DNA of 62,150 nt from an uncultured Anaerolineales bacterium (GTDB lineage: Bacteria; Planctomycetota; Phycisphaerae; FEN-1346), in NCBI GenBank assembly GCA_964539385.1, contig CAZIJC010000008.1, positions 1 to 62,150 on the forward strand, given 5' to 3'. The notes beneath the pieces were generated by a model. The model saw only the letters and a program-made list of their open reading frames with translations. It did no database searches and was not told where the DNA came from. The position numbers and the translations under genes were made by a program. Positions 1 through 62,150 of the stretch are shown in pieces (the first letter of the stretch is position 1; each line of letters opens with the position of its first letter).

Positions 1-272
1 GCCACGCGCCGCCCTATTACACGGACAACCTGATGCACAACCTGAAGGCCGAGCGCTTCTACAAGCCGCAGATGGTCAACGGCCGCATGGCCGCCAGCGA
101 CGGGCCGATCAAGACGTTCCCGCTTCGCGGCATCAAGGAGTCGCCGCCGTACCTGCACGACGGGCGGCTGCTGACGCTCGAGGACACGGTCGAGTTCTTC
201 AACCTGATTCAGCAGTTGCGCTTGACGGCCGAGGAAAAGGCAGCCCTGGTGGCCTTCATGCGGGCGCTGTAG
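1..272 (+). CDS. C-terminal part of a cytochrome c peroxidase/MauG-like heme protein (5' truncated by the window)
   Basis: IKTFPLRGIKESPPYLHDGRLLTLEDTVEFF...LTAEEKAALVAFMRAL matches the KTPxLR..PPYxHDG..TLE.VV C-terminus of di-heme CCP-like proteins. Confidence 0.7.
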   Translation, partial: HAPPYYTDNLMHNLKAERFYKPQMVNGRMAASDGPIKTFPLRGIKESPPYLHDGRLLTLEDTVEFFNLIQQLRLTAEEKAALVAFMRAL

Positions 273-298
273 CGACCCTGGCCGGGGCGCGCCCCGGC

Positions 299-1243
299 CT
301 ACCCCGCTTGTTCGGCGGCGTCGTGGGCGATGGCCAGGGATCGGAGGACCTCGATCTGGTCGCCGAGGGCGGCTTGGTCGATGGTGCAGGCCTCGTAGGC
401 GGCGGGGAGGGATTCGCGCTTGGCGGCTTCGCGGACGCCGTCGATCAGGAGCGGTCCAAGTTGTCGGGCGGTCATGCCGAGGCTGATCCGCTGCGGGTTC
501 AGGATGTCGATGAGGACGGCACACGCACAGCCGAGGTAGTCTGCCTGCTCGCGGACGATGGCTCGGGCGAACTCGTCGCCGTCGATGGCGGCGGCACTCA
601 CCTGTTTGCCGGTGATCTCATCGAGACTGAACTGGTCGAGGTGCGTCTCGGGGTGTTCCTCGGCGAGTCGGAGTTTCGCAAGTTCGCCGAGGGCGCGGCC
701 GCTGGTCAACCCTTCGACGCTGCCGGCCTTGTAGTAGCCGACGGGGCCGGTCTCGCGCAGGCGCACGTGGCCGATCTCGCCGGCCAGGTCCTGCTTGCCG
801 CGGAGCAGGCGGCCGCCCAGGACCAGCCCCGCGCCCTGGCCCGTGCCGCAGGTCAGGTAAATCACGTCGTCGAGTTCGCAGTTGAGTCCCCATCGCCATT
901 CGGCGACGGCCGCTGCGTTGGCGTTGTTCTCGAGGGCCGCCGGAACGCCAAGGGCGTCCTGGACCATCGCCACGATCGGGATGCGGTCCCATCCGGGCAG
1001 GTTGGGCGGGGAGAGGATGGTTCCGGAGCGGCTGGAAAGCGGCCCGCCGCAGGCGATTCCGCACGCCGCCGGCGCCTCCCCGCCGCACAGGCTGCGGCCG
1101 ATCTCGACTAGGTGCGAGATGGTTTCGTCGGCTCCGCCGGTGGCGAACTCTTCGCGCGCCAGCGCGCGGCCCTCGAAGTCGCCTACGATGGCTGCCGACT
1201 TGGTTCCGCCGATGTCGAAACCCAGTAGAAGTGCCTCGCTCAT
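299..1243 (-). CDS. ROK family sugar kinase (glucokinase-like)
   Basis: GFDIGGTK, ENNANAAA, TCGTGQGAG and AGEIGH ROK motifs; no N-terminal HTH. Confidence 0.9.
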   Translation of the reverse strand: MSEALLLGFDIGGTKSAAIVGDFEGRALAREEFATGGADETISHLVEIGRSLCGGEAPAACGIACGGPLSSRSGTILSPPNLPGWDRIPIVAMVQDALGVPAALENNANAAAVAEWRWGLNCELDDVIYLTCGTGQGAGLVLGGRLLRGKQDLAGEIGHVRLRETGPVGYYKAGSVEGLTSGRALGELAKLRLAEEHPETHLDQFSLDEITGKQVSAAAIDGDEFARAIVREQADYLGCACAVLIDILNPQRISLGMTARQLGPLLIDGVREAAKRESLPAAYEACTIDQAALGDQIEVLRSLAIAHDAAEQAG

Positions 1244-1386
1244 GGAACGGCAGATTAACCGGGCGCGCCGTGCGCCTCAACCATAAAGTGCGAAAGCGGG
1301 CGGCCTCGGACGTGGAAAGACTTTAGTGCCGCCTTGGCGGTCACCGGCTTTGGACTTCGCACTGCCGCGCAGCGCACTGTTTTTCA

Positions 1387-1416
1387 TGGACACCCCGCGA
1401 CGCCGTCAACTATAAT
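1387..1416 (+). promoter_or_regulatory. sigma70-type promoter
   Basis: TGGACA-18 nt-TATAAT upstream of the DUF2064 gene. Confidence 0.55.
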
Positions 1417-1518
1417 CAGCGCCGTAGGGTAACGAGCCGTGCTGGTTCGCCGCGAGGACGCCCGTGAACACGAGGCCGTGGACCCGAGGCCGCAGGCACG
1501 TAGGCGCAGGTGCAGGCC

Positions 1519-2196
1519 ATGTCCGCCCTGTTCGGAATGCTGGTGAGGAAACCCGAGCCCGGGAAGGTCAAACCCGACCTGGCGGAGGTGCTCGGTGCGC
1601 CGGCGGCGGCGCGTCTGTACCGTAGTTTCATCATGGACTTGTGCGAGCGGTTCGCACACCTGTCGGTCCCGACCCGTGTTCTGGCCTACGCCCCGAGCGG
1701 TGCCCGTAAAGCGGTCAGTTTGCTGGCGTCGCGGCACTGGCGTCTGATGCGGCAGGAGGGCCGGGGTCGCGGCCAGGCGCTGGTCGGCCTGTTCGAATAC
1801 GCATGGCGGCTGGGATATCAGCGGGCGGTGGTCTTGCTCACCGATTGCCCGACCGTCCCTGGCGCTTTCGTTGTCGATGCGTTCGACCGTTTGCTGATCG
1901 ACGACGTCGTCCTCGGTCCGACGACCGACGGCGGGGTGTACCTGGTGGGGCTGAGCCTGGAGCGGCCGGAACTGTTCCTCGGCCTGGACTGGAACTCGGG
2001 CGGTGCGTTCGACGCCCTCGTGGAACGGGCCGACGCGTTCGGCCTGATCCTCGGCCTCGAGCCGCACTGGTACGAGGTCGAGGATCAGGCCGGACTCGAC
2101 CGGCTGGCCGGCCACCTGCGGGCGCTTGCCGTCGTCGGGGACGAGCACATCCCGCGGCGGACGCAGACGCTGCTCGGGCGCCTGCGGCTGGTGTGA
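1519..2196 (+). CDS. TIGR04282/DUF2064 family glycosyltransferase-like protein
   Basis: KPEPGKVK.L, QEGRG.G, TDCP, VLGPTTDGGVYLVGL, WYEVED motifs; ATG at 1519. Confidence 0.85.
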   Translation: MSALFGMLVRKPEPGKVKPDLAEVLGAPAAARLYRSFIMDLCERFAHLSVPTRVLAYAPSGARKAVSLLASRHWRLMRQEGRGRGQALVGLFEYAWRLGYQRAVVLLTDCPTVPGAFVVDAFDRLLIDDVVLGPTTDGGVYLVGLSLERPELFLGLDWNSGGAFDALVERADAFGLILGLEPHWYEVEDQAGLDRLAGHLRALAVVGDEHIPRRTQTLLGRLRLV

Positions 2197-2242
2197 CGCT
2201 ATTGAACTGCATGGAACGCCAAGAGTACAAGGGGCGGATGAG

Positions 2243-2285
2243 TCGAGCCCGCAGCGGAAGCGGCGGGTTACTCCGTCACCGGAGG
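2243..2285 (+). promoter_or_regulatory. Conserved leader motif, copy 1 (GGAA-tetraloop hairpin plus SD)
   Basis: 39/43 nt identical to 4163-4205; ends in GGAGG before ATG 2294. Confidence 0.6.
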
Positions 2286-2293
2286 GAACTGCG

Positions 2294-2770
2294 ATGACCG
2301 CCGACTTCGACGAGGAGGTCCGCAACTCCACGATCCTCATCGCCGACGATACTCCCCAGAACGTCGAACTGCTTCAGGCGTACCTCGACGGGCTCGGCTG
2401 CAAGACGGTTGCTGCCTACGACGGCGCGGAAACCCTTGAGAGGGTGGCCGAGGCGAAGCCCGACCTCATCCTCCTCGACATCATGATGCCGAAGGTCTCG
2501 GGCTACGAGATCTGCCGCAAACTCAAAGAGGACCCGGCGACGGCCGACATCCCCATCTGCATGGTGACCGCCCTGAAGGAGGACGGCGACATCGAGCGGG
2601 CCGTCGAGGCCGGCACCGATGATTTTCTCTCGAAACCGATCAACCGGTGGGAACTCATCGCGCGGGTCAGGAACCTCCTGCGCGTCCGCCACCTTCAGAA
2701 CGAACTCGAACGCACGCTCTCCTACATCGAAGAGGTGGACAAGGCCCGCGACGAGGAAGGTGAGGAGTAA
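2294..2770 (+). CDS. Single-domain response regulator (PleD-type receiver)
   Basis: ILIADD...LILLDIMMP..SGYE...VTA...DFLSKP; SD GGAGG upstream. Confidence 0.9.
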   Translation: MTADFDEEVRNSTILIADDTPQNVELLQAYLDGLGCKTVAAYDGAETLERVAEAKPDLILLDIMMPKVSGYEICRKLKEDPATADIPICMVTALKEDGDIERAVEAGTDDFLSKPINRWELIARVRNLLRVRHLQNELERTLSYIEEVDKARDEEGEE

Positions 2771-2777
2771 CGCGCTG

Positions 2778-2837
2778 GAACCAGCCCCCGATGGCAATCG
2801 GGGGTGTGTGAACCAGCCCCCGATGGCAATCGGGGGT
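2778..2837. repeat. Tandem pair of REP-like hairpins
   Basis: GAACCAGCCCCCGATGGCAATCGGGGGT at 2778-2805 and 2810-2837, each with a CCCCCGAT/ATCGGGGG stem. Confidence 0.85.
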
Positions 2838-2852
2838 CGGCAATCGAGACCT

Positions 2853-4064
2853 ATGCCAGACTGCACTCATCCTAGCGACGACCTTCATCACTTCATCGAG
2901 ACACACAAGCATGACCTCAGGACCTGCCTCTGCGACCTCATCCGCGCCCGCACGGTCAACCCGCCCGGCGATGAGTATCTGGCCGCCAAGGTCCTGACGG
3001 ACTTCTGCGACTCGCGCGGCATTGCCTGCGAGACCTTCGAGAAGGAAGTCGGCCGCACGAACGTCGTGGCCCGCATCGGTTCCGGGCGACCGCGCGTTCT
3101 CGTGCCGTGCCATTTCGACGTGGTCCCCGCCGGCGACGGGTGGGAGACCGATCCCTTTGAGCCCGTCGAAACGGGCGGCCGCATCTACGGCCGCGGGGCC
3201 AAGGACAACAAGGGTCCGCTGGCCGCCATGATGCTTGCGGCGGCGTATCTGAAGGACCACGAGGCCGACCTCCCCGGTCAACTCGTCCTGGTCGGCTGTG
3301 CCGACGAGGAGGCCGGCAGCGCCCTGGGCATGATGTACCTTCTGGCGGAGTGCGGCCTGGAGGCCGAGTGCTCGATCGTCCCCGACGCGGGCCACGAGAT
3401 GCGCTTGATCGACGTCGGCGAGAAGGGGGCGCTGTTTATGAAGGTCGTGGCCGTCGGCCGCCAGGCCCACGGCTCGACGCCCGAACGCGGTGCGAGCGCC
3501 CTGTGGCCGGTCCTCGATTTTCTCGGCCGCATCCGCCAGTGGCGGCCGCCCCCGCCGCCCGAAAGCGAGGCGACCGACCTCTTTACGCCGGCAACGCTCA
3601 ACATCGGGGCCGTCCATGCGGGCGCTGTCCCGAACATGGTCCCCGGCAGGTGCGAGGCCCTGATCGACGTCCGCTATCTGCCCGGCACCGACGGCTCTGA
3701 CATCATCGAGCATCTGCGGAGCGAACTGGCGGCGGTCGAGGCCGCCTCTGACGGCGTCCGGATGGCACTGGAGGTCACGACCCACCAGTTGCCGACCCTC
3801 GTGGACACGCAGGGGCCGCTCGCCCGCGCGCTCGAACGCGCGACCGAGCGGGTGACGGGCATCCGGCCCGAACGATACGGCCAGTCGGGCGCGACGGTCG
3901 CGAAGTTCCTGATCCTGGAGGGCATCCCGGCCGTCGGATTCTGCTGCGGTCCGGAAGGCGTCGCGCACGTGGCGGGCGAGTGGATCGACCTTGATGACGT
4001 TGCCCGATTCGCCGAGGTCATGACGCTCACCGTCCTTGACCTGATGGCCGAGGCAACTGGTTAG
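2853..4064 (+). CDS. M20 family metallopeptidase (ArgE/DapE-like)
   Basis: CHFDVVP, YGRGAKDNKG, ADEEAGS, GRQAHGSTP, AHVAGEW. Confidence 0.9.
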   Translation: MPDCTHPSDDLHHFIETHKHDLRTCLCDLIRARTVNPPGDEYLAAKVLTDFCDSRGIACETFEKEVGRTNVVARIGSGRPRVLVPCHFDVVPAGDGWETDPFEPVETGGRIYGRGAKDNKGPLAAMMLAAAYLKDHEADLPGQLVLVGCADEEAGSALGMMYLLAECGLEAECSIVPDAGHEMRLIDVGEKGALFMKVVAVGRQAHGSTPERGASALWPVLDFLGRIRQWRPPPPPESEATDLFTPATLNIGAVHAGAVPNMVPGRCEALIDVRYLPGTDGSDIIEHLRSELAAVEAASDGVRMALEVTTHQLPTLVDTQGPLARALERATERVTGIRPERYGQSGATVAKFLILEGIPAVGFCCGPEGVAHVAGEWIDLDDVARFAEVMTLTVLDLMAEATG

Positions 4065-4087
4065 CCGCCGCGCTTGCAGGGAGGAGG

Positions 4088-4147
4088 GCGGTGGGCAGTC
4101 TTGCTCACCGCGCGCAGCGTCGCGGCAGGCAGGATTGCCCGCCGCGC
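4088..4147. repeat. REP-like doublet (GCGGTGGGCA.TCTTGC.CACCGC / GGCAGGATTGCCCGCCGCG)
   Basis: Same unit pair recurs inside the MITE-like element at ~29628-29700. Confidence 0.7.
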
Positions 4148-4162
4148 AGGTTGCTGCGTCGT

Positions 4163-4205
4163 TCGATCCCGCCGCGGAAGCGGCGGGTTACGCCGTCACA
4201 GGAGG
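4163..4205 (+). promoter_or_regulatory. Conserved leader motif, copy 2
   Basis: CCCGCCGC-GGAA-GCGGCGGG hairpin, then TTACGCCGTCACAGGAGG before ATG 4211. Confidence 0.6.
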
Positions 4206-4210
4206 TAGTT

Positions 4211-6934
4211 ATGACCGACCGCAGGTTACTTGGTTCCCTGGGCATCGCCGTGGCTGTCGGCGTCGTTGCGTTAGTCGGCTGCGAACGGTTTGGCCTGCGT
4301 CACATGGGTGCCTCTGGCGATGAGAGCGCCGTGGCGGCCGACGTTGCGGCGCCCTTGACCGCGGCTCCGCCGCCGCGTCAGCGTATCGAGCGGCTGGAGA
4401 ACGGTCTCCGCGTGATCGTGCGCGAGCGGCACGTGGGCGGCATGGCGGCGCTGCGCGTGTACGTCGGCGCAGGCAGCCTGAACGAGGCCGAGTACAGCGG
4501 CGCGGGCGTCTCGCACTTCCTCGAGCATCTGGTTTCAGGCGGCACGACGCCGACGCGGTCGGAGGAGGAGATCCGCAAAGCCCTCCAGGCCATCGGCGCC
4601 CAGACCAACGCCCACACCGGCAAGCAGTTTGTCTGTTACCACGGGCAGGTGAGCGGGGAGCATATCGGGCGGCTCATCGAGGTCATCGGCGACTACGTGA
4701 TCCATGCGAAGATCGAGCAGAAGGAGTTCGACCGCGAGTTCGAGGTCGTCCAGCGCGAGATCGAGCGGGCCGAGGCCGACCCGCGCCGCCGTCTGTGGCG
4801 GCTGGCCAACGAGACGTTCTTCGCCGACCACCCGGCCCGGCAGCCGATCCTCGGCCACCTGGAGGTTTTCCGGAAACTGACGCGCGACGATCTCGTGCGG
4901 TTCTACCGCCGCATCGTCGTGCCCGACAACACGGTGGTCGTGGCGGTCGGCGACTTCGACGCCGGCTCTTGTGTAGAGACGGTCCGCAAGACGTTCGGCT
5001 CGTGGCAGCGCACGCGGTTCCGGCCGACCGTCCTGCCGCCGCGCAAGGTCCAGACCGGCCCGCGGCGCGCGGCGGTTGAACTGGACGTTAAGAGCGCCCG
5101 GGCGGTTATCGAGTTCCCGACGGTGCGCCTCACCCATCCGGACCTGTATCCGCTCGACATCCTCGCCTTTGTCCTGGGGCACGGACGGGCGTCGCGCATG
5201 GTGTCGGATCTCAGGGACCGGCGCGGCCTGGTCCAGGAGATCTCGGTCTCCAGTTACACGCCGGCCGGCTACGACGGTGGCCGCTTCGCGGTCATGTTGG
5301 AGGCCGAACCCGACAAGGCCGAAGCCGCGCGGCGGGCCGTGATGGAGCAACTCGCACGGGCCGTCCGCGAGGCGCCGACCGACGAGGAACTCGCCCGCGC
5401 GAAACGCCAGAAAATCAGCGAGCACGTCTTCGCGCTCCAGCAGTGCGAGGATATTGCGACCGACCTCGGCACCAGCGCGCTGCTCGTCGGCGACCCGGAC
5501 TTCTCCCAGCGCTACGTCCGGAACATCCAGCGGGTTACTGCCGCCGACGTGCGGCGCGTCGCCGCCAAGTACTTGCGGCCCGAAGTGGTGACCGTTACGG
5601 TGGTCCGGCCCAAGCGCGAGGCCAAGACGGAGGGCGAGGCGAAGAAGCCTGTCAAGCCGCCGCCCGTGCGGCCGCGCATCATTAGCCGGTTCCTGCCGAA
5701 CGGCGTGCGGCTGCTGTTGTGCCCGGTTCCGGGGCACCCGACGGTCAGCATCAAGATGTTCATGCGCGGCGGTCTTTCGGTCGAATCCGAGAAGACGGCC
5801 GGCATCTCCTCGTTCATGAGCCGCATGCTTATGAAAGGCACCAGGCGGCACAAGACGGCCGACATCGCGCGTATCCTCGATGCGATGGGCGCCCAGATGA
5901 GCGCCACGAGCGGCCGCAACACGATGTATCTGTCGGCCCGGTGTCTGGCGGAGGATTTCGAGAAGACGTTCGACCTGGCGGCCGAGTGCCTGCTGGAGCC
6001 GGCGTTCCCGCCGGTAGAGATCGAGCGGCTGCGGGCCATGACCCTGGCGCAACTCGCGCACATGGCCGACACGCCGCATGGCGAGGCGTCGCTGTACTTC
6101 AACCGCGCCTTCTTCGCCGATTCGCCGTACCGCTTCCCGGTGCCGGGGACGCCGGAGGTGGCCAGAGCGCTCGCGCGCGACGATCTGGTGGCCTGGCATA
6201 GGAAGTACGTGGTGGGCAGCAACCTCGTGGTGGCGGTCTTCGGCGGGATCGACCTCGTCAAGGCCGCCAGGCACGTGGCCGACGCCGTCGAGAACCTGCC
6301 GCAGAGCCCGCGCCTGATCTTCCCGAAGGACCTGAAGCCCCGCAAAACCGCCGGCCGCGAGGTCTATATCAAGGCGTCCGGCAAAGGGTCGGCCGTTGTG
6401 TACGTGGCGTACCCGGGGTTCGATATCTTCAACGTTCGCGACCGGTTCGCCGTGGAACTGCTCGACACGGTCGTCTCGGGCTACCAGATGCCGAGCGGCT
6501 GGCTGCACGAGGAACTCCGTGGCAAGGGACTCGTGTACGAGGTCCATGCGTGGTCGATGGCCGGCCTTCGGCCCGGATACTTCGCCGCGATGGCCGTGTG
6601 CCAGCCCGAGAAGGTGCCCGAGGTCGTCGGCATCATCGAGACGGCGATGCAGCGTGCCGGGAAGGAGACCTTCACCGAGGAGCAACTGACCCCCGCCCGT
6701 GCTTGCGTCATCACGGCCAAGGAACTTGGCCGCGAGACGATCGACGGCTGGTCGTTCGAGGCGGCGGTCGATGAGGTTCTCGGTCTGGGTCACGGCTTCG
6801 CCCGCGAAGAACTCGAGCGGATCCGTCGGACGCAGCCCGCCGACCTCTCGCGCGTCGCCCGCCGCTACCTGAAAGACCCTGTCATCGTCGTCGTCACGAG
6901 CGACCCGAAGGCCGCCGAGGCGATCCGAAAGTAA
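4211..6934 (+). CDS. M16 family zinc protease (pitrilysin/PqqL-like), probable lipoprotein
   Basis: HFLEH inverted zincin motif, NAHT, two tandem M16 halves (LENGLRV / LPNGVRL), lipobox ALVGC. Confidence 0.92.
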   Translation: MTDRRLLGSLGIAVAVGVVALVGCERFGLRHMGASGDESAVAADVAAPLTAAPPPRQRIERLENGLRVIVRERHVGGMAALRVYVGAGSLNEAEYSGAGVSHFLEHLVSGGTTPTRSEEEIRKALQAIGAQTNAHTGKQFVCYHGQVSGEHIGRLIEVIGDYVIHAKIEQKEFDREFEVVQREIERAEADPRRRLWRLANETFFADHPARQPILGHLEVFRKLTRDDLVRFYRRIVVPDNTVVVAVGDFDAGSCVETVRKTFGSWQRTRFRPTVLPPRKVQTGPRRAAVELDVKSARAVIEFPTVRLTHPDLYPLDILAFVLGHGRASRMVSDLRDRRGLVQEISVSSYTPAGYDGGRFAVMLEAEPDKAEAARRAVMEQLARAVREAPTDEELARAKRQKISEHVFALQQCEDIATDLGTSALLVGDPDFSQRYVRNIQRVTAADVRRVAAKYLRPEVVTVTVVRPKREAKTEGEAKKPVKPPPVRPRIISRFLPNGVRLLLCPVPGHPTVSIKMFMRGGLSVESEKTAGISSFMSRMLMKGTRRHKTADIARILDAMGAQMSATSGRNTMYLSARCLAEDFEKTFDLAAECLLEPAFPPVEIERLRAMTLAQLAHMADTPHGEASLYFNRAFFADSPYRFPVPGTPEVARALARDDLVAWHRKYVVGSNLVVAVFGGIDLVKAARHVADAVENLPQSPRLIFPKDLKPRKTAGREVYIKASGKGSAVVYVAYPGFDIFNVRDRFAVELLDTVVSGYQMPSGWLHEELRGKGLVYEVHAWSMAGLRPGYFAAMAVCQPEKVPEVVGIIETAMQRAGKETFTEEQLTPARACVITAKELGRETIDGWSFEAAVDEVLGLGHGFAREELERIRRTQPADLSRVARRYLKDPVIVVVTSDPKAAEAIRK

Positions 6935-6957
6935 AAAAGGTACCAGCTACCTTTTTT
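6933..6957. terminator. A/T-flanked hairpin (terminator or REP-derived)
   Basis: AAAAAAGGTA-CCAGC-TACCTTTTTT directly after the M16 stop. Confidence 0.5.
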
Positions 6958-6972
6958 GGGGAAGGAGGACCG

Positions 6973-9372
6973 ATGAACGTTTCCGCTTTGCTGCTGTCAG
7001 TTGCTTTTGTGATGGTTATCGCCGGGTGTGCCGCGCACGCGCCGGGAGCCGATGCCATGGATCTCGAAACCCCTGCCGAAGGGATGACGCTCTGGTACGA
7101 GAAGCCCGCCGCCAAGTGGTCCGAAGCGCTGCCCATCGGCAGCGGCCGCCTCGGCGCGATGGTATTCGGCGGCACGGCCGAGGAGCGCATCCAGTTCAAC
7201 GAGGACACGCTCTGGGTCGGCAAGCCGCACGACTACAGCCACGAGGGCGCCGCCGCCTACCTGCCCCAGGTCCGCCAACTGCTCTTCGAGGGCAAACAGA
7301 AGGACGCCGAACGCCTGGCGGCCCAGCACATGATGAGCGTCCCCCTTCGCCAGGTGCCCTACCAGCCGTTCGGCGACCTGAAACTGACCTTCCCCGGCCA
7401 CGACCAGGCGACCGACTACCGGCGCGAACTCGACGTCGATTCGGCCGTCGCCACCGTCCGGTACAACGTCGGAGGCGTCGCGTTCACCCGCGAACTGTTC
7501 GCGAGTTACCCCGACCAGGCGATCGTCGTCCGTATCACGGCCGAGACGCCGGGCAAGGTGGATTTCAAGGCGTCTCTGGCCAGCCCGCACCCCAACGTGG
7601 CAGTTTCTGCCGCCGCCAAAGACGTCCTGGCGATGCGCGGGCGGCTCGGCAAGTACACCAGCAAGCGGACGAAGACCGAGATTCAGAACGCCATGGCGTT
7701 CGAGGCGCGCCTTCACGCCTCGGCCGACGGCGGCCGGGTGAAGGTCACCGCCGAGGGCGTCGAGGTGACCGGCGCCGACGCCGCCACGCTCAAACTCGTG
7801 GCTGCAACCAACTACAAGAACTTCCGCGATGTCTCCGCCGACCCGGCCAGGCGCTGCGAGGCGTACCTGAAGGCCGTCGCGGCCAAGCCGTACGACGCCC
7901 TGCGCGCCGCGCACGTCCGTGACCACCGCAGCCTCTTCCGCCGCGTCTCGCTCGAAGTGCCCACGACCGAAGCGTCGAAACAGCCGACCGACCAGCGGAT
8001 CAAGAACTTCGCCAAGCAGGACGACGCGCAACTGGCGGCGCTGTTCTTCCAGTTCGGCCGGTATCTGATGATCGCAAGTAGCCGGCCCGGCACGCAGCCG
8101 GCCAACCTCCAGGGCATCTGGAACGAACGCACGCGCCCGCCGTGGGAGTCCAAGTACACCTGCAATATCAACACCGAGATGAACTACTGGCCGGCGGAAG
8201 CCACGAACCTCTCGGAGTGCCACGACCCCCTGTTTGACCTTCTCGACGAGGTGGCCGTCTCCGGCGCACGCACCGCCAAGGCCCACTACAACTGCCGCGG
8301 CTGGGTGCTCCATCATAACACGGACCTGTGGCGCGGCACGGCCCCCATCAACGCCTCGAACCACGGCATCTGGGTCACCGGCGGGGCGTGGTTGAGCCAG
8401 CACCTGTGGTTGCGGTATGACTTCACGCGCGACACCGAGTTCCTCCGCAAGCGTGCTTACCCTGTCATCAAGGGTGCGGCCGAGTTCTTCGCGGACTTCC
8501 TCATCGAGGACCCGCGCCCGGGGTACAAGAAGTGGCTTATCTCAACGCCCTCCAACTCGCCCGAGCAGGGCGGGCTCGTGGCCGGTCCGACCATGGACCA
8601 CCAGATTATCCGCAACCTGTTCACCAACTGCATCGAGGCCGGCAAGATACTCGGCGTCGATGAGGCCTTCCGCAAGAAACTCATCGACCTGAAGAGCCGC
8701 ATCGCACCCAACCAGATCGGTCAGCACGGGCAACTCCAGGAATGGCTCGAAGACAAGGACAATCCGAAGAACCGCCACCGCCACACGTCGCACCTGTGGG
8801 GCCTGCATCCGGGCCGCGAGATCACCCCACGCGGAACCCCCAAACTCACCGAGGCCTGCAAGGTCACGCTCTCGCATCGCGGCGACGGCGGCACCGGTTG
8901 GAGCAAGGCCTGGAAGGTCAACTTCTGGGCACGCCTCCTCGACGGCGACCACGCCTTCAAGATGGTCAGCGAGGCCATCACCGGCAACACCTTCCCGAAC
9001 ATGTTCGACGCCCATCCGCCGTTCCAGATCGACGGCAACTTCGGCGGCACGAGCGGCATCGCCGAGATGCTCCTCCAGTCGCATGCCGCAGAGGTCGAGA
9101 TACTGCCCGCGCTGCCAAAGGCGATTCCTGCCGGCAGCGTCACGGGCCTCTGCGCGCGCGGAGGTTTCGTGGTGGACATCGCGTGGACGGATGGTAGGCT
9201 GACCGAGGCGACGATCCGCTCGAAGGTCGGCGGGCCGTGCCGCCTCCGGACGCCGGCGCCGGTGGCCGTCACGTGCGACGGCAAGACCGTCGATGTTAAA
9301 CCGGTCGCCGGCGGCGTCGTCGAATTCGCCACCCAGGCCGGCGCAGCGTATACGCTGACGCCGCGAAAGTGA
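6973..9372 (+). CDS. Glycoside hydrolase family 95 (alpha-L-fucosidase-like), exported
   Basis: WSEALPIGSGRLGAMVFG, FNEDTLW, FQFGRYLMI, NINTEMNYWP, HRHTSHLW, PPFQIDGNFG. Confidence 0.95.
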   Translation: MNVSALLLSVAFVMVIAGCAAHAPGADAMDLETPAEGMTLWYEKPAAKWSEALPIGSGRLGAMVFGGTAEERIQFNEDTLWVGKPHDYSHEGAAAYLPQVRQLLFEGKQKDAERLAAQHMMSVPLRQVPYQPFGDLKLTFPGHDQATDYRRELDVDSAVATVRYNVGGVAFTRELFASYPDQAIVVRITAETPGKVDFKASLASPHPNVAVSAAAKDVLAMRGRLGKYTSKRTKTEIQNAMAFEARLHASADGGRVKVTAEGVEVTGADAATLKLVAATNYKNFRDVSADPARRCEAYLKAVAAKPYDALRAAHVRDHRSLFRRVSLEVPTTEASKQPTDQRIKNFAKQDDAQLAALFFQFGRYLMIASSRPGTQPANLQGIWNERTRPPWESKYTCNINTEMNYWPAEATNLSECHDPLFDLLDEVAVSGARTAKAHYNCRGWVLHHNTDLWRGTAPINASNHGIWVTGGAWLSQHLWLRYDFTRDTEFLRKRAYPVIKGAAEFFADFLIEDPRPGYKKWLISTPSNSPEQGGLVAGPTMDHQIIRNLFTNCIEAGKILGVDEAFRKKLIDLKSRIAPNQIGQHGQLQEWLEDKDNPKNRHRHTSHLWGLHPGREITPRGTPKLTEACKVTLSHRGDGGTGWSKAWKVNFWARLLDGDHAFKMVSEAITGNTFPNMFDAHPPFQIDGNFGGTSGIAEMLLQSHAAEVEILPALPKAIPAGSVTGLCARGGFVVDIAWTDGRLTEATIRSKVGGPCRLRTPAPVAVTCDGKTVDVKPVAGGVVEFATQAGAAYTLTPRK

Positions 9373-9450
9373 CGCGGCGCATTGGCCACGTTAGCCGCGG
9401 GGCTTGCCCCGCTGACGCCATGTTAGCCGCGGGGCTTGCCCCGCGCGTTG
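9360..9450. repeat. Direct repeat, left copy, with GCGGGGCTTGCCCCGC hairpins
   Basis: 9360-9420 is identical to 10115-10175; extra hairpin copy at 9422-9447. Confidence 0.9.
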
Positions 9451-9469
9451 ATACGAAAGGAGATCGCCC

Positions 9470-10087
9470 ATGACTCGCCCGACGATCGCTGTGTGCTGTA
9501 TGGCATTGACGTTGGCTGTGGCGATGGGTTGTGAATTGAAGTCCGCCCGTTTCCAGGCCACCGTGTACGAGACGCGCGTGCCCGAGAAGGGCGTAGGCGC
9601 GTTCGATTCCAAATTGCTTGCCGCCAAGGCCGGCACCGCCGCCGACCTTCAGAAGGCCCTGGCAGCCTGCGGCAAAACGAAGGTCCTGTACCAGGTGGAC
9701 CAGACTGTCAACCTGGCCGAAGACCGCATCCATATCGGCAAACGCGAACCGTTCGTGACGAACACGCGGAGGAGCGAGCGCGGGCCGTCTATCAACACCG
9801 TCCAGTACCAGCAAGTCGGTGTCATCTTCCAGGTCGCGGGCACCCCGACCGCCGGCGGTCTGGATGCGACGGTCGGGTTCGAGATGTCGGCCCTGACCGA
9901 GAGCGGGACGAAGATCTCGGACAAGGCCAGCGCAGCCACGGTCCGAAGCATCGCGTTGGGGCACAAAGGGCCGATCCAACTCGGCAAGCCGGTCGTCCTG
10001 GTTAGTCTCGACGCATCGAGCAAGGACGCCGACGGCAACGCCGTCGCCTACGTTTGCCGCATCGTGTTCGACGAGCCGGCCCCGTAA
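9470..10087 (+). CDS. Hypothetical lipoprotein with a secretin-like segment
   Basis: SD AAGGAG; signal ending AVAMGC; IGKREPFVT...TVQYQQVGVIFQV recalls secretin strands. Confidence 0.65.
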   Translation: MTRPTIAVCCMALTLAVAMGCELKSARFQATVYETRVPEKGVGAFDSKLLAAKAGTAADLQKALAACGKTKVLYQVDQTVNLAEDRIHIGKREPFVTNTRRSERGPSINTVQYQQVGVIFQVAGTPTAGGLDATVGFEMSALTESGTKISDKASAATVRSIALGHKGPIQLGKPVVLVSLDASSKDADGNAVAYVCRIVFDEPAP

Positions 10088-10114
10088 GGCGCCCGGCCGC
10101 GCGATGCTGCGTTG

Positions 10115-10228
10115 GCCGCGAAAGTGACGCGGCGCATTGGCCACGTTAGCCGCGGGGCTTGCCCCGCTGACGCCACGAGAGTGACGCGGCGCATTGGCTG
10201 CGTTAGCCGCGGGCCTTGGCCCGCGCGT
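10115..10228. repeat. Direct repeat, right copy, plus a degenerate third copy
   Basis: 10115-10175 perfect copy; 10180-10228 diverged copy. Confidence 0.9.
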
Positions 10229-10248
10229 ATCTGTTTGAAAGGGAACCC

Positions 10249-10881
10249 GTGGACTACCGCACCGAGCCGCTGACGACGTACCTCGAAGACGCCGCAGCCG
10301 CCCAGGCAACGCCCGGTGGCGGCAGCGTCGCCGCCATGGCCGGCGCCCTGGCCTCGACCATGGCGTCGATGGCCGCTGCCTTCACCGCCGGCAAGGAGAA
10401 GTACAAGGATGTCCAGGCCGAGATTGACGAGGCGCTTGGCAGCCTGGCAACCCTGCGAGCCGACCTGCTCGACCTGGCCCATCGCGACATGGATGCTTAC
10501 GCCGCGATCATGGCGGCATACCGGCTGCCCAGGGATAGCGATGAGGAGATGGCCGACCGCGCCGCCGCTATCATGAAGGCCACGCGGGAGTCGCTCGACG
10601 TCGTTGAGGCCGTTCTGGAAGCCGTCGGCGAGGCGCTCCGGGTCACACGCCGCCTGGCCGACATCGCAAACCCGAACCTCATCAGCGACGTCGGCGTGGC
10701 GGCCGAACTGGCGCTCGGGGCGGCGATGGCGGTGCGGATTAACGTGGCGGTTAACCTGATCGGCTACAGGGATTCCGACGACGCGGACGCTGTTCGTGAG
10801 CGGACCGACCAGCGCCTTGCCGAGGCCGGGCGCCTGGCCGCCGAGACCCGCGAGATCGTCTTGAAGGCGCTAAGCAAGTAG
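10249..10881 (+). CDS. Cyclodeaminase/cyclohydrolase family protein (FTCD C-terminal domain)
   Basis: TPGGGSVAA, D..AY..., NPNLISDVGVA, INVAVNL; GTG start at 10249. Confidence 0.9.
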   Translation: MDYRTEPLTTYLEDAAAAQATPGGGSVAAMAGALASTMASMAAAFTAGKEKYKDVQAEIDEALGSLATLRADLLDLAHRDMDAYAAIMAAYRLPRDSDEEMADRAAAIMKATRESLDVVEAVLEAVGEALRVTRRLADIANPNLISDVGVAAELALGAAMAVRINVAVNLIGYRDSDDADAVRERTDQRLAEAGRLAAETREIVLKALSK

Positions 10882-10928
10882 ACGGGGCGCCATTCCAGCC
10901 GCCGCGCCATTCTAGCCGCGACCCGCTT

Positions 10929-10975
10929 GTCCGCCGTAGCCGTGGCGAAGACGGAAGCCTCGGCGAAGGCGGAAA
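10929..10975. repeat. REP-like TCCGCCGTAGCC..GGCGAAG(A/G)CGGA doublet
   Basis: GTCCGCCGTAGCCGTGGCGAAGACGGA followed by AGCCTCGGCGAAGGCGGA. Confidence 0.6.
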
Positions 10976-11011
10976 GGGGGATCGCGCTGCTTCAAGCCGC
11001 AAGGACGTCGC

Positions 11012-11635
11012 ATGGCTTTGGACCGCGACTACAAGATCTCTGCCTCCTCGCACGTGTGTCAGGCCTGCGACCGCCAATTCGGCGTGGGCGACGAGTATTA
11101 CTCGGCCGTCGTCGAAGTGGAGGGCGAGCAGGTCTTTGCCCGTCACGATTTCTGCCCCGATTGCTGGAAGCCCGACGCCGCGGCTTACTTCAGTTTCTGG
11201 AAGACCCGCGTGCCCGAACCCGAGCAGCCCCGCCGCAGGGGACCGCAACTCGTGGACCTGGCGCGCCTCATGCAACTGTTCGAGCATCTGGACGATGCCC
11301 AGGAGGACCATGCCCTGCGGTTCCGGTACGTCCTGGCGCTGGTGCTGATGCGGAAGCGCCGGCTCAAGGTCGTCTCGTCGCGGCGGCTGGCCGGCGGCAG
11401 GGGGGAGGAACTGACCCTCCGCGAAACCGGCACCGACCGCCGGCACGTCGTCCGCGCCCCCAGCATCTCCGACGACGAGATCCGCACCGTCTCCGACCGC
11501 CTCCGCGACGTGCTCGACATGCCCGAAAAGTGGGACCAGATTCCGACCGGCGAGAGCGACCAGGACGCTGCGGCCGGTCTACCAGCGCCCCCGGCCCACG
11601 ATGAGGCCGACGAGCCTCACGAAGCGAACATTTAG
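11012..11635 (+). CDS. Conserved hypothetical protein with N-terminal CxxC...CxxC (possible Zn ribbon)
   Basis: CQAC, DFCPDCW, FRYVLALVLMRKRRL; host-like codon usage. Confidence 0.75.
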   Translation: MALDRDYKISASSHVCQACDRQFGVGDEYYSAVVEVEGEQVFARHDFCPDCWKPDAAAYFSFWKTRVPEPEQPRRRGPQLVDLARLMQLFEHLDDAQEDHALRFRYVLALVLMRKRRLKVVSSRRLAGGRGEELTLRETGTDRRHVVRAPSISDDEIRTVSDRLRDVLDMPEKWDQIPTGESDQDAAAGLPAPPAHDEADEPHEANI

Positions 11636-11679
11636 CCCCCGGTCAACACACCGGGGGTTGCACGAAAGCAGCCTGCCCG

Positions 11680-12474
11680 ATGTCACGGATTGCATTGATA
11701 CCTGTCGTGGTGCTCCTTGTAGCGGCCGGCAGTGTGGCGCGGGCGGCCTCCACCCCGGCGGAGGTCCTCGCGGCACACAACGCCTGGGCCGATTCCATCC
11801 GGCACGTCTGGTCGCGGGCGGCCGTCACGATCAACTTCCCCGTCGGCAAGAAGCGCGAGCAGCATGACCTCGACGGCCACTTCTTCCTCGTCAAGCCCGA
11901 CCGCCTCTTCGTCCACGGGCAGGTCTTGGGCCGGGACGTCTTCAGAATCGGCATGAACCCCGAGCGGTTCTGGCTGTGGATCCGGCCGGGTGTCAACACC
12001 GTCTGGACGGGCCGGCGCGGCGGGAAGGGCGAGCGCGACCTCATCCTCTCGCCGGCCGACTTGATGGCGGCGTGCGGCACGTCTCGGATCGATTTGGCCC
12101 GCGGCGCGGAGGCCGAGTTCGTCGCCGCGCGGCGGCATTATGTCCTCACGGAGCAACGCCGCGCCGGCGACGCCCGCCTTCCCAGCCGACGCATCTGGTT
12201 CGACCGGACGACGTTGCGGCCGGTGCGCGTGGACCTGTTCGACGAAACCGGCCGCCGCCTCGTCATGGCCGAACTCCTGACGTACGAACCCGTCGGCGAC
12301 ACGCAGGTGTGCACCGCCTACCGCGCGCGGTTCTACGGCGACGAGGAAGTGGCCCTCGTCCTGCGCCTGAGCAAGGTGAGCCTCGAAAAGAAACCCCCCA
12401 TCCGCGTCTTTGATTACCGCCTTCCCCCCGGCGCCAAGGAGCGCGACCTCGACGCGCCGACGGCCCGGCCGTAG
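11680..12474 (+). CDS. Exported hypothetical protein, possible LolA/LolB-like fold
   Basis: Signal peptide; beta-rich, with RIGMNPERFWLW and RRIWFDRTTLRPVRVDLFD. Confidence 0.65.
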   Translation: MSRIALIPVVVLLVAAGSVARAASTPAEVLAAHNAWADSIRHVWSRAAVTINFPVGKKREQHDLDGHFFLVKPDRLFVHGQVLGRDVFRIGMNPERFWLWIRPGVNTVWTGRRGGKGERDLILSPADLMAACGTSRIDLARGAEAEFVAARRHYVLTEQRRAGDARLPSRRIWFDRTTLRPVRVDLFDETGRRLVMAELLTYEPVGDTQVCTAYRARFYGDEEVALVLRLSKVSLEKKPPIRVFDYRLPPGAKERDLDAPTARP

Positions 12475-12584
12475 AGGTCGGCGGGCCGGCCTCGAGAAGC
12501 CGGCTGTTAGTCGGCGACCTTGGTCGCCGCTCGCCCGTCGCGGCGGCAAATGGCCGATGTTCCGCGCCCGCATCCGCGGAAGCG

Positions 12585-13925
12585 TCAGAGGCTCCATCCC
12601 TCGCGGTAGGGCGGGTTGATGAGACGGTTCGCCAGCGAGTTGTTCTTGAATTGCATCCGCACGCCGTCCCACACGAGTTTCTGGCCCAGGAGTTGCATCG
12701 CGATGATGCCCAACCGGGCGATCTCCGTCAGCGGTCCGCCGTAGTGGAAGTGCGACCCGGCCAGGCGAGCCTTCCGGATGGCCTCGAGCCAGTCGTTGTG
12801 GTGCCCCCTGACTCGGGGAATCGTTTTGTCGGGCTGCTTGTAGGCCCGCATCTTCGCCTCGGGGAAGATGCGGACGCCGTTGGCCCCGTGCGACCCGTAC
12901 GTGATGCCGCCTGTGGTGCCGAGAACGACGGCGCCGGTCCCGGGCACCTTGCGGTCCTTCCCCAATCCCTTCGGCCGCGGGATTCTCTCCACGCCCGAGT
13001 ACCAGTACAGCGTGATGGGCCCGCGCTTGCCTTTCGCCGGGAACTCGAACTTGATGATCGAACCCTTCGGGAACGTCATGGCGTGCTTCTTTGGGTCGTA
13101 GTCCTGGGCCCGGGCCTGGATCGTTACGGGCGACCCGAGGTCCAGCGCCCAGAACACCGGGTCCACGACGTGGCAGACCCAGTCGCCGATGGTGCCGCTG
13201 CCGAACGGACTCCACCCGCGCCAACTGCCCGGCAAAAACACCGGGTTGTACGGCCGGAACTGGGCCGGACCCAGCCACAGGTCCCAGTCGAGCGTCGAGG
13301 GCACGTCGTGTTTCTCCTTCAGTTTGGGCAGTTGGTCGATCTTGCAGTGGACGGCGGTGCACGCCGCGTGGATCGTGTGGACGGCGCCGATGGCCCCGTC
13401 CCAGATCCATTCGCAGAACAGGCGGATGGCCTCGGCCGAGTGGCCCTGGTTGCCCAGTTGCGTGATGACGCGGTGCTTCTTCGTGGCCTCCATAATCTGG
13501 CGGATCTCGTAGATGGAGTGGGCCAGCGGCTTCTCGCAGAACACGTGCTTGCCCCGCGTGATGGCCGCCATGCAAGCCACGGCGTGGGTGTGGTCGGGCG
13601 TCGCCACGGTGACCGCGTCGATCTTCTTCTCCATCTCGTCGAACATCTTGCGGAAGTCCTTGTAGGCCTTGGCGCTGGAGTGCTTCTCGAACGTCCTGCC
13701 CGCCCGCCTCTGGTCCACGTCGCACAGGGCGATGATGTTCTCGCCGCTCGTCCCGCCGACGCTGGCCCCGCCCCGGCCGCCGATGCCGATGCAGGCCACG
13801 TTCAACTTGCCGCTGGGCGCCGTCCGGCCCGGTCCACCGAGCACGTGCCTGGGGACCACGGTGACGGCCGCAGCCGAGGCGGCGGCCTCAAGAAACGCAC
13901 GACGCGTCAGATGGTTTTTCGACAT
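12585..13925 (-). CDS. Tat-exported Gfo/Idh/MocA oxidoreductase
   Basis: TRRAFL Tat motif, IGIGGRG, VATPDHTH, FCEKPL, LDWDLWLGPA. Confidence 0.93.
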   Translation of the reverse strand: MSKNHLTRRAFLEAAASAAAVTVVPRHVLGGPGRTAPSGKLNVACIGIGGRGGASVGGTSGENIIALCDVDQRRAGRTFEKHSSAKAYKDFRKMFDEMEKKIDAVTVATPDHTHAVACMAAITRGKHVFCEKPLAHSIYEIRQIMEATKKHRVITQLGNQGHSAEAIRLFCEWIWDGAIGAVHTIHAACTAVHCKIDQLPKLKEKHDVPSTLDWDLWLGPAQFRPYNPVFLPGSWRGWSPFGSGTIGDWVCHVVDPVFWALDLGSPVTIQARAQDYDPKKHAMTFPKGSIIKFEFPAKGKRGPITLYWYSGVERIPRPKGLGKDRKVPGTGAVVLGTTGGITYGSHGANGVRIFPEAKMRAYKQPDKTIPRVRGHHNDWLEAIRKARLAGSHFHYGGPLTEIARLGIIAMQLLGQKLVWDGVRMQFKNNSLANRLINPPYREGWSL

Positions 13926-14184
13926 GACGGACCCTTTCTTTCCTGGACCGGTACATGGTGGCAGGACAACCATCGTGTGGCAGCCTGATTCTGCCGAGCC
14001 TCCCCGTGTGTTTCGTCAAGGGTTCAAACCCTGCGACCGCCGGTTGGAATCGCGCATTCTGCCAGACGCTCCGACGTTCTTCCTGCAGCGCATCACTGGA
14101 AAACCTAGGACGCCGGACGGTCGCCGACGGTAATATGAGACGGGCAGGGGGTGCCTGTCCGCAGGGCTATGGTGGGGAAACACG

Positions 14185-15384
14185 ATGCGAATCACGCTCA
14201 TCCTATGGTTTGCGACCGCGGCACTCGCCTGGGGCGCCGGCGCACGGGCCGCCGAGCGCGCGGGGCCGGACATGATCGACGTCAACTTTGCGAAGTGGAA
14301 GAACATCGAGCCGCTGCTCGAAGAGATCCGCGCCAGGCACAACGTGCCGGCCCTGGCGGCCTCGACGATCTACGACGGAGGCATCATCAACTATGCCGCC
14401 GTCGGCGCCCGCAAACTCGGAAGCGACGTCAAGGTCACCGCCTGGGATAAGTTCCACATCGGCTCCTGCACCAAGGCGATGACCGCCACGCTCCTGGCGA
14501 TTCTCATTGAGCGGGGCAAACTCAAGTGGTCTTCGACCCTCGCCGAGGTCTTCCCGGAACTCGCCAAGGAAATGCACACCGGCTACCGCAAGGTCACGCT
14601 GCTGCACCTGCTGGCCCATCGCGGGGGCGTGCCGAACGAGACGTGGCCGAAAGGCATGTCGTTTCTCGACGTGCACGGCCTGCCCGGCCCGCCGCGCAAG
14701 GCCCGCTGGGAGTTCGTCCGCCGCGTCCTGAAGCAGGAGCCGGCCGCGCCGCCAGGCGAAAAGTTCATCTACTCCAACGCCGGCTACGCCGTCCTGGGCG
14801 CCGCGTGTGAGAAGGTGACCGATACGGCGTACGAAACGTTGATGCGCGAGGTGCTCTTCAAGCCGCTCGGCATGACGACGGCCGGTTTCGGCGCCATGGG
14901 CACGCCGGGCCGTGTCGACCAGCCGTGGCAGCACCGCGTCCAGGACGGCAAAGCGATTCCGATGGAGCCGGGCCCCCGGATCGACAACCCGCCTGCCATC
15001 GCCCCCGCCGGGACGGTGCACTGCTCCATCGGTGATTGGGCCAAGTTCGTCCAGGCACACCTGAAAGGCGCCCGCGACCAACCCACGCCGCTGCCCGTCG
15101 CCAACTGGACGCGCCTGCACACGCCGGCTTTCGGCGGGATCTACGCCGGCGGATGGGGCACGGCCCATCGCGGATGGGGCGGCGGCCGCGTCTATACGCA
15201 CGCCGGAAGCAACAATATGAATTACGCCGTCGTCTGGATGGCCCCGCACCGCAATTTCGCCGTCGTCGTCGCCACCAACCAGGCGGGCGACGTGGCCCCC
15301 AAGGCCTGCGACGATGCGGCGGCGGCGATCATCAAGAAGTATCTGGGCGAAGGTGCGGCTGGGGGAGGCGGGATAAGGGACTGA
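14185..15384 (+). CDS. Serine hydrolase, beta-lactamase/AmpC-like family
   Basis: SCTK (SxxK), YSN, HAGS motifs; signal peptide. Confidence 0.92.
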   Translation: MRITLILWFATAALAWGAGARAAERAGPDMIDVNFAKWKNIEPLLEEIRARHNVPALAASTIYDGGIINYAAVGARKLGSDVKVTAWDKFHIGSCTKAMTATLLAILIERGKLKWSSTLAEVFPELAKEMHTGYRKVTLLHLLAHRGGVPNETWPKGMSFLDVHGLPGPPRKARWEFVRRVLKQEPAAPPGEKFIYSNAGYAVLGAACEKVTDTAYETLMREVLFKPLGMTTAGFGAMGTPGRVDQPWQHRVQDGKAIPMEPGPRIDNPPAIAPAGTVHCSIGDWAKFVQAHLKGARDQPTPLPVANWTRLHTPAFGGIYAGGWGTAHRGWGGGRVYTHAGSNNMNYAVVWMAPHRNFAVVVATNQAGDVAPKACDDAAAAIIKKYLGEGAAGGGGIRD

Positions 15385-15467
15385 GGACAGGGGATCCGTT
15401 CGATTGGCGAGCGTGCCGGCCGGCCGGCTCGCCTTGGGCGGCCCACACATGCGGCTCGCTCTATAAC

Positions 15468-15697
15468 ACTTACGTCAATTCTGACGTTGCCGAAACACCG
15501 AAATGCGCGCTTTTTTTGGCTCGGATCGTTGATTCTGGGTCGTGAGGGGGGTTTTGGGGGTCGAATGTTAAGATAGGTAAGGCAAAACGCGCTGTTTTGT
15601 GATCGGTTTTTGCGGTTTTGGTGTCCGTTTTGGTCGGTTTTGTTCCGTTTTTGTTCCGTTTTGGAGGGGTTTTTGAGGGGGCAAAATTGACGTAAGT
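15468..15697. repeat. AT-richer, T/G-skewed segment bounded by a 13-bp inverted repeat
   Basis: ACTTACGTCAATT 15468-15480 / AATTGACGTAAGT 15685-15697; internal CGGTTTT/CCGTTTT iterations. Confidence 0.7.
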
Positions 15698-15748
15698 CAC
15701 TATGCCAAAATGGCAGCCGGCGCGCGCGGCCGCGCAGGGGCCGAAAAG

Positions 15749-15806
15749 TTGTTAGAGTTCTAACAAAATCCGGGGAGGGGGCGGGAAGTTGTTAGAGTTC
15801 TAACAA
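15749..15806. promoter_or_regulatory. Two identical palindromic operator-like sites
   Basis: TTGTTAGA-GT-TCTAACAA at 15749-15766 and 15789-15806, 40 bp apart. Confidence 0.65.
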
Positions 15807-15811
15807 AAAGG

Positions 15812-16185
15812 CAGGGAATGGGGAACGGGGGATGGGGAATAGGTAATTTCCGAGCCGCGACCGCAAGGGAGCGGGTGCATTGCGGATTGCGGATTGCGGA
15901 ATGAACGGCAAACGGCATCGGCGCTAACCGCTGAGAACGCTGAGAACGGCGAGCCCGCTGCGGCAGCAGGCGCGGCCGCCTTGGAGTGCGGTGCCCTGGC
16001 ACCGCTTTCAGGCATCAACGGCCAACGGCAACGGCGACAGCCTGAAAGGCTCGGATTCGATAGCCTGGGGCAACGCCCCAGGTCGCCAGGTACGCCAGCC
16101 CAACCCCCAAATCAACCCCTGAAAGGGCGAGACAAGTCGACGGGCGGCAGGTTGGAGGCTGGTGACTACAGCCTGAAAACGGCTT
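15812..16185. repeat. Cluster of heptamer repeats and several REP-like families
   Basis: GGGGAAT-type and TTGCGGA heptamers, CCGAGCCGCGACCGCAAGGGAGCGG, GAGTGCGGTGCCCTGGCACCGCTTT, AGCCTGAAAGGCT..CCTGGGGCAACGCCCCAGG..CCCCTGAAAGGG. Confidence 0.7.
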
Positions 16186-16215
16186 GCCGCTTGGTGGGTT
16201 GCAGAATCGCGAGCA

Positions 16216-19200
16216 TCACTCATACTGCTCCCACTGCGCTTGCTCGTCCCAGTGCCTTGCTTCGGCCTCGTACCCTTTGGCAAGGCCATCAAGAACAGCA
16301 GCTGTTCGTGGCCAGCCGACCCGTACTTGGTCCGCAAACGTCTTGTACTCCTTAGCCAAGTCCCACTCCTGCTTACCGCCCTTGCCTCGGAAGAATGCAC
16401 CACGCTGGTTGTACTTGCCGATGCGCAGCCCGTTTTCGAGGCGCGGACTTTGGACTTCCTCGATCACGTCGCGAACCTCCTGGCACGGCCATGATCCATC
16501 GGGCGATTTCGGAGAATGCGAGAGAATCTGGCCGATCTTGCTGTCGCATACCTGCAGCCGTCCCACTTCCTGCGCGAGCCTGCGGGACTCACGCACCCAT
16601 TCCCACAGCGCGGCAGCGTCCACCCTGGCGCCTACGTCACCGAATCCGGGAACAGTGTGGATACGCTCAAGGAGATGGAAGGCCTGTTCTGCAACCTTCC
16701 CCTGCTCATCCGAAGATACCTCGCTATCCGGCTCTCCCTCGGCACGATAGACCGCCTTGAGCAACTCAACGAAGAGTTCTGGCGAGGAGGTGACTTGGCT
16801 TTGCAGGAGTTTGGCTCCGCGGTTTGTGTCTTCCAGAATTCGGAGCCAACCCCATTCCAGCGACGCAAGTTTTTTCGGATCCACGTCTTGGGTATCAAGG
16901 TAAAGGAACACCGCCTCGACATGATGGCCTAGCATCGCTCCCTTCCGCCGCTGCGGCTCTACAGTCTCACCACGGTCGAGCGCCTCTTCCAGAACACCCA
17001 TGACGACATCGGCAGACGGCTTGTCCGCTCCCTCGTCAGCGTGCCTCTCGTCAACCAAGTCAGCGATGAGTTCCAGCGCGGACCAGGGTCGGTTCACCTC
17101 CCTCCACTTGTCCAGTATCCAGGGCCACTGCTCTTGATACATGAGCCTGAGTTCTACGTTGCCCCAGTAGAGCCTTTCAGATTCTCCTCCCCAGGCCGCG
17201 AGGCGCGTCCACAGCTCGGGGGAGGGAGCGCAGGCTAACGCCAGATTGGCGTAGCCCTCGGGTGTCCACCCAATCCCTTGCTGGCCAAGAAGACCCCTAA
17301 GCCACTCCTCGCCAGCCTCTCGACACTTGGCCCACACGTATCCCCTGCCGAGTTGCATCAGCGGGCTGTCACCGTATTGGCTCGGGTCTCCAAAGAGCGT
17401 TTTCTGGACCAGTTCGGCCTCCTCCGTTGGTGAAAGCCCTACTCTCGCAGCCGCTTGGCCGACACACTCGGGAAGCACGACGTGTTCGGCAAGACGAGAG
17501 AGGCCTGATATGCCCTCCCCTTCGTAGACTGCCTTGGCGGCTTGCGCCCGCTTCTCCCCGATCCATTCATCCCATCCGCTCTCATACTGCCGCATCGGCG
17601 CGTCTGGCACGTCCGGGTCCCAAGAGAAGAGGTGCCTGCACCGCAAGACTGCGTCATCAGGCGCAAACCTGTCGCGCTCGCCTTCCAGGAGCTTCAGGTC
17701 TGATTCGGGCAGAGCCCACTCAGCATCGTCATGCTCCCGGTGGCGAGTGGCCAACTTCCTGAGAGAATCGTGAATGACGGCCTTGCCGTCTTCCGCTAGC
17801 CCAGCGGTGTCAATTCGCCCAAGAGCGTCAGTAATGAGGACCCCAACTTCGGGGTAGCCTCGTCGGACGTCTGGATAGGCCTCGACCAAGCGGGCCCACC
17901 GCTCCGGGGAGTCTCCCGCCCACTCCGTCATCTTCTCAACCACGGTACGGACAAAGTCCCAATACTCTGCGCCCGTGACCTTGCGGTCGCCGCCATACGG
18001 CCGATACGTCGGAGTAGGCGTTCCCGAAGTAGTACCCCAGGAGGTAGGCAGCAACGCCGCGGCAACATCCCATGCAACTGCAGCAGACGTCGTGTGTAGC
18101 ATGTCGAGGGTTGCGGCCGCGTTGTCCATGGTCTCCGAATGCTGAGGGCTCCACGGCAGCAGGATCGTGATCAGGCTGTTTTGGGGCCTGTTGCTGGTCT
18201 TCCCCCCAGGGTCGAGCTCAGCAAGCCTCGCCAGGATGCTCAAGACCCGGGGGAAGCACTCCTTCTGCCAAGCCAGGCGCTCCAGTGCCCACAGCAGGAA
18301 GACATGCGCGCTGAAAGGGCCGAACATGAAATCTTGAGTCTCTATGTCCTGAAAGAACTTTTCGCCGTTGCCTTGCCGAACCATCGCGTCCAGGCAATCC
18401 AGAAACACAACGGGGGACGCCTCGGCTATCTCCGAGTATACGTCCACCAGTGACAGCCAGCGGTTGAGTGCCTTCGGGCTGTCGGGATCGAGAAGATCCC
18501 GGGCGATCCTATCCGCCCAAGCCTGGCCGTCCGTTCTAAGGAGGGCCAGCCGAGCAACGGAATCCATCAGCCCTTTTCGCAGAGAGCCAGAGAACTTGCG
18601 TGTCTTGCCGAGGATACTCGCCATGTGCCGTTCCGATGGCGAGACGTCGAGCGAAGGGTCCTCCTCGCCGACGACCTCGCGGACCACCTCGCGGAAATCC
18701 GTCAGCATCGTCTCCGTTACCTTGCCGATGAGTTGGCCCCAGACGAACTCCCGAGACGCGCATAGCCACTCCGTGCCTCTATGAATCCACGGGCCTTCTG
18801 GAATCAGAGCAGACTGCAAGAGCGTTTCAATGTCGCGGTACTCCTTTCGGGACAGGCGCTCGATAGCGCGCGTGTCGCTTGCGTTGTTCCCTGTCCACGA
18901 GCCGGCCAGTATCAGTGACGCATGTGTGGTCGCGTCTTTCCGACTGGCCCAACGCGGAGCGCCGACAGGGCCAGAGCCCACAAGCCACAACAGTGCAATC
19001 AACGAGCCCTTGGTGTCTCGAGCAATCTGCCTGGCTCTGTGCTCCGGAACTTTCATATGCTGAGTCAGGTGCTGCTCAATGGCGGTTCGTTTGCACGGCC
19101 CAAGAGTCACGCTCACCTGTGAAGTACTGGCCGGAGAAGGGGTTTTGAGGTCGGGAACGATCAGCCGCCACTTCTGTCCCGGGATGGACTTGGCCCGCGC

Positions 19201-20061
19201 AATCGCCTCAGAGTCTAGAGGAACGAGCGTCAGTTCCGCGCCGAATGTGGCCAGCAGCGTTAGGTTTGCGTGAGAGTTGGCGAATACCAACGGAGGCTTC
19301 TCCCCGAATTTGTCTGCCTGCTTCAGGGCCGCCGCAGCTAGGAATCCCGCCGCCTCCTCTATGGATTCGCCACGGACATGGACTTCTGCGTTGCTCTGGA
19401 GAACTGCGTCGCGTAGGCGTCCCACTTCGTCTTCTCGAGCCGCCACAACGAGTTCCGGCGAGACGGCCGGCAAGCCGAAGGCCACGCCCAGCCTCCGGAG
19501 GTACTGCTCGGCGTCAAAGAGCCCCTCGGCGGGGAGGCTGCACACCTCAGCGAACCAGAGCATGACAGACGGACACTGCTCAAGCCAACTCGCGAGCGTA
19601 ACCGCATCAATAACTTTGATAGACTTCCAGGCTGAGTTCTGTCGCTTCTTCCTGACCCATTTCCCGTGATCTTGAAACGTCGCGGAGGTAACAAACACAG
19701 CCGTTGCCTTGTCCGGCGTAACTGCTGGTGTCACATTGGGAAAGGCGTTCGCTAGTTTCTTTGCAGCGCCCGCGAAGTCTTTGTTCGCCTTGGCTCGCGG
19801 AGGCGATTCTGTGCCCATCTCCCAGACGGAAATGCCGCCAGGGACATAGAGGTGCTGCACCGCCGTTTCCACGGCCAAGATGCCATCTTCGCCGTGGAGA
19901 TAGACTTGGTCCCCATGTGGAAAGCGGTACTCACGGATCGCGTCTACGGGAATGCTGGCAGTAATTAGCTTTCCCACCAGTTGAGGAAGGAGTTCCTGAC
20001 CGTCGCGGCTGGGAGAACAGAGCCGCTGCTGAATCATCGTGGCCGACACGAAGGATCTCAT
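16216..20061 (-). CDS. ~1280-aa protein: N-terminal PD-(D/E)xK-like nuclease, degenerate NTPase-like middle, long helical C-terminus; putative anti-phage defence protein
   Basis: Long uninterrupted ORF; SD AGGGAG before ATG 20061; LLPQLVGKLI..GEDG..WEMG..KANKDF..FVT..W..IDAVTLASWLE; lower GC than the flanks. Confidence 0.75.
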   Translation of the reverse strand: MRSFVSATMIQQRLCSPSRDGQELLPQLVGKLITASIPVDAIREYRFPHGDQVYLHGEDGILAVETAVQHLYVPGGISVWEMGTESPPRAKANKDFAGAAKKLANAFPNVTPAVTPDKATAVFVTSATFQDHGKWVRKKRQNSAWKSIKVIDAVTLASWLEQCPSVMLWFAEVCSLPAEGLFDAEQYLRRLGVAFGLPAVSPELVVAAREDEVGRLRDAVLQSNAEVHVRGESIEEAAGFLAAAALKQADKFGEKPPLVFANSHANLTLLATFGAELTLVPLDSEAIARAKSIPGQKWRLIVPDLKTPSPASTSQVSVTLGPCKRTAIEQHLTQHMKVPEHRARQIARDTKGSLIALLWLVGSGPVGAPRWASRKDATTHASLILAGSWTGNNASDTRAIERLSRKEYRDIETLLQSALIPEGPWIHRGTEWLCASREFVWGQLIGKVTETMLTDFREVVREVVGEEDPSLDVSPSERHMASILGKTRKFSGSLRKGLMDSVARLALLRTDGQAWADRIARDLLDPDSPKALNRWLSLVDVYSEIAEASPVVFLDCLDAMVRQGNGEKFFQDIETQDFMFGPFSAHVFLLWALERLAWQKECFPRVLSILARLAELDPGGKTSNRPQNSLITILLPWSPQHSETMDNAAATLDMLHTTSAAVAWDVAAALLPTSWGTTSGTPTPTYRPYGGDRKVTGAEYWDFVRTVVEKMTEWAGDSPERWARLVEAYPDVRRGYPEVGVLITDALGRIDTAGLAEDGKAVIHDSLRKLATRHREHDDAEWALPESDLKLLEGERDRFAPDDAVLRCRHLFSWDPDVPDAPMRQYESGWDEWIGEKRAQAAKAVYEGEGISGLSRLAEHVVLPECVGQAAARVGLSPTEEAELVQKTLFGDPSQYGDSPLMQLGRGYVWAKCREAGEEWLRGLLGQQGIGWTPEGYANLALACAPSPELWTRLAAWGGESERLYWGNVELRLMYQEQWPWILDKWREVNRPWSALELIADLVDERHADEGADKPSADVVMGVLEEALDRGETVEPQRRKGAMLGHHVEAVFLYLDTQDVDPKKLASLEWGWLRILEDTNRGAKLLQSQVTSSPELFVELLKAVYRAEGEPDSEVSSDEQGKVAEQAFHLLERIHTVPGFGDVGARVDAAALWEWVRESRRLAQEVGRLQVCDSKIGQILSHSPKSPDGSWPCQEVRDVIEEVQSPRLENGLRIGKYNQRGAFFRGKGGKQEWDLAKEYKTFADQVRVGWPRTAAVLDGLAKGYEAEARHWDEQAQWEQYE

Positions 20062-20277
20062 AAACTCCCTGCCTTTCAGGCCGACGCGCTCAGTTCGCAC
20101 ATCCCCGCGTGTTCACCGCCTGCGGAGTTCCGAGGACACGACACTTAACTCCTCCGAAGCCCTTGTCCGGAAGGCTTTCCCATCGTGCGTATACAGTAAT
20201 GCCGGATGCCATGCGCGTCAAGGGGGAGGACATGAAGGAACGTCGGGGGATGAACGGCGAACGGCAACAGCCCGTTC

Positions 20278-20450
20278 GAATGCGGAACGCGGAATGCGGA
20301 GTGCGGAATGAACGGCAACAGCAACGGCAACGGCGAGACCCCTCGGCTACGCTCGGGGTGACAGCGTGGCACACGGCTCGCTGACAATGCCGGGGCACGC
20401 CACGGCCTACATAAACAACGCACGGCCGGACAAGACCGGCCGTGGCACGG
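20278..20450. repeat. Heptamer and REP cluster
   Basis: (A/G)TGCGGA iterations, GCAACG iterations, CCCTCGGCTACGCTCGGGGTGACA, CACGGCCGGACAAGACCGGCCGTGGCAC. Confidence 0.7.
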
Positions 20451-20462
20451 GCCCCCCCATTT

Positions 20463-20542
20463 CGCTCCCGGGAACAGTATCGTTTTCTCCTCGCGCTGCT
20501 CGTCCGGGGCATGAAGGACCGTATCCGGTCCCCCGGAAACCG
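20463..20542. repeat. Imperfect palindromic repeat, copy 1
   Basis: CGCTCCCGGGAACAGTATCGTTTTCTCCTCGCGCTGCTCGTCCGGGGCATGAAGGACCGTATCC closely matches 21595-21664. Confidence 0.8.
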
Positions 20543-20604
20543 TGACTGGACAGTTGAAGCGGTGCGTTAAGCCCGGAAGACGACCCCGGAAGACGAGATC
20601 CGGG

Positions 20605-21318
20605 TCAGCGCGTCTTGGCTTCGTCGAGTTTCTCGACAATCTCCTGGCTCAGTTCCAGAGCCAGTTTCATGACGTGCTTCCGCGTGTACTGGTCGAAGAT
20701 CGCGTTGCTGGCCGCGCGCGTCACGACGGCGATGGGTAACAGGGGTATGCCCGGCAGGCCATCGATGACCTTGACCTCTGTGCTGCCAATCGGGGTCAGG
20801 CCGCTCCCCCCGTACACGTGGACTGCCGCCCGGGCCTCTGCCTTGGTCCCCAAGACCACTTGGCCCACGCCCTCGGGGAAGTCCAGTTTGGTGATCTCCA
20901 CGCGGAGCCGCAAGGGTCGGGTTCCCTTGGGTTTCCTCAGGTGGGGTTCGAGTTCCTTCCTCTGCTCGGCGTACTGTTTGGCGTACTGCTGGCGCGTCAT
21001 GGCGGGTTTGACTGGTTTCCCCTGGAGTGTACCGGCCGAGGTGGCGTAGGTCTCGACGTACTGAGCGAATCCCTCAACATCGACCTCGTCGCCCCGCAGC
21101 CACTTTGTGCTGGTCAGAAGTTCCACCTGCAGAAACCCTTTCACGAGTTCGGCCATGTGCTTCATCGGGATGGACGGAGCCAGCCGCACGTCCTCGATGA
21201 TGACCGAGTCGTAGTCCCGTACGCTCGCCGGCTGGCCATTCCTGTCAACAAGCCCTCCACAGCCGCCAGCCACCAGCATGACGCCGATCAGTGACGTGAA
21301 CAGGACCACTCGATGCAT
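20605..21318 (-). CDS. Hypothetical lipoprotein
   Basis: Signal peptide ending VAGGC; globular composition. Confidence 0.75.
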   Translation of the reverse strand: MHRVVLFTSLIGVMLVAGGCGGLVDRNGQPASVRDYDSVIIEDVRLAPSIPMKHMAELVKGFLQVELLTSTKWLRGDEVDVEGFAQYVETYATSAGTLQGKPVKPAMTRQQYAKQYAEQRKELEPHLRKPKGTRPLRLRVEITKLDFPEGVGQVVLGTKAEARAAVHVYGGSGLTPIGSTEVKVIDGLPGIPLLPIAVVTRAASNAIFDQYTRKHVMKLALELSQEIVEKLDEAKTR

Positions 21319-21594
21319 TGCTCATCTGCTTTCGGTTGAACCGGTCTGACACAATGCCCGTATCTGTGGGCCAACAGCCTCAGCCGGGATTTTCCGGATG
21401 GCCTCCGGGGGACGAGGGATTCCGGGAACCGTATCAATCCTGTTCGGCCCGGCCATTGCACCACGGGCCGATGCTGAAGGCAAGCAGTAAACGTTGCGGA
21501 GAGGGATGGAGGTGGGACGCTGTGGCGAGGGCGTTGAGGTGGTTTCGGCGCAACCGCGGCGGGAGACGTGAGCGGCCTTGGGGCTTACGCTTGG

Positions 21595-21688
21595 CGCTCC
21601 CGGGGACAGTATACCGTCTTCTCCTCGCGCTGCTCGTCAGGGCATGAAAAACCGTATCCTGTCCGCAGACACCTGTCCCAGAAACCGG
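21595..21688. repeat. Imperfect palindromic repeat, copy 2
   Basis: Arms GGACAGTATACCGTCTT / AAAACCGTATCCTGTCC around the same core as copy 1. Confidence 0.8.
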
Positions 21689-21829
21689 GCCAACCGGGCG
21701 AGGCGTGACGGCAGGCAGCCTGCCGGGGGAGATCGGACCGGAGCACCCTTGACATGATGGCGGTGATGGGTGTCCGCGGAACTGCCGGAACTGCGGAACG
21801 GTGTTACGCCCGAACGTCACGGATCTGGT

Positions 21830-21883
21830 GCAGCTGACTCTTAATCAGCGGGTCCGGGGACCTGAGTCCCTGGTGGCCCACCA
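21830..21883 (+). pseudogene. 3' two-thirds of tRNA-Lys(CTT); att-site remnant
   Basis: CTGA-CTCTTAA-TCAG anticodon arm, decayed T arm (GGGGACCTGAGTCCC), acceptor 3' strand TGGCCCACCA; no D arm or 5' acceptor strand. Confidence 0.8.
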
Positions 21884-22000
21884 TTGACATACGATGGCGA
21901 GTGATGACAAGTGTTGACAAGTGGCCGACTTGCGGCCACTCGCCTCCCTTTTTCTCCGATCCTCCGATCTTGACAAGTGATGACAGGTGATGACATACGG
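21884..22000. repeat. TGACAAGTG-type 10-bp-period direct repeats (candidate integrase arm sites)
   Basis: ATGACAAGTG TTGACAAGTG (21904-21923) and TTGACAAGTG ATGACAGGTG ATGACATACG (21970-21999). Confidence 0.6.
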
Positions 22001-22249
22001 GGGCAAGTGCGCCCCGCAAATGCGCTGCGCGCGGGAGGCGGCAGTTTGGGATGCAGGGCGGCGTTTGCTGTCCCCGTGGCCCTCCGCTGTCGAGCAGAGA
22101 AGATGCTTGCTGACCTCGCCGTCGGTGGTAGACTCGTCAGAATGGCCGACGGCGGTCGTCGGCCGGAATCCATCCGGGAAATCCCGGTGTAGAGCCCCGC
22201 GACGGTCGCGGGAAGAGACGGTATCCAGGAAACATCGGCTAAGGATGAG

Positions 22250-24409
22250 ATGAATCAACTGTTGAGTGTCATGTTGGCCCTGATGGTTGGGAGTGCTTGC
22301 AGCGGCGCACCGACGAAGGCTGATTTCTACCTGTCCCCTAAAGGCTCCGACGACTGGTCCGGAACATTGCCCGAGCCCGATGCACAGGGGACTGATGGTC
22401 CTTTCGCGACGCTGGAGCGAGCGCGCGACGCAGTTCGGGATTTGAAAAAGAGCAAGTCGACGGACATCGTTGTTGTGGTTCGCGAGGGAGCCTACCAACT
22501 GGAGAAGACCGTTGTGTTCGGTCTGGAGGATTCGGGAGAGGGCGACTCGACCGTCACCTATGCCGCCTATTCCGGCGAGAAGCCTGTGTTCAGTTCGAGT
22601 CGGGAGATCAAAGGCTGGAAAAAGGCGATCGGCGTGCTTCCGGGTCTGCCTAAGGAGGCGCGCGGAGAGGTGTGGACGGCGGACGTTTCCGATCGCTTCT
22701 TCACACTCTATGATGCTGAGGGGCTGCTGCCGCGCGCGCGGTCGGCCGGTTTCATTCCGTTGGAGGGCGGCAGTCGCAACACGCTTCGCTTCCCAGAGGG
22801 CAGATTGAAGAACTGGCCGAATGTGGACGATGTGGAGATTGTTGTCCGTCCGCATCACGCATGGGTTGTCAATATCCTGCCGTTGGTCTCGGTTGACGAG
22901 GAGAAGCAGATCGCCCGCACGTCGATCCCGGCAACTTATGCGATGGATGAGCTCAAGTATTTGAAAGGGACTGAGTCGTGTTGGGTTGAGAATGTGCTGG
23001 AGGCGCTCGATAAGCCGGGCGAGTGGGTTTTGAATACGAAGGAGGCTAGGCTCTACCTGTGGCCGAGAAGCAAGACATCGCCCAAGGGCATCATGGCGCC
23101 CTTGTTGCAAGAATATGTCCGCGTGGAAGGCCATGTTGATGAAAAGGGGCCGAAGGACATTCCTGTGCGCAATCTGTGCTTCCGCGGCCTTGCGTTTGTG
23201 CATGGTGAGCGCGATTCGTTGACGACGGATGATAAAGGTCTTCAACACGATTGGGAGATGCACGACAAGGCCAACGCCATGGTGCGTCTGCGCGGCGCTG
23301 AGAACTGCGTCATCGAGACGTGTCGCTTTGCTCACAGCGGTGGGACTGCGATCCGGGTGGATCTGCATGGGCAGCAGAACCGGATTATCGGTAATCATAT
23401 TGAATATATCGGGGGGACCGGCGTTCTGTTGTGCGGCTACGGTCCGGGAACCAAAGATGTCAACCATCACAATGTGGTCTATAACAACCATATTCATCAT
23501 ACCGGCGCAGTCTATTCGCATTCTCCGGGCGTGTTTGTGTGGCAGAGCGGCGAGAACCGCGTGGCAAACAATCTAATCCACCACACGCCCTACGCAGGGA
23601 TCATCGTTTCCGGCGTCATGACTGGGTTTTTCGGAAAGAGAGGTGGAGGGCGGGAGTTGGCTCGAACGATCCGGTGGCATGAAGTAGGCGGCAAGCCGGG
23701 TGAACGAACGTTGGATCAGGTCAGGCCGTTTCTGCATTCACACGACAATGTCATTGAATACAACGAGATTCACCATGCGATGGAGCAACTCGGCGACGGC
23801 AACGGAATCTACATTCGCGGGGCGGGTGCGGGGAACGTGATCCGCCGCAACTATATTCACCATCTTCTCGCTCCTGTTATTATGCAGTCCGCCATCCGAA
23901 CGGACGGCGGGCAGCGCGATACGCTGATCGCTGAGAATGTGATCTACAAGTGTGTTTCGCACGGCATCACTCTTAAGTTGAATAACCGCGCGGTGAATAA
24001 CATCATCGCCGATCTCATCGAACCCATGCACAGGGGTAAGAAAGCCCCAGTCTGCTTCTTCAAACTGCGCGAAGGGCCGATGACGGGCGGTTCGATCCAG
24101 CGGAACATCCTCTATCATACAGGGAGTCGTGGCGGATTTGTCGATCAAGGCAAGAATCCTCGGCTTCCGGCGGCGTGGGCCAAGGAAGGCGATACGGATT
24201 ACAACATTTACTATTGCGCAGGAGATCCCAAATTGGGTCAGGAAGCGCTTGAGAAGGCGCAGCGCGACGGAATCGACGCCCACAGCCAGGCCGTCGATCC
24301 GCTCTTTGTTGATCCGGAGAATGGCGACTTCAGGTTCAAGCCGGGATCACCCGCGCTGAAAATGGGCATTGTCCCGATTGATCTGTCGAAGGTTGGCCTG
24401 ATGAACTGA
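22250..24409 (+). CDS. Exported right-handed parallel beta-helix protein (GH141/pectin-lyase-like fold)
   Basis: FYLSPKGSDDWSG, GPFATLERARDAVR, VENVLEALDKPGEW, repeated I..N.IHH coils, DPLFVDPENGDFRFKPGSPA. Confidence 0.88.
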   Translation: MNQLLSVMLALMVGSACSGAPTKADFYLSPKGSDDWSGTLPEPDAQGTDGPFATLERARDAVRDLKKSKSTDIVVVVREGAYQLEKTVVFGLEDSGEGDSTVTYAAYSGEKPVFSSSREIKGWKKAIGVLPGLPKEARGEVWTADVSDRFFTLYDAEGLLPRARSAGFIPLEGGSRNTLRFPEGRLKNWPNVDDVEIVVRPHHAWVVNILPLVSVDEEKQIARTSIPATYAMDELKYLKGTESCWVENVLEALDKPGEWVLNTKEARLYLWPRSKTSPKGIMAPLLQEYVRVEGHVDEKGPKDIPVRNLCFRGLAFVHGERDSLTTDDKGLQHDWEMHDKANAMVRLRGAENCVIETCRFAHSGGTAIRVDLHGQQNRIIGNHIEYIGGTGVLLCGYGPGTKDVNHHNVVYNNHIHHTGAVYSHSPGVFVWQSGENRVANNLIHHTPYAGIIVSGVMTGFFGKRGGGRELARTIRWHEVGGKPGERTLDQVRPFLHSHDNVIEYNEIHHAMEQLGDGNGIYIRGAGAGNVIRRNYIHHLLAPVIMQSAIRTDGGQRDTLIAENVIYKCVSHGITLKLNNRAVNNIIADLIEPMHRGKKAPVCFFKLREGPMTGGSIQRNILYHTGSRGGFVDQGKNPRLPAAWAKEGDTDYNIYYCAGDPKLGQEALEKAQRDGIDAHSQAVDPLFVDPENGDFRFKPGSPALKMGIVPIDLSKVGLMN

Positions 24410-24667
24410 GGGGGCTTGGGCTCTGACGCCAGGATCGCGCGAGGTTTCCAATACTGTTTTCTCCTCTTCGGCAGCGGGCGACTGCCGCGCGACGTGATGC
24501 GATTCGGATACGCGCCAAGCACGGCCCGCGCCGACGGTACCATACCGATAACCTAACACGAAAGGTTCTGCGCGTCAAGGTCAACGACGCATGGGGATTC
24601 CAGGACGGTGGGATGGTTGCGCGGGCGTGATGTGCGGGGGTCGTGGGGTCTCCGGATGGTCGAGCAT

Positions 24668-24955
24668 GATTGCCGGGGCGCGCCGCGGCCTACATGGTGG
24701 GGCCACGGTGGGGAAGGTCACCGGGAGGTTGCGCTCCCGGCTCGAGCAGATTGCCGCGGCACGCCGCGGCCTACATGGTGGGCCCACGGTGGGGAAGGTC
24801 ACCGGGAGGTTGCGCTCCCGGCTCGAGCATGATTGCCGGGGCGCGCCGCGGCCTACATGGTGGGCCCACGGTGGGGAAGGTCACCGGGAGGTTGCGCTCC
24901 CGGCTCGAACTGCTGTTTTGAAGCCTGATTGCCGGGGCGCGCCCCGGCTACATGG
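24668..24955. repeat. Tandem array of ~81-82-bp units (3 full, 1 partial)
   Basis: GATTGCCGGGGCGCGCCGCGGCCTACATGGTGGG.CCACGGTGGGGAAGGTCACCGGGAGGTTGCGCTCCCGGCTCGAG at 24668, 24749, 24831; partial at 24927. Confidence 0.9.
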
Positions 24956-25017
24956 GCGTGAAGAGTCGCCGGGGCATGGCCGCGGCGCTACGTGAAGGAA
25001 TTCGGCCGGCCGGCTGC

Positions 25018-25225
25018 CTACCGTTCGATACGCGGGTCGATCCAGACGGCGAACGCCCAGGCATTCGGCCCCGGGCAATCGACCTCAAGCGTGAGGACGC
25101 GCACCCGTCCGATGGAGATGCGGCAGAGCGCCGGTTTCCGCGGTTGCCGGACCGGGCGAGATTGCCAAAGCAGTTTCCCGTCGCCGAGCACCCGAAAGGT
25201 CAGTGGCGAGGAACAGGGCTTCGGG
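25018..25225 (-). pseudogene. C-terminal fragment of an NPCBM/NEW2 carbohydrate-binding domain
   Basis: LTFRVLGDGKLLWQS...ISIGRVRVLTLEVDCPGPNAWAFAVWIDPRI-stop; no credible N-terminus. Confidence 0.65.
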
Positions 25226-25483
25226 GCGGCGGCGCACGCACGGCGTAGTGGTGCACCGCGACGAACGATGCCATGAGCGACCGCGGAATCGGTTCGATGT
25301 GGTAGGTCATCACGCGGCCCCCGGCGCCTCCTCGGGCAACATCGCTTCTGTGCCGCAACCCCCTTGTCTCCCAGAACCTTGCGGCACGCCCCCGGAACCA
25401 GTAGAATCCAAATGTATGAGCGTGTCGGCGTCCGCGCTGCGGTTGGGCCACGCAGCAGGTTCCTTCGTGGAGGCCAGACCACG

Positions 25484-25798
25484 ATGCGCGTCATTGCCTT
25501 GCTGCTGTCGCTGGCAGTGTGTCTTGCCGGGTGCGACCAGAAGCAGGCGGACCCGGAAGAAAAGGTCGTCAACGCGATCCTCAAGTTGGGCGGCACTGTA
25601 GAGAGGGACGAGAAACTCCCTGGCCGGCCAGTCGTCGAGGTTCATCTGGAAGGCCCCAAAGTCACGGACTCCGATCTGAAAAACTTGAAGGAACTCAAGG
25701 GCCTGCAGGAGCTCTGGCTCAGCTACACCCAAATCACGGACGCCGGGCTGAAAGATCTGAAGCAGGCACTGCCCAAAGCAACCATTGACGGTCCTTGA
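25484..25798 (+). CDS. Small lipoprotein with planctomycete-type leucine-rich repeats
   Basis: SD GGAGG; lipobox LAGC; VTDSDLKNLKELKGLQELWLSYTQITDAGLKDLKQALP. Confidence 0.85.
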   Translation: MRVIALLLSLAVCLAGCDQKQADPEEKVVNAILKLGGTVERDEKLPGRPVVEVHLEGPKVTDSDLKNLKELKGLQELWLSYTQITDAGLKDLKQALPKATIDGP

Positions 25799-25914
25799 TC
25801 GCCCATCACGGTCCGGAGCGATAACTGCATCGAGGGGCGCCCTCATGGCGCACCCGTGCTGCAGCCAATGCCGCACGCGATTGGCCGCCGCACTTTGAAC
25901 GAGCAATGCAACGG

Positions 25915-26035
25915 TCATTGCGGCACCCTTTCCGCCTTGCGGCCCGTGAACTGCTCGAACCGCTGGACAACCACGTCGCAGTACAGCGGGTGGAGTTCCA
26001 TCATGTACGCGCGCCGGCCCGTCTGCTTGCAGGAC
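25915..26035 (-). pseudogene. C-terminal remnant of a phage/ICE-type DNA modification methylase
   Basis: CKQTGRRAYMMELHPLYCDVVVQRFEQFTGRKAER-stop is the typical tail of ParB-N6/N4 MTase proteins. Confidence 0.7.
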
Positions 26036-26042
26036 GAGTGCA

Positions 26043-26072
26043 TTGACAGACCGGCACGCATGTTGTTATTTT
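26043..26072 (+). promoter_or_regulatory. sigma70-type promoter, possibly giving a leaderless mRNA
   Basis: TTGACA-18 nt-(TG.)TATTTT ending 7 nt before ATG 26080; no SD. Confidence 0.5.
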
Positions 26073-26079
26073 TTGTGCC

Positions 26080-27459
26080 ATGGAAACCCCGGACACGCCC
26101 TATCCGGCTGCTGAAACCACGTGTGCCGACAAGGACTGCGACCGGCCCGCGTGGCTCTCCTGCCCCAAAGGCTTCTGCCTCTTCCACTCGCCCGACAACG
26201 GACGCCTCGACGCGGCGGCTCGGATCGTCTGGGTGACCGCCCGCGAAATGGCCCAGGCTGGCCATTGTCATTTCAGCGGCTGGCACTTCCCGCCCGATCC
26301 TGACCTTGATCCCGTCTGGCGTCAAGGAGGCTTCTTCGGAGCGACCTTCAGCGGCGGCTACGTATTGTTCGACGGCGCGACCTTCAGCGGGGACGCATGG
26401 TTCAACGGCGCGACGTTCAGCGTGGAGGCACGGTTCGACGGCGCGACGTTCAGCGGGTACGCAGGGTTCGTCCACGCGACGTTCAGCTGGGACGCAAGGT
26501 TCGAGGGCGCGACGTTCAGCGGGGACGCAGCGTTCCGGGACGCGACGTTCAGCGGGGAGACACGGTTCAAGGACGCGAGGTTCAGCGGGTACGCAGCATT
26601 CCGGGACGCGATGTTCAGCGGGTACGCATCGTTCGACGGCGCGACGTTCAGCGGGGACGCATGTTTCGAGCGCGCGACGTTCAGCGGGGAGACACGGTTC
26701 TGGGACGCGACGTTCAGCAGGGACGCATGGTTCGAGGGCGCGACGTTCAGCGGGGGCGCATGGTTCAAGGGCGCGACGTTCAGCGGGGACGCAAGGTTCC
26801 GGGGCGCGACGTTCGAAAAGACCGCGTGGTTTGACCGCACGCAGTTCAATGCTAATACGCTTTTTAGGAGCGCGCACTTCGCGGCGGATGCCGGGTTCAA
26901 TTCCAGCCGGTTTGGCCCAGGCTGCAACATCTTGTTCAACACCAGCCATCCTCGTCCCTTCCGGCGCCCTCGGTACGGTGAGTCGGCATATCGCTTTGCC
27001 AAGCAGGCGGCCCGCGAGCGCGGCGACTATACCGAGGCCGGACGGTACCACTACGCCGAACAGTGCGCCATCGAGGACCGCCGCAAGCACGAGTGGCGTC
27101 GGGAGCATAAGCGCCGGTCGTTCTGGTACTGGCTGGGGCGCCTCCTCTTCGGCCGCGTCGTCTTCGGTTACGGCGAGAAGGTGTCGCATCCGCTCCTTCT
27201 GGGGCTGGCTGTCATCATGGCCTGTGCCCTGGTCTTCGGCTGCATCGATGGGGTCGTGCCCGATCCCGACTCCCCCCGGACCTCGCTTGCCTGGTGGCAG
27301 TACGGCTACTTCAGCGTCGTCACCTTCACCACACTCGGCTATGGCGACTACCAACCGAGGCAGGGATGGCCCCAGGTCCTGGCCGGCGTCGAAGCCGCCC
27401 TCGGCGCGGCCCTGCTGGCCACGTTCGTCGTGTGTCTGACGCGAAAGTACATGCGATAG
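26080..27459 (+). CDS. Pentapeptide-repeat protein fused to a two-TM potassium channel domain
   Basis: About 14-15 repeats of 11 aa (ATFSGDAxFxG); C-terminal GYGE..TM..YFSVVTFTTLGYGD..TM; N-terminal Cys/His cluster. Confidence 0.9.
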   Translation: METPDTPYPAAETTCADKDCDRPAWLSCPKGFCLFHSPDNGRLDAAARIVWVTAREMAQAGHCHFSGWHFPPDPDLDPVWRQGGFFGATFSGGYVLFDGATFSGDAWFNGATFSVEARFDGATFSGYAGFVHATFSWDARFEGATFSGDAAFRDATFSGETRFKDARFSGYAAFRDAMFSGYASFDGATFSGDACFERATFSGETRFWDATFSRDAWFEGATFSGGAWFKGATFSGDARFRGATFEKTAWFDRTQFNANTLFRSAHFAADAGFNSSRFGPGCNILFNTSHPRPFRRPRYGESAYRFAKQAARERGDYTEAGRYHYAEQCAIEDRRKHEWRREHKRRSFWYWLGRLLFGRVVFGYGEKVSHPLLLGLAVIMACALVFGCIDGVVPDPDSPRTSLAWWQYGYFSVVTFTTLGYGDYQPRQGWPQVLAGVEAALGAALLATFVVCLTRKYMR

Positions 27460-27482
27460 AGCAGTTCACGATTGCTTGTAGC
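27457..27482 (+). mobile_element. Isolated left end of a TAGAGCA-type MITE-like element
   Basis: TAGAGCAGTTCACGATTGCTTGTAGC, 24/26 identical to 29594-29619; begins at the TAG stop of the channel gene. Confidence 0.65.
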
Positions 27483-27629
27483 ACATAGCGCGGCGGGTCT
27501 CCCGAGCCGCCGCGCCCGCAGGAGCGGGAAGGTCACCATCCCATCGCGGTCCGTACGGACCGCGCTATGCCCGGGATGACCGTGCCACGCACCAACCGCG
27601 GAGAGAGCCAACAAACGGGTGTTCGGCAG

Positions 27630-27658
27630 TTGACATCCCTGGCTGTGCGGCGCAGAAT
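27630..27658 (+). promoter_or_regulatory. sigma70-type promoter of the R-M operon
   Basis: TTGACA-17 nt-CAGAAT. Confidence 0.55.
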
Positions 27659-27698
27659 GACTTCAGGAGGCTCGGGGCTGGGCTTCAGGCGGGAACTC

Positions 27699-28700
27699 AT
27701 GCAAGACACCGCGCACCAGATCGAGACGGCCGATCTTGACTCGCTGGTTCCTCAAGAACTGAGGCAATTGCAGAATCCGAAGAAGGACTTGCCGCGGATC
27801 GCGAAGGACAGCCGGTTGATGGCAGCCATCGCCGAGGCCGTGCAGCGCGTTCCCACGACACACACCCTCCACTTGGCTGATGCTCGTGATGTGCAGTTCC
27901 TGTCCCGCGAAAGCGTTCACCTTGTTCTCACCTCACCGCCGTACTGGACACTCAAGAAGTACCGTCGAAGTGAAGGGCAACTGGGCTTCGTTGCCGACTA
28001 CGCCCAGTTCCTCAGAGAACTGGACAAGGTGTGGCATAAGTGTTACGGGGCGCTGGTTCCTGGCGGACGGCTGGTCTGTGTCGTCGGTGATGTTTGCCTG
28101 TCCCGACGCAAGAACAATGGCCGTCACACAGTAGTACCTCTGCACGCGTCTATTCAGGAGCACTGCCGGACGATCGGTTACGACAATCTCGCTCCCATTA
28201 TCTGGTACAAGATCGCCAATGCAGCCTACGAAGTGGAGGGTGGCTCCGGCTTCTTGGGCAAACCATACGAACCCAACGCTGTCATCAAGAACGACATCGA
28301 GTTCATCCTCATGGAACGCAAGCCCGGCGGGTACCGCCGACCGACTGTGGCCGCGCGGACCCTTAGCCTGATATCAACCGATAACCACCAGAAGTGGTTC
28401 CAGCAGATCTGGTCAGGCTTAACTGGCGCATCTACGAGGGATCACCCAGCTCCCTTCCCTCTCGAACTTTGCGAGCGGTTGGTGAGAATGTTTAGTTTCG
28501 TCGGCGACACCATCTTGGACCCGTTCATGGGCACGGGTACAACGAACCTGGCGGCCGCAACGTGGGGACGCAACAGCCTGGGCATTGAGGTCGATCCCGC
28601 CTACTTCAAGTTCGCCCACAGGCGCGTTGTGGAGGGCACACGGGGGCTGTTCAGCGGCGCTGCTGTCGAGGCTGTGCGCGTGCACGGACAGAAGTCATGA
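27699..28700 (+). CDS. Beta-class N4-cytosine/N6-adenine DNA methyltransferase
   Basis: Motif IV TSPPY precedes HPAPFP and motif I DPFMGTGTT. Confidence 0.93.
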   Translation: MQDTAHQIETADLDSLVPQELRQLQNPKKDLPRIAKDSRLMAAIAEAVQRVPTTHTLHLADARDVQFLSRESVHLVLTSPPYWTLKKYRRSEGQLGFVADYAQFLRELDKVWHKCYGALVPGGRLVCVVGDVCLSRRKNNGRHTVVPLHASIQEHCRTIGYDNLAPIIWYKIANAAYEVEGGSGFLGKPYEPNAVIKNDIEFILMERKPGGYRRPTVAARTLSLISTDNHQKWFQQIWSGLTGASTRDHPAPFPLELCERLVRMFSFVGDTILDPFMGTGTTNLAAATWGRNSLGIEVDPAYFKFAHRRVVEGTRGLFSGAAVEAVRVHGQKS

Positions 28701-29431
28701 GCAGATTGAATGACAGGCTTGCGGAAGCCATCAGGTTCTTCTGGGCGTCCCGAGATAAGCAGAAAGAGAAGCAGGGAGCTGTAACGGGGAAACGTGACTA
28801 TGGAAGCCGTGGCGCTGTCACCGGAGCCAAACAGATGGATGGCTTCATCTCTTTGGTCTGCGAGTTGCTGATGGAAAGTGGCTTGCCACAAGAGACGATC
28901 TTCTACACAAAGGCGAAAGTTGTACTGCCCGGATTCTTCCGCGCGACCAAGGAGTGGGACCTGCTTGCCGTCGCCAGCGGACATCTTCTGGCCTCTGTCG
29001 AGTTCAAGTCTCAAGTTGGGCCGTCCTTCGGCAACAACTTCAACAACCGGACGGAGGAAGCCCTGGGCAGTGCAACGGACCTGTGGACAGCATACCGAGA
29101 AGGCGCGTTCGTGGAATCGCCGCGCCCGTGGTTGGGCTATCTGATGCTGCTTGAGGAAGCCGAGGGTTCCCTCACAGCCGTTGACGTGAGGGAGCCCCAC
29201 TTCCGCGTGTTTGACGAGTTTCGAGGTGCGTCCTACGCGAAAAGGTACGAGTTGCTGTGCCGCAGGCTTGTGCGGGAGCGGCTGTATGACGCCGCGTGTC
29301 TGATCCTGTCTGACAGCAAAGGAGGGCGCGAGGGCGAATACGCAGAGCCAGCGTCAGATCTGCGGTTCCAGACCTTTGCCGCATCCCTGCGTGGCCACGC
29401 CTCCGCATTCGCAGATACGCTCGATGGCTGA
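28697..29431 (+). CDS. XhoI/PaeR7I family type II restriction endonuclease
   Basis: RGAVTGAKQMDGF, LPGFFRATKEWDLL, EFKSQVGPSFGNNFNNRTEEALGSATDLWTAYREG; ATGA overlap with the MTase. Confidence 0.9.
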   Translation: MSRLNDRLAEAIRFFWASRDKQKEKQGAVTGKRDYGSRGAVTGAKQMDGFISLVCELLMESGLPQETIFYTKAKVVLPGFFRATKEWDLLAVASGHLLASVEFKSQVGPSFGNNFNNRTEEALGSATDLWTAYREGAFVESPRPWLGYLMLLEEAEGSLTAVDVREPHFRVFDEFRGASYAKRYELLCRRLVRERLYDAACLILSDSKGGREGEYAEPASDLRFQTFAASLRGHASAFADTLDG

Positions 29432-29593
29432 GAGATTCCGGGCAACATAACCCCTATCTGCGTTTGCCGTTCGGCTTCGGGCGCACGGCCGCGGCTTTGC
29501 GGATGCCGTGCCACTCACCGCGGCGAAAACGGCGATTTCGCGCATGCGCGGCGGGTGCGGAGACCCGCCGCGCAAAACTCACCTGGTCCCGGT

Positions 29594-29731
29594 TAGAGCA
29601 ATTCACGATTGCATGTAGCGGATCCTCGCGCGGTGGGCAATCTTGCCCACCGCGTAGCGCGGCACCTCCATCGCGCGGCGGGCAGGATTGCCCGCCGCGC
29701 AAAGTGCTACAGACAAGCGTTAACTGCTCTA
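29594..29731. mobile_element. Complete MITE-like element with TAGAGCA..TGCTCTA terminal inverted repeats
   Basis: TAGAGCAATTCACGATTGCATGTAGC ... GCTACAGACAAGCGTTAACTGCTCTA; internal REP doublet; no ORF. Confidence 0.7.
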
Positions 29732-29741
29732 GCGGCACGAT

Positions 29742-30752
29742 TCACGCCCGCCAGGGTCGTGGGCGGCTGCGGGCGCGGCGGATGGCGGCGCGTGCCAACT
29801 TGGAGTCTTCCTCGATCTGGAAATCGAACATGCCGACTGCGGTGAAGTCCGCCCCGTTGTCAAAGGCGTGCGCGAACCCCTTGGCCGGCGGGATGGCGCC
29901 GGCGGCCAGGATCTTGTAGGCGATCCAGGGCTTGGCGACCGTCTTCATGAAGGCGATCGTCTCCTGGGGGTTGATGCACCACATGTTGTCGTACCAGCCC
30001 TTGCCGCCGTCGAGCCAGATGAACTCCTTGCGGAGTTCCTTGGGCGTGGCCGACGGGTAGTCGTCGCTGTGGAACGTCTTGACGTAGAAATCGCATGGCA
30101 CGTTGTGCTTCTCGCAGGCGATCGGCACCAGGAGCGAGTGGCTGCCGACGCCGACCGGCAGGTCGTGGGCCTTGGCCAGGTCAACGGCCCTGGCGAGACG
30201 GTCGACGGCGCCGGCCTGGACGAGTTTGTCTCCGGACACTCCCCAGACGTACAGCGCGACGGCGCCGGAGTCCACCTGTTGCTGGATGTGGTCCTCCAGG
30301 TCGCCCTCCTTCTGGCCGACGTCGACGCGGATGTGCGGGATGAACTGCATGTGCCCGCCGCACTCGCGGTTGTAGCGTCGGATGTAGGCCGCGCCGGTCT
30401 CGAAGACCGTGTTGATGCCGTGCTGTTCAGCCCGTTTGAGCGTCTGCAGTATCTTCTCGTCGTTGGCGTAGGCGCGGAACAGTTGGCCCACGTACTTCAG
30501 GTCGCGCGCGTGCATGCAGCCTGAGATCAGGTTGCCGCCCAGGAGCAGGCGGCTGATGTTGGCCTTTCCGATCTTGCCGCAAGGCATCGCGCCCGCGTCG
30601 GCCGGCGCGGGCTTGGCGGTGGCGCCGGGCGGCGTTGGTGCGGCCGGCGCGGCGCTTTCTGCCCCTGCGCCCGCCATGGCGCCGATCGCCCCTGCGGCGG
30701 CCAGCGTGCCGCTCAGGAAATCGCGACGATTGACAGGTTTGGACTTTGACAT
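29742..30752 (-). CDS. Tat-exported aldo/keto-reductase-like (TIM barrel) protein
   Basis: NRRDFL, MPCGKIG...ISRLLLGGN, GINT, KPWIAYKILAAGAI, GADFTAVGMFDFQ. Confidence 0.8.
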   Translation of the reverse strand: MSKSKPVNRRDFLSGTLAAAGAIGAMAGAGAESAAPAAPTPPGATAKPAPADAGAMPCGKIGKANISRLLLGGNLISGCMHARDLKYVGQLFRAYANDEKILQTLKRAEQHGINTVFETGAAYIRRYNRECGGHMQFIPHIRVDVGQKEGDLEDHIQQQVDSGAVALYVWGVSGDKLVQAGAVDRLARAVDLAKAHDLPVGVGSHSLLVPIACEKHNVPCDFYVKTFHSDDYPSATPKELRKEFIWLDGGKGWYDNMWCINPQETIAFMKTVAKPWIAYKILAAGAIPPAKGFAHAFDNGADFTAVGMFDFQIEEDSKLARAAIRRARSRPRPWRA

Positions 30753-30912
30753 GCTATCCTCTCTTTCGCTCACGAACGAGAATGCCCGCGCAACGTGCCG
30801 CCCGAACAGCGGGCGCGAAGCAGCGCTTCGCTGCGAAGCACGAGCGGGATGACCATGCCACCCGCCGCTCCCGCGTCGGGCTCGAACGGGGCGCGGTGCA
30901 CGTCGTGTGTGG

Positions 30913-32865
30913 TTACCAGCCTCCGCCCCCGCCTCCGCCACCGCCTCCGCCCGATGAGCCGCCCCCGCCGGAGCCGGAACTTGAGCCGGGAGCGGTTGAC
31001 GCCGACGAAAGCGCCGAGGCAAACGAACTGCTGAACGTCGAGGCGAACGCCCCCGCGCCGCCCGTCGCCCACGAGCGGCCGTGGTACCAGGCGGGCGTGT
31101 ACCCATCGCGGTCGGCGGCCGCGCTCGCCAGGACCTCCGCGAACTGCTCTGCCCATGCCGTTTCGACGCCGAGTGCCAGCGCGTACGGCAGGAACGCCTC
31201 GAACAGTTCCGCCGTCTTGTGAGGCGGGGCGGCCGCGCTCATCAGCACGTCGCGCTCGGCGGTCCCCAGATACATGCGAAACCCCTCGATGCGGTCCATT
31301 GCCTGGCGGCCTTCGGGGCTCGGCTGCTTCAGAAAGTGATGGAACTTGACGTTCGCGAGGGCCAGGAGCACCAGGATCGGCACCAGCCAGACAGAGGTCA
31401 TGTAAACCAGAATGCCCGCGACGACGATCTCGGCAACCACGAACGGCACCGCAAACAACGTGATGAACACGGCGCCGCCGCCCGACGCCAACCGCCCGAT
31501 GCCCCCGCCACTGCCGACGCCTTTCCAGGCACGGATGACCGCATTCAGCAGGGCGAAGACGCCGAAAGTCCAGAACGTCAGCCACACGCACAGAAAGGCC
31601 ACCGCCGGGTTGCCCTCGCCAAACGCCGCAATCAGCGTAACCGAGGCAAGCGTCAGGACCGACAGGATGAGGCCGGGAACGAACCACTTGACGTTGGGTG
31701 CGAAGTACCGCCCCTTGTAGGCCTTGGCCAGCGACTTCTTGAGACCATCGACGGCCTTCCCGAACGTCTTGTGGTTCTTATTGGTAAGGCCGATCTCGTC
31801 GCGGCTGCCGAGAAGTTTGTCGAAGACCTCTTGCTCGGCCGGCCCGAGGTCGGGGCCGCCGGCGTCTTCGGTGCGGATGAGGCGGTAGTCGCCGTCTTCG
31901 TCTTCGATCGTCAGGCGCCGCTTGACGGCCAGGCTGACGACCGTTGCGGCAAAGCAGACCTTGTCGAAGCCCATCCGGATGAGGTACCGCACGGAGGCGG
32001 GGCTCAGCCCGTCGGGCGGTTCGAACAGCGGGATAATGATGCCTTTGGGCGGGTCGCGCCCCACGTAACTCCAGGCCACCAGAAAGTACGCACCCACCAC
32101 GATCAACCCGGCAAGGCCCGCCAGCACCATCAGGTTGTCGCGGAGCAGCCAGGTGACCTCGTTGGCAAGCGTCGGGGCCGTGACGAACCCCTTCGGCCAG
32201 GTGACGACGATCGTCAGCCCCTCGCTTTGCGCCAGGGGGCGCGTGGCGCGGAAGCGGCATCGGCCCGAATCGTCGATGGACGACTCGTAATCCTTCCCCG
32301 CCTCGCCCTTGCGACCGGTGTAGGCCTCGTGGCCGATCGCCTCGGCAGGGACGCCTTCGGGCAGGGCGACCGTGGCGGAGGCCTCGTCGATGGGGAAGTC
32401 CCAGTCGTTGCCCGTTACGTTGAAGTACAGTTCGTCGTGGTCGGCGAAGAAGCCGAGGAGGCGGCCGGCGCGGTAGGTGAGCGTGTAGGTGTAGACGCCG
32501 TGCTTCAGGTGCACGTTCTTGTGCCCGATGTAGACCCGCTCGTACGGGTCGTTGCTCTCGGTGTGCCAGGGCTCCGGCTTGCCGTCGCGCCGGACGGCCA
32601 GGACCTCGAAGGGGACGATGACGCGGCGGCGGTCGCGTCCGGCGTAGCGGACGGGGAAGTCGCGGTAGATGCCGCGCTTGATCTTCCCGCCCTCGGCCCG
32701 CACCTTGATGGTCTCGGTGACGGTCAGCGCCCCGTCCTGGTGGACGGTGATGGCGCTGTGGAATCCGAGGATTCGTTCGCCGGCGGGTGTCTGCGCCGCC
32801 GGGGCGGCCGCCGTCCCGGCGATGAGCACGACAAGGCTGACAAGAGAGGCCGGTCTGATTCGCAT
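30913..32865 (-). CDS. DUF2207 domain membrane protein
   Basis: ERILGFHSAITV..DG.LTVTETI, KRGIYRDFP, DELYFNVTG, LPYALALGV, terminal SSGGGGGGGGGGGW; adjacent to lemA. Confidence 0.92.
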   Translation of the reverse strand: MRIRPASLVSLVVLIAGTAAAPAAQTPAGERILGFHSAITVHQDGALTVTETIKVRAEGGKIKRGIYRDFPVRYAGRDRRRVIVPFEVLAVRRDGKPEPWHTESNDPYERVYIGHKNVHLKHGVYTYTLTYRAGRLLGFFADHDELYFNVTGNDWDFPIDEASATVALPEGVPAEAIGHEAYTGRKGEAGKDYESSIDDSGRCRFRATRPLAQSEGLTIVVTWPKGFVTAPTLANEVTWLLRDNLMVLAGLAGLIVVGAYFLVAWSYVGRDPPKGIIIPLFEPPDGLSPASVRYLIRMGFDKVCFAATVVSLAVKRRLTIEDEDGDYRLIRTEDAGGPDLGPAEQEVFDKLLGSRDEIGLTNKNHKTFGKAVDGLKKSLAKAYKGRYFAPNVKWFVPGLILSVLTLASVTLIAAFGEGNPAVAFLCVWLTFWTFGVFALLNAVIRAWKGVGSGGGIGRLASGGGAVFITLFAVPFVVAEIVVAGILVYMTSVWLVPILVLLALANVKFHHFLKQPSPEGRQAMDRIEGFRMYLGTAERDVLMSAAAPPHKTAELFEAFLPYALALGVETAWAEQFAEVLASAAADRDGYTPAWYHGRSWATGGAGAFASTFSSSFASALSSASTAPGSSSGSGGGGSSGGGGGGGGGGGW

Positions 32866-32868
32866 CGC

Positions 32869-33429
32869 TTACATCTCCACCTTTGGAGCGGCTCGCTCGG
32901 TCGCCGTCTCAACCTGGAAGAACTCGCCCTGGCGGAACCGGAACAGTTTCGCCACGAGGTTGCCCGGGAACGACTCGGCGCGGATGTTGTAGTTGCGGAC
33001 GGCCCCGTTGTAATATCGGCGGGCCATCTGAAGGTGATCCTCGATTTCGGTGAGCAGGTTCTGGAGTTCGAGGTAATTGGTGTCGGCCTTGAGGTCGGGG
33101 TAGGCCTCGGCCAGCGCGAACAACCGTTTCAACTGGTCCGTCAGGACGTTCTCGCGGTCCTGGGTTTCGCCGAGGCGTTCCGGACGGGGCGCCTCGCCGC
33201 GCCGCTCGGCGATCTCCGCGAGCAGTTGCTTCTCGTGGCGCCCGTAGGCTTTCACCGTCTCGACGAGGCTGGGCACGAGGTTGCGCCGGCGGCGAAGTTG
33301 GACGTCGATACCGCTCCAGCCCTCGCGCATCAGGTTCCGCGCGCGAACCAGACGGTTGAACGCGACGATGACCCAGACCACCAGTGCCGCGACCAACACC
33401 AGGATGGCGACCATGACTTCGGTGGGCAT
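32869..33429 (-). CDS. lemA: LemA family protein
   Basis: N-terminal TM, FNRLV..RN...WSGIDVQLRRR, LAEAYPDLKA, ARRYYN, FPGNLVA. Confidence 0.95.
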   Translation of the reverse strand: MPTEVMVAILVLVAALVVWVIVAFNRLVRARNLMREGWSGIDVQLRRRRNLVPSLVETVKAYGRHEKQLLAEIAERRGEAPRPERLGETQDRENVLTDQLKRLFALAEAYPDLKADTNYLELQNLLTEIEDHLQMARRYYNGAVRNYNIRAESFPGNLVAKLFRFRQGEFFQVETATERAAPKVEM

Positions 33430-33540
33430 CAGACGCCTCCCGCTCCCCCGCTCCCGGCCGCCCGGGATTTGGCCGGACAGGATTGTAATGCCCACGCGGC
33501 CGTTGTACCAGACCCTGCCCCCCGGGCGGCCCGCACTCGT

Positions 33541-33568
33541 TTGACGTTTGGCGTTTCTGTGCTATAGT
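33541..33568 (+). promoter_or_regulatory. sigma70-type promoter with extended -10
   Basis: TTGACG-16 nt-(TG.)TATAGT. Confidence 0.55.
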
Positions 33569-33629
33569 TGAGGTCGGCGGGGACATTATCCCGCAGCCAA
33601 TCCTGGCACCTATACGGGGAGGGGTAGTC

Positions 33630-34973
33630 ATGAGAAGCGCGATCATGTGGCTTGCGCTCGCAGTGTGCGCTGCTCTGCTCGTCGCGGTTGGCGCGCAGAG
33701 GGTCGCCGGCTCCGGATCGATCACCGGCCAGGGACGGTTCGAGAGGATTGCGGGCAACCAGTCGGCGGGATACCAGTATCTGTACGAGTGGGACCTGTTC
33801 CTCTCGCCGGGCGATGACTCGGTCGTCGGGCCCTCCCGGCGGCTTGGCGCACCGCCGGGCGAGCCCCCACGCGGCGACGGCTACTTCCGCATCGACGACA
33901 TGCCCGCCGGAACCTACTCGGTGTACGTGAACCAGCCCGACTTTTTCGCCTCGCCCAGGGTCGTCTCGAACGTCCAGATCCAGAACGGCCAGACCACGAC
34001 GTGCAACGTGGACCTCGACGTGGACTACTCCACGTACTTCCAGGACAGCGGCCAGTGGACCGACTGGCAATGGGACTGGTACCAGACGTTCACCGCGGCC
34101 GGCGCCTCGGTGCGCGGCGTATCGTGGATGCTGGCCGGGTGGGGCCAGTACAGCGACAAGACGGCGCGGATACGGATTCTCGAGGACACCGGCGGCGGCG
34201 ACGTGCGGAACTGGATCCCGATCGGCTCGGCCACCGACGGCAGTCTGGCGTCCGATTCCGACGAGTGGGTGCGATGGAACTCGGGCGAGGTGCCGCTCGT
34301 GGCCGGCAGGAACTACGCCGTTAACATCCACATCGACGGCGGGATGGCGGTCTACAAGCGCAACAAGGACGCCCAGAGTTATCAGGGCGGTCGCGCGTAC
34401 GACCAGAACGGCAACCCGCAGAACTTCGACCTGAACGTCACAGTCTTCGTGGACCGCGACGAGATGGTCACCCACACGACGAAGTCGCCGGGGCCGGGCG
34501 CGTTTGACGGATCGCTGAACGATACGCAGTGGGGGCAGAGTTTCGCCGCGACGGGCCGGTCGCTCGCCGCCGTCGATCTGTTTGCCGCCAGTGGTATGGC
34601 CGACATCGAGTTGACGTGGACGGTCCGCGAAGGCGGTCCGAGCGGCCTGCAGATCGGGCCGACCAAGCGCACACGCGGGGCCTACTTCGCTTCGAGCACC
34701 GACCTCATAGGCGTCAGTTTCAACCCCGGCGAGATTGTGTTCACTCCCGGGGAAACGTACTACGTCGATGTCCTGTGCCCTGACGGCTTCACCCCCTACA
34801 CGATGGAGCCGTGGGAGAGGTTCGCCGACGGCACGGCCTACCGCGGCGGCGTGGCCACAAGCCATGACCTCGCGATGACGATTGTCGAGCACAAGGCCGT
34901 GCCGGAACCCGCCACGCTGGCACTGGTGACGGCCGGCGCGTTGGGCATCATCTTCCGGCGGCGGCGAAGTTGA
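33630..34973 (+). CDS. PEP-CTERM sorting-domain surface protein
   Basis: Signal peptide; carboxypeptidase-regulatory-like segment (DGYFRIDDMPAGTYSV); C-terminal VPEPATLALVTAGALGIIFRRRRS. Confidence 0.9.
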   Translation: MRSAIMWLALAVCAALLVAVGAQRVAGSGSITGQGRFERIAGNQSAGYQYLYEWDLFLSPGDDSVVGPSRRLGAPPGEPPRGDGYFRIDDMPAGTYSVYVNQPDFFASPRVVSNVQIQNGQTTTCNVDLDVDYSTYFQDSGQWTDWQWDWYQTFTAAGASVRGVSWMLAGWGQYSDKTARIRILEDTGGGDVRNWIPIGSATDGSLASDSDEWVRWNSGEVPLVAGRNYAVNIHIDGGMAVYKRNKDAQSYQGGRAYDQNGNPQNFDLNVTVFVDRDEMVTHTTKSPGPGAFDGSLNDTQWGQSFAATGRSLAAVDLFAASGMADIELTWTVREGGPSGLQIGPTKRTRGAYFASSTDLIGVSFNPGEIVFTPGETYYVDVLCPDGFTPYTMEPWERFADGTAYRGGVATSHDLAMTIVEHKAVPEPATLALVTAGALGIIFRRRRS

Positions 34974-35101
34974 ACGTCGATACCGCTCCAGCCCTCGCGC
35001 ATCAGGTTCCGCGCCCGCACCAGACGGTTGAACGCGACGATGACCCAGACCGCGAGCGCCGCCAGCAACACCACGACAACCGTCGTCGCTTCCGTGGGCA
35101 C
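34959..35101 (-). pseudogene. Duplicated 5' stub of lemA
   Basis: 34959-35051 nearly identical to 33287-33379; encodes MPTEATTVVVVLLAALAVWVIVAFNRLVRARNLMREGWSGIDVQLRRR, then breaks off. Confidence 0.88.
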
Positions 35102-35345
35102 AACACACCTCCCGGTTCCCAATCCCGGCGCGCCGGGATGCCGCTCGGCCCGATTGTAGTGCGGACGGCGGCGTTTCACCAGAATCTTTGCCTGCGGCGG
35201 CCGGCAGAATGTCCGCAGCCGCGGACCGGGTTCTGAAACGTTGACTTGACCCGCGCCGGCCTGTCAAATGGCGGCTGTCACGGGGCCGGTGAGACCTGTG
35301 GCCGGGGCCCGGCGAATGCCGGAGAACGAAGGAGGGCAGGTGGCC

Positions 35346-36167
35346 ATGCGGAACCTCTCGCGTCTGGGGTGTCTGGCGCTTGTCGCCGCTCCGGCGGTTT
35401 TGCACGCGGCCGCATCGCCCGGCGACGTCGTCTTTCGCTGCGACTTCGAGTCGCCCGCGTGGTATCGCCAGTGGGGACTGAGCAAGAACCCCGATCGCGC
35501 CGACACCGTGGCGGCCGACACGGAGCGGAAGTTCCAGCCGCTGCGCGGCAAGGCGCTGCGCATCAAGGTCGAGGAGGGCGGGCACTACGGCGCGAGCCTC
35601 CAGTTCCGTTTCAAGAAACAACTCGGCGCCGAGCCCGAGGAGATCTACTTCCGCTACGACCTGCGCTTCGCCGACGACTGGACGCCGGCCAGGGGCGGCA
35701 AGTTGCCGGGCATCGCCGGCACCTACGGCCGCGCGGGATGGGGAGGGCGGCCGTCCGACGGACGCAACGGGTGGTCGGCGCGCGGCCTGTTCCGCGGGCG
35801 CAAGGACGGCAAGACACCGGTCGGATTCTACTGCTACCATGCGGACATGAAGGGGCGCTACGGCTCCAACTGGGTGTGGGACAAGGACGGCCTCGGATAC
35901 CTCGAGAACAATCGGTGGTACGCCGTCGAGCAGTACGCCCGCATGAGCACCCCCGGCAAGAACGACGGCATCCTTCGCGCCTGGGTCGACGGGCGCCTCG
36001 CCTTCGAGAAGACCGACGTCCGCATGCGCGATACCGCGGCGCTGAAGATCGAGACGGTCTGGCTCAACGTCTATCACGGCGGCTCGTGGACCGCCGCCAG
36101 CGACCACCACCTTTACATCGACAACGTGGCGATCTCCCGCAAGCCCATCGGCCCGATGAAGCCGTAG
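35346..36167 (+). CDS. Polysaccharide lyase (PL14-like jelly roll), exported
   Basis: IYFRYDLRF, GGKLPG, GWSARG, NDGILRAWVDG, VYHGG, YIDNVAIS. Confidence 0.8.
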   Translation: MRNLSRLGCLALVAAPAVLHAAASPGDVVFRCDFESPAWYRQWGLSKNPDRADTVAADTERKFQPLRGKALRIKVEEGGHYGASLQFRFKKQLGAEPEEIYFRYDLRFADDWTPARGGKLPGIAGTYGRAGWGGRPSDGRNGWSARGLFRGRKDGKTPVGFYCYHADMKGRYGSNWVWDKDGLGYLENNRWYAVEQYARMSTPGKNDGILRAWVDGRLAFEKTDVRMRDTAALKIETVWLNVYHGGSWTAASDHHLYIDNVAISRKPIGPMKP

Positions 36168-36200
36168 GTCGAACCGGCAGAACCCCTCTCGGACCAGCCC

Positions 36201-37142
36201 ATGGACGCGGCACGTCAACAGCGAGTTAACACGGGGCTCGGCATCGTGGCCATCGTGCTCTGGAGCAGCATGATGGCACTGGCCAGGAGCCTGTCCGAGA
36301 CCGTCGGACCGCTGACCACCGGGGCCCTGGCCAACACGGCGAGCGGGGCCGCCGCGTGCCTTTACCTGGCGGCCAGTGGGCGGCTGGTGCCCGCCTTGCG
36401 TCTGCCGCGGCCGTACCTGGTGGGCAGCGGCCTGCTGTTCGTGGGGTACATCGCGTGCATCTACCTGGCGGTGGGCCTGGCGTCGAGCCGGCAGCAGGCG
36501 ATCGAGGTCGGCATCATCAACTACCTGTGGCCGGCGCTGACGCTGGTGTTTGCGATACCGATTCTGCGCGCGCGGGTCCGCGCGGCGTTCTGGCCGGGCG
36601 TGGTCCTGGGGCTGGCCGGGGCGGCGCTGGCGCCGCTCAGGCTGGGGGAGTACTCGCTGGACGCGTTGGCGGCGAACCTGCGAGGGCATCCGGTTCCGTA
36701 CCTTCTGGCCCTGGCGGCGGCGATCCTCTGGGGACTCTACTCGAGCGTGAGCCGCCGGTGGGCCGGCAAGGCCGAGGGCGGGGCCGTGCCGCTCTTCGTC
36801 CTCGCCACGGGCCTGGTCCTTGCGGCGCTGCGGTTGGTCTTTCCGGAGGAGTCTGTGTGGACGCCTCGCGCGGTGGCGGAACTCGTCCTCATCGCCCTGT
36901 TTCCGACGCTCCTGGCCTACGTCCTCTGGGACGTTGCCGTGCGGCGGGGGAACCTGACGCTGGTGGCCTCGCTCTCGTACCTGACGCCGCTCCTCTCGAC
37001 GGCAGTCAGCGCCGTGTATCTGCGCGTGGCCGTCGGCTGGAACCTGTGGGCCGCCTGCGGCCTGGTCGTGGCGGGTGCGCTGGTGTGCAGCCGGTCGGTG
37101 GTGAAGGACGGTGACGCGATCGGGCGTCGGTCCTCGAAATAG
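36201..37142 (+). CDS. yddG: DMT/EamA aromatic amino acid exporter, YddG-like
   Basis: AIVLWS, AIEVGIINYLWP, AYVLWD, SYLTPLLS; about 10 TM segments. Confidence 0.85.
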   Translation: MDAARQQRVNTGLGIVAIVLWSSMMALARSLSETVGPLTTGALANTASGAAACLYLAASGRLVPALRLPRPYLVGSGLLFVGYIACIYLAVGLASSRQQAIEVGIINYLWPALTLVFAIPILRARVRAAFWPGVVLGLAGAALAPLRLGEYSLDALAANLRGHPVPYLLALAAAILWGLYSSVSRRWAGKAEGGAVPLFVLATGLVLAALRLVFPEESVWTPRAVAELVLIALFPTLLAYVLWDVAVRRGNLTLVASLSYLTPLLSTAVSAVYLRVAVGWNLWAACGLVVAGALVCSRSVVKDGDAIGRRSSK

Positions 37143-37213
37143 GCCCGGGTGGCATGGTCATCCCGCAGGGTGACCATGTTCCGATCTTCCCCCTCGCGCT
37201 ACGTCTCCAGTCT

Positions 37214-37320
37214 GTAGGGTGGGTGCTTCGCACCCACGGTCATTCTGGTAGCGTCCCTCATGGTTCTGCGATGTCAGGCGGCGCATCACGGGCGGCGTGG
37301 GTGCAGAACACCCACCCTAC
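37214..37320. repeat. GTAG-family REP pair in inverted orientation (REPIN-like)
   Basis: GTAGGGTGGGTGCTTCGCACCCAC (37214-37237) ... GTGGGTGCAGAACACCCACCCTAC (37297-37320). Confidence 0.8.
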
Positions 37321-37365
37321 GGCTGCTGCTGATCCGCCGCCGCGCGGGGTGACGGGGCGCTTGCC

Positions 37366-37411
37366 GAAAAAAACAGGGCGGCGGTCAGGGGGGACATAAA
37401 CCACCGCCCTT
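37366..37411 (-). terminator. Probable intrinsic terminator (minus strand)
   Basis: AGGGCGG..CCGCCCT stem next to an A run on +, i.e. a U tract on -. Confidence 0.4.
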
Positions 37412-37526
37412 GTTGCCGAGAACCTCTCCCGGCAACGTCACCATGTTCGTCTTGCAGTTCAGCCAAGTCAAGCGCTAGACTCTGGGGGCGCGGAATCTCC
37501 CCGGAATCGTGTGCGTGCGGATGCGC

Positions 37527-37964
37527 TCAGACGGCTTGCGCGGCGGCCGCCTTCTGAACGTCGGGTTTGCTGATCCGGCAGCAGCCGGGCGAGTCTTTGA
37601 ACAGGCCGCACATCGCGCAACGTGGCTGATCGGGCTTCTTGCAGCAGCACAGATCGGAGCCCTTCACCTGTCCGCATTTTCCGCACAGTGTCACGGGCTC
37701 TCCCTTCTTGATGCGGCAGCAGCCGGGCGACCCGGCGAAGAGACCGCACTTCGGGCACCGGGGCTGGTCGGGCTTGTTGCAGCAGCACAAATCGGAGCCC
37801 TTCACCTGCCCGCACTTGCCGCACAGCGTGACGTCCGGATAGGGCGGCTTGTCGCTGCACGCCCCCTTCTCGACAGTGGGCTGTGTCTTCGGCTCACAAC
37901 CAGCCAGCAGGCCGAGCGCAGAACCGGCCATGAACCGCACAAATGTCCTGCGACGCATACTCAT
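37527..37964 (-). CDS. Cys-rich Tat lipoprotein with two 46-aa repeats
   Basis: RRRTFVR Tat-like motif, LLAGC lipobox, 2x VTLCGKCGQVKGSDLCCC.KPDQPRC..CGLF..SPGCCRI; SD GGAGG. Confidence 0.85.
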   Translation of the reverse strand: MSMRRRTFVRFMAGSALGLLAGCEPKTQPTVEKGACSDKPPYPDVTLCGKCGQVKGSDLCCCNKPDQPRCPKCGLFAGSPGCCRIKKGEPVTLCGKCGQVKGSDLCCCKKPDQPRCAMCGLFKDSPGCCRISKPDVQKAAAAQAV

Positions 37965-38281
37965 AGGATGCTCCTCCCAGTTCCCGAATCCTTCTCACAG
38001 AGCGGCGACTGCCGGAACCCGTTTCCAGAACGCCCTCCGCATCGGCTTACTTTACCCAAGCGAGGGGGTCTGCGTCAAGCGCGGTCGGGCGACGGCGCTA
38101 AACGGGCCTGCAAACGTTACCGCCGGCAGCCCACAGCGTCGTCGCCCTTCTTTCGGCCATGCAGAGAGGACGCTCAGGAACGAAAAGGTCAGAAGTCAGG
38201 TGTGTCGGGGTTCCCCCCCTCGCGCCGCCAGCCGCAGGGGGGGGCCTCGGAACAAGGTCATCGCCCGCTTCAACCTTTGCC

Positions 38282-38310
38282 TTGACTTCCGCTCGCCGGC
38301 CGGGTATCGT
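38282..38310 (+). promoter_or_regulatory. sigma70-type promoter of kdsB-pyrG
   Basis: TTGACT-17 nt-TATCGT. Confidence 0.5.
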
Positions 38311-38373
38311 AATACACCCATAAGGGCTAGCCCTGAGCCCACGTTCCCGGGACGTCTTGCTGGCGCCAGACGC

Positions 38374-39114
38374 ATGGTTATTTGTGTTATCCCCGCCCGA
38401 TATGGGTCCAAACGATTCCCCGGGAAACCTCTCGCATCCGACACCGGCAAGCCCCTCATCCAGCACGTCTGCGAGGCGGCCGCAGGTGCGACGCGGGTCG
38501 ATGCCGTCCTGGTGGCCACCGACGACGAGCGCATCCGCGACGCCGTCGAAGCCTTCGGCGGCCGCGCCGTCATGACCGCCTCCGGGCACCCGTGCGGGAC
38601 GAACCGCGTGGCGGAGGCGGCCGAGGCGTTTCCCGACGCACGCATCGTCATCAACTTCCAGGGCGACGAGCCCGAACTCGACCCGGCGCTGCTCGACCGT
38701 CTGGTCGAAGCGTTCGACGCCGACCCGTCGCTTGAGGCCGCCACGCTCGCCGGCCCGCTCGTACCCGACGAGGCGACCGACCCGAACGCCGTGAAGGTCG
38801 TCGTGGGGGCAGGCGGCGACGCCCTCTACTTCTCTCGCGCCCCGATTCCCTGGGCCCGAGACGGCCAGGCCGCACGGCGAGCGCCGATGCTCAAGCACTT
38901 CGGCATCTACGCGTTCCGTGCGGCGGCGCTTCGCGCTTGCGCCGCCATGCCGCAGACGCCCCTGGAGGTGACCGAAAAACTGGAGCAACTCCGGTGGCTC
39001 GAGAACGGCCGCCGCATGCGCGTCATCGTTACGAGCGAGCGTCCCGGCGGCATCGACACGCCCGAGTCCTACGCCGCTTTCGTTGCACGATACCGTAAGG
39101 CCAACCCGACGTGA
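38374..39114 (+). CDS. kdsB: 3-deoxy-manno-octulosonate cytidylyltransferase
   Basis: IPARYGSKRFPGKPL, VATDDERI, GTNRVAEA, NFQGDEP, LYFSRAPIP, EKLEQLRWLENG. Confidence 0.95.
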   Translation: MVICVIPARYGSKRFPGKPLASDTGKPLIQHVCEAAAGATRVDAVLVATDDERIRDAVEAFGGRAVMTASGHPCGTNRVAEAAEAFPDARIVINFQGDEPELDPALLDRLVEAFDADPSLEAATLAGPLVPDEATDPNAVKVVVGAGGDALYFSRAPIPWARDGQAARRAPMLKHFGIYAFRAAALRACAAMPQTPLEVTEKLEQLRWLENGRRMRVIVTSERPGGIDTPESYAAFVARYRKANPT

Positions 39115-39124
39115 GAGGCGCCTG

Positions 39125-40870
39125 ATGCCGGCAACCGAACTGTTCCGCGACATCGCCAATCAGACCGGGGAGACGGAGTTCTTCACGCCGGTGCCCGACG
39201 GCTACCAGCCCGGCCGCACCAAGTACGTGATCGTCTTCGGCACGGTGATGAGCGGTCTGGGCAAGGGCATCTTCGCCTCCAGTCTGGCCAAACTGCTCCA
39301 GGACCGGGGCCTGCGGGTTGCGCCGATCAAACTCGAAGGCTACCTCAACATCGACTCCGGCACACTCAACCCGTACCGCCACGGCGAGGTCTTCGTTCTC
39401 GACGACGGCATGGAGACCGACATGGACCTGGGCACGTACGAGCGGATGCTCGACCAGGACCTGACGCGGGACAACTTTGTGACGAACGGCCAGATCTTCT
39501 GGGCCGTCCTCGAACGCGAACGGCGCGGCGAGTACCTCGGACGCGACGTCCAGATCCTGCCACACGTCACGGGCGAAGTGAAACGCAAACTCCGCGACCT
39601 GGCCGTCAAGACCGCGGCCGACGTCGTCTTCGTCGAGATCGGCGGCACCGCGGGCGACTTCGAGAACGCCTGCTACATCGAGGCGATGAGGGAACTGGCC
39701 TACGAGGAAGGACCGGAGAACGTCTGTTTCGTCGCCCTGACGTTCATCCTCGAACCCAGCATCCTCGGCGAACAGAAATCCAAGGCCGCTCAACTCGGCA
39801 TCAAGCGCCTGCTGGAGATGGGCATCCAGCCGCACATCATCGCCTGCCGCGCCGCCAAGCCCGTTACCGACAAGATTCGCGAGAAACTCTCGATCTACAC
39901 CAGCGTGCCCATGTCGCGCGTCATCTCGATGCACGACGAGTCGTCCATCTACCTGCTGCCCACGCGCCTGCAGCGCGACCAGGTGGACCGGCAGGTCGTC
40001 CACATTCTGAACCTGAACGACCGCGTGGACCCGCGCGCCGAGCAGAAGGGCACGCGCACGTGGGAGGGGTTCTGCCGCCGTATCCGCGACCCGAAACACG
40101 AGGTCACGATCGCCGTCACCGGCAAGTACACCGCCGTCCGCGACAGTTACGCCAGTTTGCTGAAGGCCGTCGAGCACGCCGGCGCCCGCCTCCAGACCCA
40201 CTGTAACGTCCGGTGGGTCGATACGACCGACCTGACCGAAGACGGTGCCGCCACCGCCCTGGAGGGTGCCGACGGCGTCATCGTGCCCGGCGGGTTCGGC
40301 GTCCGCGGCGCCGAGGGCAAGATCGCTTGCGTCCGCTACGCGCGCGAGAACGTCGTGCCGTATCTCGGTCTGTGTTTCGGCTTCCAGATGGCCGTCGTCG
40401 AGTTCGCGCGGAACGTGTGCGGCCTCCAGGGCGCCGACTCCACCGAGATCGCCGCCGGCACGCCGCACCCCGTCATCGACCTGCTGCCGGAGCAATACGA
40501 GGTCGAGGGGCTGGGCGGGACGATGCGCCTGGGCGGCAGCGACGTCGAGGTGGCCCCCGGCACGCTGGCCGCCAAGATGTTCGGCGGCGCCGAGACGGTC
40601 CGCCTCCGGTTCCGCCATCGGTACGAGGTCAACCCGGAGTACATCGACCGTCTCACGGGCGCCGGGCTGGTCTTTTCCGGCAAGGCGCCCGGTCAGCCGA
40701 TCATGCAGATTCTGGAACTCTCGGACCATCCGTACTTTGTCGCGACGCAGTCGCACCCGGAGTTCACGAGCCGGCCGCTCAGGCCCTCGCCGTTCTACAC
40801 GGGCCTGGTCGCCGCCGCCCTGGGACGAAATGCCGTTGGACCGGTCGATGCAAACCCAAGCAGGAGGTGA
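39125..40870 (+). CDS. pyrG: CTP synthase
   Basis: VMSGLGKG, YLNIDSGTLNPYRHGEVFV, DMDLGTYER, VPGGFG.RG, GLCFGFQ, RFRHRYEVN, QSHPEF. Confidence 0.97.
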   Translation: MPATELFRDIANQTGETEFFTPVPDGYQPGRTKYVIVFGTVMSGLGKGIFASSLAKLLQDRGLRVAPIKLEGYLNIDSGTLNPYRHGEVFVLDDGMETDMDLGTYERMLDQDLTRDNFVTNGQIFWAVLERERRGEYLGRDVQILPHVTGEVKRKLRDLAVKTAADVVFVEIGGTAGDFENACYIEAMRELAYEEGPENVCFVALTFILEPSILGEQKSKAAQLGIKRLLEMGIQPHIIACRAAKPVTDKIREKLSIYTSVPMSRVISMHDESSIYLLPTRLQRDQVDRQVVHILNLNDRVDPRAEQKGTRTWEGFCRRIRDPKHEVTIAVTGKYTAVRDSYASLLKAVEHAGARLQTHCNVRWVDTTDLTEDGAATALEGADGVIVPGGFGVRGAEGKIACVRYARENVVPYLGLCFGFQMAVVEFARNVCGLQGADSTEIAAGTPHPVIDLLPEQYEVEGLGGTMRLGGSDVEVAPGTLAAKMFGGAETVRLRFRHRYEVNPEYIDRLTGAGLVFSGKAPGQPIMQILELSDHPYFVATQSHPEFTSRPLRPSPFYTGLVAAALGRNAVGPVDANPSRR

Positions 40871-40876
40871 CAGCAC

Positions 40877-41305
40877 ATGACCGACGCAGACACAACACCC
40901 CCCGAACCGTCGGGCGCAGATCAGCCCCCGACCGAGGAACCCAAGATTCACGTGGATTCCGACTGGAAGCAGGAGGCCCAGGCCGAGAAAGAGCGCCTGG
41001 CACGCGAAGCCGAGACGGCCGAGCCGTCGGGGGCCGGCGGCCCGGAGGCCGAGCAGGCGCTGCCGGCAGCCTCGTTCGCGGGGCTCATTCAGATGCTTGC
41101 GACCCAGGCGGCCATCTTCATGTCCGACCAGCGGGACCCGCAAACCGGCCAGCCGCTCCGGCACCTTGACCTGGCGAAGCACAACATCGACCTGTTGGGT
41201 GTCCTGGAGGAAAAGACGAGGGGCAACCTGACCGACGACGAGAAGAAAGCGCTGGATCGCCTGCTCTATGAATTGCGCATGATGTACGTGAGCGCGGCGT
41301 CGTAG
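40877..41305 (+). CDS. DUF1844 domain protein
   Basis: IHVDSDWK, AKHNIDLLGVLEEKTRGNLT..E...L...LYELRM.YV. Confidence 0.9.
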   Translation: MTDADTTPPEPSGADQPPTEEPKIHVDSDWKQEAQAEKERLAREAETAEPSGAGGPEAEQALPAASFAGLIQMLATQAAIFMSDQRDPQTGQPLRHLDLAKHNIDLLGVLEEKTRGNLTDDEKKALDRLLYELRMMYVSAAS

Positions 41306-41375
41306 GCTTGCGGCGTCAACGTCGATGCCATATAGGCAAGTCGTAGCGCGGTGCATGCCGCCGGAAGGGCAGGGC

Positions 41376-42230
41376 ATGAGACGCGAGGAGACTGCGCACG
41401 TCGCCGTCGCAACGGTGGCGGCACTGGCGGGGCTGCTCGCCGGCTGCGGGGACGGCCAATCCGCCGACCGGGCCGAGCGGCCGTTGCTTACCGCGGAGCA
41501 GGAGATTCAGATCGGCCGGGCGGCGGCCCCCCATCTCGAACGGCTCGCCGGCGGGCGGCTTGAGAATCTCGCCGTCGAGGCCTACGTTCGCACCATCGGC
41601 CAGCGCGTGGCCCGGTCCACACCGAGGCGCGAACTGCCGTACCGGTTTGCCGTGCTCGACACCGCCGACGTCCGGGCCTTCGCGCTGCCCGGCGGATTGG
41701 TTTACCTGACTCGCGGCCTTCTGGCGAGCCTCAAGACCGAGAGCCAATTGGCGGCCGCGCTCGCCCATCAGTTGGCTCACATCAACGCGCGGCACGTGGT
41801 TCGGTCGCTGTGCGGCAAGTGCGGCAAGTGCGGCAAGGCGCTACTGCTGGACGCCGTCGCCGCCGCCCAGCCGACGACCGCCGGCAGCGATGCCCGCCGG
41901 CGCACCGAGACGCTTGCCCGTCTGGCCGAGGTGATCCACGAACACGAGTACGAGGCCGACACCGAGGCGGCGGCCGACCGCCTGGGGCTGGATTACCTCG
42001 TTGCCGCAGGCTACAATCCATCCGGCATGGTTGCCTTTCTGGAGGTTCCGGCGCGGAGCGCGGCGCCCGATGTGCCTGCCGCTCGCATCACGGATTCCGG
42101 CAGCCGCGCCGGCCGCATCCGTAGAATCGTCGAACAAAAATATCGGGGCTGCGGCGGCCGCGTGGCCGATGAAGAGTATAGAGGCGAGGTGCTCGACCGA
42201 CTTGGTGGCCCGATAGTCCCTGCTCGATGA
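41376..42230 (+). CDS. M48 (BepA/LoiP-like) metalloprotease-family lipoprotein with a degenerate active site
   Basis: Lipobox LAGC; QEIQIG, AFALPGGLVYLTRGLL, ESQLAAALAHQLAH, EAAADRLGL.Y...AGYNP. Confidence 0.85.
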   Translation: MRREETAHVAVATVAALAGLLAGCGDGQSADRAERPLLTAEQEIQIGRAAAPHLERLAGGRLENLAVEAYVRTIGQRVARSTPRRELPYRFAVLDTADVRAFALPGGLVYLTRGLLASLKTESQLAAALAHQLAHINARHVVRSLCGKCGKCGKALLLDAVAAAQPTTAGSDARRRTETLARLAEVIHEHEYEADTEAAADRLGLDYLVAAGYNPSGMVAFLEVPARSAAPDVPAARITDSGSRAGRIRRIVEQKYRGCGGRVADEEYRGEVLDRLGGPIVPAR

Positions 42231-42259
42231 TGGGCCGACGCCCTGAACGGAGAGGTTCC

Positions 42260-43258
42260 ATGCCGATGCCGAAGCGTCTTGGCTGGCTCGTTGCCCTGGC
42301 GGTTGTTCCGGCCTTAGCGGGCTGCGGCGGCGCCGCGGCGCTGCGCCGTGAGGCGGAGGCGACGTGCCGGCACCTGGCGGCCGCTCGCCGCAGCGAGCCG
42401 CGTGTGGAGATCGGCCCCGCCGAGCCGGCGCCTTCGGCCGACCGGCCCAGGTCGGTCGTTTACTTTGCGCCGCGCGAGGCGCCCGCTGCCCCGGCGGCCG
42501 CCGACGCGGCGCCTGCCGCCAGGACGGCGCCCGAGCGGCCGGCCGCGACGCCGGCGTCGATTGAGGCGGCCTCCTTCGGCGACGTCCTTAAGAGCGACCT
42601 TCGCGAAACGCCGCGACAAATCTGGAGCGGGACGAAACACGCCTTCGCCAAACCCGAAAACCTTCTCATCCTGGGCGCGGCGTTCGGCGCCGACCGCATC
42701 GTCCGGCACAACCTCGACAGCCGCATCCGCGACGACTTCCGCCACGACGACACGAGCCTTGACGAGACGGGCGATTTCGGCACGGTCATCGGCAACCCGG
42801 CCCTCCACTTCGGCATCGCCGGCGCGTGGTACCTCGGCGCCGTTCGTCAGGGCGACGCCAGGCACCACGCGATGAGCAAGACGATGATCGAGGCCCTGGC
42901 CGTCAACGCGCTCACGACCGGCCTGCTCAAGGTGTCGATGAACGATCGGTCGCCGAACGGCGAGAGGTACGGGTGGCCGTCGGGCCATACGTCGTCCTCG
43001 GTCTGTTTCGCGGCGGTGATGCACCAATACTACGGGTGGAAGGCCGGCGTGCCGTTGTACCTGCTGGCCGGCTATTCGGCCGCCACCCGCCTGGAGGACC
43101 GGGAACACGATCTGTCGGATCTGGTTTTCGGGGCGGCCCTCGGATGGGTGGTCGGTCACAGTGTTGCCAAGGGCGAGTTGCCCGAAGTCGCCGGGTTCCA
43201 CGTCTTGCCGTACGGCGGGCCGGGGGCGGGCGGCCTCATGCTCATGAAGCAATGGTAA
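42260..43258 (+). CDS. PAP2 family phosphatase, lipoprotein-like N-terminus
   Basis: LAGC lipobox; LLK.....SP, WPSGHTS, TRLEDREHDLSDLVFG. Confidence 0.85.
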   Translation: MPMPKRLGWLVALAVVPALAGCGGAAALRREAEATCRHLAAARRSEPRVEIGPAEPAPSADRPRSVVYFAPREAPAAPAAADAAPAARTAPERPAATPASIEAASFGDVLKSDLRETPRQIWSGTKHAFAKPENLLILGAAFGADRIVRHNLDSRIRDDFRHDDTSLDETGDFGTVIGNPALHFGIAGAWYLGAVRQGDARHHAMSKTMIEALAVNALTTGLLKVSMNDRSPNGERYGWPSGHTSSSVCFAAVMHQYYGWKAGVPLYLLAGYSAATRLEDREHDLSDLVFGAALGWVVGHSVAKGELPEVAGFHVLPYGGPGAGGLMLMKQW

Positions 43259-43333
43259 CGGGTGCGAAGGCGTCCGGCGAATCGTCCGAACCCGCCGCCT
43301 CCGACGGCGGGTTGTCTTTGAGGTAATCGACCC

Positions 43334-44851
43334 ATGCGACAGGCCGCCCTCGTCATCGGGTTGCTGGCCTTCACCATCGGGCCATGCGAGAAGCCGGTGC
43401 CCGAACCGACCGCCGACGCGCCGCCGATCCTGGTCACGGGCAACCTCAACAACCTCTACGTTGCCGTCGCGGGGCGGGACGCCGACGTCTCGGGCTTTCG
43501 ATACTGGCAGAGGGACGCCCAGGGGATGTGGCACGAGGGACGATTCGCCCGCGGCAGCCCTGCGGCGGTGGCCGCCTGGCGCGAGGACCTGCTCGTCTTC
43601 TTCCCGAGCGGCCGCTGGGGACGGTTCGGCCTCGGCCGGCCCGTGATCGAGCCGTCGCCGGTCCAGGCCTGGACGCCGGTTGCGGCCTGCGAAGACGGCA
43701 CCAGCGCCGACGCCTTCGGCTACAACAGCGCGGGCGACCCGTTCTACGCCAGGTACCAGGACGGCACGTGGACGGCGGCGCAGGTGGAGGCGGGCGTCGA
43801 ACGTGAGAAGATGATGGACCCCCGGGCCGTTCGCTTCGGCGGCAGGCTCTTTCTGCTCTGGCGCGAGGAAGTGCCGACGCTGACCGGGCCGGCGCCGGAC
43901 GTGCGCCTTCGGTTCCTCACACTGGGCACTGACGGCTGGCACGGGCCGATTACGTCGCGCCTGCGCGTGGGGTCGGCACTGCATGTGGCGGCCGATGACG
44001 AGACGATGGTGGGCCTCTTCCTGAAAGACGCCCCCGACCAGACCGCCGGGCAATGGATGCTGGCCACGTACGCGGTCGCCGACGAGGACTGGCACGAGAT
44101 AGGCCCGGTTACCGGGACGGTGCCCCGGGGGCCCGTCGGGCTGGGGCGGTCGGGCCCGCACTTTTTCGTTGCCGCCATCGCCGACGCCGAGCCCGTCGTT
44201 GCGCCGTTGGACGTGGCCGGCGCGCGGGTCGGAGCGTTCACGCCGGTGGGTGCCCGGGCGCGCGCTGCCGACGGGGACGGGACCGGCTACGGGCCGCTTC
44301 TGCTGTTCACCTTTACGGCGTTTGCCGCACTGCTGATCCTGGCGAGTTGGCGCCGAGGGCGAGCGGCGGCGCCGCCGCCCGTCGAAGGGCAAGACCTCGT
44401 CCACGCGCCGTTGCTGAGGCGTGCCGTGGCGATCGGAATCGACTACCTGGCGGTCAGCCTGCTCGTCGTGCCGGTCATGGTCGAACTGCTGCCGGAGATG
44501 CCGGACCAACTGCTTCGGGGCGAGCCGATCCCCTGGCGGGAGATGGCGGTGCTGCACCTCGTCCGGCTGGGCGTCATCCTGGTTTACTTCACGCTCGCCG
44601 AGGCCGTCTCGGGCCGGACACTGGGCAAGGCGCTGATGAGGCTCCAGGTCCGCAGCGAGTCGGGCGCTCCCGTCTCGGCGTGGCAGGCGCTCGTGAGAAC
44701 GCTGCTGCGCCCCGTCGATGAATTGCCCGCCCTGTACCTGGTGGGCCTGGTCCTGATCCTGAGCGGCGCGAAGCGCCAGCGTCTTGGCGATCGTCTTGCC
44801 CACACCGTCGTAGTCGTGTCGAAACGTACCGAGCCCGCCGCCGGATCCTGA
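43334..44851 (+). CDS. RDD family membrane protein with a large extracytoplasmic beta-rich domain
   Basis: LLRRAVAIGID, YFTLAE..SGRTLGKALM.L.V, ALVRTLLRPVD, QRLGDRLAHTVVV. Confidence 0.88.
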   Translation: MRQAALVIGLLAFTIGPCEKPVPEPTADAPPILVTGNLNNLYVAVAGRDADVSGFRYWQRDAQGMWHEGRFARGSPAAVAAWREDLLVFFPSGRWGRFGLGRPVIEPSPVQAWTPVAACEDGTSADAFGYNSAGDPFYARYQDGTWTAAQVEAGVEREKMMDPRAVRFGGRLFLLWREEVPTLTGPAPDVRLRFLTLGTDGWHGPITSRLRVGSALHVAADDETMVGLFLKDAPDQTAGQWMLATYAVADEDWHEIGPVTGTVPRGPVGLGRSGPHFFVAAIADAEPVVAPLDVAGARVGAFTPVGARARAADGDGTGYGPLLLFTFTAFAALLILASWRRGRAAAPPPVEGQDLVHAPLLRRAVAIGIDYLAVSLLVVPVMVELLPEMPDQLLRGEPIPWREMAVLHLVRLGVILVYFTLAEAVSGRTLGKALMRLQVRSESGAPVSAWQALVRTLLRPVDELPALYLVGLVLILSGAKRQRLGDRLAHTVVVVSKRTEPAAGS

Positions 44852-45057
44852 TCCCTCCCCATGGGTGCTCCGCGCTGATGGGCGTGGAGTCGGCGCAACA
44901 AGTTCCCAAAAGGTGGATCGAGAAAATATTTTCTTTCCTTTCGACACTGGCCGTAATGCTCAACCGATAGTGGGCGGACGCGGCCGGACCTACCGTTTGT
45001 AGTATGCTGATCCAGCCTGCTTATTATCCGCTGACCTGGGGGGCCGGAAAAAAGGTC

Positions 45058-45090
45058 TTGACTCGTTTTTCTGGTGGTGTAGGGTGGGTG
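45058..45090 (+). promoter_or_regulatory. Candidate dcw promoter with MraZ-box-like GTGG repeats
   Basis: TTGACT at 45058; GTGG at 45074 and 45084 (10-bp period) overlapping a weak -10. Confidence 0.4.
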
Positions 45091-45209
45091 ATGAAGACGA
45101 TGAAAACTGCTGCAAAACAAGTCGTGCGCCCCACCCACGCCGAGCCGGCGCGGGTCGCCCTGTTGCCCGGGGCGTGAGGGCGGGGAAGCCCAGCAGTGGG
45201 GAGTCAGGC

Positions 45210-45701
45210 GTGGCAGACCTGAACGGGCACTACTTTCACACGCTTGATGCCAAGTCTCGGCTGACGATCCCGGCCAGACTGCGCGCGGGCATTAACCGAA
45301 GGAGAGAGGGCTACGGCTTCGTCGCCATCTGCAACTTGGATAATGCGTTGTCTCTCTATACGCCGAGCCGCTACGAGGAAATCGCTCCGCAGTTCGACGC
45401 GAGTTCGCGAACGGACCCCAACGTGCGGAACTTCGAACTGATAACCTATGGCTTGGCGGTAGACCTTGAGATGGACCGGATGGGCCGCGTCCTGATCCCG
45501 GACAACCTGATGGAGGAGTGCGGCCTCTCGGCTAGAGAGGTGGTCGTCGCTGGCGTCAAGGATCACATTGAGGTATGGCCGAGCGACAGGTGGGAGTCGC
45601 ATATCAAGGAGCAGAAGGCGAAGCGGGCCGCACTGGCGAAGCAGGTGCTGATGCACAAGAAGAAGAAGGCGCCGCCGCCGGCGGAAGAAGGTTCCCCATA
45701 G
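45210..45701 (+). CDS. mraZ: Division/cell wall cluster transcriptional repressor MraZ
   Basis: GHYFHTLDAKSRLTIPA and MDRMGRVLIP (two DxxxRxxIP), VVVAGVKDHIEVW. Confidence 0.93.
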   Translation: MADLNGHYFHTLDAKSRLTIPARLRAGINRRREGYGFVAICNLDNALSLYTPSRYEEIAPQFDASSRTDPNVRNFELITYGLAVDLEMDRMGRVLIPDNLMEECGLSAREVVVAGVKDHIEVWPSDRWESHIKEQKAKRAALAKQVLMHKKKKAPPPAEEGSP

Positions 45702-45874
45702 CCCCCTTGGGGGTTGCCTGGGTCGCTTAGGCGACCCGGGCGGCCCTTTATTGAAAAGTGAACGGCTGCGAGAGCGAGGGCGCCGGTCGGACTCGTGCCG
45801 GCGCCGCGACCGGATCCGATGCCGGCGAGGTCCAGCGAGGGGCACCTTGCGGCACGAGGCGCGGGAGGTGAAAC

Positions 45875-46114
45875 GTGCAACGACATGCGGACGCACAAGG
45901 TTGGGACGTGCTGCGACAGGCGATGGAAGCGCCCAACGCGGAGGCGTATCTGGCAGAGGGCGGGCGGCACCGCGAGGTGCGCCGGCTCCAGACGCGTCTG
46001 CGGCAGCTCCAGTCGCGCGGCGGCGCGTATCGCGGCGTGGAACTCAGCGACGACGTCGGCGCACTGCTCGCACGCCTGGAAGCAGGGGCCGCGCTGAGCA
46101 CATTGGTGCATTGA
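45875..46114 (+). CDS. 79-aa hypothetical protein between mraZ and rsmH
   Basis: Strong SD GGAGGTG at 45864-45870 before GTG; helical composition; stops 18 nt before rsmH. Confidence 0.55.
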   Translation: MQRHADAQGWDVLRQAMEAPNAEAYLAEGGRHREVRRLQTRLRQLQSRGGAYRGVELSDDVGALLARLEAGAALSTLVH

Positions 46115-46132
46115 CTGTAAGGTGGGGTCCGC

Positions 46133-47041
46133 GTGGGGACGCAAGCCGGGCATGTGCCGGTCATGCTCGAGGAGGTGATCGAGCATCTGGCGCCCCGGCC
46201 CGGTCAGGTTATCCTTGACGGAACGGCCGGGGGCGGGGGGTACGCGGCGGCGTTGCTCGAGCGGATTCGGCCCGGTGGCCGACTCGTCTTGCTGGATCGG
46301 GATAGTGGGGCCCTGGAGCGTTTGATCGCCCGATTCGGGCGCTGCGGGGATGTCAGGTATTTTCACGCCAACTTCTGCGATTTCGACGAGGTGCTGTCCG
46401 AAATCGAGCAGGAGCAAATCGACGGTGCCACACTTGACTTGGGACTTTCGAGTCCGCAACTGGCCGACGCGGACAGGGGATTCAGTTTCGAGGCGCCCGG
46501 CCTGCTCGACATGCGTTACGACCGGAGCCAGGCGCTCACGGCCGCCGAGATCGTCAACCACTGGCCCGCCGACCGCCTGGCCTCGATCTTCCGCGATTAC
46601 GGCGACCAGCCGTTTGCCAGGCGGATCGCGAAGGCCATCATCCGGGCGCGGCGCCGCCGCTCGATCCGCCGGACCGATGAGTTGGCCGAGACGGTGGCTG
46701 CGGCGGTCCCGGCGGCCTGGCGAAGAAAGCAGAAGATTCATCCGGCAACTCGCGTCTTTCAATCGATTCGAATCGCCGTTAATAATGAATACGGCAGCCT
46801 GAACACGTTCCTTGACAAGATATTTGACTACATAAAACCCGGCGGCCGCGTGGCCATCGTCGCGTTCCACAGCGGAGAGGACCGCATCGTGAAGACCCGT
46901 TTTCGCGAGGCGGCGAGCAGGGGCCTGGTAACGCTGCCCGTCACCAGGCCGATTACGCCTACGCCACGGGAGGTGAAGGCGAACCCGCGCTCGCGCAGCG
47001 GTCGTCTAAGAGTTGCCGTCCGCCTCGCCGCCGCCGGTTGA
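46133..47041 (+). CDS. rsmH: 16S rRNA m4C1402 methyltransferase
   Basis: HVPVMLEE, DGTAGGGG, DLGLSSPQL...RGFSF, LDMRYD, ATRVFQSIRIAVNNE, FHSGEDRIVK, NPRSRS. Confidence 0.97.
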   Translation: MGTQAGHVPVMLEEVIEHLAPRPGQVILDGTAGGGGYAAALLERIRPGGRLVLLDRDSGALERLIARFGRCGDVRYFHANFCDFDEVLSEIEQEQIDGATLDLGLSSPQLADADRGFSFEAPGLLDMRYDRSQALTAAEIVNHWPADRLASIFRDYGDQPFARRIAKAIIRARRRRSIRRTDELAETVAAAVPAAWRRKQKIHPATRVFQSIRIAVNNEYGSLNTFLDKIFDYIKPGGRVAIVAFHSGEDRIVKTRFREAASRGLVTLPVTRPITPTPREVKANPRSRSGRLRVAVRLAAAG

Positions 47042-47142
47042 GCATAGAGAGGACGCCTTCCCGGAGCGTTGCCGGCCCGCGGGGCTGCGGGGGCGTCGAA
47101 CGTGGGGATCCGTGGGGCACGCCGCATAGAAGAGGTGAGGAT

Positions 47143-48168
47143 ATGACCGTGGGGAGAGAAACCAAGGTTGGACTGTTGGTAGGTATCATCTTTATTGGAC
47201 TCTTTGGCCTGATTCTGGGTGGTCGGGCCGGGTCGGCTACACAGGAGCACGCGGCCTTGCCTGTTGGCGAGAGCGAGGTCCACGGCGCGCTGGCCCAGAC
47301 GATTCATCGCACGATTGACCCGTTTGCGCAGGATGGGCCACTGGATATACACGGTCCGGATACGCCGCCGGCTTCCGATGATGTCGTGACCGGCGACGAG
47401 TCGTTGCCCGTGCCGGAGTCTCTGCCGTTCAAGGAACCGGAGTTTGATGACAGCGCCGAGCCCGCCGAGCCCGCCGGGACCGACGATTTCGGCCTGGTGG
47501 CGTTCCTGCCGGAAACGGTGAAGACGCCGATGGGCGACCCGACGCCCGGCGGCGGGGAGGCCGGGGATGCCGGAGGAAAGGTCGCCTTCACGCGCGAGCC
47601 GCCACCGGCGCCGGCCGAGCAAGCGTCCCGCCCGGTCCACACGGTGCGCCGCGGCCAGACTCTGACCGCCATCGCTCGCGAGCATTACGGCAAGGACGGC
47701 CAGCGCCTGTGGCGGCGGATCTGGGAGGCCAACAAGGAGGCGGTTCCCGATCCGCACCGTCTGGCACAGGGGCAGAAACTGGTGATCCCGAAACTGCCGG
47801 TCCGTCTGCGGCCGGCAGCGCGCGAAGCGGCCATCGCCAAGGCGCCCGAGGCCGCTCCGTCAGACGTGTCCGGTCGCGACGGCGTCCCCGCCGTGACCGC
47901 CGACGAGTTGGGCCAGATGCTCGGCAATCGATCGGACCTGCTTGAGCGGCAGGCCAAACCGCCGGCTATGTACGAGGTGCGCAAGGGCGACACGTTCTAT
48001 CGGATCGCCACCAACCTGTACGGCGACGGCCGTCTTGCCCGGTTGCTCTTCCTCAAGAACAGGCATCTGGTTGCGGATGAGACGAAACTGCAAATCGGCC
48101 AGCGAATCGTGCTGCTGGATGGCGCGCGAGCGACCCCGGCGCCCGATTTGAGGATCGCTCGGCGATGA
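47143..48168 (+). CDS. Bitopic membrane protein with two LysM domains
   Basis: ETKVGLLVG TM; acidic Pro-rich linker; HTVRRGQTLTAIAREHYG..IWEAN and YEVRKGDTFYRIATNLYG. Confidence 0.9.
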   Translation: MTVGRETKVGLLVGIIFIGLFGLILGGRAGSATQEHAALPVGESEVHGALAQTIHRTIDPFAQDGPLDIHGPDTPPASDDVVTGDESLPVPESLPFKEPEFDDSAEPAEPAGTDDFGLVAFLPETVKTPMGDPTPGGGEAGDAGGKVAFTREPPPAPAEQASRPVHTVRRGQTLTAIAREHYGKDGQRLWRRIWEANKEAVPDPHRLAQGQKLVIPKLPVRLRPAAREAAIAKAPEAAPSDVSGRDGVPAVTADELGQMLGNRSDLLERQAKPPAMYEVRKGDTFYRIATNLYGDGRLARLLFLKNRHLVADETKLQIGQRIVLLDGARATPAPDLRIARR

Positions 48169-48488
48169 GACTGTGCATCCGGCTGGTTGTGCTGACGGCG
48201 TTTCTGGTGGCTCTGGCCATCGGGCTGATCGCGTTGCGGACCGACACGCATCAGGCCGGCAACCGGCTCCACTTGCTGTTTCGCGACAAGCGACGACTGG
48301 AGGGGGACTGCTGCCGGCTTGAAATTGAGATCGCTCGCCTCAAGAGCCAGGAGCGCCTGCACGAGCACGTTGCCGACCTCGAAGACGAGTCAACCGATGG
48401 ACCGAATGACCGCGGCCCCGCCGCGCCGCCCGGAAGCGCCGGCTGGCGCACGCGCCTGACGAACGACAACCTGCCGGGTCCGCCGTAA
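48165..48488 (+). CDS. ftsL: FtsL-like cell division protein
   Basis: N-terminal TM plus leucine heptad coiled coil (LE...RLEIEIARLKSQERL); lies immediately before ftsI. Confidence 0.65.
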   Translation: MRLCIRLVVLTAFLVALAIGLIALRTDTHQAGNRLHLLFRDKRRLEGDCCRLEIEIARLKSQERLHEHVADLEDESTDGPNDRGPAAPPGSAGWRTRLTNDNLPGPP

Positions 48489-48526
48489 CAGCGCACGCCA
48501 ACGCGAAGGAAGGGAAAGACCGCCCT

Positions 48527-50281
48527 GTGACGCCGGAGCCCCGCCAACGCCGCGTTGCCGCCATCTTGACGGTGGGCCTCTCCCTGCTGTTGGCGGCTCT
48601 GGCGGGGTTCCTGGTGTACATCTACGCCGCTTCGTCGGATGCGCTGGCGGCCCGTGCTTCGCGGCAGCAGCATATGCGCATCCCCATGCAGCCGATGCGC
48701 GGCAACGTCGTTGACGCGAAACTTCGCGTGCTGGCAGGCAGCCAGGCGATCCGGAGCGTCTTCGCGGACCCGAAGGTGGTCCAGGACGTGGCGGAGGCGG
48801 CCACCCGCGTCGCGCCGGTTCTCGGCCTCGACCGCGACGAGGTGTACCGAACGCTCGCCGAGGCCTCCGACAAACGGTTCGTGTGGCTGAAGCGGCGAGT
48901 CCCCACCGAAACGGCCGACGCGATCCACCGCCTCAAACTTCGGGGCGTCTCGCTGGCCACCGAAGGGGTGCGGCACTATCCGAACGGATCGCTGGCCGCT
49001 CACCTTCTTGGCTTTGTCGGCGTCGATGAGCAGGGCCTGGAGGGCCTGGAACGCCTTTTCGATGCGCGTCTGCGCGGACGGCCGGGCAAGGCCTGCGTTC
49101 TGGCCGACTGCCGGCGCCGGCCCATCTGGATGGAGCCCGACGACTTCACCCCGGCCCGGGACGGTCAGCACCTGGTTCTGACGATCGACGCCGTGATCCA
49201 GGCCGCCGCCGAACGGGCCATCGCCGAGGCCGTCCGGAAGTATCGCGCCGCCAGCGCCACCGCCATCGTCATGGACCCCACGACGGGTGCGATATGGGCC
49301 ATGGCCAACGTTCCCACATACGATCCCGCTCGCTACGGCGAGTTCTCTGCCGACGCACGGCGGAACCGGGCGGTTACGGACATGTTTCCGCCCGGCTCGA
49401 GCGGCAAGCCGTTCGCCGCGGCGGCGGCGGCCGAGGCCGGCGTCGTCCGCTTCGGCGAGGTCATCTATTGCGAGAACGGCTACTGGCCTGCCGCCAACCT
49501 GCACGACGCCGGACACGCCTACGGCAACCTGACCTTCGAGCAGGGAATCCAGAAGTCGAGCAACATTATGATGGGCAAGATCGGCACGCGACTCGGAAAC
49601 CGGCGACTGCGCGACGCGCTGGTGGCCTTCGGCTTCGGCCGCAAGACCGGCGTCTGGCTCCCCGGCGAGGTGCCGGGGTTGGTTTTTCCGCTGGCCCGAT
49701 GGACGCGGCTCAGCACGACCCGTGTGCCGTTTGGCCAGGAGTACATGGTTACGCCGCTGCAACTGATCACGGCGTTTGCGGCCTTCGCAAACGGGGGACG
49801 GATCATGCGGCCGAAGATACTGCGCGGCGTGCTGGACAACCGCGGACGCGTGGCCGTGGACCTGTCGCAGCCCCAGGTCGTCGGCCGAGCCATGACCGAG
49901 AAGACGGCCCGCGACATGATCGACCGCGCGCTGGTCGGTGTCGTCGAGAGCGGCACCGGGAAACGGTGCAAAATCCCGGGCTACAAGGTGTTTGCCAAAA
50001 CGGGTACCGCACAGAAGATCGACCCGGACACCAAAAGTATCAGCCACACGCTCTACGTGGGGGTGTTTCTGGCGGGGGTTCCTGCCGAGAATCCGCGGAT
50101 GGTGGTGCTCGTGTTGGTGAACGAGCCGGACAAGTCGCTCGGGTATTACGGCGGGACGGTGGCGGCCCCGGCTGCGAAGCAGATCCTCCAGCAGACGCTC
50201 ACCTACCTGGGCATTCCACCGAGCGAGCCGGTGTCCGGGCGCCGGGAGACGTATCTGGCCGGGCAGACCGTGGGGCACTGA
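48527..50281 (+). CDS. ftsI: Class B penicillin-binding protein (FtsI/PBP3-like)
   Basis: RGNVVD, RHYPNG, GLEGLE, LTIDAVIQ, SSGK, SSN, KTGTAQ. Confidence 0.93.
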   Translation: MTPEPRQRRVAAILTVGLSLLLAALAGFLVYIYAASSDALAARASRQQHMRIPMQPMRGNVVDAKLRVLAGSQAIRSVFADPKVVQDVAEAATRVAPVLGLDRDEVYRTLAEASDKRFVWLKRRVPTETADAIHRLKLRGVSLATEGVRHYPNGSLAAHLLGFVGVDEQGLEGLERLFDARLRGRPGKACVLADCRRRPIWMEPDDFTPARDGQHLVLTIDAVIQAAAERAIAEAVRKYRAASATAIVMDPTTGAIWAMANVPTYDPARYGEFSADARRNRAVTDMFPPGSSGKPFAAAAAAEAGVVRFGEVIYCENGYWPAANLHDAGHAYGNLTFEQGIQKSSNIMMGKIGTRLGNRRLRDALVAFGFGRKTGVWLPGEVPGLVFPLARWTRLSTTRVPFGQEYMVTPLQLITAFAAFANGGRIMRPKILRGVLDNRGRVAVDLSQPQVVGRAMTEKTARDMIDRALVGVVESGTGKRCKIPGYKVFAKTGTAQKIDPDTKSISHTLYVGVFLAGVPAENPRMVVLVLVNEPDKSLGYYGGTVAAPAAKQILQQTLTYLGIPPSEPVSGRRETYLAGQTVGH

Positions 50282-50320
50282 CCGGCGCTTCGGCCGTTGT
50301 GCCTTGTCAGGGGATGAGTC

Positions 50321-51793
50321 ATGAGGCTCAGCGAGTTAGCGGACCGCATTCCCGGCTCGCGTTTGATCGGGCCGGCCGACGTGGACGTGGTGCGTGCGGT
50401 TCATGATTCGCGCCGGGTCCGGGCCGGCGACCTGTTCGTGGCGCTCAGCGGCACGAAGGTTGACGGTCACCGGTTCGTCCAGGCGGCGCTGGAGGCCGGC
50501 GCCCGGGCGGCGGTGGTGGAGCGGCCGGTGGACCTTCCCGGCAGCCCGCCGCTGCTTCTCGTCAGCGACGCCCGCGAGGCCCTTGCCTTCGGTGCGCACG
50601 CCCTGGCCGGCGACCCGACGCGGCGACTCATCGTTTGCGGCGTAACCGGCACGAACGGGAAAACGACGACTACATATCTGGTCCGCAGCATCTTCGAGTG
50701 CGCGGGCTGGCCGACGGGCGTCCTCGGCACCATCGGCTACGTCATGGGTCGGCGCGAGATTCCCAGCCGCTTGACGACGCCCGACGCCGACGACCTGGCC
50801 GATTACTTCTCCGAGATGGTCGAGGCCGGGCTGAAGGCGGCCGTCATGGAGGTTTCGAGCCACGCCCTGCACCAGCGCCGCACGGCCGGCATCGCGTTCG
50901 ACGTGGGCGCCTTTACAAATCTCTATCCCGAACATCTAGATTATCATCCCGATATGTACTCCTACCGAGAGGCAAAGGGCATGCTCTTCGCCGGATTGGC
51001 GCCGGGCTCGCGGGCGGTCCTCAACGCCGACGAGGACGCAAGCGCCTCGTTCGCGGAAGCGACCGAGGCCGAGGTGCTCTGGTACGGCATCGAGGAGGCC
51101 GCCGACGTTCGGGCCGCGGACATCCGGAGCGACGTCGACGGCAGCCGGTTCGCACTGGTGACGGCGCGCGGACGGGCCGAGATACGCACGGCGTTGCTCG
51201 GCCGCCACAACGTGTACAACTGTCTGACCGCCGCGGCGATTGCCGAGGCCCTTGACGTGCCGCAGGAAGCGATCTCGGAAGGGATCAGGGCGGTCGAGGT
51301 CGTCCCCGGCCGCCTCGAACCGGTCCCGACGCGGCTGCCGGTCAACGTCCTTGTGGATTATGCACATACGACAGATGCGCTCAAACATGCCCTTTCGACG
51401 GTGCGGCGGCTGGTCGCGGGGCAGGGACGGCTGGCCGTGGTGTTCGGGTGCGGCGGGGACCGTGACAGGGGGAAGCGGCCGGCGATGGCCGCCGTTGCCC
51501 AGCAACTTGCCGACCGCGTGTTCGTCACCAGCGACAATCCCCGCACCGAACAGCCCGAGGCGATTGCCGATGAGATTCTGGCCGGCTTCTCCTCGATGAA
51601 GACCGTTAACGTGGAACTGGACCGGCGTGCGGCCATCGGACTGGCGCTCGGCGAGGCGGAGCCGGGCGACGTTGTCATCATCGCCGGCAAGGGGCATGAG
51701 ACCTATCAGATCATCGGCGACGTGACACGGCCGTTCGACGACCGCGAAGTCGCCGCCGAGATCCTGCGAACGTTGGAGGCCGACCGGCACTGA
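50321..51793 (+). CDS. murE: UDP-MurNAc-dipeptide:meso-DAP ligase
   Basis: GVTGTNGKTTT, MEVSSH, VDYAHT, FGCGGDRD..KR, SDNPR (mDAP-type), AGKGHE. Confidence 0.96.
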   Translation: MRLSELADRIPGSRLIGPADVDVVRAVHDSRRVRAGDLFVALSGTKVDGHRFVQAALEAGARAAVVERPVDLPGSPPLLLVSDAREALAFGAHALAGDPTRRLIVCGVTGTNGKTTTTYLVRSIFECAGWPTGVLGTIGYVMGRREIPSRLTTPDADDLADYFSEMVEAGLKAAVMEVSSHALHQRRTAGIAFDVGAFTNLYPEHLDYHPDMYSYREAKGMLFAGLAPGSRAVLNADEDASASFAEATEAEVLWYGIEEAADVRAADIRSDVDGSRFALVTARGRAEIRTALLGRHNVYNCLTAAAIAEALDVPQEAISEGIRAVEVVPGRLEPVPTRLPVNVLVDYAHTTDALKHALSTVRRLVAGQGRLAVVFGCGGDRDRGKRPAMAAVAQQLADRVFVTSDNPRTEQPEAIADEILAGFSSMKTVNVELDRRAAIGLALGEAEPGDVVIIAGKGHETYQIIGDVTRPFDDREVAAEILRTLEADRH

Positions 51794-51852
51794 CCGCCGG
51801 CTTGGTCCGAGCGCCGGCGCGTATGGGCCCGGCGTGTCACAGACGGGGCGAG

Positions 51853-53292
51853 ATGAAGTTTCGAGTTGACGAAATCGTGGACGCGACCGGCGGCCGCCTG
51901 GTTGCGGGGCCACCGGAGGCGGACGCGGGAACCGTCTGCACGGACACGCGCTTGCTCGCCCGGGCCCAGACGTTCCTGGCCCTGCGCGGTGAGCGTTTCG
52001 ACGGGCACGATTTTCTCGCGGATGCCGTCGGCCGAGGGGCGGCGTGCCTGGTTGTGGACCGCCGGAACCGTCTGCCGGAGTCTGCCCTGTCGCCGACGGT
52101 GGCGATGGTGGTTGTCGGCAGCACGCTCGATGCCTTGGCCGCACTCGGCCGCGCGGCCCGGGCGCGCCTCGCTTGCCCGGTCGTTGCCGTGACCGGGTCT
52201 TGCGGAAAGACGACCGTCAAGGACATGCTGGGTCAGATCCTGATCCGTCACCTGCGCGGGCGCACGCCCCGCGCCAGTTTCAACAACCGGATCGGCGTGC
52301 CGCTGACGCTGCTTGACGCCGAGCCCGAGGACGAGTTTGTCCTGTGCGAGATCGGCACGAACGCCCCGGGCGAGGTCGCGCACCTGGCACAGATCGCCCG
52401 GCCGACCATTGGGATTGTGACGCTCGTCGCGCCGGTCCATCTTGAAGGGCTCGGTACGCTCGACGACGTTGCCGAAGAGAAGGCGGCGCTGGTCGAGGCC
52501 ATCCCGCCGGACGGCGCCGCTATCCTGAACGCCGACGACCCGCGTGTGGCGGCTATGGCCGAGCGGTGCCGCGGCCGCATCGTGACCGTCGGCCTGACGT
52601 GGGAGGCCGACTTTCAGGCGGGTCACGTGATCCAGACGGACCACGGCCTGTACTTTACGACGACCGGCTCGGCGGGCTTTGAGATTCCCGTGTTGGGGGA
52701 GCACCAGGCGGTGTTGGCGCTGGCGGCGGCCGCCGCGGCGCGCGAGTTGGGCGTGTCGCTCGAGGAGTCGGCTGCGGCGCTCCGCGTTTTCAAGCCGCCG
52801 CCGATGCGGCTGGTCGCCGAGGAGGCCGGCGACGTGGTCGTTGTGAACGACGCGTACAACGCCAACCCGAGCAGCACGGCGGTGGCGCTGGGGCTGCTGG
52901 CTCTCTGGCCCGAGCGGCGGAAGGTGTTCTTCTGCGGCGACATGCTCGAACTGGGCGCCGAGAGCCGCACCCATCACGAGCAACTCGGACGGGCGATCGC
53001 CGAATCCGGCGTGGTACGGCTCGTTTGCGTCGGCGCCGAATCGAAGGCGACCGCCGCGACGGCCGTCGCGGCCGGTCTGGCGGCCGAGAACGTGACGAGC
53101 GTGCCGGACGCCGACGCCGCAGCCGCAATGGCTTCAGACGTGGTTGCCGACGGCGATGTTGTTCTCGTCAAAGGGTCGCGTGCCGTGCGAATGGAGACCG
53201 TGGCGGAAGTGATTCTCGCCGGGCGGCGGGTACTGGGCGACAGGCCGCAGGGCACTCGCCCCGGCGAGTGGCATCCCGCAAATGAGCAGTGA
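51853..53292 (+). CDS. murF: UDP-MurNAc-tripeptide:D-Ala-D-Ala ligase
   Basis: ALRGERFDGH, VTGSCGKTTVK, FNNRIGVPLTL, NDAYNANP, GDMLELG, LVKGSR. Confidence 0.96.
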   Translation: MKFRVDEIVDATGGRLVAGPPEADAGTVCTDTRLLARAQTFLALRGERFDGHDFLADAVGRGAACLVVDRRNRLPESALSPTVAMVVVGSTLDALAALGRAARARLACPVVAVTGSCGKTTVKDMLGQILIRHLRGRTPRASFNNRIGVPLTLLDAEPEDEFVLCEIGTNAPGEVAHLAQIARPTIGIVTLVAPVHLEGLGTLDDVAEEKAALVEAIPPDGAAILNADDPRVAAMAERCRGRIVTVGLTWEADFQAGHVIQTDHGLYFTTTGSAGFEIPVLGEHQAVLALAAAAAARELGVSLEESAAALRVFKPPPMRLVAEEAGDVVVVNDAYNANPSSTAVALGLLALWPERRKVFFCGDMLELGAESRTHHEQLGRAIAESGVVRLVCVGAESKATAATAVAAGLAAENVTSVPDADAAAAMASDVVADGDVVLVKGSRAVRMETVAEVILAGRRVLGDRPQGTRPGEWHPANEQ

Positions 53293-53311
53293 CAGGGCAC
53301 GAACCATAACG

Positions 53312-53441
53312 GATATCCCACACCCGGAGGGTGGTCCTCCGGTCCCGCGACAGGCGCGAGCGGGATGAGTCGGGCCCTCGGGTCGGGCGCCGGAAACCTG
53401 GGTCACGGGCGCACCCGAACTCGAGGGCCCCGTGGGATATC
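53312..53441 (+). ncRNA. Candidate multi-stem structured RNA element between murF and mraY
   Basis: Closing stem GATATCCCAC/GTGGGATATC encloses three hairpins. Confidence 0.45.
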
Positions 53442-53455
53442 ATGGAGTCAGATAG

Positions 53456-54586
53456 ATGCTTTACCAGTTGTTATTCTGCTTCCAGGAACTCCTCCGGGAG
53501 GCCGGCCTCTGGCGGTACGCCAACGTGTTCCGCTACCAGACGTTCCGCATGATGTTCGCCATCGTGACGAGTTTCTTCCTCCTGATGGCGCTGGCGCCGG
53601 CGGTCATACGCATCCTGAAGTACCTGAAGGTGCGGGGAGGGACGGACTTCGGCAACAAGACGATCGACCAGATTTACGCCTCGCGCGCCTCGACGCCGAC
53701 GATGGGCGGCGTCCTGATCCTGCCGGCGGTGCTGGTCTCGACGATCCTGTGGGCCGACATCCTCAACTTTCACGTCTTCCTGGGGCTTCTGACCGTCGTC
53801 TGGCTCGGTCTGCTCGGCGGCGTGGACGATTTTCTGAAACTCGTCAAGAAGAGCCGGTCGGGCCTCCGGGTGTGGGAGAAACTGCTCTTCCAGATCGGCC
53901 TGGCATTTCTGCTGGCGTTCTTCCTTTACCAGATGCGCGACGCGATCCGTCTGCCGGAGAACGGCACGGGCATCGCCCTGAACCTGCCCTTCTACAAGTT
54001 CCCGATACCCCTGCCGCTCTGGATCTTTGCGGTGGTATGCGTTCTGGTGGTGGCGGGGACCAGCAACGCGGTCAACCTGACCGACGGCATGGACGGGTTG
54101 GCCGTCGGCAGCATGGTGCCGCCGACCGTCGTGTTTCTGATCATCAGTTACATCGCCGGTCGGGTCGATTATTCGGCGTATCTGTATGTGCCGTATGTGC
54201 CGGGCGTCGGCGAACTGTCGGTCTTCTGCGGGGCGGTGCTGGGCGCGTGCCTGGGGTTCCTCTGGTACAACTGTTCGCCGGCCCAGGTGTTCATGGGCGA
54301 CACGGGCAGTCTCGCCCTCGGCGGAGCCATCGGATACGTCGCGATGGCGACGCGGCAGGAGGTGATGCTGCTGGTGGCGGGGGGGCTGTTCGTCATGGAG
54401 GCGATGAGCGTCATCCTCCAGGTCGGCTGGTTCAAGATGACGGGCGGGCGGCGGATCTTTCGGATGTCGCCCATCCACCACCATTTCCAGTTGGGAGGAT
54501 GGACCGAAACGCAGACCGTCGTCCGGTTCTGGCTTCTCGGCGCCATGTTTGCAGCGCTCGCCCTGGCGACGCTGAAACTGAGATGA
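53456..54586 (+). CDS. mraY: Phospho-N-acetylmuramoyl-pentapeptide transferase
   Basis: TPTMGG, GGVDDFLK, SNAVNLTDGMDGL, VFMGDTGSLALG, MSPIHHHF. Confidence 0.97.
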   Translation: MLYQLLFCFQELLREAGLWRYANVFRYQTFRMMFAIVTSFFLLMALAPAVIRILKYLKVRGGTDFGNKTIDQIYASRASTPTMGGVLILPAVLVSTILWADILNFHVFLGLLTVVWLGLLGGVDDFLKLVKKSRSGLRVWEKLLFQIGLAFLLAFFLYQMRDAIRLPENGTGIALNLPFYKFPIPLPLWIFAVVCVLVVAGTSNAVNLTDGMDGLAVGSMVPPTVVFLIISYIAGRVDYSAYLYVPYVPGVGELSVFCGAVLGACLGFLWYNCSPAQVFMGDTGSLALGGAIGYVAMATRQEVMLLVAGGLFVMEAMSVILQVGWFKMTGGRRIFRMSPIHHHFQLGGWTETQTVVRFWLLGAMFAALALATLKLR

Positions 54587-54665
54587 CAGGAGCCGGCCGC
54601 CGCCATCGCCGGACGGGCCATCGGTTGGGGCCGGCGCGGTTCGTGCCAGGCACGGGAGGCATGAC

Positions 54666-55859
54666 ATGACCACAGCGGCACAGCCGGTGGCACGCAGCGG
54701 GGCCCGTAACGTGCCGACCGACGCGATGGGCCGCCCGCTGACCGAGCCGTGCATCCTGTTCCTGATCGTGTTGGCGCTCGTGACGCTCGGCGTGCTGCTC
54801 GTTTACAGCGCCAGCCGGACGGCCGACGCCGCCGACACGACCCGCTATTTTCCGAAGCAGGCGTACTTTGCCCTGGCGGGGCTGGGGGTGTTTATCCTCG
54901 GCGCGATCGTTCCCTACCATCGGCTCAACCGTTGGTGGGTGGCCATCGGGGTGTTGGGCCTGGCGGTCGGACTTCTGGTGCTGGTTCTGTTTATCGGAAG
55001 CGGGCGCGGCGGCGCGAGGCGGTTTCTGAAACTGCCGCTCGGGCTGCACTTCCAGCCGTCGGAACTGGCGAAGTTTGCCGTCGTGATCTTCCTGGCCTGG
55101 TTTTACGGCCGGTCGAAGGCGCGGGCGCGCAACTTCGTCAGGAGTTTTCTGCCCGCCATCGCCGTCATCGCCGTGGTCTGCGGACTAATCGTCAAGGAAG
55201 ACTTCGGCACGGCCGCGCTGGTGGGCGCGGTGGCGGTGATCCTGTGCCTCATCGCCGGGTGGCGGTGGTGGTTCCCGACGCTGATCCTGGCGCCGGCCGC
55301 CGTCGGCGCCTACGTCACCGTCTGGCTGGTTCCCTACCGCCTGGACCGGCTGAGGGTATGGCTCGACCCGTGGGAGTACTTCACCGGCGCCGGGTGGCAC
55401 GTGTGCCAGAGCCTCATGGCCCTCGGCAGCGGCGGCCTGACCGGCGTGGGCCTGGGCTCCGGCATCCAGAAACTGTACGTCCCGGACAACGCGACCGATT
55501 TCATCTTCGCGGTCCTGTGTGAGGAGATGGGCATTCTGGGCGGCATCATGGTCATCGGCCTGTTCGGCGTGTTCGTGTGGCGTGCGGGGAAGATCATCCG
55601 GTCGGCGCCGGACCGGTTCGCGTTCCTGCTGGCATCGGGCATTCTGCTCGTGATCGGCCTTCAGGCGATCATGAACATCGGCGTCGTGACGAGCGCCCTG
55701 CCGGCAAAGGGCATCGGCCTGCCGCTGGTCAGTTACGGCGGGTCGAGCCTGCTGATGATGTGCTTCGCGGCGGGGCTGCTGGCCTCCATCGCAAGGCGGC
55801 GCGATGCGCAGGCGGCCGGCACCAGGCCGCTGGTCCACGTGCCGGCCAGACGAGGCTGA
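54666..55859 (+). CDS. ftsW: SEDS peptidoglycan polymerase FtsW
   Basis: VYSAS, GARRFL, FQPSELAK, EDFGTA, TDFIFAVLCEEMG, KGIGLPLVSYGGSS. Confidence 0.93.
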   Translation: MTTAAQPVARSGARNVPTDAMGRPLTEPCILFLIVLALVTLGVLLVYSASRTADAADTTRYFPKQAYFALAGLGVFILGAIVPYHRLNRWWVAIGVLGLAVGLLVLVLFIGSGRGGARRFLKLPLGLHFQPSELAKFAVVIFLAWFYGRSKARARNFVRSFLPAIAVIAVVCGLIVKEDFGTAALVGAVAVILCLIAGWRWWFPTLILAPAAVGAYVTVWLVPYRLDRLRVWLDPWEYFTGAGWHVCQSLMALGSGGLTGVGLGSGIQKLYVPDNATDFIFAVLCEEMGILGGIMVIGLFGVFVWRAGKIIRSAPDRFAFLLASGILLVIGLQAIMNIGVVTSALPAKGIGLPLVSYGGSSLLMMCFAAGLLASIARRRDAQAAGTRPLVHVPARRG

Positions 55860-55873
55860 GGACACCCATCGCC

Positions 55874-57091
55874 ATGCGCGAAACGGGGCGGCGAATCTTC
55901 ATGGCAGGCGGCGGCACGGGGGGACATCTGTATCCCGGCCTGGCCGTGGCCGAGGCGATTCGCAGGCTCCAGCCCGAAGCGGCCATCGCCTTCTCCTGCA
56001 CGCGCCGGCCCATCGACCGGAAGGTCCTGGCCGACTGTGGCTTCCCCGTGACGCCGATCGACGCCCGGCCGTTCCGGAGGGCCCCATGGACGTGGCCGGC
56101 TTTCGTGGTCAGCCTCGTGCGGAGCGGCAACCAGGCCCGCCGCCGGCTTCGTGAGTTCTGTCCCGACGTGGTCCTCGGCCTCGGCGGATTCGGCAGTTAC
56201 GCCCCCGTGCGGGTCGGCCAAAAATACGGTGCCGCCACCGCCGTTCTCAACCCGGACATCGTGCCGGGCAGGGCGAACCGGCGCCTGGCGAGACGGTCCG
56301 ACCGCATCTTCTGCCAGTTCAAGCAGACCGTCGACTTGCTCGGCGACCGGGCCCGGCTGACCGGGTGCCCGGTCCGGCCGAGCCTCCTCGCCTGCACCCG
56401 CGAAGAGGGGCGCCGGGCGTTCGGACTGGACGCCGAGCGGCAAACGCTCCTCGTCACGGGCGCGAGCCTCGGCGCCCGAACCGTCAACCGTGCGGCTGTT
56501 GCGATGCTCCGCGGGCGCGGCCTGCCGGACGGCTGGCAGGTGCTTCATCTGACCGGTCACGCCGAGTACGAGGACGTGTCGGCAAGTTACGAGGGGCTCG
56601 CGGTTCCTGCCGCCGTCCGGCCGTATGCCGAGAAGATGGGCCTCGCCTGCGCCGCCGCCGACCTGGCCGTGGCCAGGGCCGGGGCGTCCACCATCGCCGA
56701 ACTGCTGGCGGCCGCCGTCCCGGCCGTCTTCATGCCGTACCCGTTCCATCGCGACCAGCATCAGATGCGGCAGGCACGGGCCGTCGAGGCGACCGGCGCG
56801 GCGGTCGTCGTCCAAGACCGTCCGGAGGATCCCGGCACGTGGCAGCGCCTGGCGGAAACGGTCACGGCGCTCATGACGGATTCCGGCCGTCTGGATGGGA
56901 TGCGTGAGTGTGCCCGCGCGGCCGGCCGCCCCGATGCGGCCGAGGACGTCGCACGCCGGGTCGTGGAACTCGCCGACGGCGTCACACGGCGCCGCCACGC
57001 GCGGATTGAATCCGAGACGGCCCCCGCCGGGCGAGACGTTGACACCGCCGCCCACGCATCTTACACTCGGACCGGAGACGGAAACGGATGA
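55874..57091 (+). CDS. murG: Undecaprenyl-PP-MurNAc-pentapeptide GlcNAc transferase
   Basis: AGGGTGGHLYPG, GLGGFGS, TGCPVR, GASLGA, ARAGASTIAEL. Confidence 0.95.
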   Translation: MRETGRRIFMAGGGTGGHLYPGLAVAEAIRRLQPEAAIAFSCTRRPIDRKVLADCGFPVTPIDARPFRRAPWTWPAFVVSLVRSGNQARRRLREFCPDVVLGLGGFGSYAPVRVGQKYGAATAVLNPDIVPGRANRRLARRSDRIFCQFKQTVDLLGDRARLTGCPVRPSLLACTREEGRRAFGLDAERQTLLVTGASLGARTVNRAAVAMLRGRGLPDGWQVLHLTGHAEYEDVSASYEGLAVPAAVRPYAEKMGLACAAADLAVARAGASTIAELLAAAVPAVFMPYPFHRDQHQMRQARAVEATGAAVVVQDRPEDPGTWQRLAETVTALMTDSGRLDGMRECARAAGRPDAAEDVARRVVELADGVTRRRHARIESETAPAGRDVDTAAHASYTRTGDGNG

Positions 57092-58524
57092 CCCCATCAA
57101 ACGCACGACCGCCGTCCGGACCTTACGCAGGACGCTCGATCCACTTCATCGGCGTGGGCGGATGCGGCATGAGCGGCCTGGCGGAATTCGTCCTCACCGA
57201 AGGCGGCCGGGTCAGCGGGTCCGACATCAAGGCCGGCGCTGCGACCGAGCGCCTGGCACAACGGGGCGTGACCATTCACGTCGGGCATGGCAAGGGGAAC
57301 GTCCCGGCGGGGGCGGACCTCGTTGTCCATAGCGCTGCCGTCAAGGCGGACAATCCCGAATTCCTCGAGGCCCGTCGCCGGGGCACTGCCACGTTGAAGT
57401 ACGCCGAGTTCCTCGGCCAACTGATGACGCTCAGGCTGGGCATCGCCGTCAGCGGGACACACGGCAAGAGCACGACGACCGCCCTGGCGGCCTACGTGCT
57501 GTCGGAGGCGGGGCTGGATCCGAGTTTCGTCGTCGGCGCCGACGTGCCGCAACTCAAGGGCGGGGCGCGCGTCGGCAACGGACCGCACCTGGTGGTCGAG
57601 GCCTGCGAGTACGACCGCTCGTTCCTGAACTTCGCGCCGCATGCGGCGGCCGTCTTGAACGTCGAGGAGGACCATCTCGATTACTTCCGGGACCTGGCGG
57701 ACGTTCGGGATGCGTTTGCCGATTTTGCGTCTCGCACGGCGACCGAGGGCCTGCTCGTCGTCAATGGGGCCGACCCCGGCATGGACGAGGTTGCCGCCCG
57801 GGCCCGCTGCCGCGTCGAGACGTTCGGCATCGGCGGGGGGTGGGATTGGCATGCCGAGAACCTGCACGCCGACGCCGGGCGATACGCGTTCGACGTGTAC
57901 CGCCGGGACGCGCCGTTTGCCTCGGTCACCCTGGCGCTGGCCGGCGAGCACCACGTCCTGAACGCCCTGGCGGCAGCGGCGCTCAGCGCGTGGGCGGGTG
58001 CGCCGGCGGAAGCGATCGGCGGGGCGCTCGGGCGGTTCCAGGGCGCATCGCGGCGCATGGAGGTCCTTGGCCGGGTCGCAGACGTGACGGTCGTGGACGA
58101 CTACGCCCATCATCCGACGGAGATCCGTGCGACGCTCGCGGCCGCACGCCAGCGGTTCTCGCCGCAGCGCCTGTGGGTGGTGTTCCAGCCGCATCAGCAC
58201 AGCCGCACGCGGTTCCTGCTAAAAGATTTTGCGCAGGCGCTGAAGGTGGCCGATAAGATTATCGTCCCGGATATCTATTTCGTCCGCGATAGCGAGAACG
58301 AGCGTCAGGCCGTCTGCAGCCAGGACCTGGTGAAGGAGATCAGGGGCCTGGGCGCCGATGCGCGGTACGTCGAGGACTTCGATTCCATCCGCCGGCACCT
58401 GATTGAGGGCTTGGGTCCCGGCGACGTGCTCATGACCATGGGCGCCGGCGACGTGTGGCGCCTGGCGGAGCCGCTGCTGGCAGACCTTGTCGGGGCGCCT
58501 GGCCGGGGTCGGTCCCAGGCTTGA
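57088..58524 (+). CDS. murC: UDP-N-acetylmuramate:L-alanine ligase
   Basis: IHFIGVGGCGMSGLA, SGTHGKSTTT, EACEYDRSFL, DDYAHHPTEI, FQPHQHSRT, MGAGDV. Confidence 0.97.
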   Translation: MTPSNARPPSGPYAGRSIHFIGVGGCGMSGLAEFVLTEGGRVSGSDIKAGAATERLAQRGVTIHVGHGKGNVPAGADLVVHSAAVKADNPEFLEARRRGTATLKYAEFLGQLMTLRLGIAVSGTHGKSTTTALAAYVLSEAGLDPSFVVGADVPQLKGGARVGNGPHLVVEACEYDRSFLNFAPHAAAVLNVEEDHLDYFRDLADVRDAFADFASRTATEGLLVVNGADPGMDEVAARARCRVETFGIGGGWDWHAENLHADAGRYAFDVYRRDAPFASVTLALAGEHHVLNALAAAALSAWAGAPAEAIGGALGRFQGASRRMEVLGRVADVTVVDDYAHHPTEIRATLAAARQRFSPQRLWVVFQPHQHSRTRFLLKDFAQALKVADKIIVPDIYFVRDSENERQAVCSQDLVKEIRGLGADARYVEDFDSIRRHLIEGLGPGDVLMTMGAGDVWRLAEPLLADLVGAPGRGRSQA

Positions 58525-58544
58525 GCGCACGCAGAGGAAGCGCG

Positions 58545-59432
58545 ATGACGATCTTCAAAGGCCTCGAGACAATCGTGCAGAAGGACTTTCCCCTGGGCCC
58601 GATAACCACGTTCGGTGTCGGCGGCAAGGCCCGGTATTTCGTGCGGCCTCGGACCGAGGATCAGTTGCGCGAGACAATCGAGCGGTGCGGAAAGAAGAAA
58701 CTCGACATCCACGCCATCGGACGCGGCTCGAACGTCCTGGTCAGGGACGAGGGCGTCAAGGGCGCCGTCATCCAACTCGACCCGAAAGCGTTTGGACGCA
58801 TCACGATCGAAGAGGACCTCCTGCGGGCCGGCGCCGCCGCGCCCCTGCCGAAGGTGGTTGCCGAGGCCGCGCGGCACAGCCTCTCGGGGGTCGAGTGCCT
58901 GGTGGGCGTCCCGGGAACCGCCGGCGGGGGCGTCCGCATGAATGCCGGCGGCGCCTACGGCGACATCGGCCAGACCGTGGAGCGCATCAAGGTCATGGAT
59001 GCCCACGGCGAGACGTTCTATCGCGAGCGAGAGGACCTGGCGTTCGGCTACCGCACGAGCAACGTCTCGGCCCGGTTCATCCTGGAGGTCGAGTTGCGGC
59101 TGCTGCCCGATAGCGTCTCGGCCATCAACAAGCGGATGAAGAAGATCTGGATCGCCAAGAAGAACAGCCAGCCGATGAGCGCCGCGACGGCGGGCTGTGC
59201 CTTCAAGAACCCGCGGGGCCTGGCGGCCGGGCTGCTCATCGAGCAGGCGGGCCTGAAGGGAACCGCCGTTGGCGGCGCCGCCGTCTCACGCAAGCACGCC
59301 AACTTCATCGTCATCAGGGACAAGAAGAAAACGAAAGCCGCCGACGTGCTCGCCCTCATCGAACTGGTGCGCAAGGCCGTCAAGGACCGCTTTGACGTGT
59401 ACTTGGAGTTGGAGATCGAGGTCTGGCCATGA
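58545..59432 (+). CDS. murB: UDP-N-acetylenolpyruvoylglucosamine reductase
   Basis: TTFGVGGKA, GRGSNVLV, GVPGTAGG.VRMNAG, FGYRTS, AGCAFKNP, KHANFI. Confidence 0.96.
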   Translation: MTIFKGLETIVQKDFPLGPITTFGVGGKARYFVRPRTEDQLRETIERCGKKKLDIHAIGRGSNVLVRDEGVKGAVIQLDPKAFGRITIEEDLLRAGAAAPLPKVVAEAARHSLSGVECLVGVPGTAGGGVRMNAGGAYGDIGQTVERIKVMDAHGETFYREREDLAFGYRTSNVSARFILEVELRLLPDSVSAINKRMKKIWIAKKNSQPMSAATAGCAFKNPRGLAAGLLIEQAGLKGTAVGGAAVSRKHANFIVIRDKKKTKAADVLALIELVRKAVKDRFDVYLELEIEVWP

Positions 59433-60403
59433 CCGTCCCGGTGCCGCAACTCGAACCCGCGAAGTTCATCGAGCCGGGCACGCTGACGATCGGCGTCCTG
59501 ATGGGCGGCCCGTCGCGCGAACGGAAGATCAGCCTCGAAAGCGGTCGCGCGGTGGCCGAGGCGCTCGAGGGGCTGGGTCACGAGGTTCGCCCGGCCGACG
59601 TGCGCCCCGGGGACGTGACGCCCGAACTGGTCTGCGACATGGACGTGACGTTCCTGGCGCTGCACGGCACGTGGGGCGAAGACGGGGGGGTGCAGCGGGA
59701 ACTCCAGACCCTCGGCGCCTGCTACACGGGCAGCGGGCCCGAGGCCAGCCGACTCGCCATGGACAAGGTGGCCGCCAAGGAGCGATTCTCCGGCGACGGG
59801 ATACCGACGCCGGCGTTCCGCGTCCTGACGAGCGGCGATGAAGTAATGCTGGAGGAGGCGATGGAGCGGATCGGGCCCGACCTGGTCGTCAAACCCGTCG
59901 CCGGCGGGTCGAGCATCGACGTGTACACGGTGGACTCGCTTCGGGCGCTTCGCGGCGCGGTCGAGAAGGTCTGTGTGCGAGGCGAGCCGGCGCTGGTCGA
60001 ACGCCGCATCGTCGGCCGCGAGTTTACGGTCGGCGTGCTCGGGGACTCGGCGCTTCCGACGCTGGAGATACGCACACCGAGCGGCCGCTACGGATACAAA
60101 GAGAAGTACCTGGCGAAGAGCACCAGGTACATCTTCGACCACGGCCTGCCGGCCGACGTGGAGCAGCGTGCGGTGAATGCGGCGCTGGCGGCACACCGCG
60201 TGCTGGGGTGCCGGGACCTCTCACGCGTGGACATGATCATCACGCCGGAGGGCGAACCCGAGGTTCTGGAAGTGAATACGATTCCGGGCTTCACGAGGCA
60301 CAGCCTGGTTCCGAAGGCCGCCGCGCAGGCCGGGCTGGCGTTCGGACGCCTGTGCGAGCGGATCGTTGCCATGGCCCGCCAGCGGGCGGACCGCCCGGAC
60401 TGA
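59429..60403 (+). CDS. ddl: D-alanine--D-alanine ligase
   Basis: GGPSRERKISLESG, LHGTWGEDG, MDK, VVKP..GGSSI, YKEKY, EVNTIPGFT. Confidence 0.95.
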   Translation: MTVPVPQLEPAKFIEPGTLTIGVLMGGPSRERKISLESGRAVAEALEGLGHEVRPADVRPGDVTPELVCDMDVTFLALHGTWGEDGGVQRELQTLGACYTGSGPEASRLAMDKVAAKERFSGDGIPTPAFRVLTSGDEVMLEEAMERIGPDLVVKPVAGGSSIDVYTVDSLRALRGAVEKVCVRGEPALVERRIVGREFTVGVLGDSALPTLEIRTPSGRYGYKEKYLAKSTRYIFDHGLPADVEQRAVNAALAAHRVLGCRDLSRVDMIITPEGEPEVLEVNTIPGFTRHSLVPKAAAQAGLAFGRLCERIVAMARQRADRPD

Positions 60404-60471
60404 GGCCGGCCGGAATGACGTTAGCCGCCGGCCTTGCCCGGCGCGCTCGGTACGTGGGAGATTAGGATCGT

Positions 60472-61419
60472 ATGGGAGGCGCACGATTGCCAAGAGGCAC
60501 CGGGAACAAGCCCGTGGTGAAGGGTTCCAAGCGACGGTTTGCCCGCCGCGTCGCCAAGGCGGCGCTCGTCGCGGTGGCGACGGCGCTGGTGGGCGTGGCC
60601 GCGATGTACGGTCTCGGCCTCTTGCGCGGGCACGCCCGGGAGGCGCCCACCCATCAGGTGTCGGCAGCGAGTCTGCGCCTGGTCAAGGGACCCGCCTGGA
60701 TGACCCCGGCGATCCTGGCGGAACTGGACGTCGGCTTGCTGGACCCGGAGTTCCCCCAACGGTTCAGCCTGCTGGATGACGGTGTCTCGCAGCGGATTGC
60801 GGCCGCATACGAAGCGTGCGTGTGGGTCGAGCGCGTCCGGAAGATCGTCAAGCACGATCCGCGTGTGGATCCTGACCGTCCGCCGCTTGAGGTCCACCTG
60901 AAGTTCCGCCGTCCTGCGGCGTTCGTCCGATCGCGGGGCGGGTTTTGCCTGGTCGATTCCTGCGGCGTGCGGCTGCCGGGCGTGTATAGCGAACCGCGCC
61001 TCGGCCGCGTGGCGCTGCTCGTCATCAGCGGCGTGACGTCGAGCCCGCCGAACGTCGGGCAGGTGTGGTCGGATGCGCGCCTGGAGGCGGGCGTCCGCGT
61101 GGCCGAAGCCGTCGGGCCCAGGCGCCAGGTGTTCCGCCTGGTCTCGATCGACGTCTCGAACGTGGGCGGCCGGCACGACCCGCGCGACACCGAGATCGCC
61201 CTGTTCACCGCCAACGGGACACGCATCAAGTGGGGCAGGGCGCCCACCGCCGATGCGGAATTGCTCCAGGAAAAAAGCCCCGACGCCAAGGTTGCCTACC
61301 TCGACTTCGTCTACAAGCACATGAACGGGCAGGTGGACGGCGTCCTGGCGTACATCGACATTCCGAACGAGGCCGTCCGGCGGCGCCCTGCCGATACGGG
61401 TAGCCGCCTCCGGAGTTAG
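60472..61419 (+). CDS. ftsQ: FtsQ/DivIB-like cell division protein (divergent)
   Basis: Basic N-tail, TM, POTRA-like WVERV..., FRRPAAFV..FCLVDSCGVRLP, IKWG, YIDI; follows ddl. Confidence 0.7.
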   Translation: MGGARLPRGTGNKPVVKGSKRRFARRVAKAALVAVATALVGVAAMYGLGLLRGHAREAPTHQVSAASLRLVKGPAWMTPAILAELDVGLLDPEFPQRFSLLDDGVSQRIAAAYEACVWVERVRKIVKHDPRVDPDRPPLEVHLKFRRPAAFVRSRGGFCLVDSCGVRLPGVYSEPRLGRVALLVISGVTSSPPNVGQVWSDARLEAGVRVAEAVGPRRQVFRLVSIDVSNVGGRHDPRDTEIALFTANGTRIKWGRAPTADAELLQEKSPDAKVAYLDFVYKHMNGQVDGVLAYIDIPNEAVRRRPADTGSRLRS

Positions 61420-61422
61420 GCG

Positions 61423-62150
61423 ATGGCCACGTCCGGCAGCGACGCGGGTGCGGGTGTGGCCGGGCCGCCGGCGCCGGCCCGCGCCTGGGTGCTCCTGCCC
61501 GTTGTGTGGTGCCTCTGGCTGCTTCTGTCGCTGGTTCCCACGCTGCTTGTTGCTCCGCATCTTCTGTCGCCACGGCCGTGGCTGACGCGCGAGACGGCCC
61601 CGTCGGCGGTGCTTGCTGCGATGGCATTCTTCCTGGCGGCGGTCTGGCCGTTCTGGCCGGCGTTGGCGGGGCGCGTCCGACAGAAAAAGGGAACAGGCAA
61701 AAAGGGGACTGGCTCCTTTTCCTGCTTTTCGGAAAAGGTGCCTGTCCCCTTTTTGCAGAACGCAAGCGCGGTCTGCCGATGGCTCGGCGCCAGCGCCCTG
61801 GAGTTCGTCGTCCTTTTCTCACTGGCCGCGCCGTTTGTCCTCGTGGCATGGTCGGTGAGCGGCGGGAGACTGGCGGTGGCGCCCGCGGTGGTCTCGGTCG
61901 CCGGGCTCGGCATCTTCGGCCTGGGCCTGCGGACGGCCGCCGCGGGAATGGTCCCGGGCGCGGCCCGCTGGCTGATGCTTGCCGCCATGTTGGTGTGCGC
62001 GGGGCCGCTGGTCCTGGGGTACGCCGCCGCTGAAACGATGGGCGTGTCGCTGCCCTGGCTGCTGGAGGTCTCGCCCGTTTTCGAGTTGGTCCGCGTCGGG
62101 CTGGACGCCTGGCCGCAGGCGTCGTGGCCGAGGATCGCGCGGCTGTGGCT
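61423..62150 (+). CDS. Polytopic membrane protein of unknown function (runs off the window; absent from the ORF track)
   Basis: ATG 3 nt after the ftsQ stop; frame open to the end: MATSGSDAG..AWVLLPVVWCLWLLLSLVP..LAAMAFFLAAVWPFWP..LEFVVLFSLAAPFVLVAW..; several hydrophobic helices. Confidence 0.75.
   Translation, partial: MATSGSDAGAGVAGPPAPARAWVLLPVVWCLWLLLSLVPTLLVAPHLLSPRPWLTRETAPSAVLAAMAFFLAAVWPFWPALAGRVRQKKGTGKKGTGSFSCFSEKVPVPFLQNASAVCRWLGASALEFVVLFSLAAPFVLVAWSVSGGRLAVAPAVVSVAGLGIFGLGLRTAAAGMVPGAARWLMLAAMLVCAGPLVLGYAAAETMGVSLPWLLEVSPVFELVRVGLDAWPQASWPRIARLW
61684..61756. repeat. AAAAAGGGGAC(A/T)GGC-type palindromic repeat inside the CDS
   Basis: 61697-61722 and 61731-61756 are inverted copies (24/26), preceded by a partial copy. 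Confidence 0.85.

Follow-up and report, generated by a model that had tools for sequence, protein, structure and literature searches.

Three lineage-specific genes hold conserved positions in a Phycisphaerae dcw operon that lacks ftsZ and ftsA

The window analyzed here, an entire contig of 62,150 nucleotides, comes from an uncultured member of the Phycisphaerae (Planctomycetota) and carries, from position 45210 to its end at 62150, a dcw operon without ftsZ and ftsA in which three extra genes are embedded. These genes, namely, a 79-aa ORF (orf79), a gene for a bitopic LysM protein, and a gene for a polytopic membrane protein (memX), are real and conserved in position, and this conservation appears to be unreported. 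The likeliest reading of their products is as accessories of the envelope or divisome that are specific to this lineage, and the genes are candidates for how Phycisphaerae divide. We infer any role in division from linkage only; the physical contacts discussed below are inferred as well. The overall reading, real and positionally conserved lineage-specific genes with such roles in an operon devoid of ftsZ and ftsA, is in our judgment reasonably probable.

The canonical dcw cluster runs mraZ-rsmH-ftsL-ftsI-murE-murF-mraY-murD-ftsW-murG-murC-murB-ddl-ftsQ-ftsA-ftsZ. According to the ORF listing and Pfam, all genes of the operon in the window lie on the plus strand. Pfam matches were obtained for 12 of the 17 scanned ORFs, and 11 canonical genes were recognized by Pfam as collinear and on one strand, with intergenic gaps of -4 to 173 nt. 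Like the canonical cluster, the operon is densely packed, with several 4-nt overlaps, and shares genes and gene order from mraZ to ftsQ; unlike it, the operon has lost ftsA and ftsZ, has murD relocated, and has three extra genes embedded. The features, in order, are as follows.

45210..45701, plus strand: mraZ (Pfam MraZ, 85.6 bits; TIGR00242, 97.6 bits, slightly below cut-off; GTG start at 45210)
45875..46114, plus strand: orf79, a 79-aa soluble ORF; lineage-specific small protein with orthologues in the equivalent slot
46133..47041, plus strand: rsmH (mraW) (Pfam Methyltransf_5, 306 bits)
47143..48168, plus strand: bitopic LysM gene (Pfam LysM; likely start ATG 47143, with an SD-like sequence)
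48165..48488, plus strand: ftsL-like gene (TM helix and coiled coil; TIGR02209 below cut-off; position conserved)
48527..50281, plus strand: ftsI (Pfam Transpeptidase, 226.5 bits; PBP_dimer, 63.2 bits)
50321..51793, plus strand: murE (Mur ligase N, M, and C domains)
51802..53292, plus strand: murF (Mur ligase domains)
53456..54586, plus strand: mraY (Glycos_transf_4, 115.3 bits, and MraY signature)
54666..55859, plus strand: ftsW (FTSW_RODA_SPOVE, 298.6 bits)
55874..57091, plus strand: murG (Glyco_transf_28 N- and C-terminal domains; start uncertain, ATG 55874 or 55901)
57088..58524, plus strand: murC (Mur ligase domains)
58521..59432, plus strand: murB (MurB_C and FAD_binding_4; start uncertain, TTG 58521 or ATG 58545)
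59429..60403, plus strand: ddl (Dala_Dala_lig_C and Dala_Dala_lig_N)
60472..61419, plus strand: putative divergent ftsQ (fold only, by AF2 and Foldseek; position after ddl)
61423..62150, plus strand: memX (6-TM membrane protein with a predicted ABC-2-like fold; truncated at the 3' end, where the contig stops)
61680..61762, no strand: palindromic sequence of 83 bp, inserted in frame into the memX loop between TM2 and TM3

An earlier note on this DNA had described the canonical order from mraZ to ftsQ as intact. The collinearity of the genes was borne out; murD, however, is missing from its place between mraY and ftsW and was found on another contig (C40, 394.6 bits). Within the family of the window, the full order from mraZ to memX recurs in 5 genomes, and 4 partial contigs agree with it.

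No tubulin/FtsZ match was found in the host genome (90.4% complete, in 363 contigs), nor was ftsA, the matches to the FtsA domain being MreB and PilM. Across the class, FtsZ exceeded the cut-off in only 5 of 151 genomes, all weakly (37-41 bits) and none from the window's family, and FtsA did so in 0 of the 27 genomes of the order. Within the family, FtsZ and FtsA were not found in 16 and 21 other genomes, respectively. The earlier note had placed an unknown polytopic membrane ORF, in lieu of ftsA-ftsZ, 3 nt past the ftsQ stop, and this is what we see (61419/61423). It had also held that ftsA or ftsZ just beyond the window or elsewhere would speak against its view; neither turned up in the host genome or in relatives. 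In relatives with longer contigs, the operon ends with memX, which is followed by a convergent lipid-A acyltransferase (lpxL-like) gene and then queA in 5 of 5 examined. MreB, FtsK, and an FtsB/DivIC-like gene, for which the note had also proposed a whole-genome search, are encoded elsewhere in the host genome.

The candidate FtsL, a short bitopic coiled-coil protein encoded upstream of ftsI, has no Pfam match and reached 23.7 bits (E 3.3e-5) against TIGR02209, for which the cut-off is 42.45; its architecture and position fit FtsL. The product of the gene after ddl has no Pfam or NCBIfam match at E values up to 1, including the POTRA_1 and FtsQ_DivIB_C models, and no FtsQ was found when it was used in a profile search of PDB sequences. 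Among its 103 homologues, one carries a precomputed PF03799 annotation, and two bear the name FtsQ in their source records. In a Foldseek search of the PDB with its AF2 model (pLDDT 90.6), ranks 1 to 11 were all FtsQ/DivIB (best match 5z2w_A, E 4.7e-6, probability 1.00). A bitopic protein with the predicted periplasmic fold of FtsQ, encoded after ddl, supports assignment as a divergent ftsQ, with the fold only as backing. The names ftsL and ftsQ, given at first reading, are thus consistent with position and architecture in one case and with predicted fold in the other, and neither protein is recognized by Pfam.

As first noted, orf79 and the double-LysM bitopic ORF lie inserted upstream of ftsL. 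Comparison of dcw synteny in relatives showed that all three inserted genes are conserved and keep their slots, at 35-81% amino acid identity. The small ORF is preceded by an SD-like GGAGGTG at a distance of 5 nt and shows a coding pattern of differences by codon position (377/307/602). It has no match in Pfam or NCBIfam, and its homologues form 192 clusters of about 79-82 aa, all named "hypothetical." A profile search found orf79 in 59 of 151 class genomes, with one match each; 46 of the 49 matches with a known rsmH position lie directly upstream of rsmH. With the profile used, there were 0 matches in 11 of 21 class families.

The LysM protein is composed of an MxxRETKxGLLxG anchor with a TM helix, a Pro/Glu-rich linker, and two LysM domains, which Pfam detects in 2 stretches (44.9 bits against a gathering score of 20.9; 45.4 bits from ATG 47143). 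Overall, this is a bitopic inner-membrane protein whose N-terminal anchor (MxRETKxGLLxG and the TM helix) is nearly invariant, whose Pro-rich linker is long and variable, and whose LysM domains, 2-3 in number, are periplasmic. Because the cytoplasmic stub comprises only 5-8 residues, there is no FtsA-binding tail. In a class-wide alignment of the N terminus, E6 and L11 are invariant, and K8 occurs in at least 90% of sequences. Of 20 class loci, drawn from 17 families, 17 have a bitopic ORF between rsmH and ftsL/ftsI, and 16 of these 17 ORFs carry Pfam LysM. Elsewhere in the phylum, outside the class, such a gene was seen at just 2 of 20 loci, which belong to a single family.

The memX product, a protein of about 250 aa, has six TM helices and short loops. 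It is 230-265 aa long in relatives, such that the window copy misses only about 20 residues (the last TM helix). Of the 21 genomes of the window's family, 19 have the gene, and in 9 of 9 family loci it is separated from ftsQ by -4 to +3 nt. The sister-family memX is homologous to that of the window (hhalign probability 99.0, E 4e-18), and a merged profile found the gene in 15/16, 4/4, and 4/19 genomes of three families; it follows ftsQ in at least three families. Of five distant matches, three lie directly after a detectable ftsQ and one 1.2 kb after ddl. The merged profile had 0 matches in 14 of 21 class families, which also lack FtsZ/FtsA. As memX and orf79 were both not found in many FtsZ-less families of the class, neither can be the general FtsZ substitute. 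In one relative, G008 (2.3 Mb), memX contains a TAG in frame and its product is shorter by about 40 residues, which reflects either dispensability or an assembly error. The 83-bp insert in the window copy pairs with its own sequence on the minus strand, and a single further copy exists (C11:44882-44950, 86% identical); the insert lies in a loop whose length among orthologues has a minimum of 7, a median of 12, and a maximum of 40 residues.

The AF2 model of memX (pLDDT 79, pTM 0.75) leaves the TM2-TM3 loop at low confidence. The top Foldseek rows were NosY, PmtD, and ABCG (best E 0.011, TM 0.47-0.52), and ABC-transporter membrane domains made up 16 of the top 17 rows from an independent search with VIA-align (Z 9.8-13.3; NosY, Z 13.0 and rmsd 4.5 over 210 residues), although, as the tool itself notes, a Z of about 13 can be reached by helical bundles whose likeness is one of arrangement only. 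Like NosY, Wzm, KpsM, TarG, PmtD, and ABCG, the model has six TMs and short re-entrant helices between TM5 and TM6, and the matches, modest in score, are nearly full-length. The predicted fold thus resembles ABC-2 (type V ABC exporter) membrane domains. At the sequence level, memX has no detectable similarity to those exporters: 13 members of the memX family had no Pfam match at E up to 1, and there was no PDB sequence match. A search of 1.84 billion representative proteins gave 33 matches, all of one narrow family and all of at most 276 aa.

In the reading that we favor, ftsZ and ftsA are gone, as across the phylum, and the operon runs from mraZ to the gene after ftsQ. The LysM protein would be a peptidoglycan-binding accessory of the FtsL/FtsI/FtsW septal synthase, by a logic akin to that of FtsN (SPOR) and DipM/NlpD (LysM), and may tether or localize the synthase to the wall. 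memX, translationally coupled to ftsQ, could be either a late-divisome membrane partner or a handler of a lipid-linked envelope substrate, and probably not a cytoskeletal element, while orf79 may be a small cytoplasmic factor of the mraZ/rsmH module. None of the three proteins looks like a cytoskeletal substitute for FtsZ. The LysM protein (tiny cytoplasmic stub) and memX (short loops, ABC-2-like fold) resemble neither a ring-former nor an FtsA-like tether. The proposal of the earlier note, that the three genes may organize FtsQL/FtsWI without an FtsZ ring, is supported in part: FtsZ and FtsA were not found, and the inserted genes are conserved in relatives. It is also conceivable, though unlikely, that the LysM anchor protein, possibly with memX and orf79, is the lineage's own organizer of septal wall synthesis. 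It would bind periplasmic peptidoglycan and dock via its invariant RETK-GLLxG TM anchor onto FtsL/FtsI/FtsW, giving wall-templated, self-reinforcing localization and activation of the FtsQLB-FtsWI synthase. If true, this would explain how Phycisphaerae undergo binary fission without FtsZ or FtsA.

Alternatively, the three genes, though real, might have general envelope or housekeeping functions, coding for a wall-anchored LysM protein, a subunit of a transporter, and a small regulator, and might have settled in the operon for the sake of co-expression while contributing nothing specific to cytokinesis, an explanation that we find doubtful but well worth considering. LysM domains bind peptidoglycan generically and occur in a wide range of unrelated proteins, and LysM proteins serve many roles; the best NCBIfam match here, to a YgaU-type "peptidoglycan-binding protein LysM," scores 74.6 bits where the cut-off is 134 and is limited to the LysM region. 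memX and orf79 are patchy among FtsZ-less families, and the G008 copy of memX is possibly disrupted. For P. limnophila, a budding planctomycete, almost all dcw genes are described as non-essential (PMC10632474, PMC12283558), so dcw membership in this phylum is no guarantee of division function. On the other hand, the LysM gene has kept its slot between rsmH and ftsL in 14 families, and beyond the window's own family the encoded proteins share 21-31% identity with that of the window. The 4-nt overlap with ftsL seen in the window recurs in 5 of 5 family loci, and in broken-up clusters (e.g., L063, L064, L068, and L072) the LysM gene remains with rsmH/ftsL/ftsI. The tight ftsQ-memX spacing likewise argues against this explanation.

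It is quite unlikely, in our view, that memX is the membrane domain of a functional ABC-2 transporter with its ATPase encoded elsewhere, moving a lipid-linked envelope substrate as do Wzm, TarG, and KpsM, and linked to ftsQ through envelope-precursor supply and not through organization of the divisome. The fold matches to NosY, Wzm, KpsM, TarG, and ABCG membrane domains point this way, an unlinked partner could be found among the at least 27 ABC-ATPase-like loci of the host genome, and the nearest Atlas cluster with a Pfam family carries ABC2_membrane_3, at a score of only 0.75. However, there is no ATPase gene downstream of memX in 5 family and 4 sister-family loci, or upstream in the window, and no fused memX-ATPase form among the 33 representatives. 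ABC-2 permeases carry a coupling helix in the TM2-TM3 loop; in memX, this loop is variable, modeled with low confidence, and tolerant of a repeat insertion. Nor is memX needed as a lipid II flippase, as MurJ is present in 24 of the 27 genomes of the order. An artifact, in which the extra ORFs are chance GC-rich frames and ftsA/ftsZ lie past the contig end or in the unassembled 10%, is highly improbable and already contradicted. The window's DNA does have 66-71% G+C with many spurious long frames, the genome is incomplete and fragmented, and the window stops at a contig end, but the protein sequences of all three ORFs are conserved between genera and between families, longer contigs of relatives show the operon ending after memX, and the missing genes are likewise not found in the other family genomes.

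The favored reading, of embedded lineage-specific accessories, adds to a known pattern. Loss of FtsZ/FtsA together with a near-complete dcw set has been described for Chlamydiota, Phycisphaerae, and Planctomycetales (PMC12283558), and the window, which retains mur, fts, and mra genes, is an instance of it. ftsB is listed there as lost, whereas a DivIC-family gene was found in our host genome. What was scored in that survey is whether known orthologous groups are present or absent; its passages on dcw conservation make no mention of embedded lineage-specific genes, and "LysM" has 0 occurrences.

Like FtsN, DipM, NlpD, and YneA, the LysM protein has a short N terminus and a single TM helix, followed by a flexible linker and, at the C terminus, a wall-binding domain, and the embedding of its gene beside ftsL and ftsI is a further likeness to peptidoglycan-binding divisome accessories. 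FtsN is bitopic with a SPOR domain, DipM and NlpD combine LysM with LytM, and YneA, a division inhibitor, combines a TM helix with LysM. The window's protein has neither SPOR nor LytM and belongs to none of these families. FtsN is ruled out by the missing SPOR domain (the host genome's only SPOR match is on contig C86) and the short stub; the NCBIfam models of DipM/NlpD found only orthologues, scoring no more than 29 bits where the cut-offs are 311-900; and YneA reached 17.5 bits against a cut-off of 60. All of these NCBIfam matches run through the LysM repeat only. For memX, a parallel in division is FtsEX, an ABC-transporter-like divisome component in which FtsX works with FtsE and differs in fold class from memX. 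Unlike in that system, the host genome has no FtsE over cut-off, and memX had no FtsX match in either fold search. What FtsEX offers is a precedent for a membrane complex that looks like a transporter but serves division instead of transport.

The dcw genes at positions 45210 to 62150 of the window form a single, tightly packed operon on the plus strand, with spacing between genes of -4 to 173 nt and 4-nt overlaps at LysM/ftsL, murG/murC, murC/murB, and murB/ddl. Pfam families were matched in 12 of the 17 ORFs in this stretch, LysM in the ORF after rsmH included, and gave the order mraZ, rsmH, ftsI, murE, murF, mraY, ftsW, murG, murC, murB, and ddl. No Pfam match was obtained for a 79-aa ORF (here orf79), the ftsL-like ORF, an alternative-frame ORF over mraY, the ftsQ-like ORF, or the last ORF (here memX), which follows ftsQ after a gap of 3 nt. 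The earlier note had read the canonical order as intact; the order of the genes present is indeed kept, but murD is missing from the cluster and lies on another contig of the same genome, and in this genome and all family relatives aligned, mraY is directly followed by ftsW. The three insertions that it had described, two upstream of ftsL and a polytopic membrane protein gene after ftsQ, are all present. The relevant features are as follows.

45875 to 46114, plus strand: orf79, between mraZ and rsmH, with the SD-like sequence GGAGGTG 5 nt upstream and conserved orthologues
47143 to 48168, plus strand: gene for the bitopic double-LysM protein (Pfam LysM), with a likely ATG start at 47143 downstream of an SD-like sequence
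61423 to the contig end, plus strand: memX, a six-TM ORF 3 nt after ftsQ
61680 to 61762: palindromic insert of 83 bp in the memX TM2-TM3 loop, in frame and AT-richer
C40:24198-25517 (contig of the same genome): murD, TIGR01087 394.6 bits, apart from the dcw cluster
C262:4169-4378 (contig of the same genome; locus L081:1153-1926): FtsB/DivIC-family gene, PF04977 34.4 bits against a cut-off of 28.9

The genome assembly (5.13 Mb in 363 contigs, 90.4% complete) holds the window as one entire contig, so memX runs off the contig and is truncated; since its orthologues are 230 to 265 aa long, the window copy is short of the last helix only. In five of five relatives with longer contigs, the next gene after memX is a convergent one for a lipid-A acyltransferase, and beyond it come queA and a UDPGP-family gene. 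The convergent gene indicates that the operon ends there, and ftsA and ftsZ, whose presence just beyond the window would have undercut the earlier note, are not found at that position. Scans for promoter-like sites (4 versus 1.1 expected, none upstream of mraZ) and terminator-like sites (14 versus 9.5 expected) were uninformative in this GC-rich DNA. Elsewhere in the window, the stretch from about 16000 to 30000 has a G+C content of 0.58 to 0.64, compared with 0.66 to 0.71 in the remainder, and carries a pentapeptide-repeat/ion-channel ORF (26047 to 27456) and an N6/N4 DNA methylase (27489 to 28697); on its composition and content, it may be a horizontally acquired island.

Two of the unmatched ORFs resemble known division proteins. 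The 107-aa ORF has the architecture of FtsL and matches TIGR02209 at an E value of 3.3e-5 (23.7 bits, below the cut-off of 42.45). The 315-aa ftsQ-like protein gave no match in profile searches of Pfam (E up to 1), NCBIfam, or PDB sequences. Its AlphaFold2 model, built from 45 homologues, has a pLDDT of 90.6, and the top 11 Foldseek matches in the PDB are all FtsQ/DivIB (best 5z2w_A, E value of 4.7e-6). We accept the protein as a divergent FtsQ by its predicted fold, its topology, and its position.

A genome-wide profile search for FtsZ and FtsA, as the earlier note had proposed, found neither. No tubulin/FtsZ family member was detected in this 90.4% complete genome, and the same search was positive in 13 of 14 control genomes. 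The matches to FtsA domains are MreB (MreB_Mbl, 460.6 bits) and two PilM proteins, and the FtsA equivalog TIGR01174 was over its cut-off in none of the 27 genomes of the order. Tubulin/FtsZ matches over the cut-off occur in 5 of 151 class genomes, all weak (37 to 41 bits) and none from the family of the window. These relatives (G036, G086, G092, G098, and G140; loci L052 to L055), four of which belong to one genus, encode ORFs of 445 to 542 aa, possibly divergent paralogues of the FtsZ/tubulin type in a phylum that is described as FtsZ-less.

Other division genes lie outside the dcw cluster. MreB, FtsK, MurJ, and an FtsB/DivIC-family gene are all present in the genome, so that the three of these named in the earlier note (FtsB, FtsK, and MreB) were all recovered, FtsB as the FtsB/DivIC-family gene. 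The product of that gene combines a TM helix with a coiled coil and carries the motif 'DPAYAEQ...PGE'. PF04977 was over the cut-off in 14 of 101 class genomes, and in the family f1, 8 of 9 genomes matched at an E value of 0.001 or less. We also noted one SPOR-domain ORF (C86:16463-16678). Neither an Amidase_3 protein (AmiA/B/C type) nor an FtsE over its cut-off was detected in this 90% complete genome.

In the LysM protein, a cytoplasmic stub of 5 to 8 residues leads into a single TM helix, and a linker of about 140 residues rich in Pro, Glu, and Asp then connects this helix to two LysM repeats. The gene keeps its position within the family at 40 to 63% identity. We surveyed this slot at 20 loci anchored on rsmH, drawn from 17 other families of the class, and found a bitopic ORF between rsmH and an FtsL-like ORF or ftsI at 17 of them. 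Pfam LysM was over the cut-off in 16 of these 17 ORFs, the exception being the locus of family f14. The loci without a bitopic ORF (families f10, f13, and f20) are ones whose rsmH copy has no ftsL or ftsI after it, and at least one of these genomes has a second rsmH copy, adjoining an orf79 homologue. Two rsmH copies were likewise seen in many Phycisphaerae and other planctomycete genomes (e.g., G122, G104, G110, G029, and G236), with one copy only linked to the small ORF and dcw genes. Even where the cluster is broken up (loci L063, L064, L068, and L072), the LysM gene still sits beside rsmH, ftsL, and ftsI. Outside the class, 20 loci were examined across 18 families of the phylum, and a LysM ORF occupies the slot in two of them, both from one family (36.6 and 43.4 bits); the other 18 have rsmH followed by ftsL/ftsI with no LysM ORF between. 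An alignment of 17 sequences showed a strikingly conserved N terminus, MxRETK[IV]GLLxG, in which E6 and L11 are invariant and K8 is present in at least 90% of sequences, followed by a variable linker and 2 to 3 LysM repeats.

Substitutions in orf79 follow the pattern of a constrained coding sequence: a comparison of six orthologues counted 377/307/602 differences at the three codon positions, and differing codon pairs are synonymous in 329 cases and nonsynonymous in 517. Five further families have orthologues of 76 to 86 aa, with SD-like sequences, in the slot that separates mraZ from rsmH. The profile found 192 clusters among 5.8 billion proteins, all unnamed or 'hypothetical' and mostly of 79 to 82 aa, and exactly one match in each of 59 of the 151 class genomes (f1, 15/16; f2, 4/4; f3, 17/19; f6, 2/3; f9, 2/2; f11, 4/7; f13, 8/14; f15, 4/4; f17, 1/1; f18, 1/6), with none in the other 11 class families. 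For the 49 matches with rsmH coordinates, counted by hand from two tables, 46 are found on the rsmH strand no more than about 260 bp upstream of that gene, and the other three are the weak f15 ones. The orf79 product is soluble and has RLxxhxxxGxxaxxhxhSxD as its conserved core; it received no annotation from Pfam (E up to 1) or NCBIfam, only coiled-coil noise from PDB sequences, and no usable match in the ESM Atlas.

memX belongs to a narrow family. A single-sequence query found it in 19 of 21 family genomes, weakly in 1 of 5 from the sister family, and in none of 14 others, and it is spaced -4 to +3 nt from ftsQ at nine of nine family loci. A six-TM ORF of 240 to 262 aa stands right after ftsQ at all four sister-family loci examined and is homologous to memX (profile-profile probability of 99.0, E value of 4e-18, 197 columns). 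With the merged profile, memX was detected among the 151 class genomes in f1 (15/16), f2 (4/4), f3 (4/19), f17 (1/1), and f5 (1/20, weak), and in no other class family. Five matches from outside the order were fetched: three stand immediately behind a detectable ftsQ, a fourth is 1.2 kb past ddl at a locus where ftsQ went undetected, and within 7 kb of the fifth there is no dcw gene. The family comprises 79 clusters at 90% identity, and its 33 representatives among 1.84 billion proteins are all 276 aa or shorter, so there are no fused forms among them.

The TM2-TM3 loop of memX varies from 7 to 40 residues (median, 12). The 83-bp palindromic element inserted there in this genus has one other copy in the genome (C11:44882-44950, 86% identical) and a fragment on contig C78, and in relatives G007 and G017 this loop holds a different insert. 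Near memX, Prok-RING_1 ORFs were seen shortly downstream on the same strand in the sister family (L056:19014-19997 and L058:2-1120). In family f18, where memX was not detected, a different six-TM ORF of 269 aa without a Pfam match follows ftsQ (genome G094, locus L073, 1523 to 2332, minus strand) and may be an analogous occupant of the slot. The records themselves deserve a remark: of 15 related loci, the record title reads 'Phycisphaerae bacterium' for 4, 'Planctomycetota bacterium' for 3, and 'uncultured Anaerolineales bacterium' for 8 (L039, L042, L043, L046 to L049, and L051). Those eight public MAG records have a Phycisphaerae-type locus, the source names on homologous proteins are Phycisphaerae or Planctomycetes, and the Anaerolineales titles are probably mislabels; the organism of the window is itself most likely an uncultured member of the Phycisphaerae.

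Profile searches with memX gave no match in Pfam (E up to 1), NCBIfam, or PDB sequences, and the ESM Atlas returned unnamed Planctomycetota clusters plus a weak ABC2_membrane_3 lead (score of 0.75). The AlphaFold2 model of a full-length orthologue from relative G003 (56 sequences; pLDDT of 79.1, pTM of 0.75) contains six long helices, and between TM5 and TM6 it has two short ones. The best Foldseek rows in the PDB are NosY, PmtD, ABCG, KpsM, and Wzm (TM scores of 0.47 to 0.52), the best E value being 0.011 and none reaching 0.001. In an independent structure alignment against representatives, ABC-transporter membrane domains fill 16 of the top 17 rows (the entry at rank 8 bears just the title 'mycobacterial efflux pump'), with NosY at Z 13.0 (rmsd of 4.5 over 210 residues), KpsM at 11.5, Wzm at 10.8, and CcmB at 9.8, although, by the tool's own warning, helical bundles can give Z values as high as about 13. 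Because the match list is coherent and covers the full length, we accept an ABC-2-like fold for the modeled protein. No ATPase gene adjoins memX in any locus inspected. A role as an Amj-like alternative lipid II flippase replacing MurJ was set aside as the main reading, since MurJ is present in this genome (356 bits) and over the cut-off in 24 of 27 genomes of the order. Complex prediction of FtsQ with memX (alignments A8 and A2) scored 0.00, a 'no answer' that speaks neither for nor against binding.

Taken together, we are highly confident that the three genes are genuine, lineage-specific, and positionally fixed members of Phycisphaerae dcw operons, and the proposal that they are built into the cluster was borne out for all three in relatives. 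Judging only from their linkage and domain logic, we rate a part for them in division or in making the septal wall as just slightly better than an even bet. The LysM protein is the strongest of the three candidates because it is class-wide, overlaps ftsL, and combines a wall-binding periplasmic end with an invariant membrane anchor, which looks made for packing against another TM helix. Against a division role, memX and the small ORF are patchily distributed among class families, and memX is perhaps disrupted in the 2.3-Mb relative G008, whose copy (L029, G008:C24, about 17518 to 18150) has an in-frame TAG, is about 40 residues shorter, and may be a pseudogene or an assembly error. Excerpts of PMC10632474 and PMC12283558 likewise weigh against such a role, reporting that nearly all dcw genes are dispensable in P. 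limnophila. A tie between the LysM gene and those essentiality data could not be drawn, as the listed mraW and ftsI locus tags are not adjacent. None of the three proteins is a plausible filament-former. Therefore, the label 'FtsZ-independent division module' in the earlier note is overstated, even though FtsZ and FtsA were not found and the genes are conserved.

The ftsZ- and ftsA-less dcw pattern is already published and is not new here: as excerpted, PMC12283558 gives Phycisphaerae and Planctomycetales a near-complete dcw set without ftsZ, ftsB, ftsA, and alr, and PMC6952346 and PMC5147048 describe Phycisphaerae division as binary-fission-like and FtsZ-free. The division mode of FtsZ-less planctomycetes is an acknowledged open question in the portion of PMC6952346 consulted, which asks whether 'a different main protein' drives it in Phycisphaerae. 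Published surveys scored known division genes only, and the present analysis adds three concrete candidates within the dcw operon; in the planctomycete division literature searched (articles without their supplements), we found no description of the embedded genes, and the division papers whose text was searched do not mention LysM. As the LysM gene occurs in several closed class genomes (e.g., loci L064, L072, and L075) and in one outside family, localization or depletion in cultured strains looks feasible, and even a negative result would help define the minimal content of an FtsZ-free divisome.

Compared with known systems, the FtsB/DivIC-family gene seen here differs from the 2025 survey PMC12283558, which in the excerpted part lists ftsB as lost for Phycisphaerae. 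The idea that the LysM protein stands in for a missing FtsN/SPOR system is weakened because this genome has one SPOR-domain ORF. In its logic, the LysM protein resembles FtsN or DipM/NlpD, but by NCBIfam it is a member of none of those families; memX, for its part, sits in the slot of ftsA, yet structurally it is in no sense an FtsA analogue.
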